The notes under the pieces are model-generated. The model did not search any database, was not told the DNA's origin, and was given only the letters and a program-made list of their open reading frames with translations. A stretch of 64,000 bases of DNA from Isurus oxyrinchus (taxonomy: Eukaryota), in assembly GCA_026770705.1 (NCBI GenBank), contig JANJGN010000022.1, positions 47,554,001 through 47,618,000 on the forward strand, given 5' to 3'. Of the stretch, positions 1 through 64,000 are shown piece by piece; position 1 is the stretch's first letter; each line of letters starts with the position of its first letter. A program made the position numbers and the translations under genes.

Positions 1-263
1 GCCGCGGTGCCGCACCTAGTTGCGCCTTCTTGCCATGGGTGCTAAGACCCATGTGATATTCAAAGTGATGGACGCCGAATGTGTCCGCGATGGCTGTTGG
101 GGAGGGGGTTCGGACCAGCCGTACTATCTTCTGGGGACTGATCACCAGTAGTGTGGACAGGAGCCATTGGAGGCCTCAGATGGGCCACTGTGGTTGGGGT
201 GTGGCGTGCGCGTGCAGAGTACATGAGTGATCAGCCCCAATAATCTTCTTCTCTGCTCTGCAG

Positions 264-3179
264 GCAAAAAGTGATCACAATCAGCAGATTCGAAATTGGC
301 TGTGTGGGAGAAGACAGAGAGTGGTAGTGGATGATTGCTTCTCAGACTGGAGGTCTGTGACTAGTGGTGTGCTTCAGGGATCTGTGCTGGGACCATTGTT
401 GTTTGTTGTCTATATCAATGATTTGGATGATAATGTGGTGAATTGGATCAGCAAGTTTGCTGATGACACTAAGATTGGAGGCGTTGTGGACAGTGAGGAA
501 GGCTTTCAAAGCTTGCAGAGAGATCTGGACCAACTGGAAAAATGGGCCAGAAAATGGCAGATGGAATTTAATGCAGAAAAGTGTGAGGTGTTACATTTTG
601 GAAGGTCAAACCAAGGTAGGACATACACAGCAGATGGTAGGGCACTGAGGAGTGCGGAGGGACAAAGGGATCTGGGAGTTCAGATACATAGTTCCCTGAA
701 AGTGGCATCACAGGTAGACAAGGTTGTAAAGAAAGCTTTTGGCATACTGGCCTTCATAAATCAAAGTATTGAGTATAGGAGTTGGGATGTTATGGTGAGG
801 TTGTATAAGACATTGGTGAGGCCAACTTTGGAGTATTGTGTACAGTTCTGGTCGCCTAACTACAGGAAGGATATCAGTAAGATTGAGAGAGTGCAGAGAA
901 GATTTACTAGGATGTGGCCGGGTCTTAAGGAGTTGAGTTACAGGGAAAGATTAAACAGGTTAGGACTTTATTCCTTGGAGCGTAGAAGAATGAGGGGAGA
1001 TATGATAGTTTACAAAATTATGAGGGGTATAGACAGAGTAAATGTGAGTAGGCTCTTTCCACTTAGATTAGGAGAAATAAACATGAGAGGACATGGCTTT
1101 AGGGTGAAAGGGCAAAGGTTTAGGGGGAACATTAGGGGGAACTTCTTTACTCAGAGAGTGGTGAGAGTGTGGAACGAGCTACAATCTGACGTGGTAAATG
1201 CGGGCTCACTCTTAAATTTTAAGAATAAATTAGATAGATACATGGATGGGAGAGGTCTGGAGGGTTATGGACTAGGTGCAGGTCAATGGGACTAGCGGAA
1301 TAATATTTCGGCACAGACTAGAAGGGCCGAATGGCCTGTTTTCTGTGCTGTAGTGTTCTATGGTTCTATGGGAGCGCCAGAGGACTGGAGGTGGGCACGC
1401 ACTGCTCCAGCGCCTCACGATGTTTGAGGAGCAGGCCATGGAGCTGTGGAGGAGGCAGGTGCCAGGGCGGCAGGTGGCGGCGAGGCTGGAGTCCAGTGGG
1501 CAGGTATTTGAGGTCCACAGTCCCATCCACTCTTTCTGCCCACCATCCAAACCACTGATGGCTGCTGCAATCGTTAATGCTGCAACACTGCTCATTCACA
1601 GACTGAGACACTCTGACGTGTGGGTCATACACAAAGGTCCCTTGTCCCCTTGAGGAATCCTGTCTCCACCACCTTCCAAAGTCACCTATCCCCAAGGCCT
1701 AACATGCCAAGGCATCGCTGCTGCACAGCCAAAAAGTTATTGTATCTTTCAGCCAGTGCGCCCCACATTACTCTGTCCAAAAGGTCCTCAGCACCTCAAC
1801 TGTGAACCTCATGGCACTCAACTTAAGTAAATGCCACCACATTACTCATCCCTGCACCAAGGGGAAATGTTGCCTTCTGCCTATCCGGTCTTTGCCCCTC
1901 CTAATGGTAAGAAGGTCAATAACGTGACCTGTCAATCTCCTGTGATCCACGGCAAATGTCGCAAGTGTTTGCGATGTTTCCTCAGCATCGCAAATTCTCC
2001 AGGCCAGCATGCATCCAGGTCAGGTACCTCTGCACTCTCCCCACTCCAATGGCACATAACATTCCATGTGGCATTCCTGAGGCCACATGACCAGCCTGTC
2101 TGTGGGCTTCCTCTTGACTCTTTTCCACCCCACCAATGTTCGTCTCCTTAGGATCTTGAAGGGTGAGCGACTTATGAGGCTGGGGGGGAAAGGGATGAAA
2201 GGTTTAACTGACTGTACCCTAACTGATGCACTGTCCTTCTTGTTAATTTCAGCATCACCACCCCATGGCCGTGCCCAAAGACATCGCAGCATCCCCCTCC
2301 ACACCTGAGGCCCAAGGTGTGCAATTGCGGCACATCATTTCAGCCAGCCAGGCATCAGCGCAGACACAAACACCTCGGTGGGGAATTTACCATTGGCTAG
2401 TGTGCCGGGTCACAGTGGAGGGGGCACTTCACAATCGCTGGAGGAGATGGTAGGGACAGAGATTGCCGATGGCATCAGCAGCCAGAGGGCTGCAGGGGAC
2501 CAGGCTCATGCTGAGTCTGGCACTGATGACGTGCCTCTGGAGTTGTCACCAGTGCAGCAGCTGCAGGACAAGCGGCAGGAAGCGCGTTTACATCTGGCAG
2601 GGTTCCATGAGGTTATGCTTCAGTTGGTCTCTGCGATGGCGTGAAGGCATGAACCTCAGGGCAGAGCTTCAGGCTTCCTCCACTGAGAGATTTGTGACTC
2701 TCATGTAGAGGGTGTTCGATCAGATGGAGAATCTTCTGATTGGGTTACGCTCTGACCTGCAAGCCCTCACAACGGTACTGGCCATGGGTGGTCATTCCCA
2801 ATGTGGGAGATGTTGTGGGCACCAAGCGTCGGCGCTCAGTGCCCATGCATCTGCGGTGAGCAGGGAGGACCAATGTGTCCTCACATTGGCGCAGCAGCTG
2901 CCTGTCGTCGCTGCAAGCTCCTCTCAGGGCGCTCCGGATGAGGGCAGCAACTACTCCGCCACTCTGCCAGTCAACGTTGCTTCCGTTGAGGCTGCGACAA
3001 CTGGGGATGTGCCAGTTCTGGAACTGGCCACTCCCTCCCAGTTGAGGCCATCACAGGCTCCACAGGCAAGAGGATGCCCACTAAGGTCATTGAGGCCAAC
3101 AGGACAGCAGAGTCAGCAGGCTGTCTCACAAACCACTCCGAACAATGGGGCGGCACCTAGACGTAGCACCCGGAAATGA
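264..3179 (+). pseudogene. Harbinger Myb/SANT-like partner gene, downstream exons, disrupted
   Basis: Acceptor ctctgcag at 263, then AKSDHNQQ...ERQRTGGG (typical motif), split by a CR1 insertion. Later acceptor at 2252 opens a low-complexity/coiled-coil exon ending APRRSTRK* at 3179. AATAAA near 3299. Confidence 0.7.
288..1370 (+). mobile_element. 5'-truncated CR1 LINE (RT C-terminal part and 3' UTR)
   Basis: ORF 321..1295 has QGSVLGPLLF, KFADDTK and RPTLEYCVQFWSP. It ends in the CR1 8-bp tail GTTCTATG-GTTCTATG. Confidence 0.95.
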
Positions 3180-3507
3180 AAGCATAAGGCACGTTAGGCA
3201 CTCAACAGGTATGTCACTGGTGATGTTGTGTTGGCCTTAGAATAGGGAAAAATATATTTATGTTTGCAATAGAAACGTTTCTGTTATATGTTGGACATAA
3301 TAAAGTCCACTTTTCTGACCATGGCTGAGGGTGTTTCCTTTGTGCTGCATTTGTCTTTTTCACAGACATCTCATGAGTGTTTGAGTGGACATTGATGTTT
3401 CTGTACTAAGCCCTTAGTTGCAGCTGATGAGGTGGAAGATGTAGTGCCTAAGTGCCACTTCTGGAACCGCTAGGCAATGTTGCTCCTGCTGATCAATGTG
3501 TGTGGAG

Positions 3508-4743
3508 CTAGCTGAAGGTTCGTTGGATTAAATTGTCCCGGGTGTCCCTGCCTTCTTGGCGTAGTAGCGGGTCGGCGTGCTGTCCCTCATCATCGCCCTG
3601 TGCTTCCTCATCCTCTGAGCCACTGCTGGATTCAACACGTGCAGCCTCATCCAGGGCGTCAAGGTCTTCATCATCAACTGCATCCCCCCTTTCCAGCGCA
3701 AGATCGTGCAGAGTGCAGCATGCTACCGCTATCAGAGAGACGTGATCTGGGGCATAGTGGAGTGCGCCTCCTGAATGGTCCAGGCATCGGAAGCACATCT
3801 TGAGAAGACCGATGGCTCTCTCCATCACAGCCCTTGTGGAGACGTGGCTCCTATTGTACCACTGCTCAGCTTCTGTCCTTGGATGGCGGAGAGGTGTCAT
3901 GAGCCACCTTCTGAGGGGATAGCCCTTGTCACCCAGCAGCCATCCATCCAGCCGAGCTGGAGCACTGAAGAGGCCCAGCACTTGGGAGTGTCTGAGGATG
4001 TAGGCGTCGTGGGAGCTGCCTGGGTTCCTTGCACAGACTTGTAGAATCAGCATCCTGTGATCACACACTATCTGCACGTTCATGGAGTGGAAGCCCTTCC
4101 TGTTGACAAAGGCACCGGGCTCACCCGCTGGCGCCTTGATGGCCACATGTGTACAGTCTATTGCACCCTGGACACGGGGGAAGCCAGCAATGGCTGCGAA
4201 GCCTCTGGCTCACTGTGTCTGACTTGTCTGGTCCCAACGGAAGTGGATGAAGGTCAATGCCCGTCTGAACAGAGCATCTGTAACCTGCTTGACACAAGTG
4301 TGGACAGCTGATTGGGAGACACTGCAAAGATCACCCACCGAGCCCTGGAAGGAGCCAGAGGCATAGAAGTGGAGGGCAACTGTGAGCTTCAGATCCACTG
4401 GCATGGGGTGTCCACCCACACAGTTAGAGGAGATCTCAGGGCCAATTATCTGACAGATATAGTTGGCTGTCTCCCTTGAGAGTCGGAGTCTCCTTTGGCA
4501 CTGCACCTCAGACATATTGAGGTAGCTGCTTCGCCACCTGTAAACCCTGGCAGCAGGATAGTGGCGTTTTCTGTGGCCCCTTCCACCTTGGACAACCTCT
4601 TGGTCCTGCACCCCTTATGCCTGCACCTGACCTCCCAAAGGTGGCTCCCCTGGAGGCTGATTGTCCAGTCCTGGCCTCCTCCTTATTCTATCCCTCCCTT
4701 CCTCCTCAGAGGAGCAGCCTCCAGTGGAGATGTCAGAACCCAT
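3508..4743 (-). pseudogene. Harbinger (HARBI1-like) DDE transposase, single frame with two in-frame stops
   Basis: ATG at 4743. Motifs [43 protein letters not shown] and MERAIGLLK. Stops TAA at 4615-4617 and TGA at 4210-4212. Confidence 0.92.
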
Positions 4744-5219
4744 ACCCCCAGGCTAAATGGAGGCCTCTGGAAAGCTGCAGGCCCGAGAAAGATTACTGAC
4801 TGCAGACTGGTTGCAAAGTACACTAAAAGCTCTTGGAAATTGATGTGAACTGCTAACAATCACACAGGCAACTTGAAAACACTTTCTGCAATTAAAACTT
4901 CGTGGAAAACATGAACAACTCCTCAGAGTCCACATATCCCACCAGTGCATGAGTTTTATTAAAAAATCTCCTACCCGCCTGACCGTTGGGCCTGTGCACT
5001 GACCTGAAGTTCGCACGGGCCCCTCAAAATCCAGGACAACTGGCAAGTTAAGGGCTTTAATGAGGCTTTCAATTAATGGCGGGCACGCATCCCGCTGCTT
5101 TGCGCGACTGCCGACTGAAATATTACGGTGCCGCACGCTGACTTCAGGATGCTCGTGCGACATTTTAAGCGCTGATGTGCGGGCTCTGCTACCTGCACGT
5201 CAGCTAGAAAATTCTGCCC

Positions 5220-7020
5220 TATATTTTCCAATAAGGTCGCCCTTCATTCTTCTAAACTCCAGTGAGTACAGGCCCAACCTACTCAACCTCTCCTCATAAG
5301 AAGATACTTCCATACCTAGGATTAACCTAGTGAACCTTTCCTGGACTGTCTTCAATGCCAGTATATCTTTCCTTAGATAAGGGGACCAAACCTGTTCACA
5401 GTATTCTAGGTGAGGTCTAACTAGTTCCTTGTATGGTTTTAGAAAGACTTCCCTATCTTTATACTCCATTCCTTTTGAAATAAAGGCCAACATTGTATTT
5501 GCCTTCCCTATTATCTGCTGAACTTGTATGCTAGCTTTTTGTGATTCATGCACGAAATCCCTCTGTGCTGCCGCTTTCTGCAGCCTATCTCCATTTAAAT
5601 AATATTCAGCTCCTCTATTCTTCCTGCCAAAGTGCATAACCTCACATTTTCCCACATTATATTCCATCTGCCAAGTTTTTGCCCACTCCTTTAACCTGTC
5701 TATATCCCTCTGTAGATTCTTTATGTCATCCTCACCAGTTGCCTTCCCACCTATTTTTGTGTCATCCATAAACTTGGTAATAGCACATTCACTTCCCTTA
5801 TCCATGTTATTAGTATATGTTGTAAATAATTGTGGCCCTGGCACTGATCCCTGTGGCACCCCACTAGCTACAGGTTGCCATCCTGAAAATGCCCCCCTTA
5901 TCCAACTCTCTGTCTTCGATCAGTTAGCCAATCCTCTACATGCTAATATACTACCCCCAATACCTTGGGCTCTTATCTTATTAAGTAGCCTTATGTGCGG
6001 TACCTTATCGAACGCCTTTTGGAAACTCAAAAATATTACATCTACAGGGTCCCCTTTATCTATCTGCTTGTTAACTCCTCAAAGAATTCTAATAAATTTG
6101 TCTGGTATGATTTCCCCTTCATGAAGCCGTGCTGACTCTGCTTGATTATATTATATATTTCTAAATGCTCTGCTATTGCATCCTTGATAATTGACTTTAA
6201 CATTTTCCCAATGACAGATGTTGAGCTAACTGGTCAATAGTTACCTGTTTTTTGTCTTCCTCCCTTTTTGAATAAGGGTGTTACATTTATAAGATCATAC
6301 CCATTAACCTCTATTTGTGCCGTTAATTCATTTATATTTTCTGAATGCTACATGCATTTATGTAAAGAGCCATTAATTTTGGCTTTTTATCATTTTGTAC
6401 CCCTTGACCCTATTTGCTGCTGTTTTTTTTATGTTTGTACCCTCTCTGTCCCTTCCTGCCACACTCTGGGTATCATTACCTAAATAGCTGCCTTGTGTGC
6501 TGCCATATCCTTTTGCTTTAAGCGTATGTATCCCCTCTCCAGAACCCTCCCCCACCACCACCTATTTAGTTCAAAGCCCTCTCTACAGCTCTAGTTATTC
6601 GATTTCCTAGAACACTGGTCCCAATACGGTTCAAGTGAAGCCCGTCCCACCAGAACAGCTCCCTTCTACCCCAATACTGGTGCCAGTACCCCATGAACTG
6701 AAACCCATTCCACACACACCAATCTTTGAACCCCGCATTTAAATCCTTGACTTTATTTACCCTATGCCAGTTTGCCCGTGGCTCAGGTAGTAATCCCGAG
6801 ATTATTGCCTCGGAGGTTCTGCCTTTTAATTTAGCTCCAAACTATTCAAATTCTTTCCACAGAACCTCTTTTCTAGTCCTATCAATGTCATTGGTACCAA
6901 TATGAACGATAACAACTGGATCCCTCCCCTCCCACTCCAAGTTCCTCTCCAGCCCTGAGGAGATGTCCTTAACCCTAGCACTGGGCAAGCGACACAACCT
7001 TTGAGACTCACACTCACATC
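5220..7020 (-). mobile_element. CR1 LINE, 3' part of an interrupted element (ORF1 esterase C-terminus plus internally deleted ORF2)
   Basis: ORF 5200..5859 has RT motifs (PQGSVPGP, KFMDDTK). 6560-7020 reads VIVHIGTNDI (SGNH esterase). Near 6290 the endonuclease start joins directly to NVTPLFKKG, indicating a deletion. Confidence 0.88.
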
Positions 7021-10000
7021 TGTAGAGAAGGGCATTCTAAAGGGGGAGGGCAAATAGACAGAGACCGTGGTACATATTGGTACCAACGACATAGGTAGAA
7101 AGAGGGTTGAGGTCCTACAAGCAGATTTAGGGAGCTGGGAAACAGATTAAAAAACAGGACCTCAAAGGTAGTAATCTCTGGATTACTTCCGGTGCCACGT
7201 GCTAGTGAGTATAGAATTGGGAGGTTAGTCCAGATGGATGCGTGTCTGGAGACATGGTGCAGGAGGGAAGGCTTTGGATTTCTGGAACATTAGGACTGTT
7301 TCTGGGAGCAGTGGGACCTGTACAAGATGGACGGGTTGCACCTGAGCTGGAATGGGACCAACATCCTTGTGGGGAGGTTTGCTAGCGCTGTTGGGGAGGG
7401 TTTAAACTAACTTGGCAGAGGGATGGGATCCTGGGAGGATGTTCAGCAGGGGGAGATACACAGCCAAAATTAGAAGAGGGAGCAAGTGAGTCTGGAAGGC
7501 ATGGAAATTATAGGCCAGTTAAGGCACAAGGGAGTTTAGCAAGATTGGATGGTATTGATTTTAATGCAAGGAGTCTGACGAATAAGGCAGATGAGTTGAG
7601 GGCACAAGTTAACACATGGAAGCATAATGTCATTGCTGTCACAGAGACATGGTCGAGAGAGCGACAGGAATGGCAGCTCAATATTCCAGGATATTGGGAC
7701 TTCAGGCAAGACGGAGAAGGAGGTAAAGGAGGAGGGGGTATCACAATATTGATCAAGGAATCAATGACAGCAGTAAGGAGGGATGACATCTTAGAAAGCT
7801 CCTCAAATGAAGCCATAGAACTGAAAAACAAAAAAAGAGCAATGACATTTCTGGGAGTGTACTATAGGCCCCCAAATAGTCAGAGAGAAATAGAAGAGCA
7901 GATATGTGGGCAAATTTCAGGGAAGTGTAAAAATAGGGTAGTAATAGTGGGGGATTTCAACATCCCCAACATTAACTGGGTTAGTCATAGTGTGATAGGT
8001 TTGGAGGGAACGGAATTCTTATAATGCATCCAGGAGAGCTTTTTAAGACAGTACGTAGAAGGCCCTTCAAGAGAGGGGGCGGTCCTGGGCTTAATTTTAG
8101 GGAATTTGAAGCCGGGCAAGTGGTAGAGGTATCAGTGGAGGAGCATTTTGCAGATAGTGATCATAACTCCGATAGATTCAAGGTTGTTATGGAAAAGAAC
8201 AAAGATGGGCCAGAAATCAGAGTTCTAAATTGGGGGAAGGCTGATTTTAATAAGATCAGATATGATTTGGCCAGAGTGGACTGGGAGCAGCTACTTTTAG
8301 GTAAATCTGCGTCAGAGCAGTGGGACTTATTCAAGAAGGAAATAGGGAGAGTACAGGGCTAACATATTCCAGTAAAGTCAAAGGGTGGGACCAACAAATC
8401 CAGAAAACTCTGGATGTTGAGGGAAATACACGATTGGAAAAGAGAAAAAGGGAGGCTTGTGGCAGATACCGAGGGCTCAAAATAGCGGAAGCCCTAGAGG
8501 AGTATAGAATGTGTAGGGGGGACTTAAAAAGGAAAGTAGGAGAGCAAAAAAGGGGCACGAGAAAATATTGGCAGGTAAAATAAAGGAAAATCCAAAGTTA
8601 TTTTACAAGTACATTAAGAGTAAGAGGATAACTAGGGTAAGAGTAGGGCCCATTAAGAACCACAGTGGTAATTTGTGTGTGGAGCCGGAAGACATAGGTA
8701 GGGTTCTAAATGAATACTTTATGTTGGTGTTCACAAGTAGATAAATCTCCAGGCCAGGATGAAATGTATGCCAGGCTTTTGAGTGAGGCAAGGGAGGAGA
8801 TAGCAGGGGCGCTGGCAATAATTTTCAACACCTCTCTGGCCAGAAGAAAGGTGCCAGAGGACTGGAGGACAGCCAATGTGGTACCATTATTCTAGAAGGC
8901 AGGAAGGGATAAACCAGGGAACTACAGGCCAGTCAGTCTAGCCTCAGTGGTGGGGAAACTATTGGAAGCAATTCTGGGGGACAGAATTAATCTACACTTG
9001 GAGATGCAGGGATTAATCAAGGACAGTCAGCACGGTTTTGTTAAGAGGAGGTCATGTCTGACCAGTTTGATTGAATTTTTCGAAGAGATGACCAGGTGTG
9101 TAGATGAGGGCAATGCATTTGACGTAGTCTATTTGGACTTCAGCAAGGCTTTTGATAAGGTCCTGCATGAGAGACTGATAACAAAGGTAAGAGCCCATGG
9201 GATCCAAGGCAATTTGGCAAACTGGAACCAGAATTGACTGAGTGGCAGGAAGCAGAGGGTGATGGTCAAGGGGTGTTTTTGTGACTGGATGCCTATGTCC
9301 AGGGGGTTCCACGGGGATTGGTGTTGGATCCCTTGCTGTTTTTGGTATATATAAATGATTTAGACTTGAATGTAGGAGGGTTGATCAGTAAGTTCGCGGA
9401 TGACATGAAAATCGGTGGGGTGGTAAATAGTGAGGATGATACCCTTAAATCACAGGAAAATATAGATGGGCTGGTCAGATTGGCTGATCAGTGGCAAATG
9501 GAATTTAATCTGGATAAGTGTGAGGTGATGCACTTGGGCAGGACAAACAAGGCACAGGGATACACAATAAATGATAGGATCCTGGGAAGGACCGAGGATC
9601 AGAGGGACCTTGGTATGCATGTCCACCGGTTCCTTCAGGTAGCGGGACAGGTGGTTAAGGAAGCATATTATTAGCCGAGGCATAGAATATAAGAGCAGGG
9701 AGGTTATGCTGGAACTGTATAAAACACTGGTTAGGCCACAACTAGAGAATTGCATGCAGTTCTGGAATCCGTATTATAGGAAGGATGTGATTGCACTAGA
9801 GAGAGTGCAGAGGAGATTTACCAGGGTGTTACCAGGGCTGGAGAGTTTTAGTTATGAGGAGAGATTGGATAGACTGGGGTTATTTTCCCTGGAACAGAGG
9901 AGATTGAGGGGGGACATGATTGAGGTGTATAAAATTATGTGGGGCATAGATAGGGTAGACAGGAAGGAACTTTTCCCCTTGGTGGAGGGATCAATAACCA

Positions 10001-10287
10001 GGGGGCGTAGAATTAAGGTAAGGGGCAGGAGGTTTAGAGGGGATGTGAGGAAGAATTCTTTCACCCAGAGGGTGGTGGAAATCTGGAACTCACTGCCTGA
10101 AAGGGTGGTAGAGGCAGAAACCCTCATAACATTTAAGAAGTATTTGGATGTGCACTTGGGATGCCATGGCATACAAGGCTATGGGCCTAGAGCTGGAAAA
10201 TGGCATTAGAATAGTTATGTACTTGTTTGACTGGCGCAGACTCAATGGGCCGAAGGGCCTTTTTCTCTTCTGTAGACCTCTATGACC
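7021..10287 (+). mobile_element. CR1 LINE (ORF1 esterase end plus degenerate ORF2 APE-RT and 3' tail), inserted antiparallel into another CR1
   Basis: HIGTNDI at ~7073. Endonuclease motifs NARSL, VTETW, YYRPP and VGDFN (7545..8024). RT motifs YLDFSKAFDKV and KFADDMK. CR1 3' end near 10285. Confidence 0.95.
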
Positions 10288-10289
10288 CA

Positions 10290-11060
10290 ATAACTATAAC
10301 AGTATCTATCACCCTAATTATACTGATCCCTACCACTACTATGTTTCTATTTCCTCCCCCCACTTGAATGGCTCCCTGTACCATGGTGCCATGGTCAGTT
10401 TGCTCATCCCCCCTGCAGTTCCCCGCTCTCGTCCACACAGCTTGCAAGAACCTTGTAACTGCTGGACAATTGCAGGGGGTGAGGCTCCTCGAATGCTGCC
10501 CCCTGGTCCCATACCTGCCTCACCTTTGGTCACACTCTCCTGTCCCTGGTCACAGACCAAATTGGAATGACCTAATCTGAGGGGTGTGACTGCCTCCTGG
10601 AGCAAAGTGCCCAGGTAATTTCCCCCCTCCCTGGTGTGGCACAATGTCTGCAGCTCAGACTCCAATTTCTCAACTTGGATCCGAAGTTCCTCAAGCTGCA
10701 AACACTTACTACAGATGTCTTCATTCTGGACCATCTTGGTGTCTCGCAGACCCCACATGCTGCAATAGCAACACATCACCCATCCTGCCATCACTATCGT
10801 ATTTTATGTAATTTATTAATTAATTACTCTAGTATGCCTGCTCTTTACACTTGAAGAATCCCCTGCTCTTTACACTTTATTGTAATTAATTTATTTTTTA
10901 CACCAGTATCGATCATATACTGAACAATCTATTTTTGAGAAAAAGACTAGAGACCTAAACACAAACTAAAGACCTTGCTTTTACTTTAAAGACTAGAAAT
11001 ACTCATCAACCCTACTCACCAATCAGCTGCTTTCCCTGCACTCGTCATGTTGTGGTTCGT
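10290..11060 (-). mobile_element. CR1 LINE 5' part (5' UTR plus ORF1 zinc-finger/coiled-coil); continues at 7020
   Basis: ORF 10339..10794 has CCYCSMW...ICSKC followed by a leucine-rich coiled coil. A degenerate VVVG-D-S-I-I-R esterase start near 10330 continues into the 7020 segment. Confidence 0.8.
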
Positions 11061-11302
11061 GATGTCACTCTGCTGCTGGTCTCACTGCAGGTAGGTATCT
11101 CGATCCGCATCTTTTATCCTCTTCGGCTCACCTCTTGTTCAAAATGTACTATTTTGAGCCTTAGGAATAGAATAAACCTTAATCCCTTACTGGGTACTCA
11201 CCAATTAACCAGCTTCTTCTCCTGTAGCAGCGCAAGAATGAATTGCTGGAGGCTGATAAAGTTTAGGCAAAAGCAACCAAACATCTCTTTCCCTTCTTCC
11301 AC

Positions 11303-12883
11303 TTACGTCCCAGAAGCGCTCAACTCTGGCGCTCTATTGTAAGTCGCACTCAATAGCTTCTTAACTTTCACAAAGGCATCTTCCTGATGTGAATTCCATG
11401 ACCAACACTGATTCTTTTTTAACAAGTGTAATGGTGCTAACACTGTTGACAAGTTTGGCAAGAAGTGGCTATAATAGTTGATCATACCCAGAAAAGTTTG
11501 GGGCTGTCAGGCTTCAGATGAGATTATATGTCTTTCTACCACATGCACCCAAAAGGATTGCTTTCTGCTTTTCCTCCGCGGTAATTTCATTTGCTATGAA
11601 ATAAAAACCAAGGCCCTCTACACACTGTCTCCAGTCTTCCATAGTCTCAACACAAGGATCGTCTGCCAAAGAATGGCATGACTGGTGAGTATACTTTGCC
11701 AGGTAGACATAGTCATTTTCATAATGTTATTGGAATTTATTGTAGAGTAATAGCGGAGTCTGTGTCTATATCTGTGTGTGTGACTTAATTGAATTAAAGG
11801 CAGCTGGTCTGAAGGCTTTGATGTATCAAAAGATAAGCTAGGTTTGAAATGTTAAGTATCTATACATGGGGGAAGTTTTAGAATATAAGGTCTAAAGGGA
11901 GCATTTGCATTTTTAAATAAACCAGACTAGTTTGAATTCAAAAGAGGGGGTGAAATGTTACACCTAGCCAGGAGAAATTAAGAAACAACGTGTTTGTTTT
12001 TCCCAAAGATTTCTGGTAAAATTAGTACTATGATAGATTTTTTTTATTATTAGAGAGGTAAAGACCAAAGAGATAGTGAAACAATGGGAATTTGCATTCA
12101 AAGAGGAAAATATGCGTAAAGGAGAGAAGGCTGTGTGTAAGGACAGGCATTCTAAGATCTAATACAAGTGTCAAAAGCCCCCAGCATTTAAGCCTCAAAC
12201 TGCTGTCTACAAAGAACTAAAGGTGAGAAAAATTCACTTTGAATTCGATTGTTCAAGATATTGTGTGTTCCTTTGCCTGGGCCTCTTAAAACCTGTGTGT
12301 TTTATTGTTGCCTTAATGAACGTATAACTAGGAGTTAGGAGTTAACTAGGGGATTTAGAAGTTATCATAGTAGTAATTTGTAGATCTATGAATGTAGTTC
12401 AAATCATTTCTTCTATTAATAAAGGTTTAATTTAGTTTTGTAAGTAACCTATAAGACTCGGTATTCTTATTACTACTGAATTCAAAGCCAGCATCTCAAA
12501 ATACATACAAATTGAAAACAGAGGTGGTAGCTGCTTCAAGTTTCCCTCGGGGATTTGAGCAGCTCAGCATTTACCATTGTACCATAACATCTTTTCTTTT
12601 TTCTTAAGATTTGATGTACTTATGTTAGCAAGGCGAGGTGCAGCATTGGAGCTATTTTACCCTCATCGCCAAATGTAATGACTTGACTACTTGGCAGGTT
12701 TCAACTAGAAGCAGATAACTTTATTACAGAGAGATTTTCAGATGCTATAAGCTTGAACCAGGTCCCTGACAAAAAGCCTCGCCCTTGGATTACCCCCATT
12801 TGGGGCTCATTGGTGAGAGCCTCCAAGAACAATCACATGACCCCTGATAGGCAGTAGGAAAGGCTATACCTTCAATTACTACA
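11303..12883 (-). mobile_element. Deleted Gypsy (Ty3) LTR retrotransposon relic
   Basis: Short LTR 12674-12883 (TGTAG...TTACA on minus). PBS-like TGGCGATGAGG at 12661-12671. Gag N-terminus (EDWRQ...FIANEI...KQKAILL) at ~11500-11680. RT/RNaseH connector MINYYSHFLPNLSTVLAPL at 11303-11485. Confidence 0.75.
11725..12589. mobile_element. Probable solo LTR inserted in the Gypsy relic
   Basis: TGTTA...TAACA termini, internal AATAAA, non-coding. It separates the PBS from the gag of the host relic. No clean TSD seen. Confidence 0.55.
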
Positions 12884-12889
12884 CTAAAT

Positions 12890-13395
12890 CTAATATGAGA
12901 TGACTGCTTGTTCGCTTTCAGACATATTGTTGCAGAAAACTGTCCTCGACACGCTCAAGAAATTCACTACTTTTCTGACATGCACTAGTTTGCTTGTCCT
13001 AATTTATATGAAAGTAAAAATCTCTCATTAAAACCACTCTGCCTTTGCTACATGCTTGACTAATCTCTGTATTTATGCAATCTTTCACTTGACAGCTGCT
13101 ACCAAGGGACCTATACACAATTCCCTCGTAAACATTTTCCTATTTCTTAATTCTACCCATAAAGCCTTCACTATCTGTTTACTCCTTGTTATGTCCTCTC
13201 TTATCATTGAAGTGAATTCAACCTTAATCACTAAGGTTACTTCTTTCCCTCTACCATTTTTGCTATCTTTCCTGTAGAACTTGTGATCTGGTATATTTAG
13301 TTCACAGTCTTGACTGTCTTGCAGCCATGTCTCAGTAATGACTATTACGTCATACCTTCCGAGTTGAATTTGTGCCTGCAATTGTTCCCAATTGT
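12890..13395 (-). mobile_element. CR1 LINE endonuclease fragment
   Basis: ORF 13085..13405 has YDVIVITETWL and ALWVELRN. Confidence 0.8.
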
Positions 13396-14599
13396 ATGAC
13401 ATCAACAGTCAGCAGCTTCTGGTGATGCTGGCAGAGAAAAAGTGCAAAAAGGTGAAAATGTTCAACCCACAAGTTCTTCTTCACTTGCATGGATGCAACA
13501 TTTATCAAAATTTAAGAGAAATGAATTTTGTTGGTCTTAAGTTACCCCTCAGATTGTTGTGCCTACAGTTTCATCTCTGCAGTTTCCTCCAGAACTTGAG
13601 CACATTATCTGGGCAGCCAGTTCAATACAAGATTGAGAGAGGGCTGTCTAACCGTCTGCCTGTTTGGGTAGATGAAAATGATCCTAGGACAATATGTGAT
13701 TCCAAGAATGGATTAATTGGTCATCAGGTTATTTGCTGTTCATTGGGACCTTTTCGTATTTAAATTGGCTGCTGTGTTTGTCTGTAAAGCAACAGTGACT
13801 GGATTAACAAGACCCGTTGAATCTTAGTTCCATTAAAGTAAATGTTAGAGGATGGGTGTTCTTACCTATAAATCTATAAGTTGTTCCTCAAAATATGAGA
13901 GTTAAAAAGTATTTATTGCTTAATACTCTGCGTACATCAGCATGGTGATAATAATTACACATACAATTAAGTGTACATTTATGGCAATATCTTGTGAGCT
14001 CACTGGAGATGCTGACATGGACTGACAATGGGCTGAATAGCCTCATTCTATGCCATAATTGCTCCATTTCACATGTTACAGTGCACAAGCCTGATGCAGG
14101 GGAGGTTTCATGTAATTCTGAGATCTCCCTCCTCTTTTAAACTGTTTCTTTTTCATCCCAGCTACACGAATCCACATTTTCCTAGCATTATCACATCCAA
14201 TTAACTGTTCTCCTTTATCAATAATGGTGCTTTAACAAAAATCATTCCCAACTTTGTTTTAGCTTTCCCTTGGCCTTGGACAGATTAATGAACAAAGGCT
14301 CCCCTGAAGATGACATTGTAACTTATCTTGTATAGAAGTGGCCTTGTCCTAAGAGGCCAGCTGAGAGATCTCAGGACAAAGAAAGTTTGTAACTGGATTT
14401 TGATCAGCTAGACACCTCTGCCTGGTAACTTTTAAGACAGTGTCCACTAACACCACTTGAACGTCTATTGACACTACTGTCCCAGCCAAGGACTTGGATA
14501 TGGGATGCAATTTACAGCCAGGACAACCTGCATCAAACAGTGCATGGCGGGAGGAGGGTGAGTGTGGATGTTCGCACGTGTGTATGAATGTGTGCAATG

Positions 14600-15035
14600 A
14601 AAGCTCCCGAGGCACAGAGCTGCCTCAGGGAGTTGAAGATTCAAAAAATCAAAACTAAAAAACTTAGCAATGTTAAAAACTTGTCCCCTCATGTGACTCT
14701 GTCACATAAGCAGGGACATGTTATAAATGAAATTTAAAAATTCTAATTTAATTTTTAATGGCTGTTAGAAACCTCATCCTGCTCATGGATTTTCCTAAAA
14801 AATTCAAAGGCTGCTTGCCCGCCAACCGTAAAATTTCATTCAATTATAACTTTAATGGCCTTAACAGGCCTGTTAATTGCCGCCGGGAATGCTGCTGACT
14901 CCTGTGCGCACCCGCCGACTGAAATATCGCGCGAGTGTGTGATGACGTTGGGACGCTTGCCTGACGTTATCGCGCATCATTTTATGCTCAAGCAGGTCAG
15001 GCGCACACCTGCCTGCTCAGTGTGTATTTCTGCCC
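14600..15035. mobile_element. Non-autonomous Harbinger (MITE) fragment
   Basis: Ends ...ATTTCTGCCC. Shares GCCGACTGAAATAT with the 5050-5219 terminus, and GAAACCTCATCC / GGACATGTTA with the MITE at 54615. Left boundary is uncertain. Confidence 0.7.
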
Positions 15036-17034
15036 CATGTGTGTTACGGACAGGAGAGAGGCAAGCTGAACTTCTTTATCCTCTCATCATCTATCCATAA
15101 GCAGAGGTGTTTTGAACATTTATAAAGTAGGCTGTTGCGTGTTTCCCCAAACCCTCAGTTTGAGTGGTCCAATTTTTGAAGTAATATGCAGCAAACTCTC
15201 ATTATGATTTACACAGATGGTTATTTCACATAGAAACCTTGGGGTCTGGGGCAATGTTTGCAACCTCACTCTCACACACACACAAATACAGAAAGCGGGA
15301 TAGAAAAGAGGGAGTGTTTACAATTATGGATAACAACAGTAAAAGAACCACAGAAATGAATATTATTTCACGTGATGTCCAGGGCCTAGAAAGTAAAAGC
15401 CCAGAAGGTGTTTCCTTCATGGTCGAGTTCAGTTCAGGTAAGTTCTTGGTTGGAGACAGCAGCATGAAAATCCTTAAATGACAATGCAGCACAATGAGGT
15501 TTCTGTATCTAGACTGCTTGGCTAGTGATGGTCAGATGCCTTTAAAATACAACAGGTTTCAAGGAGTTGAGAGATGGTGGCTGACAGCTTGATCAGTGAC
15601 CTGCTGTTGTTCCTTTCAGATTGGGGGTAATCAGCAGACTAATCTGTGAGGCTAGAAATGCAATAGTAAAACTGTCCCTGGTTGGGGAGCAAATTTGTCT
15701 GTTAGCTTTCTAGTTTCATGATTATAATGTGGCCTTACAATGGGGTGTGAGATTCCATAAGGATGAGACTAGAACTCTTTTGTTCTTGTAATCTCTGTTG
15801 GAAACTTCCAGAACAGAAGGTCAATCTTGTAAGTCATGTGACCAGTAGCAGCCATCTTTTTGGTTCAGCAAAAGTCCATTTAAAAATAGCAAAAGAAAAG
15901 AATGAAAGTTTTGATGTACACAGTTTTGATTTCTTTTCATGCTTTATTGACATGATATTTGCAACCAAATTATAATTGCCACAGACTAACTGAACTTTTT
16001 TAAAGCACCGACTTTAATATTAAAATTTTATATATAGACCTCAAGACAATTAAATTAACTTTTATAATGGGAGTAGAATCCGACAGGTTCTGTAAGAATG
16101 TGCGACTTGCCCCACTGGACTTGCCTTTCCGGGCTCCACCCAGATAATGCTCAATGGACAGGCATTAACGTCAGCTTCAAAGTGACCAAACCAGAGTAGC
16201 TGTACTCATATCAGCATGGCCTCAATGCCATTAGTCTCGGCAGGCTCAATCATCTCACAAACTGGCCATTTTGCTTTCCAAGGTCATGTGTGTGAGGGGC
16301 CCGGGTTCTGGGGGATGGAAATTGTTAAACTGTTGAATTTGACAGCAGTAAAATTTGAAAGATTTATGTCATGTAGAACGATGGTAATGACAGCAAATGT
16401 ATGTACTTTTAACTTTGATTGAAACTCAGTATCTTGTTAGTTAGAGATGTTCTATTTCAGTGCTCCAAATACAGAACTACATTTTTGAATATGAGAGTTT
16501 TTTATTATCAATATCAGTACATCCTTTGATGACATGGTACCTAGATTAATGAACCAGTTGATAATATTTAATGAAAAGTGTAACATGGACTGAAAAGCCT
16601 GAAATAACGATGTAACTGGTTAATTTTTGGGCTGCATTCTATGACTTCAGTTATGCCTGTTATGGTATGAGATTGCACATAGGCTTGATATATTAAGTTG
16701 GATTGACCACTGTTGACTTTGCCAGCTTGTTTTGTGTGGGAATACAAGCGTTAAGTGAGTGGAAAATAGTAACGGTCCACTAAGCAAACAAGCACTTCAG
16801 CAGAATTCAATATAAATTGTCTTGTGTCCTGTGTGTGCTGCATTCTTAAGGCAGGATATAGACAATGAAAATACCAAAAGCCTGTGATTATATGAGGTCA
16901 GGAAGCATGCCAATGGTACAAATCCCTACGATTATCAAGACACTGACAGGACGGACCTCAATATGGGAATTTTAAAACTTCTTCTGATTTTATGGAGTTA
17001 TCATTGTGGTCAGAGGTGTGAGAAACCTTGAAAC

Positions 17035-17300
17035 AGAATCACAGGATCTTTATATAATAGGAGGCCATTCAGCCATCGAGTCTGCACTGGCTCTCTGAAA
17101 GAGTATTCTACCTAGTCCCATTCCCCTGTCTTATACCGTAACCTTGCACATTGCTTCTTTTCAGCTAGCAATTCAATTCCCTTTTGCATACCTTGGTCAA
17201 ACCTGTCTCCACTGCCCTTTCAGGAAGTTCGTTCCAGATTCCAACCACACTCTAGGTGAAAAATCTTTTCCTCATCACTATTACTCCTTTCGCCAATTAA
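17035..17300 (-). mobile_element. CR1 3' fragment
   Basis: Reverse complement of a CR1 3' end (TTTTTCACCTAGAGTGTGGTTGGAATCTGGAAC...). Confidence 0.65.
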
Positions 17301-18400
17301 AAAAAATGTGAAGATATGCCTGGGTGATGCTTTTCAAACGTATGAAATGTTTGGGGGTCTTACAGCAGTCAAAAAGGGCATTTTGAAACAGTTCATAGAG
17401 ATGCTGTCCATAAGGGGTGACATTACCTTTGACAATTTACAGAGCTGACCATTCAGGGAGTAACCAATCCCTGATCACTACAGATTTTGAACACATGAGA
17501 AAGTTGTATCTTTCCTTTGTCTCTTGCTGTATAGCTGGATTTTGGCCAACAAGCCAGAAGTTACATTTTTCACCCTGGGTGTCAGATCAGTGGTCCAGGT
17601 GTGAACAGGGTCTAGAAGAGGCCAGCTGGGTTGGGTATTGTGAGTATCATTCAGGGAATGCGTAACCCCTTAGTCTCCTGGTTGAATCAGAGATCTGGAG
17701 GGGAAGTGCCAGGTTTTCTGTGGGTTAAAGTTGTTAGGGGAAAATTAAAAATGCTAAAAGAGAACACTATAAGAATTTACTGAAGAGCACTTAAAATCTC
17801 CAAGCAGCCATGGACGTTAGACCTAATGACAGCTGAGGGTAAGCAAATGGACATTGCACACAAAGGGGCTTTGAGGTTGTGTGATTTACACAGTTTCAAG
17901 AGATGAGCCAATGTCCAGTCCCAGGCAGAACCATTCAAGTGGTGCAACGATGCGATGAAGCCTTGAGAGCTGGACTGGAGATAAAACATAAAATGAAGTT
18001 AGTTTAGATATACTCCTCTCTCAGATAAGGACAGGGCAGATGGTTTTAGCTTAGATATGGGAAAACATACAATGGACAGAGGGGTCTTTGATGAAACAAC
18101 AGCAGTCTTGAGTTGTGAGAACCAAGGTCTTGCATACGTGTTTTAATTTTGATTGAACAATACAATTATTAATATACCTTTTAGCAAAATCACAGTTTAT
18201 GTACTCAATAGGATAGTTTTAAAATGGTACCTATGTGTAGGTTACCGATTGGATATATTCAAATGTATTCAAATGTATTGTGATAAGAAAAAGTACAAAA
18301 GTAGTGAAATGTAATCGATCTGGGAGCTGGGTCTTCATTCTTAGGAATGGTTGCGGCTCCCTTGCATATGCTTGAATAAAATTGGTAAAGGAAGCTTGAA

Positions 18401-18610
18401 CAAAAACAGAAACAGAAATACCTGGAAAAACTCAGCAGGTCTGGCAGCATCGGTGGAGAAGAGCACAGTTGACGTTTCGAGTCCTCATGATCCTTCAACA
18501 GAACTTAGTAAAAATAGGAAAGGGGTGAAATATAAGCTGGTTTAAGGGGGAGGGGGGAGAGAGGGGACCGGGGCGGGGGGGGGGGGGGGGGGGAGGTTGT
18601 TGGGACAAGC
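18401..18610 (-). mobile_element. Penelope-like element terminal repeat fragment with hammerhead motif
   Basis: Shared repeat GGAAAAACTCAGCAGGTCTGGCAGCATC occurs five times in the window. Adjacent hammerhead core; followed by a G-run. Confidence 0.65.
18467..18505 (-). ncRNA. Minimal type I hammerhead ribozyme-like motif (variant core CUGUUGA)
   Basis: Minus strand reads AGTT-CTGTTGA-AGGATCATGAGGACTC-GAAAC-GTC-AACT: stem I AGTT/AACT, GUC cleavage triplet, palindromic ACGT in place of stem III. Confidence 0.6.
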
Positions 18611-19399
18611 CTGAGTCTCTCTCGTTGCTATGTGGTCAAGGATTGTAGTTTCTCCTCTTCAACTGGTCTATGTGGTAGTTGCAGGATGGGAGGGAATACC
18701 CTCTTCAAAGTAAAGAGATTGAAGGGCAAGGTTGAGAACTATGTGGAAAATTCAGCTTTGTGGATATCATTCAGAAAACTGATGTGTAAATCTTTAATCT
18801 CAAAATAGTTTAAAGACAGGGAGCTGGATGAAAGAGGACAGTTGTTCTGTTTAAAAGGTAGAACACAAATTAGATTGGGAGGATTCAGCTCCTGTGGGGT
18901 ATTTATAAAATGAGAAGACAACTGAATTGAATGGGATCAGTTTGTAAGTTTTATTTTTCATTGATGGGTCCTACATGATGTTACTCACCTATTCATCAGT
19001 TACCAATGTCCTATTCATATCTTTGTGATTTTGAAACGTAGGTCAATAAAATAAGTTTGAGAATTTTATGATCCTATACCTTTGCCAGCATCATTATTTA
19101 TTCAATTTAAGTCTGAAGCCTCATAACAATTCGTGTGTTACAAGTATCACCAATGATTTCGCTTGTTGTTTCCATAGAGTTGGATGGTGCATGCTTCCTG
19201 TTTTCTTAAGTCACATTTGCTTTCTACATTGAAAAATTGGTTGGTAATTAGCTGTAGAGATCCCTGATTATGTATCCCTCAAACACAGTCATTCTAAAAC
19301 AAAAGGTCTTGTATGGTTTCTTCCGTGGCCCTTACTCCGATTTTGGTAGTTGGAAGTTGTGTCTTCTAGTGAAAGAAATTAATTACTCTGACATTATTT

Positions 19400-19810
19400 C
19401 AGTGGTGGCACTCTCACCTCTCAATTAGAAGCTTGTGGATTCCATTCCCACTCCAGAGACTTGAGCACTTAATCCAGGCTGACACTCCAGTGCAATACTG
19501 AGGAAGTACTACTTGGTTGGAGATGCTGTGCTTCTGATCAGATGTTAAACTGAGGTCCAGTCTGCCATTGCAGATGGACTTAAGAGATGCGAACAAGAGC
19601 AGAGTGCTCCTGGCCAATATCCAACTCTCAACTAACCCATTAGAAGAAATTATCTGGTCATTGTTGCAATGCTGTTTGCTGTGCACAGATTGGCTGCTAC
19701 ATTTCCGATATTATAACAGCGTCTACACTTCAAAGAGCACTTCATTGGCTGTAAAGTTCTTTGGGACATCCTGAGGTTTTGGAAGGTAATATATATAAAT
19801 AGATAAAGTA
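19400..19810 (+). mobile_element. DeuSINE-type SINE (SacSINE1/AmnSINE1-like)
   Basis: GAGACTTGAGCAC...GGCTGACACTCCAGTGCAATACTGAGG core and L2-like tail GGGACATCCTGAGG...TATATAAAT. Confidence 0.75.
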
Positions 19811-20009
19811 ATATATATAAATGCACATCTTTCTTCCTAGTGGATTTTAGAATTGGGGATAGAAACACTGGGGTAGGTTGCTGTACTGTTGGTGTGGATA
19901 ACCAAATCATTAATTTAAATATCACATCAATCAGGGGCATTCCCAATTTGGCATTCTGACCTTTATGGCCAACTCTCCAACCCACACTTGCATCATTTAG
20001 TACTGACTC

Positions 20010-21530
20010 ACTGGCTATGCCAGCATTTGTTCCTAATTGCCCTTGAGAAGGTGGTGGTAGATCACCTCTTGAACCGTTACAGTTCACGTGGTGTAGGTAC
20101 ATCCACAGTGTTGTTAGGGAGGGAGTTCCAGGATTTTGACCCAGTAACAGTGAAGGAATGGCACTATAGTTCCAAGTCAGGATGGTGTGTGGCTTGGAAG
20201 GGAATTTGCAGGAGGTGATGTTACCATGCATATGCTGCCCTTGTCCTTCCAGGTGGTGGAGGTTGCGGGTTTGGAAGGTGCTGTCAGAGAAGGCTTACTG
20301 AGTTCCTGCGGTACATTTTGTAGATGGTTCACACTTATGCCACTGTACGTCAGTGGTTGAGGGAGTGATTGTTTGTGGAAGAGGTGCCAATCAAGTGGGC
20401 TGCTTTGTCCTGGATGGTCCTGAGCTTCTTGAGCATTGTTGCAGTTGCACCCATGCAGGCAGGTGGAGAATATTCCATCGCACTCCTGTGCTTTATAGAT
20501 GGTGGATAGGCTTTGGGGAGTGAGACGGTGATTTACTCTCCGTTGAATTCCCATCCTCTGCCCTGCTCTTGTAGCCACAGTACTTATATGGCTGGTCCAG
20601 TTCAGTTTCTGGTCAATGGTAAATGCTCAGGATGTTGATAGTGGGGATTCAGTGATCATCATTCCATTGAATGTCAAGGGGAGATGGTTAGATTCTCTTT
20701 TGCTGGAGATGGTCATTGCCTGGCATTTGTGTGGTGCGAATGTTAATTGCCACTTATTAGCCCAAGACTGAATATTGGCCAGTTCACTCACAATATTCCA
20801 AATATGGTCTGACCAGAGCCTTATAAAGCCTCAGCATCACATCCCTGCTTTTATATTCTAGTCCTCTCGAAATAAATGCCAACATTGCATTTGCGTTCCT
20901 AACCATCGACTCAACCTGCCAGTTAACCTTAAGAGAATCCTGGACTAGGACTCCCAAGTCCCTTTGCACTCCAGATTTCTGAATTCTCTCCCCATTTAGA
21001 AAATAGTCTATGCCTCTATTCTTCCTACCAAAGTGCATGACCTCACAGTTGCCCACATTGTATTCCATCTGCCACTTCTTTACCCATTCTCCTAACCTGT
21101 CCAAATCCTTCTGCGGTCACTCTCACCTCACCTCTTGAGTTCTGTTCTTTTGTCCATGTAAGGCTGTAATGAAGTCAGGAGCTAAGTGGTCCTAGCGGAA
21201 GCCAAACTGCGTATTAATGAGCAGGTTCTTGCTGTGTAAGTGCTGCTTGATAATACTATCTACAACATCTTCCATTACATTGCTGACGATCGAGAATAGA
21301 CTGATGGGGTGGGGGGTTGGGATTGGATTTGTCCTACATTTTGTGTACAGGACATATCTGGGCAATTTTCTATATTGCTGGGTAGATGCCCAGTGTTGTA
21401 GCTGTACTGGAATAGCTTGGCTACGGGAGTGTGTAGTTTTGGAGCACAAGTCTTTTGTATTATTGCCAGAAAGTTATCAGCGCCCATAGCCTTTGCAGTA
21501 TTCAGTGCCTTCAGCCATTTCTTATATTTT
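20010..21530 (-). mobile_element. CR1-clade LINE of a second family, with an internal CR1 fragment at 20784-21115
   Basis: Homologous to 28365-30210 and 47785-48265 (CKFPSKPHTILTW motif, KAMGADN). ORF 20784..21104 is classic CR1 RT sequence. Confidence 0.8.
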
Positions 21531-22133
21531 TGTGTGTGTGTGAGAAATTCCATTCAAAGTGTAGGCAAATTAACAATCATGTAAAATATGCAAAACAAAG
21601 ACATTTTCCCATTTTTTTCCAAAGAAGCTATTTACTGGTCAAAAATGCTAACCAATGCTAGCTCTGCTGTGTAGGCTCATACCAATTAAGAAATGGGGTA
21701 AGACAACCACAAATCATTTCACCTAGAATTATTCCCATGAACACACAGAGGAAACTTTAATTCATTCAGTCTAAACTAGATTCAAACCCAAGTCTAGAGG
21801 TGGGAAGGCAGTATGTAGAACAATTTATCATGCAGTCCCTTAGTAGTTGTTGCAAATAAACAGGGCAGTCTTTTTTTCAAAATATACTGTGTTGGACACC
21901 AAAGGTTCATATTAAATGAACAGTGTCTAAATTGGTGGGATTATTACAACATTTGATAAACTTTATCTCAGAAATTGAACAATTTGACAATGCAATGATT
22001 TGACCCAGAAAAAAGAATTGCTTCAACTCCATGATATATCCGGGGTCCCTTATTGAAAGTCTGTTCCCACACATACACCATACTCACAACAAAAATGGGA
22101 AAATGCCCTTGGAAGTGATATGACCCAAGCCAC

Positions 22134-22245
22134 TGACAGTTGATATAAGAGTCTGCTACACAGCCTTTCATCAGCATAAATGGTTTAAAGCTATATATAG
22201 GGCTGATCAAAATTCCTTTAGGGCAGTTGTAAAGTCTATATTTAG
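22134..22245. promoter_or_regulatory. Candidate muscle enhancer in DHRS7C intron 1 (two MEF2 sites, two E-boxes)
   Basis: CTATATATAG at 22191-22200 and CTATATTTAG at 22236-22245 both match CTA(A/T)4TAG. CAGTTG at 22137 and 22224. TGACAG at 22134. Lies in non-repetitive sequence. Confidence 0.45.
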
Positions 22246-22649
22246 GTATGAAGTCTGCTCTTCCTGTTCTTGGCAATTAACCTGTGACATTCTGTGAATG
22301 AAGGATACAAAAGTCCTGTTCAACAGTAAAGTAAATTTTACTGCAAACTCTGTTGTATTTGTGCGACTTTCTTTGTTTTCACATGGTGGCGGTTTGGATT
22401 GAGGGCTCTAAAACAAAGGGTAATAAATACAAGATTAAATGTAAATGACTTAGTGCAGAATAAAACTATTTTTCAGAGGGTTGTGAGATCGTGGTATACA
22501 CCACTAGGAATAATGATTGAAGCAGAGACTATGTCAACATTTCAGAATAGATTAGACAGGTAACTAAAGCAAAGGGCAATAAAGGGGTAAGGACCCGAGA
22601 TACCCCCCACTGCCACCAACCCAACGCCCCCCCCCCCCCCGTCCACGGT

Positions 22650-22790
22650 CTTCTTTAAATAACGTTGTGAGATCTTCACATTCACTGGCAGGGTGGGTTT
22701 AACATTTAATGTGACAGGCGGCACTTTCTACAATGCAACACTACCCCCAGTACTGTACTGAGGCATTAGCCTGGATTTTGTGCTCAAGTA
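22650..22790 (-). mobile_element. DeuSINE fragment
   Basis: CAGTACTGTACTGAGGCATTAGCCTGGATTTTGTGCTCAAGT is the reverse complement of the DeuSINE core. Confidence 0.6.
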
Positions 22791-22794
22791 CACT

Positions 22795-23230
22795 TAAGAA
22801 CTTTGCACAGTTCTAGTTTCCACGTTATAAGAAGGATACAGAGGCAATGGAGAAAGTGGAAAAATTATTCACCTGGATGATAACAGAGCCGAGAGGACAT
22901 ACTTATCAAGAAAGGCTGAACAGGGTGAGGCTCTTTTCTCTAGCAAAGGGAATTTTGAGGAGTGACCTGATAACCCTGTAGGAAAACCTGTAAAACTTGG
23001 GAAATGATTGGTACTGGTCAGAATTGGTGTTTTAGGGTGTACAAGACCCTTTCAGACCAGTACCACTCATTTCCCAAGTTTTACTGGTTTTTCCTTCTGG
23101 GAAAGGTCTTTATGCTTGTGAAAGGGATTGGTTGGATAGTTGGAATGAAGATGTTTTCACTGTTCGGGGGAGAGGAAAAGTAGGGACCATAAATATAAGA
23201 TAGCCATTAATAAATTCAATAGGAAGTTAT
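22795..23230 (+). mobile_element. Degenerate CR1 3' fragment interrupted by a hairpin element
   Basis: CAGTTCTAG...TATAAGAAGGATA, AGGCTGAACAGG, GAGGAGTGACCTGATA|AAAGGTC. Confidence 0.6.
22974..23101. repeat. ~128-bp inverted-repeat (MITE-like) hairpin
   Basis: Arms 22981-23023 and 23051-23094 are near-perfect reverse complements. Termini are CCC...GGG. Confidence 0.8.
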
Positions 23231-23365
23231 TCTTTAATGGGAACAAAATATGACCCAAAGCCCTTTGCAGCAAATAGAAATGCATCTTTCCAATAGACTA
23301 AAAAATCTGAAATAGAGTTTACGTTTACTTCAACACAATTTAATGCTTTATTTAATGCTTAACAG

Positions 23366-23478
23366 AATGTTCCAGAGTATTTCACAGTGGAGGAGGTCGA
23401 GTAGTCTTGTGTGGCAATGACTGGGAAAAGTTAGAAGCCCTGCAACAAGCCCTAATTGATGTTGCTGACCCTAGTCGT
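23366..23478 (+). CDS. DHRS7C: Dehydrogenase/reductase SDR family member 7C, coding exon 2
   Basis: aacag|AATGTTCC...AGTCGT|gtgagt, 113 bp. Encodes (E)CSRVFHSGGGRVVLCGNDWEKLEALQQALIDVADPSR, matching human ECARVFHTGGARLVLCGKNWERLE. Confidence 0.95.
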
Positions 23479-24103
23479 GTGAGTATTGTTTTTTTAGAAA
23501 TATACATCTCTCTGATAGTTTCAGCATCTACTTTAAACACATTTATGGCAATGGGTTGAAAAATAATTCAATTTGCTCCTGTCACTTTTCTCTTCATCAT
23601 CAAAATTTTTAAGTGAGGTGAATATATGCATTTGATATTGTGATTATGTAACTGGTTACTTTGTTGATCGATACAAATATAAACAGAAGTGGTGACATTA
23701 AAACACAAATCTGTAGAAGACTGAAAGAAAACATGATTCTAATTACCTAGCCATGCAGTACAGTAAATATGGGCTTCCCAACCAGGGGCACTGTGTTCAA
23801 ATCTGAGGATCCTCTGATTTGGACTGTACCTTGAAGGCACGCCTTGTTATTCTTTAAGGAGAAAAACAAACAGTTAAAAAGGCAATAAGATAGGTATTTA
23901 CCAGATGTAACTAGATTTACCAGACAGCAGCTGGCTGCAGTAATTCATCTGTTCTGACAAAGCTCTAATATGGAATGCACATCAACTCATATGTTTGGTA
24001 CTTTATTACATTTTTATATTCAATCCATTTTGATTGAAAAGAAAAACTGCTACTGTTTGGATCCGGATAGACGATGATTTATTGATGACTGTTCTTTTGG
24101 TAG

Positions 24104-24314
24104 ACATTCAGTCCAAAGCTTGTGCTTTTGGACCTCAGTGAAACAGGGAATATTCCTGAGGTAGCTAAGGAAATCCTCGAATCCTATGGGTGTGTGGACG
24201 TGCTAATTAACAACAGCAGTCTGAAAGTTAAAGGAGATGCTCTCAATGTCACTTTGGAAATGGACAAGAAGATAATGGATGCAAACTACTTTGGACCAAT
24301 ATCCCTGACTAAAG
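24104..24314 (+). CDS. DHRS7C: DHRS7C coding exon 3
   Basis: tag|ACATTC...AAAG|gtaact, 211 bp. Encodes TFSPKLVLLDLSE...YGCVDVLINNSSLKVKG...MDANYFGPISLTK. Confidence 0.96.
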
Positions 24315-24739
24315 GTAACTGTAGCCTAAGGTTTATTGTCAGTAGCATGGCTCAAGCAAGATTGTTTACATGATAAAAGAATTACTTAAAAGTTGTGGAC
24401 TTGGTAGCACACTCAACTTTCATAAGAAACTGGCATTGTATTCAGGAATAAAGGGACTTGTAATGGAAACAAGGTGCAGCAATAAAGGGCAGGACCCATG
24501 AGAAATTCATGGAACATTGAGGTGACTTTTGAGAATCATTTCAACTTGATGGAAAGATGGATAACAGAGAGGTTACCAAACAACTCTGATAACAATGGAT
24601 GACAGTCAGCAGTTGAAAATCGACATGGTAGTTCAGAGAGAAATACTGGAACCAGTTCCTGGTAACATGCAAAGAGTCAGGGCTCCGACTCTGACTCAAG
24701 AGAATGTAAATTAATAATAAATATAGTTACATGATTGTG

Positions 24740-25755
24740 ATAGAAGCACTAGAAATAAGGTACCAAAACCTTAGGTCTTTGAGGCAGAAATAAATTATGG
24801 GTTAGTAGGGATATCAGAAACCAGGTTAACTCTTGAAGATGGTAATTAATACATCAATCAAAGGTACATAAGAAATAAGAAATATGGCCAGGATTAGGAT
24901 TTATTGTTATGGTTCAGCAAGCTGCTCTGCTGAACCTGTACATCAATTTCACTTTCCTGACTTAACCATATATCCCTTGATTCCCTTAGTGACCGAAAAT
25001 CTATCAATTTCTGTCCTGAATATACAGAGGGCATTCAATAAGGTACCACACAAGAGATTATTACACACAATCAGAACTCATGGGATTGGGGGTAAAATAT
25101 TAGTATGGATTGAGGATTGGCTAACAGACAAAAAATAGAGATTAGGAATAAACAGGCAATTTTCAGGTGGGTTGTGCATAACTAGTTGGGTACAGCAAAG
25201 ATTGGGTTACAACTATTTACAATCTATATCAATGGCTTAGGTGAAGGGTTTGAATGTAATATATTCATGTTTTCTGATTATACAAAGCAAGGTGGGAAAG
25301 TAAGCTATGAGAAAAACACAAAGAGGCTGCAAAAGAAAATAGACAGGTTAAGTGATTGGCAAAAATGTGGCAAATGGAATATAATGTGCAGAAATGTAAT
25401 GTTATCCACTTTGGTAGGAAATATAAAAAAGTAGGATATTAAAAAGTGAAAGACAGAAATGTTGGTATTCAGAGAAATCAGGGTGTCTTTGTACATAAAT
25501 CGCAAGAAATTAATATGCAGGTGTAGCGAACAATTAGGAAAGCAAATGGTATATTAGCCTTTATTACAAAACAATTAGAGTATGAGAATAAATAAGTCTT
25601 AATGCAATTATATAGTGCCTTGGAGTAATTACACCTGGAAAACAGACAGGCGGAAAGTAGAGTTGAGGTAGAAATCAGCCAGGATCTTATTAAATGATAG
25701 AGCAGGCTCAAACAGCTGTATGGCTTATTTATATTCCTGTTTCTTATGTTCATAT
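24740..25755 (+). mobile_element. Degenerate CR1 fragments in DHRS7C intron 3
   Basis: AFNKVPHKRLL and LFTIYIN RT motifs; CR1 3' tail near 25750. Confidence 0.75.
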
Positions 25756-26130
25756 GTTAAAATGCTGCAGCTGCTGGAAATCTGAATTTCAGGCTATAGA
25801 AGTTGATCCAATAGATATAGAAAACCATAGAATGAATTACTCTAGTTCACATTTTTAAGGTGAAAATAGCAAAATTAACAGCAGGGATATAATACAGACT
25901 ACAAAGTTAGAATAAGATGGTAGTTTACTCCATGAGAAGATAAGTGGGGTAATTAGATAATCCTGCAATCCTGGAGAGGAGCTGTGCTCACGGGAGGTGA
26001 ATTTAAAGTGATTTAGTTCAATGTTTAAAAATTTATCAATGCACAATGTCATAGGGACATGCATGAAAATGGAATAATTTCAAAACAGGTTTTTACAGCT
26101 GGCAAAACAAAATTCTCTTCCCCTTCACAG

Positions 26131-26223
26131 AACTTCTTCCCTCAATGATCTCCAGACACAATGGCCAGATTGTGTTAGTCAACAGCATCCAGGGGAAATT
26201 AGGACTTCCATTTCGTTCAGCCT
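26131..26223 (+). CDS. DHRS7C: DHRS7C coding exon 4
   Basis: cacag|AACTT...GCCT|gtaagt, 93 bp. Encodes (E)LLPSMISRHNGQIVLVNSIQGKLGLPFRSA. Confidence 0.96.
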
Positions 26224-27394
26224 GTAAGTTTTACACATACTCTGATTGACATGACTATTAATATACTAAACGAGGGTATATCTGTGCATACAGATGTCAC
26301 ACTTCATTACACATGTGAACAGTCTTAAAATGGTGGGTGTTTCTGAGCTGCGCTTCTAATTTTCAGCCTGAAACACAGTTTGATTAAGCAATGATTAACC
26401 CCAGTGATTACTTTGCAAAAATTAGTGTTAAAATAATTAAACAACAGCATCTTAGCAGAGTAATCATTTGAGCATTACATGGTATCACATTATACTTTCC
26501 CATTTAAAGCAGTGTTTTATGCAACTTAATGTGAGAAACATCTTGAATTTTTGTCTAATATTTTCTTAACTGTTATGGAATTTGGAGAGGGAATGAATAC
26601 AAAGACCATTGGAAATCTGGAATTTATGGCTTTCAATAAACAAGTGCCATAAACCCTCTGATTATGTTCACTGTCATTTAAATTCCATTACAATTTCCCA
26701 TGCCAAAATGATTAATTTTCAATGTTTCAACAAGAAAAAGACCATGCCCCTATGATTCTTTAACTGGTAGACCCCAAGCATGGGATTTTAATTCGATTTC
26801 AAATATTGTCATGTACTTTGAGTAAATAAGGGAATCAACAGGGGCAGGATGATCCTGTTAACATAAATTCAAAATCTGCACCCGACAATTTATTTACTAA
26901 TTGCATACTGTGGGTTCTAAAGGTTCAAAACCTGCCGCATGCAACATTCCTACAACCTTCCTTTGAATGTAACCAAAAAAAACACAAACATTTTAGGGGG
27001 CGCTGAGGAAAGCAACAAGAACAATCCTGAATATAAAGGTTATGGGAGATCAAGGTCTACAGTCTATAGGGAAGGTTTGAACACATACATAATATGAATT
27101 TTGGTAATCACAACCCGATTCCTTGTATGTTCTGGTCACCCTAGCATAAAACATTTGTGAACAACATTTGCAATCTTACTCAGGATGGCTGTAGAGGTGC
27201 TGGATGTGGAAATTGTAATTAAAAATTGACATTGGTGAAGTAACAGATGCTGTTCCGAAATTGGGGTCAACCTTCAGAGTTGATGCAGAATAGAGGAAGC
27301 TTTATTTTTATCTGGTCATATTATAGGTTACCCAAGAATGCTTGATGTTGAACTGGGTGCTGAAAATAGGATTGTGTTCATTTCCAATCATGAT

Positions 27395-27625
27395 ATCATG
27401 GAATCATACAGCCCAGAAGGAGGACCTTCAATCTACCATGCTGTTGAAACAGCTATCCTATTAGCCACACTCCCTTCCCTCTTTAACCACAGGCCTGCAA
27501 ATAGTTCTTTTTCAAGTATATATGCAATCCCCCTTTGAAATTACTTTTGAAACTGATTCCACTGCTTTTTCAGGCAGTGCATTCCAGATCATAACAACTC
27601 AATGGCGAAATAAACAATCTCTTAC
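27395..27625 (-). mobile_element. CR1 3' fragment
   Basis: CAGGCAGTGCATTCCAGATCATAACAACTC is the reverse complement of a CR1 ORF2 end. Confidence 0.6.
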
Positions 27626-27770
27626 TTTTGATTAGAGCAACTTACTGAAAAAGTACAGTGGTTCCCATTTATGGCAGGATGTTTCATTTACAAATACAAC
27701 TACCGATTCCTGTTAACATATTCAATGTACTACAAACTTATATTCTTACTGTGTACTTTTCCCCATGTAG

Positions 27771-27926
27771 ATGCTGCTTCTAAACATGCAATACAAGCTT
27801 TTTTCGACTGCCTGAGGGCCGAAGTTGCAGAATTTGGGATCACTGTGAGCACCGTGAGCCCAACATTCATTCGCTCCTATCACCAAATGCCAGAGGCTGG
27901 GAATTGGGAGGCGTCTATTTGGAAAT
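27771..27926 (+). CDS. DHRS7C: DHRS7C coding exon 5 (catalytic YxxxK)
   Basis: atgtag|ATGCT...GGAAAT|gtaagt, 156 bp. Encodes (Y)AASKHAIQAFFDCLRAEVAEFGITVSTVSPTFIRSYHQMPEAGNWEASIWK. Confidence 0.97.
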
Positions 27927-28364
27927 GTAAGTATCCAGCATCTTTATTCATTAATTTTAAACAAGGCCCCAAAACTCCTGAGAAAGTAAAAAACAACTGC
28001 CCATATAAGCATTTATTTAACTGATATGTATCTCGCAAACCCCAGTGTGTCTGAGTCTTTGGGTAGTTGAAACCAATTTTATTTTTGGTGGGATTGTTGC
28101 CTTTGCAGAATGATTGAGACAACTGAGTTTCAAATTTGCTCTTGGAATTTCAATAAAGCCGAGGTCATTTCCTCAGGTTCATCTCTAAATTCAGCAAAAC
28201 AAAAAGGAATATATCTTTGTCTTCACACTGATTTTCAAACAATTCAGTGTTTATGTCAAGGAACTGAGACCTGCGACCTATGTGATAATCATTAACCCAG
28301 ACCCAACTTGTACTATATAAACAAATCATTTTTATTCTATTCCCAACTTTCTGTTTTAACTATT

Positions 28365-30210
28365 ATTCTTTCATGGGATGTGAGTGTCGCTGATTACGCC
28401 AGCATTTATTGCCCATCCCTAATTACCCTTTAGAAAGTACTGGTGAGCTGCCTTGTTGGACTGCTGCAGTCCATGTGGTGTAGGTACACCCACAGTGTTC
28501 CAGGATGTTGACCCAGCGACAGTGAAGGAATGGTGATATAGTTCCAAGTCAGGATGTTGTCTGGCTTGGAGGGGAACTTGCAGGTGGTGGTGTTCCCATA
28601 GACCTGCTGCCCTTGTCCTTCTGGATGGTAGAGGTCATGGGTTTGGAAGGTGCTGTCAAAAGGAGCCTGGTGAGTTGCTGCACCTTGTAGATGGTAGACA
28701 CTGCTGCCATTGTACATCAGTAGTGAAGGAAGTGGATGTTGAAAGTCATCGATGGGGTGCCAATCAAACGAGTTGCTTTGTCCTGGATGGTGTTGAGCTT
28801 CTTAAGTGTTTTTGGAGCTGCACTCATCCAAGCAAGTGGAGGCTATTCTATCAGACTCCTGACTTGTGCTTTGTAGGTGATGGACAGGTTTTGGAAAGTC
28901 AGGAAGTGGGTTACTCTCCACAGAATTCTCAGCCTCTGACCTGCTCTTGTGATCACACTATTTATGTGGTTAGTCTGCTTCAGTTCAGTTTCTGGTCAAT
29001 GGTATCACCCAGGATGTTGATAGTGGGAGATTTAGTGATTGTAACGCCTTTGAATGTCAAGGTGAGATGGTTGGATTCTCTCTTGTTGGAGATGGTCATT
29101 GCCTGGCACTTGTGTGGTGCGAATGTTACTTACAACTTATTAGTCCAAGCCTGAATGTTGTTCAGGTCTTGCTGCATATAGCCACGGACTGTTTCAGTAT
29201 CTGAGGAATTGTGAATAGTGCTGAACATTGTGTAATTATCAGCAAACATCCCTACTTCTGACCCTATGATAGAGGAAAGGTCATTGATGAAGCAGCTGAA
29301 GATGATTGGGTCTAGGACACTACCCTGAGGAACTCCTGTAGTAATATCCTGGAACTGAGATGATTGGAACTGAGATAATTGACTTCCAATAACCACAGCC
29401 ATCTTCCTTTGTGCTAGGCATGACTCCAACCAGCGGAGAGTTTTCCCCTGATTCCCATTTACTCCAGTTTTGCTAGGGCTCCATGATGCCGTGCTCGGTC
29501 AAATACTGCCTTGATGTCAAGGGCAGTCACTCTCACCTCACCTCTGGCATTCAGTTCTTCTGTCCATGTTTGGACTAAGGCTTTAATGAGGTCAGGAGTT
29601 GAGTGGTCCTGGCAGAACCCAAATTGAATGTCAGACAGCAGTTTATTGCTGAGTGAGTGCTGCTTGATAACATGGTCCACAACACTTCCCATCATATTGC
29701 TAATAGTTGAGAGTAGAGACAGTGAAGGAATGGCAATATATTTCAAAGTCATGATGGTGTGAGGCTTGGAGGGGAACTTGCAGATAGTGTTGTTCCCATG
29801 CATCTGCTGCATTTGTCCTTCTAGATGGTAGAGGTCATGGGTTTGTAAGGTGTTGTCGAAGGAGCCTTAGTGAGCTACTGCAATGCATGTTGTAGATGGT
29901 ACATACTGCTGCCACTGTGAGTTGGTGGTAGAGGGAGTGAATGTTTATGGATGGGGTGTCAATCAAATGGGCAAATGGATGGTGTCAAGCTTCTTGAGTG
30001 TTGTTGGGACTGCACACATCCAGGCATGTGGAGAGTATTCCATCACACTCCTGACTTGTGCCTTGTATGTGGTAGATAGGCTTTGTGGAGTCAGGAGGTG
30101 AGTCACTTTCCACAGAATTCCCAGCTTCTGACCTGCTCTTGTAGCTACAGCATTTATATGGCTAGTCCAGTTCAGTTTCTGGTCAATTGTAACCCCCTGG
30201 ATGTTGATAG
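28365..30210 (-). mobile_element. CR1-clade LINE (second family), two joined truncated copies
   Basis: RT motifs ALDIKAVFDR, GVPQGSVLDP and MFADN. The 3' segment repeats after a junction near 29718. Confidence 0.85.
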
Positions 30211-30550
30211 TAAATTACATATATTATGTACTTAACAGTTATGTAAGAAAATACAGTGGACCTTTGTGTACAATAATAGCTAATTCATATTCTTAAAATA
30301 AAACAGCTAATTGTTTCTATGAGCTAACAATTGTTGACCAAGAATATTGGTCAGGACACTGGGAATATCCATTGTTTTTCTTTGAATTGTGCCATGTGAT
30401 TTTAAACCTGAACAGGACAAATGAACGAAATCACAGTTGAAAGATAATAATCCAAAAATAATCATAGATGAAGCAATGGGTAAATCTGAGGGAATGAGAT
30501 TGGGAGAAATGTTAATTGTGTTCTTTCTTTCATTGCTTTGTGCTATTTAG

Positions 30551-30759
30551 TTTTTTTCAGGAAGTGGGCCTACGGTGTTCACCCAGTGGAAGTAGCAGAG
30601 GAAGTGCTATACACAGTGAACAGAGGCAGCAAGGAAGTGATGATCGGAAATCCAATGCCCAAAGCATTTGTCTTTTTACGAACATTCTGCCCTGAGATCT
30701 TTTTTGCAATTGTTGCTGCTGGAATTTCAAACCAATCCACAGCAGAAGAAGAACAATAA
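30551..30759 (+). CDS. DHRS7C: DHRS7C terminal coding exon 6
   Basis: atttag|TTTTTTTCAGGAAG..., 209 bp to TAA. Encodes (F)FFRKWAYGVHPVEVAEEV...NPMPKAFVFLRTFCPEIFFAIVAAG...EEEQ*. Confidence 0.95.
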
Positions 30760-31009
30760 TCTTCTTTGCTTGTACTTTACTGTTTCTACATCTTTACTGC
30801 TCCATCTTTCCATCTGTCTCTTCCATGTCTTACGTTTATTGTTTCTTTCTGATCCACTTATCTCTCCCAATTTGCCTGCTTTTAGAATAGCTTCTTCCAT
30901 AAACATCACTCCACTTTCCTATTTTCTGTTTTGTTTTCCTATTCTGATGTCTAATATCATCTGTTTCACCTTTAGAAGCTTAGTGGTTTAAATTGAGGAC
31001 AGGTCACAT

Positions 31010-32080
31010 AAACTTGCCTTGCATTCTCTTCACTATAGGAGATTGCAGATAATCTGATGGAGGTGTTTAAAATGTGAAAAGGATTTGACAGGGTAGATCC
31101 ATATGAACTATTTCCTCTGGTGGGGGAATCAAGAGTAAAGGGAAATAATCTTAAAAATAAAGCTAGACCATTCAGGAGCAAAATCAAGAAACACTTTTTC
31201 CACACAAAGGGTAGTAGGAATCTAGAACTCTTATTCCCTAAAGAGTTTGTGAATGCCAGGACAATTGGTGCTTGTAAGATGGAGAAAGACAGATTTAAGT
31301 TAGTTATGGATATCGGGGTATGTGGAGCAAAGACGGGTAAATGGAATTGAGGTGCAGATCAGCAGAGTAGGTTCAAGGCTCTGAATAAACTAATATGTTA
31401 TATCTTTGCATTCTTTTATCTCCCTTTTACTCTCTAACAACAGTAACAGTCAAGCTGCATCCAATCAATTTTACTGATTGTACATTGAAACAATTAATCA
31501 GCCTTATATAACAGGTGCTGTAAGTACTTGGGAAAGCAGCACTAATGTTGTACCTTTGGAGACAGGCTGGATAATTTGGCCTTCCAGATCAGAGAAGGAC
31601 AACTGAATTACAGGAAAAGAAAGTTAGCCAAGGAAATGTGTACCCTGATGGAACTGAAATATTGAGGCAAAAAATTATATCGAACACTTTTCTAACATAG
31701 GTGTTGCTTATGAGCTTTGTGGGAGTTTTGTAGCCATTTCCACAATCAGATAGGGAGAAACTATTTCCTCTGATGGAGGAGTCCAGAACAAAGGGGCATA
31801 ACCTTTAAATTAGAATTGCGCTATTAAGTGGTGCTGTTAGGTACCACTTCTTCACACAATTGATACTGTAAACCTGGAACACACACCCTTAGAAAGCTTT
31901 TGAGCCTAGGCCAATAGAAAATTTCAAAACTGAGATTAATAGATTTTTGTTAGGCAAGGGTATTAAGGAATGTAGAACCAAGATGGGTAGATGGAGTTTA
32001 GATATGGATCAATTATGATCTAATTGAATGGAGGCTAAAGCTTTAGGGGCTGAATTATCCCCTCCTGTTCTGAGATTCCT
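31010..32080 (+). mobile_element. Two CR1 3' fragments (~31010-31400 and ~31745-32080)
   Basis: GESRVKGNNLK...KKHFF motif and CR1 3' UTR-like sequence. Confidence 0.7.
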
Positions 32081-34064
32081 ATTTTCCTACAATTTACACT
32101 TGCTCTTGTTGATTCAGTTTTCAGCAACAAAAATAAAACTAAGTAGATTAAATGGTTTGTCACAAGAGATATATTGGTATAAATGTAAATTTTAAAAAAA
32201 CATGTAACACCAAGGCGCAAACCTGCTCCATAAACAATAGGCCCTAATTGAAATCAGTACGGTATTTTTTGTTTTATAAGTAACCTTAATTTTGAATGAA
32301 AGAGAGGAAATTGGGATTGGAGTATAATTAAACATGCCTTCTATCTGATACATGTCCACGATCGCTGTAGGGCACAGAGACAGCTGACTGGCTATCATTT
32401 CACAGTCACTGAACAGAAAATCAATCAAAAGAAAAACACATCAGTCCTCACAAGCACCTACACAATGTACCTCATGAGTTTAGAAATTCACCGCACCTTG
32501 GGGCTATTTCATGAGGTATCTGTTTATATCATGCATATTTTAAAATCTTATCTTCGCATTTGTAAATAAAAATCATGAAGCAATTATCGCTGTCACACCA
32601 CATAATGATCTAGTATTTACACAATAATAAATAAAACTAACTTTTTACACCCCTCCACATCTCTCATCCTCTCCTGATGATGCTGACTCATAATAATATA
32701 TGGCTCCACATGGTACCACAACAGTTCTCCGGTAGGGAGTTTAGATGGTTAGTGTTAGTACATTATCCGACTTTGAAAGGTGCCACAGCTAAATTTGATC
32801 CTATTTTCACTGATGTTCACACTCATGCATGTTCCAATGTATATAAAGCAGCCAAATGCAAGAACCCTGACTAGATTTTCTGCTTCTATGGATTAGATGC
32901 AACTGAAGTACAATTGCGTTACTTCCACTGTCATTACTACTGAAATTAGTCAACTCAGCATCCATTAAGGATTAAACCTGAACCGCCCTGATCAGTGTAG
33001 ACTAGCGGTGCATTCCCCCGCCAAGTAATTTAGGGAGCCTCATCCTTTTTTTAATTAAATGTAGGAACTTGAGAAACATGTCCTGAACTCAGTTAATTCT
33101 GAGTTGATAAAATTACTCTCGGCGATATTAAAGAAGACATTGTGCATCCTATAATATTCCTGTCCTCTAATTTAGTGGAAGGATTAAGCCACTTAAAATA
33201 AATGGGTTAACGCTTGCAATTTAAACAGCTGACAGCAAAACGGAGGATAAACATATTAAGCTTTGCTCTGCTAGCTCTGCCAACTCTGATTTCTAGTCCA
33301 CAATTTTGACTGAGCAAGTTTGTATGCAATATTATTTATGTAAGAAAAAATATACAATTTGCTTGCAAGTTCTTAATGTTCCAGCTTCAACACGCAATCT
33401 CTTATTGCTCTGTGGAGTTTACCACTAATAAAACAACATATTTCATTCTCTCCTCTGTGGTTTGTTCTCAATGACCTTCTGTATGAATTACATGGCAGAG
33501 AGCATCTTATTAAGAATAGTTAGAATATAATAATTGCTGAAATGACCACTGGGCTTCTTATACTGCAAGTACTAGCTTGATAATACTTGTCTTAGAGTGG
33601 TATGAGTCGGCAGCAACGAGTTATACTACAAGCACTGCATAGCTCTTTGGTCAAGCAAAGCAGGGCTCTGAGCATGAAGCTCTGAGTTGATATGCACTTG
33701 TACCAAGCTTTGCTTACTGACCTACAAATACCAGTTAACTCTTTAATGCCTAGAGAGAAACCAATAGATGTTACAGACTCATTTTGCTTAATTTTAAATA
33801 TTTCCTCAGGAATAACAAAAATGATAAACCATGCTGCTTTGCCTGAGCTAATGGTGTACTTTCTTTGGTCAGTCTCCTATTGAAACATTCTAATGTTTGC
33901 AATAAGCTTGGCCAGCACAAGTCTTAGAAATAAAGGCCTTAAGAGAATTAGATTTCAAATGTATTATTGCAGCAAACTTCCTATAGTATCTTAAGTTGTT
34001 TTGAAGATGTAGTTTTCAGATCGGACTGTTGTTTCTTTACAAGCTAGTGATACAAATCAGGTAG

Positions 34065-35097
34065 AGATCACACCTGGAATACTGTGTATAGCTTTGGTCT
34101 CCTTACCTAAGGAAGGCTATACTTGCCTTAGCGCGAGTGCAACAAAGGTTCACTGGACTGATTCCTGGGATGAGGGGTGACTGTTCTGAGGTGAGACTGA
34201 GTAGAGTAGGTTCATATTCTCTAGAGCTTAGAAGAATGAGAGATGACCTTTCTAAACTTGAGGTCAGCCAAAACTCTGCTGCCTGTGTTTTAACTCGTAG
34301 CAAGTTCTGTTCCCTTATCACTCCTGTGCTTGCTGACCTACATTGTCTCTGGACAAACATCTTGATTTTAAAATTCTGATCCTTGATTTCAAGTCCCTCC
34401 ATGGCCTTGCCTCTCCCTATCTTTGTTATCACCTCCAACACTACAACTGCCTTGCATTATCTGTGCTCCTCTGATTCTGACTCTTGTGCATTCCCAATTA
34501 TAACTGTTCCACTATTGGTGGCCGTGCCTCAAGTTGCCTAGGTCCCAAGCTCTGGAATTCTCTCCCTACATCTCCACTTCTCTATTTCGCTTTCATCCTT
34601 TAAGGCACTTCTTAAAGCCCACTGCTTTGACCAAGCTTACCTAATATTTCCTTATGTGACTCAGTGTCATACTTAGATTTGTAATGCTCCTGTGAAGTGC
34701 CTTGGCACATTTCATTACGTGATCTCAATGAAATACATAAAATACTTAAGCAGCTTGACAGGGTAGATGCTAGGAGAATTTTTACCTTGGCTGATGAGTC
34801 TAGAACAAAGGGTCCTAGTCTCAGAATAAGGGGGTGGCCATTTAAAGCCAAGCTGAGGAAAAATTTCTTCAGTGCGTTGTGAACTTGCATTCTCCACTTC
34901 AGAGATCTGTGGATGCTCAGTCATTGAATATATTAAAGTCAAAGATTGACAGATTTTTGGATACTTAGGGAATCAAAGGGTATAGGGATAGTGTTGGAGT
35001 GTGTAGCTGAGGTAGAAGATCAGCCAGAATCCAACTGAAATGCGGAACAGGCTCATGGGGCTGAATGGCCATCTTTTGTCCTATTTCTTATGTTCTT
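34065..35097 (+). mobile_element. CR1 3' fragment with a nested L2 LINE 3' fragment (~34250-34718)
   Basis: CR1 YSLELRRMRDDL resumes after the insert as DLNEIHKILK. The insert reads QNSAACVLTRSK..ITPVLADLH..FKIL..FKSLHGLA (L2 signature) and ends in an L2 tail. Confidence 0.8.
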
Positions 35098-35369
35098 GCT
35101 CGTATTTGACACCCAGGTGAAAATACCACCTGGCTCCTCCGCCTATCCTCTCTTCCAAAAAAGTTTACTGCCTTTCCTAAAGATTCCCTTTAATAACCTG
35201 AAATAAATCTCAACAATGCCTCACACCCATAAAAATAAATAATTCTCTCTGTATCATCAATTTAAATTTAAGCGTATTATTCATTCATGACAGAAGCAAG
35301 ATATTTAATATAACACGAATAAAAGCTTTGTTGACTCACTTTTAATTGATGGAAATTTGAATACTGACA

Positions 35370-36262
35370 GTAGGATAAATGGCTCATTTTCAGGTTGGCA
35401 AATGGTAACTAGTGCTGGGGCCTTAACTCTTTACAATCTATATCAATGACTTGGATGAAGGGACCAAATGTATGGTGGCTAAATTTGCTGATGTCACAGG
35501 TAGTTGTCTAGAGGACATAAAGAGTCTACGAAGGGATTTAGATACGTTAAATGAGTGGGCAAAAATTTGGCAGAATGTAGGGAAATGTGAACTTGTTCAT
35601 TTTGGCAGGTAGAAAAGCAGTATACTATTTAAATGGAGAGAGACTGCAGAACTCAATGGTAGGGAGAGAAGTATTGCTGCAGCTGGTACAGAGACTTAGT
35701 TAGACTGCATCTATAATAACGTGTAGAGTTTGGTCTCCTTACTTAAGAAATGATATAATTGCATTAGAGACAGTTCAGAGAAGGTTCACTTGGCTGATTC
35801 CTGGGATGAAGGGATTATTTTAGGAGGAAAGCTTGAGCAGCATGGGCCTATACCCATTGGAGCTGAGAAGAATGAGAGATGATCTTATTGAAACATATAA
35901 GATCCTGAGGGAATTTGACATGCTGGATGCTGAGAGGATGTTTCCCATTGTAGGGGAGTCTAGAACTAGAGGACACAGTTTAAAAATTAGGGGTCTCTCA
36001 TTTAAGACCAAAATTAGAATTTTTTTCTCTAGGGGTAGGTAGTCTGTGGAATTCTCCTCCCCAGAGAGCAGTAGAGGATGGGTCATTGAATATATTCAAG
36101 GCTGAGTTAGATAGATTTTTGATTAACAAGTGAATCAAGGGTTATTATGGGGGATGAACAGGAAAGTGGAGTTGAGGTCACAATCAAATCACCCATGATC
36201 TTACTGAATGACGGAGCAGGTTTGCGGATCCGAATGGCTGACTCCTGCTCCTAATTCTTGTG
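35370..36262 (+). mobile_element. CR1 RT/3' fragment
   Basis: FTIYINDLD, KFAD, LYPLELRRMRDDLIETYK; CR1 3' UTR. Confidence 0.85.
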
Positions 36263-37404
36263 TCTGAAGTTCTCAAACACACCCATCTGGTATAGTGATA
36301 AAATAACTGGAGAAGTTAATCTAGCTACATGTTAAATAATAGTGTGCTCATTAGTGGCAGTAGCACAGCTTCTCCAGTGAGTGGTACCAGATCACAACTA
36401 AATAAGATATACTTTTGCACTCCAGTGGCAGGGAATCAGTACTGCAGGTGCTTGGCCACTTGCTGACTTTGCATTCCTGAGATTTTAAAAAAAATTATTT
36501 TCTGTTTTATCAGTAGTATAGTGTTTTCACGATGCTACCAGAAGCTGCAATGTGTTGGCCCAGCAGTCAGCATACTTAGAATGTGTAGAATTGATCTCCT
36601 CTGCAGAATAGCTACAGGAAGAGATCTGCAAGCACCTTTGGGACTGATCCTCTAGAATAGTTCAAACTGTTTTTAGGGATGGAGGAAGATGCTGAATTTT
36701 ATAAGCATCGTCATTTTTGCATGGGTCTATTTCCCACTTGTTGCATCAAATCCAGCATTAAACACACGTGGGATGCTGGAAAAGATCCATCTGCTCTGCT
36801 CCTACAACCTTTAGGAAGAAAAGAAAGAATAAGAATGATTATAGAATCATAGAATGGTTGCAGCACAAAGAGGTCACTCAGCCCAATATGTACATGCTGG
36901 TTCTGAAACAAGTGAGGCACTATTTGTGGAGTAAAGGGTTAACATCAGAAGCGTACATGATACTGATGTAATAATAATGTCTGAGACTGAGACATGTCAC
37001 ATGACTGAGAGGTGAAAAAGATCTGGAAGGAGGAGAAGCTCCAACCTCATGTAGCAGTCCAAATGTTTAAATACTTGCTGTAAATAAAGAGATTTGAGAA
37101 AATGCAGATTCAAGCAGCATATTTTGGGAGAACACACAATCCCCAAAACCCCCGTAAAGATCCCGACCACACAACAAAATATTATTAAAGTCAAAAGAGT
37201 CAAACAGAGGAAATGAGAACATTTAGAATAGACCAAACTGTCATCAAATTTAAACTTCCCCCCAAATTTCTTGTGTTATGGATTACCCAAGGACCTAATT
37301 TGTGCATCTAACAACAATGCTATTGTATTCGGGAATAGGAAGGGCCCTGCAAATTATGCGTGAACATTAGCGATAAAAATGTTGCTATTGCCCATTTTTT
37401 TATT

Positions 37405-37725
37405 CTTTCTTGCAATGTGGGTGTCATTGGTAAGGTCAGTATTTGTTGCCATTTCTAATTGCCCTTGAACTGAGTGGCTATTAGGTCATTTCAGAGGGCA
37501 GTTAAGAGTCAACCAATTGCTGTGGGTCTAAGTAAGGATGACAGATTTCTTTCCCTAAAAGAAGGAATGTCCACTCAAGTGGATTAGTGAACCGGATGGG
37601 TTCTTACATTAATCAATGATTGCTGATGTATTAATTGAATTCAAATTCCACCAGCTGCAATGGTGGGATTTGAACTTGTGTCCCCAAGGCCACTGGATTA
37701 CTAGTCTAGTGACATTACCACTACA
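37405..37725 (-). mobile_element. tRNA-headed SINE sharing its 3' tail with the second LINE family
   Basis: Homologous in reverse orientation to 57228-57530. Tail CTAATTGCCCTTGA. Confidence 0.6.
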
Positions 37726-38659
37726 CCCCTATATATATTACCATTGTTCTTACTACAGTCTGTAACTCTCTGCACTGCTGCAGATTAAGATTGCCTCCTA
37801 TCTGACATGTCATTGATTTTAAATGCCACTATGAAACCCTCACTGCTTTATTCAGGTGTAGATCAGTCCCCTGGTCATTAACTACCCACCAGGCTAATCT
37901 CGCACAAAACTTCAGAAACAATCGCTGAGTCTACAGTTATGAGAAAACCTGCAGAAGAAAACTCTTAAAATAATCATTTGGAAAGGTTGTGCAAAAGATT
38001 GACATCTGCCCTTAAACTTTAGGAAGAATTCCTAAACTACCTGATTCTCAATCTGACATTTGTAAAAGGGTTTGTTGCAGTATGACAGAAATCTTAATAG
38101 GGCCTGCCACCTTGAAATACTACTTCCACAAGCTCCTGTGCTGTGTCAGCTCAATGCACTGTAGCTTCAAGCTATGATATTAGTCATAGATCAAATGATA
38201 GATTCTTCCCTTTCTGCAGATGAAGATCAGCCCATGCAAAAGTCTCTCCAAAATAGCTTCTATGAATTGACCTATTAGAAACTTTCTTCCACATTAGAAT
38301 TCTGTAACAATAGCCCAAAAAGGAAATAAATGGCAAAATGACACTGAAAGAAGTACAATGAAAATCAGTGCAGCCTGAATGACAAGACACTCAAAGTACC
38401 CTGGCCTGGGGTTTCCTGCATTCTGGCAGCCACATACATGCTTAATGGGATGTAAAGCAAATACACGGCCTATAAGATTATGGACAAATGGGTAAGTAAT
38501 TTACCTGCATAATTATAATACACTGCCATTTCCTCAATCTGTAACGATCATTTATCAACCCCTCTGCCCAAACAGTCCTCTACTTATAATAGCCCTGTCT
38601 CCAAGATACATTGTGTGCAAATGTCCAATTGCACTTGTTCGGGGAGTATCTTCATATTG

Positions 38660-39390
38660 TGACCAGATTTTCCGGCACACAGAAACCTGCAATCTCCTGA
38701 AGCAGGTGCAGATTCAGTTGCTCCACCAAGCACTGAAGGTATTCTCATCCCACTAGTGCACACCCCCATTTTCCAGCCCTTTTTGAGAAATAATAAATGG
38801 TTCTTTATCTGGTTGTAACCTGCTTACTGCTGTAATGGAAGAGGAGATAGAGAAGCAGAGGCAGGAGGCCCAGAGATTGAAGCATCAACAGCATGGACAG
38901 CATTCCATACACAAGGCTCATGAATAGGGAACGAGTGGAAGAATGGATTCTTGGTGATGAGGCTTACCTCTTGCTGCTGTGACTGATGATGACTTTTAGC
39001 GCCCCACAGACCAAAGCAGAGCAAAGATACAACCAAATATATGCATCCACCAAGCACTATCAGGCTGATGAACTGCTGCTTCAGGTGCTTAGATAGGTCT
39101 GGGGTTGTCCTGCAATGGCTCACCAGAGAAGGTAGCGAAGATAGTCTTGACAGCTTGTCTGGATCTTGACGTACTGGGGGTGAGGTGGGGAAGGGGTCGA
39201 TGGTGGGAAGCCAATTAAAGCAGGCGATCCTGGACTGTGGGAGCCAGTGCCAAGGAATGTCAAGTGTTCACAGGAGGCATCTTCTCAAGAACACGGGCTG
39301 TCAGAGGCAGCTGAGGCACTGGCTTTTATGCAATGAGCTCTGCCCACAGAGGTCACAACCAGGAGAGTCAGACACAGTTCTCTTAGATCC
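38660..39390 (-). mobile_element. Old Harbinger-like remnant (degenerate Myb-like exon)
   Basis: GC-richer patch with a TIR-like GATTTTCCGGC near 38666. Minus strand reads a degenerate ...RTTPD..HLKQQFISL; donor GAG|GTAAG near 38965. Confidence 0.3.
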
Positions 39391-40574
39391 CAAATTGACT
39401 TTTTATAAAAGATGTTACATATGATTAGTGAACTGATTAGTGAACTTGAAATGCAATTTTTTTCCAAATAATTACAAATGTTTGATAAATAAGGTAAATG
39501 CTAATAATTTCAATTATCCCTTATAGGAACTCCAAAAACTAGACTCTAAGAAACATATTTCAATTATATTTCAATTACAAAGTGTTTGGTGGAAATGCTA
39601 AACACCTTTTAGAAAGTCGAACAATTATGCATAACATAAAAGAAAACTTTAAAATGAACATTAATCAATGTTAGAAACTGTTGGAAACCCGAGATAACCT
39701 AATGAAAACTTCAACAAATGTAACAGCTTTGGCAAATTTAGACAAATATCTAGCCTCTTTGAGTCATTTTTTTTTTTACTTAGCAGATGTAACAATTCAA
39801 AAACAAGGCAGTCATCAATAAAGCAGGATGTGACAGTGATGGTCACAATTTTCCAATCAGGCAGCCTTCCCAAAAAAAGAGAAAGAGAAATTCTCCTACT
39901 TTCTTTCAAGGCTTGCTTTGAATCCTCTAGCTTCACTCCAGAAGAAAGACAACCCCCCATTTTTATAACCTGCCACCCGTTGGTTATGTTCCAACTATGT
40001 TCAAACCATAGTGGTTACTTGTCCTGATTTACAGCCATTTTACGTTTGAGTTTAACTTAACACTGGCAGAATGGGCATAGTTTTGGGTGGAACTTCTGGG
40101 TTGTGGCTCTGTAGAATACCTCAAGCCCCTGGAGGGTAATATTATTTATTATAAGTGATGACAGAAAATTGGAGAGGCATAAATAAAAGGATAAAACAAA
40201 ACAAAAAGAATACAGGACAAACAAAAAGAGGCAGAAAAGGAACGGCAAAAGAGTGGGAAATAAGCAGCGATTCAATTAGTGGAAGAAAGAGAGACATTGT
40301 TTAATTTTGAATGTGAGCATTAGATAACTTCATTAGATATATTAATTAAGTTAGTTCCTTTTCAATCAATCTGATTGATATTCTGAATAAATATCGCATC
40401 CGATTGCTCAGTAAGAATCATGCAATCCACCCATTGAATAAAATGTCTACTCTTCCATTAATGTGATTTGTCCATGGGAACAATGTTTCCGGTTAGGTAG
40501 CATTTTTGCAATAATTTGTTTTTTTTCTCTTCCAGCAATGTCAACTTAACCATATCACATACACAGGAGATTAC

Positions 40575-41880
40575 TAAGGCTGGACTCAGTTGGCAGCACT
40601 CTCGTCTCAGGTCAGAAAGCTGTAATTTTGTTACGATCTCTGTGGAGGCTGATAACTTTTAAAAAGAAATTTGTCTTCCAGTTAACAGCTGAACAAAATA
40701 TAACACATAAGGTTTCATGTTTTAAAACTTTTACTGTATCAAATGACTAAAAACACTATTGACTAAACACTATTTTCTTTTATCGGAAACTTATTCATTA
40801 ATCATAAATCGTTCCTTTTTACTCATCACACACACACTCTCCAAGGAATTATCGTTCTTATCTCAAACATTTCACAGGTGCTCCCAGCTTCCAATGGGTT
40901 CGTTCCTTTTCACTTTCCCAGCTGGGTAACTTCAAATTCCAGAATTATCTCTCATTGTGAGGGTTACACTGTAGACTTCTTCCTCTAACTTTATGCTAGA
41001 CAAGTCTTCCAGCCTCCTTTAACTCCTCCTCATGAACTCAGTTTTTAATCTGACCGTAAACTCCCACCTGCGTTCTGCATGATGAACGATAGAGTCAGCG
41101 TTTCTCCACATATGGTGCAGGCCTAGGTGATCCTATCTATTGCTCTTTACTTCTCAGTTGGCTACAGACCACTCAAGGCAAATCTGCAACTGCTGTCTGA
41201 CTGTGATATCCCTGGGATCAAAGAGAAGCCTTTAACTTAACACCTTTCCAGGACTTTGGAAGATTCTGGGTCTACTCATTGTGGATTTAGAAACTGCTGT
41301 TTGTGGCCCCAAGAGTAAATACCTTCCACCTACCTAGTAATAAGACAATCTGGGTCTTCCTCAGATCTTCAACAATTAAAGCACCAGGCTTACTGTCAGG
41401 CAAACTGCAACACTGGTCAGAAAACCCCCATCGTCTACCCTATATTTAAAGCTACAGTTCCAAAATACAATAATTTTAGAAATCAAAAGGTACAATCCTA
41501 AAACATAACAATCTTGCAAACCTCTCACAAGTGTAAAAGGTTCAAGTCCCACTCCTGACACTTGAGCACAAAATCTAGGCTGACCCTACAGTGTAGTACT
41601 GAGGGATTGCTGCGCTGTCGGAGATATCATCTTTTGGATGAGACATTAAACTGAGGCTTCATCTGCTGTCTCAGGTGGATGTAAAAAATCTCACAGCACC
41701 CTTCAAAGAGTAGGGGTGTGCTCCCTCAACCAACATCACTACAACAGATTATATAGTCATTATCTCATTGCTATTTGTGGGACCTTGCATTGGCTGCTGT
41801 GTTTCGTTGCATTAATTCAAAGTGTAAAACACTTTGGGAAGTCCTAAGGTTGTGAAAGGTATTCTATAAATGCAAGTCAT
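40575..41880 (+). mobile_element. DeuSINE split by a solo LTR
   Basis: tRNA head GGCTGGACTCAGTTGGCAGCACTCTC at ~40578 continues at ~41538 as GGTTCAAGTCCCACTCC...CTTGAGCAC. Confidence 0.7.
40629..41529. mobile_element. Solo LTR (Gypsy-type)
   Basis: TGTTACGA...TCACA termini. The first ~100 bp are homologous to the LTR-like sequence at 49946. Confidence 0.65.
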
Positions 41881-43552
41881 TCATTCTCCTTCTCCATCAG
41901 GAGCCATGCCAAAAGGGCGTTGGTGACCATGGACTTCCATTACATTGGTCCATGTTTATGCTTGGCAAAGTACTGCAGTTGCCTTCTGCAGTGTGGCTGA
42001 CCAGGAAAGTCTCCTACTCTTTACTACCTGCCTTCAGGCGTACTGGAAGGATTTATAGGCTGATACTCAACCTGTTTGGCTGCATTATTAATGTAAGTTC
42101 CATGGCTATCAAATCCGGAAGTGGAATTTGAAACCCAGAGGTAGGGGCACTATTACTGCACCTTAAATCCCCCTCATTCATATTAGAAAAGCTAATTATT
42201 TATTCATAATTCTGTGTAGAATCAGTTTGGGATTATTATAAAGACAGTCATGATTCAACTTCCTGCAACAATATAAGCATTTTGGTGAAAAATAATCTTA
42301 TATTGATGAATGGTGTACAAAGTTATTTTTGTATTATGAAAATATGCACATCAAATTTTTTTTAACAACTCTCCTGTGAAGCGCCTTGGAACGTTTGACT
42401 ATATTAAAGCCTATATAAATATAAACCTGCGTGTTAAGTGACTATATAAATTGTTTCTCCATGTGAAGATTTTATGATTTCTAGGAGCACTAATAAGAAA
42501 AAACATTAGAAATTCAGCCTATTGCCCCCATTCTACAACATGAAAATAAATGTAGTATTATTGCACTGTAATCAAAAAGTAAATCCTTAAACTTAATGAC
42601 TAACAAAATAAATTGTTATTAAAGATATTCCTTTTGCAGCAATACACTGTAATCCTATAAAGCAAAATATTACACACGTTATAGGTTTACACTAATATAC
42701 TCTAACTTGATACTGATTTTTTTATAGTCAATATAAACACATAGTTATTGCAGTTTGCAAAAACTACATTACCTCAGGCGATTTTCCTCATTTATGTTTA
42801 ATGGGCTATCATTTTCCAAATGGATTTGCATTAAAAATATTAAGGTACTACACTAATTAATATTTTAAATGGTACTTAAGTTGTATGGTCATTTTTGGAA
42901 TAATTTCAGTTCTGTATTTACTCCCTAATGACATATGCAGAATTGAGCAGAACCCATTGTTGACCTTTATGCTCTTAATTTTTCTTTTAGCATTACACTA
43001 ATTTGTGGATAAATCACGGCCTTTGCCAGTTTTATGCTTGATGGGTGTATGTGTGATACACCACAGGGGCTCCTTAATAACTCAAGTGTTTTTGCTTGAG
43101 TGAAGTCCTGAAGAAATTATTATATTATAAGCAAATTATCCAGTGCTACTGATCCCTGGTTATCCTCATCACCAGTTACAAATTGCCAGCCGTTGGCAGT
43201 TTTGAGTCTGACTGTATATATACACTTTGTGCTTCAGTCTTGCTTTGTCAACGTTGAATATCAGTTTACATTCTCTTAGGGTCAGCATCAGCTTTGTCTT
43301 CCACAAGCAGATTCCACATCTCTAGCAAAAAGCCAGCTCTTTGACTATGGATTTTAAATGTACGCCGCCTTGTCCTACCCTTCCTATCCATCTCAAATAA
43401 CTACTCAATGGAACTGAATCCAACTCCTTCATCAATTTAAACACCTCAGTTATATATCATGTAAACCTTTCTTAAACAGTCCTAACCTTGGCGCTTTTCC
43501 TGATAACTAAGAGCCCCAAGAACGAGGTATTATCCTGGTCAATAATAATATA

Positions 43553-43775
43553 CAAAATAAAAACAGAAAATGCTGGAAAAACTCAGCAGGTCTGGCAGCA
43601 TCTGTTGAGAGAGAAACATAGTTAATGTTTCAAGTCTGTATGACTTTTCTTCAGAGCTAAGGAGAAGTAGAAATGTGAAGGAATTTATACTGTTTAAGGT
43701 GGGGTGGAGCAGGTGAAGCAAGATAAAGGGGCTAAAGAGAGATTGACCAAGATGTTGTGGACATAAGACAATGCT
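43553..43775 (-). mobile_element. Penelope-like terminal repeat fragment with hammerhead motif (43620-43658)
   Basis: Minus strand reads AGCT-CTGAAGA-A-AAGTC-ATACA-GACTT-GAAAC-ATT-AACT. Confidence 0.65.
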
Positions 43776-43789
43776 TGGATTCATGCAAG

Positions 43790-44590
43790 AGAGGTTTAGA
43801 GCCAGTATGAAGTGAGTTTATTTGAAGGAGGGTTGGGATTGAGTTTAGTTAAGGAGTTGAAGGAGGTGGTGGTTTAGAGCTAGGTTTGGGCAGGGATTAG
43901 GTTTTGAGTGGAGGATAGAGGCTGTTTTCTCAGGCTGAGGTTAGCATAGGGTAATGTTGGGGTTGGGTTTAGGGTAACATTATTTGGAGCAGGCTTAGCG
44001 TTAGAGTAGGTGACTTTATTTTGGAGGAGGGTGATTAAAATTTGGGTTTCTTGGAGGATGAAAGTTCTCTGCGTTTTGGATATAAGGGTAGTTTTGGAAT
44101 TAGTGGTCAAAGTTAGGCAAGGGGGAAATCATTTGCAAGAGGAGGGGTGGTTGTGGGTTGAGGTGGATTTGGGTTTTAGAGGGAGGCTCTGTGCTTGGAC
44201 TGATGTTCAGAGAGTCTTGAATTTAGGGCTTTAAATTAGATTAGGGTGACTTAGTTGGGTTCAGGGATGGAGGAGGAAGGTTCTGTGGCAAAGCCACTGT
44301 TAGAGTCAGATTTAACAATTAAAGAGTTGGCATTGGTGACTTTGTCTGTAGAAATGGGGTGGGTGGTGGAAGGAGGTTTAAGGTTAGATTTTGGTTGGGA
44401 TTCAGGTGGAGGAGGGAGACTCTGTGCCAGCCCAATGTTATTATAGGGTGGGAGTTATGGATTATAGTTTAGGGTGACTTTATTTGTAGGAGGAGGAGAT
44501 TTAATGTTAGGCTGAGTTTGGGTTGCAAATCATTGGGGTTGGAGTTAGGTTTTGGATTGGGTTAAGGAAGTAAGATTTGTGGTTAAATGA
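43790..44590 (+). repeat. Degenerate TTAGGG-like G/T-rich hexamer tract
   Basis: Many TTAGGG/TTGGGG/TTAGAG/TTTGGG variants and strong C depletion on the plus strand. Confidence 0.6.
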
Positions 44591-44965
44591 TGCATTTTAC
44601 AATCTCTGAATGTCCCAAAGTGCAGTCACTACTGTAATGTAGGAAGCACAGCAACTGATTTATCCACAGCAAGGTCCCTTATACAACAATGGGCTAGATT
44701 AGATATTCATTTTTGTGTTGTTGGTTAAGGAATATATTTTGACCAGACACCAGGAGAGAACTCCCCCACTCATCAAAATAATGCTATGCGATCTTTTACA
44801 TCCACCTGAGCGTGGATGTGGCCTCAGTTTGATTTTCATTCAAGAAACAACACTTCCAATACTGCTGCACTCCCTCAGTATTACACTGAGAGGGTTAGCC
44901 TAGATTTTGTGCTCAACTCTGGAGAGGGGTGTGAACATTTCTCACTCAGAGGCGAGACTGCTACC
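44590..44965 (-). mobile_element. DeuSINE-type SINE
   Basis: GCTGCACTCCCTCAGTATTACACTGAGAGGGTTAGCCTAGATTTTGTGCTCAA is the reverse complement of the core. Confidence 0.7.
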
Positions 44966-45410
44966 TTAGCTAAGGCAACCTAATAATCTTGGATGTGCAT
45001 GATATGGTTAAATTGACATTGCCAACAGAGGAAGAACCAAATCATTGTAAAATGCTACTCAATTCGACACATGGGACACATTGTTTCCACGGACAAGATT
45101 TGTGCTCAAGTCTCTGGATTGGACGTGAACCTATGACTCATGATTCCAAGGTAAAAGTGCTACCAATTGATCCAGATATGGGATTTGATGAAATTGGGGC
45201 TAGGTTTTTGGTAACCCCCCCCCCAACACTTAGAAATTCATCCTCCTGAGAACTGACAGCCGAAGGAAAGTCAAGATCCTTGTTTATATAACTGACTTGC
45301 ATGTAATTGTGCAGATAAAATTTAAGGAAATTGGCATTAAATAGGGATGAATTTCTAGGTGTTGATGTGTTTCTAAATAACTCTGTTGCATAGACAAAGT
45401 TTGGTTATAT

Positions 45411-45568
45411 AAAAGCAAAATACTGCGGATGTTAGAAATCTGAAACAAAAAGAGAAAATGCTAGAAAAATTCAGCAGATCTAACAGCATCTGTGGAGAGA
45501 AAAAAAAAGTTAACGTTTCGAGTCCATATGGCTTTTCTTCAGAAAAGTCATACACACTCAAAACATTA
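45411..45568 (-). mobile_element. Penelope-like solo terminal repeat with inverted hammerhead pair and 17-bp TSD
   Basis: ACAAAGTTTGGTTATAT at 45394-45410 and 45569-45585. Hammerhead core CTGAAGA...GAAACGTT on the minus strand at 45508-45544. Confidence 0.75.
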
Positions 45569-45699
45569 ACAAAGTTTGGTTATATCTTGAGTTGGGTTTG
45601 CAGACTGAGTTGAGGTTTGGATTATGATTGAGTTTGAAGGTTGGGTCCAGTTTGTGATTGGAGTTGGGTTCAAGGTTAGGGTTGAATTTTAAGGTTGGA

Positions 45700-46150
45700 G
45701 TTGGATTTCAGTTTTGGATTAGGGTTGAGTTTGAGGTTAGAATTGGATTTCAGTTTTGGATTAGGGTTGAGTTTGAGGTTAGAGTTGGATTTCAGTTTTG
45801 GATTAGGGTTGAGTTTGAGGTTAGAGTTGGATTTCAGTTTTGGATTAGAGTTGAGTTTGAGGTTAGAGTTGGATTTCAGCTTTGGATTAGGGTTGAGTTT
45901 GGGGTTAGAGTTGGATTTCAGTTTTGGATTAGAGTTGAGTTTGAGGTTAGAGTTGGATTTCAGCTTTGGATTAGGGTTGAGTTTGAGGTCAGAGTTGGAT
46001 TTCAGTTTTGGATTAGGGTTGAGTTTGGGGTTAGAGTTGGATTTCAGTTTTGGATTAGAGTTGAGTTTGAGGTTAGAGTTGGATTTCAGCTTTGGATTAG
46101 GGTTGAGTTTGAGGTCAGAGTTGGATTTCAGCTTTGGGTTCAGTTTGAGG
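45700..46150 (+). repeat. 42-bp minisatellite, 10 full units plus a partial unit
   Basis: Unit GTTGGATTTCAGTTTTGGATTAGGGTTGAGTTTGAGGTTAGA starts at 45700, 45742, ... 46078, 46120. Confidence 0.95.
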
Positions 46151-46209
46151 GTTGGAGTTGCATTTCAGTTTTGGGTTGAGTTCAGGTTGAGGTTTGGTTT
46201 AGGATTCAG

Positions 46210-46660
46210 ATGTGCGTGCGTGGGGTCGCAGTTACCATGCGCTCCCACGGGGGGCGCCACATTCGGACCCATTGCTCCTCGCGCGGTGGAAAATTCCAGG
46301 CGGCCATGTCTCGGAAGGTTGTTGCTAACCTGTTGAAGGTGATGTTACCTAGAAAGAGTACCGCCCGCCCGGGAACCAGCTCCACTCACCCCTCCGCTCA
46401 CCCAGCCGTCAAACACGACCGAGAAAAGTACCAGTTCTCAATTAAACTGGGCGGTAAGTAGCCTGGGCTGGGGCAGCCTCCGATTCGAGGTCAAGCAAGA
46501 AGCCGGCGACTAGGCCGAGCTCCCCAGCAAATGTTTCCATCCTTCACCAGGGCCGCTGGATTGTACCCGGGCCACTGAATAAATCACAAAGCATCTACTG
46601 CGCAAACTCAGAGCCGGCCTCCTCTCCGGGAGCTGACGGTAAATGCGCACGCGCTTATTC
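46210..46660. promoter_or_regulatory. CpG-island-like putative promoter / first exon of an unidentified gene
   Basis: CpG-rich and not recognisably a transposon. NRF1-like TGCGCACGCGC at 46644, CTCF-like CCCACGGGGGGCGCC near 46244, RFX half-sites, strong donor GCG|GTAAGT at 46453. Confidence 0.55.
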
Positions 46661-47784
46661 TCTATTTCAGACCTCCCACTTCACAAGTCTTGACCTTTTT
46701 CTCGGCTGCCATTCAGCCATTCATTGGGATGAATTTCGAGATATCGGTGGGTTTCTAAATAACGTATTTTTGTTGTGCAAACACTTTCCTCTCACTGCAG
46801 GTCATTGCAACCCAATTTAGGAATGGAACCAATCCCAGCAGTCCAGTGACTTATCACACCTTCATCACTTGACCATCATTAATGAGGACTGAAATGTTTG
46901 TGGATTCATCATATACTTCAGAAGCCATGGTTGGAAAGTATTAAGGGTTTCATGGACATTGATTCTGGAAGAATTACCTCCTGGTAATTCCTTCAACTTC
47001 AAGTCTTAAGTGCACGACAGCAAATCTGGAGAGGGGTGCCCCCTGAAAGATGTGATGGGAGCTCAGGACAAGTTTCCATATCAAGAGGTGCTGCCAGGTG
47101 TACAAGACTGCAGATTATAAACCACAGCCATCAAAGTACCTGCATAAAAGAAGGTATTGGGGAGTGCCAGATGATTTGGGTTGTCTACCAGTGAGTGCAG
47201 TAAGTATCTTCCCTCCTACGTTATGCTTTCCCATGTACTTTGAGGGCTTTGAAGGTCAAATTATGAGGATAGGTTGCAGAAGCTTGGCTTGTATTCCTTT
47301 GAACATAAGATTGAGAGACGATCTGATCGAGGTATTTAAAATGTTAAAAGGAATTAATAGGATAAGTACAGAGTAAATATTTCTGCTGATGGTGGAAGGG
47401 GAAACCAAGTTTGTTTCATGATCTTAAAATTAGATCTAGGTTATTTAGGAATTAAATCAGGAAACACTTTTCTCATAAAAGGATGTGAAAGGGAGGCAGA
47501 TGCATGATTCTGACTGCAGTGGAACCTGACTGAAAGGAATGAGAAACATGGACAGTTTGTTAATTATGTTACTCCCTTCCAGTACAGAGCAGTGCTTCAA
47601 TAAAATGGGGAGAGCACCTTGAGTTTCCTTTTGAGGGCCTCTGTTTGTGGACCCAAGCCATGAGTTGTGGACCATAGGAGTAGACAATGAAAGATCCCAC
47701 TATTTAAAGAGTCCCCTCCCCTCTGCCTGGTAAATACTAACCTTCAACCAACACCTAGAACACACAGTACCTATGACATTACCT

Positions 47785-48265
47785 AGATGAGTGCAGTTCC
47801 AACAACACTCAGGAAGCTCGACACCATCCAGGGCCTGCTTGATTGGCACCCCATCCACCACCGTCAACATTCACTCCCTCCACCACTGATGCACAGTAGA
47901 AGCAGTGTGTACCAACTACAAGATGCACTGCAGCAGCTCACCAAGGCACCTTCGACAGCACCTTCCAAACCCACGCCCGCTACCATCTAGACAAGGGCAG
48001 CAGATGCATAGGAACACTACCACCTGCAAGTTCCCCTCCAAGCTACTTGCCACCCTGACTTGGAAATATATCGCTGTTCCTTCACTGTCACTGGGTAAAA
48101 ATCCTGGAACTTCCTTCCCAACAGCACTGTGGGTGAACCTCACCACATGGATTACAGCAGTTTAGCAGAAGGCAATTCTTGAGGGCAATTAGGGATGCTA
48201 GGACAATTAGGGACAACAAATGCTGCATTTGCCAGCAATGTCCACATCCCATGAATGGATTAAAC
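47785..48265 (+). mobile_element. CR1-clade LINE (second family) 3' fragment
   Basis: CKFPSKLLATLTWKYIAVPS motif and tail GAGGGCAATTAGGGATG. Confidence 0.8.
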
Positions 48266-48329
48266 AAAAATTAACACTCAGCAACAGCAATGTTTCCTGT
48301 ATTACATTTTAAAGGGCTACAGGAATAGA

Positions 48330-48900
48330 GATTTCTGGGGGTTCACATACACAAAAGCTTTGAAGGACAAGTTGGGAAGCAGTTCTTAAAAAAAAAAGCT
48401 TTTGGGATCTTTGACTTTATTAATAGATGCTTAGTGTAGAAAAGTAAGAAAGTTATACTAACCCTTTGTAATTCACTGTTTTGGCCTTAGTCTGGGATGT
48501 TGTGTTTAATTCTGAATACTACACTTTAGAAAGAATGTCAAGGCCTTTGAAAGGGTATCAAGGAGATTGACAGGGATGATATCATGGAACTGCTGGAAAG
48601 TGGGATTAGGCTGGTGGTTTGTTTTCAGCTGGCGCAGACATGATGGGCCAAGTGGCCTCCTTCTGTGTTGTAAACTTTCAATGATTCCATGATAGTAGAA
48701 ATATGGAATTCTTTCTTCAACAACCCCCCCAGACCCCCGTCACCCCACCACCACCTACCAAAAGGCTGTAGATGTGGGGTCATCTATTTTTGATATTTAA
48801 GGAATATGGATGGGGTTGATGTACATCCCGGCCATGCTCTAATTGAATGGTAGAACAGCCACGAGAGGCTGAACAACCTATTGGTGCTTAAGTATAGTCA
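48330..48900 (+). mobile_element. Degenerate CR1 3' fragments
   Basis: CR1-like 3' UTR GATGGGCCAAGTGGCCTCCTTCTGTGTTGTAA...TTCCATGAT. Confidence 0.55.
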
Positions 48901-49305
48901 GGCAAGAGTGGAGTCCTGACTCTCTACAGAAATTACCAATGTTAGGTGCTTATCTATAAATGATACTGTGGACTCTAACATAATTGCCCCTCCAGCAACT
49001 CAGTGTTTGTTCTTGTGTTCTCTCCACAGAAGATTCTGAACTGTCCATGCTACAGAACACCACTGCACCAGAAGTTGCTCAAAAGCTGCCTCCACTATAC
49101 TATACCAGACCAAGACACCTGCAAAAGGAATGTTTCCATTGTATTGCAATTACCAGTGCACACAGAGTTTCGGCACAGCAGGCTCCAGACTAATACTTCA
49201 CTCTTTTGCCAATATAATGTGCCACTCAAGCTCTTGACGTGGTACAGAACAATGTCACAAGGCTGATCCAGGGGAAGGAGATATAATGAAGGGAAATACT
49301 CAATT

Positions 49306-49400
49306 AAAAACAAAGTGCCGTAAAAACTCAGCAGGACTGGCAGCAGATGTGGAAAGAGAAACAGAGTTTATGTTTCAGGTTGGATGACCTTTCATCAGAA
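49306..49400 (-). mobile_element. Penelope-like terminal repeat fragment with canonical CUGAUGA hammerhead core
   Basis: Minus strand reads TT-CTGATGA-A-AGGTC-ATCC-AACCT-GAAAC-ATA-AACT (49365-49400). Confidence 0.6.
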
Positions 49401-49945
49401 TGGGTTAGACCTGAAGGAACTGAGTGCAGCCAGTTCAGAGGGAAACAGCTTAGAGTGCCTGAAGGGAGCAGAGAAATTGAGATGGTTGATGAGACCTGTC
49501 CATGCCTTGATGAGACCTGTCCATGCCATCAGCTCTCAAAGAAATGATCGAGGGGATAAGAGGCCAGAGGGAGGGGTCCACGTGGAGTGAGAATACTGAA
49601 AATGGGTAACAGTGTCCACTGTGTGGTGGGTGAAGACTCCTGACCAAAAAAGTGGGCATGGAAGCAAAGGTGACTGAAGAAAAACTCAATGTCACAGTGA
49701 GCTTTGTTCATTGCAGTGGGGGAGTACAGCAATAGAGCTGACCTCTTTGCTAAGGATAGGTAGTTCAAGTTCAGAAAGGAGAAGTTGGAATCAATACCTG
49801 CCAAGAGATGAGATTAGAAGGAGGGAGGGCATCAGTGGCAAGTGAGAGGGAAGTAAGATCTGGATGGGTGGTAGTAACCTTAAGTTGTGGGAGCTTGTGA
49901 TCCTTAACACCAGAAAGGCAGAACAGATGTTTTTTAAGGTGTCTG

Positions 49946-52022
49946 TGTTATGATCTCATTGAGACTAGTAACTTATTTTAAAAAGAAGAAATCTGAAATT
50001 CTAGCTATTTACTGAAAGAATTAAGCCACAAGATTCCACAGTTTAAAACAAAATAATTTTTACTATACAAGAGTCAAACAAAGCAAACACCAATTACTAA
50101 TTGGGTAACCACATATACTCTAAATGACTGAACATAAATATGAATTGACAAGAAAAATTGTGGTTGATTGTAAACTATAAATTACACAGTAATTGGCAGA
50201 TACAACTAAGACAGATCTTTCAAATTGGTTCGGCAGTCCACTCAGCATAAAATGCCATGAATTTCAGTCACAAGGCCATTCCAAACCTTGTCTTCCTCAC
50301 AAAGGATTTCAGCTTCTCCTCTTCTAGGATTTAGCCTGAACCCCAGCCAACAGCAGCGCACAACTAACCCAAGTTCCATGGGCATGGTCTCTGCTAAAAA
50401 TGGCACATGTTTGCAGAACCTTGTCAACTCTGCTTACAACGTCCTGGATGGTGTAGATCAGCTAATGTTATCTTTAAGTAACAGAAGCAGCTGCAGCAAC
50501 TGTATATTTGTCTATTCTCGGCTTCTGGATAGAGCTCCAACTTCTTCAGCTTGTCTGTACTGCACCACTGGAATCGTCGTCTGAGCTCTGAATGGGTCTT
50601 GTCCTTTTATATGGTTTCAACCAGTTTCAGTCTCCCCAGAAGTTTTGGTTTCCAATTTCAGTTTCAGTCTTAATATTCTTAAACTGGAAGGGTCAATTTC
50701 CTTTTTCAGTTTACTTTTTTTAATTGGGGTCTGTCTCAGAAAATACAACCTTTGCCATGGATTCCATCACAGTTCCAATCCACTTTTTGGGAAAAAAAGA
50801 GCTTTACTGTAGTAAAGTTTTCTTTACAACAGTTCTGAAATGTAGCAAGTTCTTTTCATCCTAAATATTTTAACAAATAGCTTATTACATACCGTACAAA
50901 TAACCTTTTCATAATTTTCAATGACACCCATCCATACATATTTCCAAAACTATAAAGGCTTAGCCAAAGCAAAAGCTAGTAAATGTAACTTTTAGGATTA
51001 GCAGGATTCAAACATCATAGAATTATCATAACTCAAAGCCTGCTGTCACGACCGTGTAAAAGGCATTTCCTCAAAGTGGTTCATGAGCTAAGAATTAGTG
51101 TGTGTATGTAGCCCCCTTTTAATTTGTGAGTGATTCAATTTAAAAAAAATAACCAGCAATAAAGCTTTAGGGCAGGATTTTCCGCACCTGCCCGCTGCCG
51201 GGATCTTTTTGTCCCGCCGTAAGTCAATGGTCTTCTGGCTAGGGTGCTGCCTTGCCTGTGGCGGGACCCATCAGCGACGGGGCTGGACAATCCGGCCTTA
51301 GTCTTAAACAAGATAAAGGTTCGTTTAATACAAAACACTGCCTTAAGTTACTTAAGTAAAACTAATAAAATTACCAACTAAATACGTACAAAGAGCAAAT
51401 GCGAATAAGGATAAAGGCTATTTATAAAGATGAAATTCATTTCAGTTCTTTAAGATATAGTTGCAGGCGGTAGCTTGCAATTGAAGTGTTGGTTGTCTGG
51501 AGTGAAGGGGTGAAGTTCAAGAGTTGTGTTTAGCAGCTATGACAGCAACTGTAGTCAACTTGTCACAGGTTGCCTGTGTTGGTGGACTCAGCAAGTCAGC
51601 AAGTTTTTGGGGGAGAGAGAAGGTTTCTTGTTCCTCACTAGTTCTGTGGCTGTGACACCTGCAGATTGCCTGGACTCTTTCAGTAGAGCAGCAGTTGATT
51701 TCTGAATACCATCCTTTTTGCCCTCTTATCATTCCTAGAGGATTATGTCTCTCTCATTTCTTCCTGGGATTTTGCACAAAATGGCTGTTCTGAGCCAGAC
51801 TTTACAGTTCAAAATTCAAAATGGTTGCTATCCCAAACTGTCAGATCATGCTTCTGTGTTAGGTATTGGGTGTATCCAAATTCCATTAACACCTCCGGGA
51901 TTGACTAATTTCATTACTGGGGTTTCAGAAGAAGAATCAGAAAGGGTCCCTGAAATGTTATTGAATATAAGATGGCATATTGATGAGGAAGTTGAAACCT
52001 TCTCAGAGACTAATGGATGACA
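49946..52022. mobile_element. Two adjacent LTR-like sequences (~49946-51030 and ~51044-52022)
   Basis: The TGTTATGATC start is homologous to the 40629 LTR. The second begins TGTCACGA and may end at TGACA 52022. Both are non-coding. Confidence 0.45.
51170..51297. mobile_element. 128-bp Harbinger/Tourist-type MITE with TTA TSD
   Basis: TTA|GGGCAGGATTTTCC...GGACAATCCGGCC|TTA. Confidence 0.88.
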
Positions 52023-52059
52023 AGTGGACAGGAGTCCATTAAATTATTCTGACGGCATT

Positions 52060-52460
52060 GTCATGTAGGAATAAGAAAGACTCAGGCTAAATTAATTAAG
52101 CACTTTTATTGGCCAGGAATGCATGGAGGTGTGGTTGAATTCTGCAAGACATGTCATGCGTCAACTATTTGGGAAGCCCCGGCCTTCAATTAAACCAGCT
52201 GCAATGATCCCAATGCTTGCTTTTGATGAATCATTTAGTAGGGTTCTAGTGGATTGTATGGAACCCCGACCCAAAACCTAATAGCAATATCTTTTAACCA
52301 TCATGGATTTGTCTACCTGATTCCCAGAGTTAATCCCATAAGAAAAACTACTGCAAAGGTGATAATGGGTTAATTCAGTTTTTTTACACAGGTATGGGTT
52401 ACTCAGTGAGGTCCAGTCTGATCAGGAACAAAATTTCACATCACGAGTACTCTTAAGAGG
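52060..52460 (+). pseudogene. Gypsy (Gmr1-like) integrase fragment
   Basis: HFYWPGMH..VVEFCKTCHACQ..GKP..IKPA and FSRVLVDC, QYLLTIMDLST, EVQSDQ; frameshifted. Confidence 0.8.
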
Positions 52461-52929
52461 TAAATTATGTAATTAGTACCCTGGACAGGAGGAAACATCA
52501 ACAAGTTTGTTATATAAATATGTTGAAAAGGTATTATAACAGGGAGGGGAGTCAACAAGTGACTGTACTCCAGGTTTTAAAGAAAAATGGTGATATGAAT
52601 ACACTTGAGGATTCAAACGATGAGTCAGAGGTTGAAAGTTGTCAAAATACACTGAGACCATCCTTGCAAATGAGGCTCTGCCTCCTAGGCTTCAATCAAA
52701 TAATTTAGCCTTGCAATTCTTCAGGGTCTTTAAACTCATTGAAATTTCTGGAAAAAATGTCACATCTAACCAAACACCTGAGGGAAGAATCTCCTTGACT
52801 GTCCTGAGCTACGTGCGCCACTTTAGCAGGTTTTGAGGGAACACTTTGCAAGTGTATAATTACTACTGTTTTATAATCTGTTTAGTGGTGCTGTTTTTTT
52901 CCAAAGACTCCTTAGGTATTCCTATTACT

Positions 52930-54095
52930 GCCACAGATTTAATTTTCAGCTTCCAACAATTCACTTTTAAATGCCCAGCCTTACAGCAATGAAAGCATAC
53001 TGCTTTCTTTATATCACTTTAAATCTCCATACTAGCATTCGTATTGACTAAAGCCAGAATATTTTCTATTCTGAAACATTCAAATCCTTTGGTTTTTCCT
53101 GTGAGTTTACAAATAGAGATCTGTCCCCTAGCTGCTTATGTGAGAAATCACGCCCATCTGCCTGACCTGCAGTTTCCTTTGTTTCAGAAATCTTATGGTC
53201 TTCCAGGTATGAATTAATAGTTATTGGGGTGCTGGTTCTACATTCTTCCATTATTATTACTCCTCCCAGATTCTCAAAGATTCCCTCTTATAGGTCAAAC
53301 AACATTCCTTCCTCCCTAGCAAAGTTTGCAAATGTTTGGTTTTGTATTTTCTTTAAAGCCTGAAGTTTTTAACAATCACTTGGGGCACAAGCTCGTGACA
53401 TAACATAATAGGAGCAGGAGAAGACCATATGGCCCAGAAGTATTAAGTACCACAGTTTTAATCGTTTCAGAATCGGAAGACTATTCATCTGAAAGACTTG
53501 AATAAACATCAAATGCTTTTTTTACTAAGAAAGTTTGCAAAAGAATGGTCCACTTGTGGCCACGCTGATTTTGTAGCAGTTTTTTCAAAGGACACAAAGT
53601 ACCTTTCAACTCCTTTCTCACTAAATTTAGGCATGAGATGAATATTCCTAGTTAAATCAAAACCCAGAGATGAATTAAAATCATCATCCAATCTACCAGT
53701 CATTCCCTGTCCAGGTAAACAAAGCCTTTCTTTATCCAGTTCATGCTGCCTGATTTTTTCATCTCTTTGAATCTCTCTTTCCTATTCCCTTTCCGCCCTT
53801 GGTAACATCTCTTTCTGGAATACAATTTAAAACTTCCGCAATCCTCTTTTTCCATTTCAAGTTGCTTCATCTGCAACTGAATCCTAGCTAACTCAATCTG
53901 CAATTTATCTAGGTCAAGGATTTTCTTCTTCCACTTCCAACTGCTGTGCTATTGCCTTAATTATTTTGGCTTTTGAGCCCCTACTTTTAACTCGTCAGCT
54001 TTTCTGCTAATGCTGTTAACCTAACTTTTATTAATTGTTGCAAGTCACTGAGGAATACATCTCAAGAGAAGCCCCAGCAATTGACAAACCCATTT
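52930..54095 (-). pseudogene. Gmr1-like Gypsy gag relic (coiled coil, SCAN-like region, CCHC knuckle)
   Basis: QIELARIQLQMKQLE, MPKFSEKGVERYFVSFEK, and CFHCCKAGHLKVNC near 52950-53000. Confidence 0.8.
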
Positions 54096-54614
54096 TGCTT
54101 TCCAATAGAGTAAAATTCACCATGAAATCAGGTTGACCTAAACTTTAGCAAAACCCTGCAAAGAGCCTTACATTTTGTTATGATTTAAGTGGAGACAATG
54201 AGCGGAATCATCCCAGAATTGCATTTTACCTGGCGGGTTTTCACGCTGTATTGTTCCCTTCCTGCCTCATAAATAATGCAGTCATGGAGGACACACCGTC
54301 TCCTTACTACCTGACATTACTGCTTCCTATCCTCCCTACAATAGTATGGTTTTAACATGTTGATGTGACATACCAATTCTTCTTCCTGCGATCTTGGGTG
54401 TCTATCAAATTATTTACTGACCCTCTTAACTACCCTGTATAGACCGTGCTTTCCTGTAAAGGTAATAATGTTAACGCTTCATCCCTGGTTGAAATGTTTG
54501 GGTTTCAGTTTTTTTTATCTGCCCATTCCTTCACCTTTGTTCGAGAAACTTTATAAGATGTTCTTGAGCCACTTTATAGGCTCCTGTGAGCTGTTCCTGG
54601 AACATGGACACATA

Positions 54615-55234
54615 GGGCAGAATTTTCCTGTCGGCAATTTGGGAGCGGGGCCTGCTCACCGACAGGAAAGTGACACGGGACGACGTTGGGAGGAACAGTG
54701 AAATTAGCTGTCTGTCCGCTGACCTGTCAATGGCCAATTAAGGCCATTGACAGGATAATTAAGATAATTAAAGACCCTGCCCGTCCAACCTTAAGGCTGG
54801 TGGGTAGGCCAGGAGCCCCAGCGGGCTTCTGATAATACATGAAACCTCATCCACTGGGGGGATGAAGTTTCATGTTCCCTTTTATAAACTTTAATAAAGT
54901 TTGTGCTTCTTATTAACATGTCCCATCTCGTGTGACACATGAGGAGGACATGTTAATCATTTTTATATTTTTCAAGTTTTTTGCACTGTCAATAATCTCC
55001 CTGAGACAGCACTTAGTCTGAGGGAGATGTGCGCACTTTGACAGATGGGGAATCCCAATCCCTCCCCCGTACAGGAAGTGCATAGTGCTCCCTGTCGGGC
55101 ATGCTGTTGGGCGGGCCTTAATTGGCCTGCCCAGTCAAAATGGCGGTGGGCCCAGTTTTGGCGGCGGAGTTTGGCTGTCCGCCTGCCGCCGAGCTGGTGG
55201 GGCCTGCCCGCCCATCAAGGGAAAAATTTTGGCT
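54615..55234. mobile_element. Harbinger MITE inserted in the Gypsy integrase
   Basis: GGGCAGAATTTTCC...GAAAAATTTTGGC termini; integrase sequence continues on both sides. Confidence 0.82.
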
Positions 55235-57227
55235 GTAATCTATTATACATGTTTTGTCCCTCTGTCCTAAAAACATTTCTTTGGTTAATTTCAGAGGACC
55301 TCATCTCATGTCCATAGATTAATTCAAAAGGTCTAAAACCGGTAGGTTCATACAGTGAATCTTGGGTGGCAAATAAAAGAAAGCCCAATCCATTGTCCCA
55401 CTCATGGGGATATTCACGACAATGTGCTTTAATCATTGTATCTGTGGATGGTATGCCTTGGACTTTAACTGTTTTATATCCAAACTACTCATTATGTTTT
55501 GAAAATTTTTAGACATAAAATTGGAATCTTGATCTGACTGGACCTCCATCGGTAATCCAAGTCTCGTAAAAAATTGGGTTAACTCCTCTACCACGGCCTT
55601 AGTTATAATCGTTCTCAAAGGGATGGCCTCTGGAAATTGAGCTGTCATATCTGTAATAGCAAAGGATATATTGGTATCCCGCTTTCATTTTCGGTAATGA
55701 TCCCACACAGTCTACTAACACCCTACTAAATGGTTCTCACAAATTTGGTATGGGAATTAAAGGTGCAGGTTTGATTGCATGCTGTGGTTTTCCCACCATC
55801 GGGCATGTTTTACAAAACTGCACCATGTCCTTGTGAAGACCTGGCCAGTAAAAATGTTGACTTCTACTTGCTTGGGTCTTTCGGACCCCTACATGTCCTG
55901 CCATAGGAATCTCATGAGCTACCATTAATGTTTCCTGACTATATTTGGGCGGTACCACTACCAGTTGAACCACTGCCCACTCTTCGTCCGCAGGTCTGTG
56001 AGGTGGTCTGCGCTTCCTTATCAGCATCATAATTTTAATATAGTAGCATTCTGGAACCCCTTATGCTTTAGCTTTGGTTTGAGCTGATTGTGCCACTCTA
56101 CTTAACTCTGGATCGGCTTGCTGAGCTTCAATCAGAGACGATTTACTGATCATTTCCTTTGGATTATCCAAATCCCCAAAGAAAGTTTCAGATAGCGAAA
56201 TATCTGTTTGTGATGCCAATTTTCCCTCTGACAATGGAACTTGTTTAGCCATTGCTCAGGTCACTACACCAGAAGGAAAAATTCTTGGAATCTTTTCCTG
56301 CAACTGCTCTGTTTCCTCGATTTCACTTGGTCTTCCCGTAACTACAGGAAAAGCTACTATTTTTGCTCTGGCCAAATCATTTCCAAGGAGTAAGTCAACT
56401 CCACCTACAGGCAAACTATGAACAGCTTCTACTGTTATCAGTCCAGGTGCACCTGACACAAAAGTGCAGGTGTATACTCCCTGCCAATACCATTCAGTAA
56501 AACATTGGCATCTAGTGAACTCTGGTGGAAAGTCAGGCCTTTCCCCAGAGAAAGAATTTAGGTAGCCCCTGCATCCCTAAGTGTAACTATAGGTTTGCCT
56601 GTTTCATTTGAGGAATAAGGAGTTACTTTTCCTTTTGACAAGAATTTCCTGTAGCTTTCAGATGTCTTTTTCACCCCACTGCATTCTCAGCAACGTTCAC
56701 ACTCGGACTCACAGCTGCAATTAACATTACAACTTCAGCAGCTGTATTTTTAGTTGGGGCTTTTACACACCCCAATAAGTCCCGTGGATTTCCCATGCAA
56801 CTTCCAGCAATTTTTCTGAATTTGTCCACCTTGTTACAATGGAAACAATTAGGACTTCAGGATGTCACTCTCACCTCAGAACGTTCCTTTCTAGTTTGAA
56901 GAGGAGATTTCAGCATATTCCCAGTTGTTCCTTCTCTTCCCTGGATACTTGTCTTCCTTTTGCCCTCCCACTTTCTATCCTTCTCTGGTCTGTTGGGGTG
57001 ATGGAAAAGGGTTCGGATTTATGGACAAGCTCCTAATCATCAGCCATCTCCACTGCTGTCTAGCTGGTGAAACCTTCTGGTTCTCTACATGAGTTCCTGC
57101 TACTGGAGGGAATGAATTTTTAAATTCCTTCTGGAGAATTATTTCCCTAAGAGTCTCATTTGTGGCCTCTACCTTTAGTGCCCATATCCAACGATCAAAT
57201 CTAGTTTACTCGGGGTGGGGGGTGGGA

Positions 57228-57530
57228 GATGGTGGCATAGTGGTATTGAGTAATTCTCTGAGGTACCCGGTTTCGGTGAAACTTGAATTCAATAAAAATC
57301 TGGAATTAAAAGTCTAATGATGAGCATGAAACCATTGCCGATTATTGTAAAAACCCATCTGTTTCACTAATATCCCTTAGGGAAGGAAATGTGCTATCCT
57401 TACCTGGTCTGGCTATGTGTGATTCCAGACCCTCAGCAGTGTGGTTAACGTTTTTAAAAAATGCCCTCTGAGCAAGGGCAATAATTGCTGGCCTGGCCAG
57501 TAATGCCCACATCCCAAGAACAAATGTAAA
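57228..57530 (+). mobile_element. tRNA-headed SINE inserted in Gypsy gag
   Basis: GGTGGCATAGTGGT A-box head; tail GGCCTGGCCAGTAATGCCCACATCCC is shared with the second LINE family. Confidence 0.7.
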
Positions 57531-58233
57531 GAACCTCACAAATTCAATATAGGCTTGTTCAGGATGTTTCCCTATGTTACAAAACTTGCCTGTATACCTC
57601 AGACAAATGCACTAAGAATAGCTTTCTATAGCACCATAATCCATAGACATCTGAAAGTGATGCATAAACCTCATGAGCTCTGCCCACTAATCTACTTTGT
57701 AGGAGCAATGTCCAGTTTCCTTTTGGCCACTTCATTTGCTTAGCTACCTTCTCAAACAAAATGAAGGGTGCCTCTATGTTCCTTTCCTCAAACTTTGGAA
57801 GGACATGTACAAATTTAAACATCTCCACATTGGACTCTGGGTTGGGAAAAGTTATTCCATCCGCAAAACAATCCCCAACATCTGGTACCTCTATTTAAAT
57901 TCCAGCCTTTTAAGCTGGTATTCCCTTTCTTGTTCCTCTTCCCTTACCTGAACTTCCAGTTCCAGCTGCTTAAATGCTCTTTCTCTTTCGGCTCTTTCCT
58001 GTCCAAATTTAAGTTTCTTCATTTCTTTTTCGTGTTCAGACTACCTCATTTGCAACCGAATCCTAGCTAACTCAATTGACTCATCCCCTGGAGAATGTGG
58101 TCTCTCTCATATCCCTTCCAGTTTCAAATGCTGCGCTATTACCTCAACCATCTCTGCCCTCCTCACCTCTTCAGTTAATTCTAACTTCAACTTATCTGCC
58201 AATTCCCTTAGCTCAGCCTTGGGTACTTTTTGA

Positions 58234-61200
58234 CATCTCATATTCACAAACCCATCACACATCCACAGGGCCCTCACTCACTGCCAGTTCAAAGGACATC
58301 ACCATTCACACTCTCACACACGCCTTCATTGTCCTCAGCCCGTCTATGGGACCACTCACCACCTGCACAGGCCAGGCATACTTATCATCTGGCCCGGCAG
58401 GTATCCTGCTTACACTTTCTCCATCTCTATCCATGTAGGACAAGCTGGCACACGACACAAGAGAGGACGCAGACTGGTGGTGGAATGCTTGAAATCAAGG
58501 TTCTCATAGACTTAAAAAACAGAGCCATCCAGCTAGCTGGTGAGAATCTGGACCGGTCCTGTGCTGATGGTGAGGTTGGCACTGCTCTACTAAGTGAGGA
58601 TCCAGCAGTGCAACATCCATCAGACAACCATGCTGTGAGTAATGAGTCTTGTTTCCCAGGCCACTGCCATGCACTAATTCTCTCTCCTTGCTTTCACAGG
58701 CACATCTGCCAAACAGCCGATAGAGTCCATGACCTAGGGCCTCCAACCAAGCCCCTCTGAAGAGCCCCCAAGGGAGCTCTGAAGGGGAATCTGAAGGCTT
58801 CTCAAAGTCCTGTCGCAGCACTCACCTGCACCCCCCACCAGCATAGAGAGACACACCTCGGTGGGACCTAGCTTTAGAATAGACACGGGATCACAATCTG
58901 ATGAGCACGTCACACTGCCTGATTGATAGCAGGTGGAGGCAGGGACTTCCTAGGTTTCTGGCACCTGGAGGACTGCTGGAGGCCAGAAATTTGCTGAGTC
59001 CGAGTTAGATGATGGACTCGGTCATGTCACAGTTGCTGGAATTGCAAAGGCTAGCTCGGGAACATCAGGAAGGGATGTCTGCTGCACCCCTCAGATTGCA
59101 AGGCACGATGGAAGAGTCCGTCTGCCTTCAGGCTGAGTTGATAGTGCTGGCATGCCAATGTACTGGGGTCAACACTGGTAGGATGGGGCTGCCATGGAGA
59201 CCTTGGTCCAAGATGTCGCTCCTGTGTTGTTGCATGGGTTCAACTCCATCGCTGACACTATAGTTGGCTTACAACAGTGTGTACTTGAGAAGGGTGTGGG
59301 GCAGCTCGGTCGCACTCCAGCTACCCCTTCCCCTCAAGGAGTCAGCCAGGGATCTGTGGGCACCCATAGGGAGGAGATCAGTAGGTGCACACTCCTGGTC
59401 CATCCACCTAGGTGACTTTGGGAGTGACCGGCCCATCCGAATCCCCTCTTCCTATGACCTCAGCAGCTGCAGCTTCACAGGGCAAGGAGGGTGCCGCTGC
59501 CACACAGCAGGACCTCGAGAGCAGGCTGCGGCCCTCCAGAGGACACCCGTTAAAGTCATCACAGATAGGGCATCACAGTCAGCAGGCTGCCTCCACCTCC
59601 GCTGTGGATGTCTGGGGAGCACCAAGACGTGGAGGCAGGGTTAGAAAAGTTAAGGAGAATTAGTTGGGTATGGGCGTTAATCACTGCTCACTATTGTCAA
59701 TAAACTCTCAAGAATGTCTCCCTGCCTATGGCTCCTTGTTCTGATGAGCAGTGTTCTTGTCATTCAGATGTAAAACCTTTCTGCACAAGATAAAGGCAGG
59801 TGTCTCAGTCCAGGGCCTCTTCCCTGTGTCTGTGCAGCCTTCAGACCAAAGTGATGGTCCGGCCCCTCACTCCCTGGAACATTGCTGATGCCTGCACTTC
59901 GGCAGTGTTGGTCATTGCTGCCCAAATGTAGTGGGCAGGCACCACAGAGTTCTCTCATTCTCTCAATGTGCTCTCAGCACCTATAAGGTGGGGCTGGCCC
60001 CCATCTCTTCAGCATCTGTGATCACTGATGCTGTGCTCCAGCTCCTGAAGGGCTCAGGTGCTGAAGGCAGACAAAGCATCAGCTGCTTCTAAAGCTTCTT
60101 GGCTGCATTTCTATGATATAACCCTGATCATGGAATGCAAGCGAGTTGCCCTCAGCCAGACAGGAGTCAGACATTCTCAGAGGCTATGTGAAGATTTATG
60201 GAGTGCCCTCACTACATGTCGTCTTCATCCTCCTGCAATCGAACGACTATTAGGGCCTCCACTGCATCTCCATGACAGGAGCAGTCTCACAGAGGTTATT
60301 CTTGCTGCCATAGCCAGACTGGAGTCAAACATTCACAGATGCGCTGTGAGGATCTGTGGGTCCACCTCACTGTATGTCGTCATATTCCTCCACAAATCTA
60401 GCAGCTATGAGAGCCTCCAGAGCGTGCCTGCCTCGTCTAGCCAATGTAAGGGCCTCATCTCCGTCATCATCGCCTCCGAGGACTTCCTCACCCTCACCCC
60501 CATCGGCGGCATCCTCATTGGAGGAGACATGCAGCTCCACCATCTGCTCCTCAGCCAGCCTGTCTCCCCTTTGGAGTGCCAGGTTGTAAAGGACACAGCA
60601 GACGACAATGATGCATGACACTCTCTGCGGACTGCGTTGCAGGGCTCCACCAGACTGGCCTAGGCGCCGGAACCTCATCTCCAGCACCCGGATGGTCTGC
60701 TCCACCAAGTTGCGAGCTGCAGCATAAGCCTCATTATACCATTGCTCTGCTGCAGTCTGAAGCCGCCGCCCGGGTGTCATCACCCACGGCTTCTGTGGGT
60801 AGCCATTGTCCCCGTACAGCCTTCCCTGCAGCTTTTATGGACCCTGGATGACTCCAGGGATCTGTGATTTGAGGGCGTAGGCATCATACACCTTCTCTAG
60901 AAAATGTGTACACGCTTGCAGGATGTGTTCCTGGTGGTTGCATACTAGCTGCACATTCAATGAGTGGAATCCCTTGCAGTTGATGTAGTCTGCTGTGTGC
61001 ACCGATGAAGGCCTGAGCGCCACATGGATACAGTAGATTGCAATCTGCACCAATAGGAATCCTGAGATCCGGGCGAATCCAATGGCCCTTGCATCCTGAT
61101 TGTCCCGGTCCCGGGTGAAATGCACAAAGTTGTGTGCACTTGAGAAGATGGCACCCGTGACCTTATGGGTTCATTTGTGGCGGTGGCTTGTGATATCCCA

Positions 61201-62816
61201 CAGAGGTCTCCTGTGGAGCCCTGAAGGGAGCCACTGGCATAGAAATTGAATGCCACAGTCACTTTCACAGCCACTGGCACCAAGTCCTACAGTAATTGGC
61301 AGATGTGAGGGACCAGGTCCCTCGACATGCACAGTTGTCAGTAACACTGGTTCCTGGTCATCTGCAGGAATGACAGGTTGTGACTGTAGACCCTGGGCGT
61401 GACTAGGCACTGACCAGCCACGGCTTGCTGTCACACCTGAACAGCGTGTTCGGGAGCTGCAGCAGCCCTTTCTTCCTGAGATTGCTGCTCCTGCCTTTAC
61501 ATGGCTAGGTGCCTCAGTCACTCCCTCCTCCGCCTTAGCACTCTGTGGGCCATCAGGCATACAGCTAGGTCACCAGGCTCCATGCTCCTGATGTGGTCCT
61601 CCTGCAAAATGAAAGAGAGAGAGACATGGTTGGCATGGGTGAACTTAGTATCTTTCCTGGCCCTGTGTGATGGCCCCTTAACGCTTCCTGGGAACTGCTG
61701 GCCACCCCTCGGATGGCTAGAAATGAGTGCGCTGCATGGCTGCCCTGTCAGCCTGCGACATTGGGGACAAAGCTCCTAACTGGGTTGCAGAGATTGCAAA
61801 GGGCTGTGAACATCTCCAGCAGTGACTGCTACATGGCCAGCATTGTGGAGGAGATTGTACAATGTCTGCAGTCCAACTGCTCTGCGGTCCAGTAAAGTGG
61901 TTGCAGACTTGCAGTCTGTGCCAGGAGTGGGGGGGCTGGGGAGGGGGTAGGGGGTAAGATCTGGAGCACTTGGGTGGCACTTTGGTGCCTCCACTTTGCT
62001 TGTACTGGTGGGCAGACTTGGAGCCTGACCCCATTCATATCAGTGTGACTGTGCCTGAACTGTCTCAGTTGCAGAGGAATGCTCAGTTTATAAAGATGTC
62101 CCTACTGCATGGCCACTTCCCTCGCATATCCTCCCCCCACAACTCAATTTCTTATCTGTGGGATCCAATGCCAGGGAAGCAGTCTCCCCCTCCACCCCCC
62201 CAGACAACAGCAACAGTCACCTCTGAGGCTAGGCAGCAGACCCCCACTCCCCTCCCCCCGGCAACAGCAACAGTCGCCTCCATGGATGAGCAGCAGTTGC
62301 CCCCGGACACCCCATGCCCGACAACAGTCGCCTCTGAGGCTGGGCAGCAGTTGCCCCCTGAGTTGCCCCCTGACACCACACCCTCCCCCCCCCCCCCCGA
62401 AAGCAGTCGCCTCCGAGGCAGGGTGGCACCTTACCCAGGGCCCCTGGCACCCCTGAAGCCTGCAAAGCAACAGGCAACCCTAGCGAGATGTGGAAAATGA
62501 TGCTGTTCACTCACCTCAGTTCCCCCAAAGTGAAGGCCGCCAAGTACACGTCGCCCATTGTGAAACACATCAACATGCTTTCCCGCCAGCATGGACAGAT
62601 GATCCAGCAGGGGGTCCAAGAGCCTGGTGGGATGGCCTCTTAATGATATGCTGATGTATTACAGTGAGCTTCCCGATGATTGTTGGTGAGAAACACGGCC
62701 TGCCGAAGGCGGGCTGAGAGGACCTGCCTTCCTGCCATCGTGAAACTGATCGCCCTATTTTCTTCACGCACACCACCTATCAAACCCTCTGCTAATGGGC
62801 ACGGAAAATTCCACCC
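58234..62816. mobile_element. Second PIF/Harbinger transposon (left end deleted) inserted in the Gypsy element
   Basis: Right TIR GGAAAATTCCACCC ends at 62816. Myb-like exon DKLAH..ERTQTGGG at 58439, last exon ending RKVKEN* at 59663. Convergent transposase. Confidence 0.85.
60367..61590 (-). pseudogene. Harbinger transposase, frameshifted
   Basis: FYASGSLQGSTGD, AIYCIHV (catalytic D lost), KGFHSLNVQLVC, VEQTIRVLEMRFR, CCVLYN. Confidence 0.88.
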
Positions 62817-62888
62817 TTGGTATCTGTCTTTTTATCCTTTAACAATTATTATTAATCTGTATCTAATCACTCTTAGTCCACACTTTAA

Positions 62889-62906
62889 ATACCGGACGAA
62901 CCCCCA
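62889..62906 (-). other. Primer binding site complementary to tRNA-Pro
   Basis: Minus strand TGGGGGTTCGTCCGGTAT versus canonical TGGGGGCTCGTCCGGGAT, 6 nt after the LTR end (...TAACA). Confidence 0.85.
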
Positions 62907-63060
62907 ATCTTATGTTACGGACCATGATGGGAGGAGTGTGCAGTTAATTCTAACCCCACTTCTCTGCAGGTCACTACAATAGTTTAAATGTTTAACTCAC
63001 CCACAAATCTGGCCAATTTTTACCTTTGACACTGTTACTCCCAGCATAAAAAGACTCTCA

Positions 63061-63232
63061 GAGTTAACATTTTGAGTCCGTATGACTCTTCTTAAGACCT
63101 CTGAAGAAGAGTCATATGGACTTGAACAGTTAACTCTGTTTTTCTCTCCACTGATGCTGTTAGACCTGCTGAGTTTTTCCTGCATTTTCTGTTTTTGTTT
63201 CATATTTCCAGCATCCGCAGTACTTTGCTTTT
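63061..63232 (+). mobile_element. Penelope-like solo terminal repeat with inverted hammerhead pair and 15-bp TSD, inside the LTR
   Basis: ATAAAAAGACTCTCA at 63046-63060 and ATAAAAAGATTCTCA at 63233-63247. CTGAAGA-AGAGTC-ATATG-GACTT-GAAC at 63101. Confidence 0.75.
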
Positions 63233-64000
63233 ATAAAAAGATTCTCACCAGGCTTCTTTCAGTAAAAAAAATTGATTTATTATAAAACAAACTACTATTT
63301 CAAAAATAAGTTAATAAACTGGCTAACATACAAGTTGCAGTTTAGAAATGTAACAATTTTCTCTTTAAAAAAAACCATATTTGAACCCCCCATAAATTCA
63401 CGCACAAACACAAATAACAAAACCAAAAAACACAGTCCCCTCCAGAAGTTGGAGTATAGGAACATTCCTTTTAAAAGGATAAAATTCAAAGAGATCGCAA
63501 AGCAGTTGACCTAACAGAATTCTGGTCACATTTGGTCTGGAAGTTCTTTCAGACATTTTTTGGTGAAAATGTCCTTGATGACTCTTACTTATCACAACTT
63601 CGCGAACTCTCAAAAAAACATGATATATTCTGATGAGATGTTTTTGTGGAAGGTTTAACACAAAGGTAGGGCAGAGAGAGAGTATTTTTCTTGTAGCCTG
63701 CTTCTAAGGCCACCTCCCCCCCCTCCCCCCCACAATGGTACTGTTTCTCTGAGAGTTTTAAAGATTAAGATTTCAAAGAATACTTCTTTTGGGCCAGGTG
63801 TTTTTAACCAATCAGCAAGAACCTTTAGCCTGGAAACAGCAGTTCTTTGTTAACTTTTGTTAACTTAGATATACAAGTATCTCTTCCCCCTCCAGGTGTT
63901 CCTCGCTGGACATCTATGTTGACCCGATTTCTTTAAGAATGGCATATTCACAGCCCTGAATTAATAATGCAAACTTTTAAAAATAACTCAGGAGGAAGCA

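What the first reader, a model, noticed from the sequence alone, without database searches (positions are those of the whole stretch)
18401..63247. Family of short Penelope-like repeats carrying minimal hammerhead ribozymes (five copies in 45 kb)
Seen: copies at ~18401, 43553, 45411, 49306 and 63061 share a ~100-bp body followed by CTGA(A/T)GA (CTGTTGA in one copy), an extra A, a 5-bp stem II, GAAAC (GAAC in the last copy), a cleavage triplet and AACT; ACGT replaces stem III in the least decayed copies. Established: Penelope-like retroelements encode minimal type I hammerheads with palindromic stem III that act as dimers. Inference: an abundant non-coding, ribozyme-bearing mobile unit (retrozyme-like or solo pLTR) in this lineage, with several core subfamilies.
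Basis: partly seen in the sequence, partly recalled or inferred. Interest (0 to 1): 0.7.

Follow-up and report, generated by a model that had tools for sequence, protein, structure and literature searches.

The report
Truncated Penelope retrotransposon ends with hammerheads
The five repeats are cut-short, decayed ends of one very abundant Penelope-type jumping gene whose end carries an already described small self-cutting-RNA motif; the only unusual points are that the youngest copies have changed a normally fixed letter of that motif and that many copies begin just before it, which likely means cutting is not needed for jumping.

Summary
The five copies are real, but the hammerhead comes first on the RNA strand and none is intact. 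They are not a separate retrozyme: they are 5'-truncated 3' ends (pseudo-LTRs) of a Neptune-type Penelope-like retrotransposon. 20 of 20 loci picked by the GIY-YIG domain carry the motif 360-465 nt downstream; eight copies have a 926-codon RT+endonuclease frame, 98.7-99.6% identical. Copies show the known Penelope signature: two 3' ends (tail), head-to-head inversions, 14-17 bp target duplications. 57 bodies in 800 kb of unselected DNA (about 350,000 genome-wide) make the window's density ordinary. Stem II covaries between subfamilies. Two sidelights: the two youngest subfamilies have U at core position 6 (109 A6 against 72,498 matches in the youngest), and 5' ends pile up just before the core (34 of 89) with none at the cut site, about 30 nt below a TATA-like box. 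Likely reading: short copies are cDNAs of uncleaved RNA running off the transcript start; cleavage is probably dispensable. Nothing on cleavage was tested at the bench. The scan had already noted all three points on other DNA of this genome. New member of a known kind; interest 0.3.

The parts
18390..18608 (-). Copy 1: 5'-truncated pseudo-LTR of the young (U6) lineage; hammerhead 18505-18467 (CTGTTGA core, one stem II mismatch), body to ~18404, plus ~100 nt of upstream 3'UTR with the TATA-like box
43555..43771 (-). Copy 2: 5'-truncated pseudo-LTR of the older CTGAAGA subfamily; hammerhead 43658-43620 (stem II 5/5, stem III palindrome lost by CpG-type change), ends at the first 3' end (+100)
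45409..45570 (-). Copy 3: head-to-head insertion; main arm 45543-45409 with tail (starts at C3-1, stem I 5' strand missing, stem II 3/5), short inverted arm ~45541-45570 on plus
45394..45410 (.). Left copy of a 17-bp target-site duplication of copy 3
   Evidence: exact 17-bp match to 45569-45585
45569..45585 (.). Right copy of the 17-bp target-site duplication of copy 3
49302..49404 (-). Copy 4: oldest type (CTGATGA, stem II AGGTC type, short loop), hammerhead 49402-49365, decayed
49401..49787 (-). Broken fragment of the element's ORF (residues ~203-322 of the 926-aa frame) joined directly to the hammerhead of copy 4; internal-deletion or template-switch product
   Evidence: tblastn E 3e-12, 40%; similar joins in L119, L282, L284
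63059..63097 (-). Copy 5, short inverted arm (partial hammerhead)
63097..63234 (+). Copy 5, main arm: hammerhead 63097-63135 (CTGAAGA; A15.1/C15.2 swapped so stem III is broken), body and tail to +134
63046..63059 (.). Left copy of a 14-15-bp target-site duplication of copy 5 (one mismatch to 63233-63246)
63233..63246 (.). Right copy of the target-site duplication of copy 5

Best explanation
The five repeats are decayed, 5'-truncated 3' ends (pseudo-LTRs) of successive subfamilies of one autonomous RT+GIY-YIG Penelope-like retrotransposon, and the short ones were likely made when the element's own enzyme copied uncleaved RNA from its internal start sites back to the transcript's 5' end. Shown: same motif lies 174 nt before the ATG and ~400 nt after the stop of intact 926-codon copies; two 3' ends (+92-111 and +122-152 from core C3); head-to-head arms; target duplications; a 5' pile-up at C3-11..+11. 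From literature (anole element, PMC11167929): the endonuclease nicks the target and RT starts at two internal sites, which gives the tail; hammerhead cleavage was not needed for insertion in vitro. Inferred: the pile-up marks the transcription start (TATA-like box 29-31 nt upstream), so priming at the 5'-proximal copy of the start sites yields 100-140-bp run-off cDNAs, often from both target ends. Inferred: the hammerhead fold is still under constraint in the master elements but cuts weakly or not at all in the two youngest subfamilies (U6); the window's copies are passive.
For: 20 of 20 loci picked by the endonuclease carry the motif on the same strand 360-465 nt after it. 8 of 20 long-frame loci fetched have 926-codon frames, 98.7-99.6% identical; 7 of 20 have a direct upstream hammerhead copy; Pfam RVT_1 above cut-off, GIY-YIG E 9e-4 below cut-off. 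3' ends bimodal: 41 and 45 of 89, 30 and 23 of 57. 5' ends: 34 of 89 in the 23-nt hot spot against 9 in the next 41 nt and 8 in the previous 47 nt, binomial p 2e-12; 10 of 14 non-inverted short copies too; 21 of 57 across all subfamilies. 0 of 89 and 0 of 57 at the cut site +/-2. Genome-wide starts at the cut site: 240 against 111 at a control position in the U6 family, of 30 inspected each only 4 and 5 are plain starts; 232 of 13,307 against 133 in A6 families, 20 of 30 inspected being mutated hammerheads, 3 plain starts. Endonuclease tree of 35 of 69 copies gives a ladder AA, AT, TT, TC with mean tip lengths 0.104, 0.062, 0.035, 0.008. 20 of 20 long-frame copies have U6. Stem II: 2 of 5 pairs change on both sides between subfamilies.
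Against: The transcription start was not observed: the RNA runs were contigs only and showed no start or end. The hot spot also coincides with the 5' edge of stem I and, in older subfamilies, with a pyrimidine tract plus AG, so RT stalling or a splice acceptor fit as well. Cut-site counts are about twice the control in both tests (240:111, 232:133), so a faint footprint under about 0.5% of copies is not excluded; only one control position was used per family and the A6 control loci could not be inspected. TSDs of 8 bp or more were found for only 6 of 14 short solo copies and none convincing for window copies 1, 2 and 4. The 89 copies come from the first 3.2 Mb of one contig. Covariation rests on one or two evolutionary events in 15 hand-picked rows.
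Confidence: 0.8

Rival explanations
1. The short copies are a non-autonomous, SINE- or retrozyme-like unit with its own master copies, mobilised in trans by the Penelope enzyme.
For: A sharply preferred 5' end and two fixed 3' ends give a near-constant 100-140-bp unit; some have their own TSDs (window copies 3 and 5; 6 of 14 solo copies). Literature derives vertebrate non-LTR retrozymes from pLTRs (bioRxiv 10.64898/2026.07.22.740005, parts 1-3 read) and shows pLTRs can act in cis alone (PMC3846280 passages).
Against: Short copies carry the same hammerhead and body letters as ORF-bearing copies of each subfamily; lengths form a continuum up to full length; no head-to-tail arrays in 964 kb; the short unit lacks the TATA-like box that lies upstream of it; ends are not at the cleavage site.
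Confidence: 0.08
2. Same element, but the 5' pile-up comes from RT stalling or fold-back at the hammerhead structure, or from a splice acceptor at the start of stem I, not from the transcript start.
For: Most frequent ends (-4, -7) are the 5' edge of stem I; stem I strands give microhomology for inversions; older subfamilies have a pyrimidine tract, AG and in type C a branch-point-like word just before the motif; in Drosophila Penelope the intron's 3' end maps to helix I (PMC4209133, parts 1-2 read).
Against: The predicted fold is weak (about -6 kcal/mol, not the minimum-energy fold), so a strong RT block is unlikely; RT would meet the structure from its 3' side (+34), where there is no pile-up; a spliced template would add a constant first exon to short copies, and their upstream flanks differ from copy to copy.
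Confidence: 0.3
3. The U6 hammerhead is still an active, protein-assisted or dimer ribozyme that processes tandem transcripts, and its cleavage simply leaves no mark on inserted copies.
For: All other core positions, the extra A, stem I and the ACGU palindrome are kept through all subfamilies and stem II covaries; the anole motif cleaves only with its protein and cleavage ends were not seen in RNA-seq either (PMC11167929); a natural A6C hammerhead is slow but active, better with Mn2+ (PMC3088659 passages; PMC7151607 part 1).
Against: Position 6 changes strongly lower rates in those papers (A6C; A6U itself not reported in what I read); minimal PLE hammerheads are already weak (PMC4209133); no cut-site footprint above about twice background.
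Confidence: 0.35

Closest known systems
Minimal hammerheads (min-HHR) in pLTRs of metazoan Penelope-like elements (Cervera and De la Pena 2014, PMC4209133; parts 1-2 of 4 read)
   Same: Type I, no loop III, palindromic 15.2-16.2, extra nucleotide between A9 and 10.1, 4-bp helix I, several consensus families per genome, mostly single truncated copies, some opposite-strand pairs, a few in full PLEs; reported in fish, coelacanth, frog, reptiles.
   Different: Helix II is 5 bp; U6 instead of A6 in the two youngest subfamilies (the parts read list a U3-A8 variant, not U6); copy number in the 10^5 range against 2,000-9,000 reported; sharks are not mentioned in the parts read.
EN+ Penelope-like elements, Neptune/Nematis type (Craig et al. 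2021, PMC8557442 passages; Arkhipova et al. 2013, PMC3846280 passages)
   Same: Single ORF with RT, C-X4-C-X2-C linker and C-terminal GIY-YIG; partial tandems forming pLTRs; inverted 5'-truncated copy; optional 30-40-bp tail; TSDs; solo pLTRs; TATA-like box in the pLTR.
   Different: Clade placement by tree against reference PLEs was not done; the fixed 5' start just before the hammerhead was not described in the passages read.
Poseidon element of the green anole, PAc (Frangieh et al. 2024, PMC11167929; parts 1-2 of 4 read)
   Same: Two internal RT start sites giving the tail; hammerhead in the pLTR; insertion from uncleaved RNA.
   Different: Poseidon clade; there the hammerhead overlaps the start codon and RT starts inside the ORF, here the hammerhead and both 3' ends lie in the 5'UTR, 174 nt and about 40-75 nt before the ATG.
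Non-LTR retrozymes of animals (bioRxiv 10.64898/2026.07.22.740005, parts 1-3 of 5 read; PMC7229834 seen only as a search listing)
   Same: Type I hammerhead, pLTR-related, non-coding, dispersed monomers exist.
   Different: Defined by head-to-tail tandem units each with a complete hammerhead; none seen here.

Membership tests
min-HHR of metazoan PLEs | Core boxes CUGANGA and GAAA | tested here: inconclusive
   Met in older subfamilies; not met in the youngest: 99 of 100 listed have T at position 6 and A6 is 109 against 72,498. Window: A6 in copies 2-5, U6 in copy 1; copy 5 has the 3' box altered.
min-HHR of metazoan PLEs | Extra nucleotide between A9 and helix II | tested here: met
   Present in 44 of 44 parsed motifs, A in 43 (the parser assumes one such position, pairing register checked by slides).
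min-HHR of metazoan PLEs | Helix II with compensatory changes | tested here: met
   94.7% of cells paired, 2 of 5 pairs change on both sides; slid controls 13-39% (15 chosen rows, few independent events).
min-HHR of metazoan PLEs | G10.1-C11.1 closing pair | tested here: inconclusive
   G-C in types A and B, A-U in type C.
min-HHR of metazoan PLEs | Palindromic positions 15.1-16.1 (ACGU), short helix I | tested here: met
   ACGT and AGTT/AACT in the young and master-like copies; decayed in window copies 2, 4, 5; one helix I mismatch is fixed in the CTGAAGA subfamily.
min-HHR of metazoan PLEs | Located in both pLTRs of a PLE | tested here: met
   C3 at -150 from the frame start and ~+400 after the stop in L076, L079, L081, L083, L090.
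min-HHR of metazoan PLEs | Self-cleavage as a dimer | not testable with these tools
   Needs in vitro assay; RNA runs were contigs.
EN+ PLE, Neptune/Nematis type | One ORF with RT and C-terminal GIY-YIG | tested here: met
   926-codon frames; RVT_1 32.9 bits over cut-off 29.6; GIY-YIG 19.9 bits, E 9e-4, under cut-off 22.6; catalytic-type motifs visible in the translation.
EN+ PLE, Neptune/Nematis type | CX2-5CxxC linker between RT and EN | tested here: met
   C-X4-C-X2-C before the endonuclease in L076, L077, L082; definition from PMC8557442.
EN+ PLE, Neptune/Nematis type | pLTR partial tandems, inverted 5' copy, 30-40-bp tail, TSD | tested here: met
   Direct and inverted pLTRs; bimodal 3' ends about 37 nt apart; 11 head-to-head pairs among 73 bodies; TSDs at window copies 3 and 5.
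EN+ PLE, Neptune/Nematis type | RT phylogeny placing it in Neptune rather than Nematis | not tested
   No reference PLE proteins were fetched; 'Neptune' rests on the linker and on vertebrate occurrence.
Non-LTR retrozyme | Two or more consecutive head-to-tail units with complete hammerheads | tested here: not met
   None in the window; 2 same-strand pairs under 1.5 kb among 73 bodies in 964 kb. The whole genome was not scanned for arrays.
Non-LTR retrozyme | Unit-length RNA released by cleavage and circularised | not testable with these tools
   Indirectly against: copies do not start at the cleavage site.

The most novel reading that the evidence does not exclude
In this lineage the hammerhead has stopped being a cutter: a catalytic-core change (A6 to U) was fixed once and carried by the two latest and largest waves of the element, while the fold was kept as the 5' leader that the RT/endonuclease binds; the hundred-thousand short copies are run-off cDNAs that map the transcript start and the two RT start sites at base resolution, giving a natural in vivo test of what Penelope hammerheads are for.
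Probability: 0.35. Interest if true: 0.55.

Novelty: new member of a known kind. Interest (0 to 1): 0.3.

Why it matters
As a catalogue entry it is ordinary: hammerheads in Penelope pseudo-LTRs, truncated solo copies, inversions and tails are published. What it offers is material for an open question that the papers read here state themselves, namely what the PLE hammerhead does (PMC8557442: function still unclear; PMC11167929: not needed in vitro). This genome holds young intact elements with a changed core next to older subfamilies with the canonical core, and enough copies (about 4% of 800 kb sampled) to read template ends from DNA alone.

Tried and rejected
Rfam scan of the window: no hammerhead family at E<=5; uninformative for motifs without helix III. 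Single-strand folding: the hammerhead is not the minimum-energy fold of any window copy or of the young copy; z-scores -2.2 to +0.9; a one-site dimer scores -12 to -14 kcal/mol, above the cofold optimum; neither supports nor refutes activity. RNA evidence: 23 runs hold the element, RNA status mostly guessed, all contigs; four laid on L076 cover it but show no starts, ends or convincing splice joint. Cleavage footprint, suggested by an earlier scan note on another genome: not found above about twice a control position. 5' ends at -59 to -94 are artefacts of my extension stopping in a variable microsatellite and were left out of the hot-spot test; 12 copies ran past the fetched stretch. A non-autonomous internally deleted subfamily (ORF fragment joined to hammerhead, as in copy 4): only 3 of 40 scored matches span the join besides the window copy, junctions of two compared differ; treated as sporadic, not established. 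Lunse et al. 2017 on small PLE hammerhead variants is not held, so U6 variants may be described there; searches for A6U and for the U6 core spellings found nothing relevant (listings only). Shark-plus-Penelope searches returned genome papers seen only as listings. Supplements were not read; those of PMC4209133 hold larger motif alignments that may include cartilaginous fish or U6.
Full report
Observation. The five copies are present and related far beyond chance. Read on the RNA strand each is: 4-nt stem I strand, core CTG-N-N-GA, extra A, 5-bp stem II, GAAA, CGT-type palindrome, cleavage nucleotide, AACT, then a ~65-100-nt body. Copies 3 and 5 have a second, inverted partial arm and 17-bp and 14-15-bp target duplications. 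Copies 1 and 2 extend 100-130 nt further upstream, and copy 4 is joined to a broken piece of the element's ORF. None of the five keeps all hammerhead features. Rfam does not detect them.

Link to an autonomous element. The window is part of a 4.98-Gb genome. Of 30 best genomic matches to copy 5, several ran upstream into a GIY-YIG-like frame. That domain gave 149,320 first-look candidates; in 20 of 20 loci fetched by it alone the hammerhead and body followed 360-465 nt downstream on the same strand. An RT segment gave 37,548 candidates; of 20 loci chosen for long open frames, eight have a 926-codon frame, 98.7-99.6% identical in DNA, with RT, a C-X4-C-X2-C linker and C-terminal GIY-YIG. They are flanked by direct or inverted copies of their own 3' end, and the hammerhead lies 174 nt before the first ATG and about 400 nt after the stop. 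This is the layout of EN+ Penelope-like elements of the Neptune/Nematis type (PMC8557442 passages; PMC3846280 passages).

Abundance. Exact motif counts: 72,498 for the youngest hammerhead, 105,023 for its body, 6,110 and 284 for two older stem II types, all with 0 in the reversed control; these are lower bounds. In 80 stretches of 10 kb taken at round coordinates there were 57 bodies and 4.0% element sequence, about 350,000 bodies genome-wide if extrapolated, arms of inverted pairs counted apart. Five in 64 kb is therefore average. 14 of the 57 run into the ORF.

Hammerhead evolution. A tree of the last 520 nt of the ORF (35 of 69 copies, up to 12 per core type, midpoint root) orders core types as a ladder AA, AT, TT, TC with shrinking tip lengths 0.104, 0.062, 0.035, 0.008; type C had no copy in the tree and is placed as oldest only by its low identity. 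Stem II changes on both sides at two pairs between types, which is real covariation but one or two events. Position 6, an A in the hammerhead consensus, is U in the two youngest types: 99 of 100 listed matches, 20 of 20 long-frame copies, and only 109 matches with A6, one of which nests inside the young clade as a back-change. Natural A6C hammerheads are slow in Mg2+ (PMC3088659 passages; PMC7151607 part 1); I found no report of U6 but could not read the most relevant paper.

Ends of the copies. In 89 young copies selected only by a body motif (first 3.2 Mb of contig C1), 3' ends fall in two groups, 41 at +92-111 and 45 at +122-152 from core C3, 3 run on into the ORF side: the known Penelope tail, which in the anole element reflects two internal RT start sites (PMC11167929). 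5' ends pile up at -11..+11: 34 copies, against 9 in +12..+52 and 8 in -58..-12 (p 2e-12), also among non-inverted copies (10 of 14), and none at the cut site +31. The unselected 57 give 21 and 0. Genome-wide pattern counts for starts at the cut site are about twice those at one control position in both U6 and A6 families, but inspection of 30 loci each shows mostly small deletions and stem-I-guided inversions, with 3-5 plain starts, as in the one control inspected. So no clear cleavage footprint; a faint one under about 0.5% of copies is not excluded.

Mechanism. Shown: structure, ends, abundance, subfamily order. From literature: endonuclease nicking, internal RT initiation, insertion from uncleaved RNA, promoter in the pLTR (PMC11167929; PMC2377424 passages). 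Inferred: a TATA-like word lies 29-31 nt before the pile-up in types A and B (spacing rule from my own knowledge), so the pile-up is likely the transcript start and short copies are run-off cDNAs primed at the 5' copy of the RT start sites. Rivals are RT stalling or a splice acceptor at the same spot, and a still-active, protein-assisted U6 ribozyme. The RNA data available were contigs and decide nothing.

Comparison and verdict. It is a member of the EN+ PLEs on all features tested and works like the min-HHR system of Cervera and De la Pena 2014; it fails the tandem-array criterion of non-LTR retrozymes in the 964 kb examined. My reading was written down before the scan's notes were opened; those notes show that the fixed start, the U6 core and the truncated-end reading had each been noted on other pieces of this genome, and one note on another genome prompted the footprint test. 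New member of a known kind, interest 0.3; the boldest reading not excluded (a hammerhead kept as a non-cutting leader) has probability about 0.35.

Noticed in passing
window 49401-49787; L119:657-1850; L282; L284: ORF residues ~200-325 joined directly to a type C hammerhead; the ORF's codons at that point resemble the hammerhead's first letters, so recurrent microhomology template switches are possible. L119 is a ~1.3-kb internally deleted element with an inverted 5' arm.
   Followed up: partly
window 22983-23091: Near-perfect 52-bp inverted repeat with a 5-nt gap (87% complementary), weak Rfam miRNA-type match far below threshold; probably a MITE-like hairpin.
   Followed up: no
window 3508-4209 (-) and 60367-60834 (-): Two open frames that look like PIF/Harbinger-type transposase fragments (recognised from memory of the motifs, not tested).
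   Followed up: no
window 231-1295, 5200-5919, 7386-8024, 9643-10209, 34093-36145: Several CR1-like LINE RT and endonuclease fragments (family name recalled, not tested); the window is repeat-dense with no obvious host exon among long frames.
   Followed up: no
window 45560-46275: Tandem array with an 18+24-nt (42-nt) period starting right after copy 3.
   Followed up: no
L351-L355 (G000:C5 83.299-83.310 Mb): One fold-back Penelope insertion repeated five times at 2.4-2.8-kb spacing, that is inside a larger tandem duplication.
   Followed up: no
window 28176 (-): A lone loose hammerhead-core pattern outside the family, with no AACT or body; probably chance.
   Followed up: no
L058:1-2876: All three plus-strand frames open for about 940 codons upstream of the Penelope fragment, probably a long simple repeat.
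   Followed up: no
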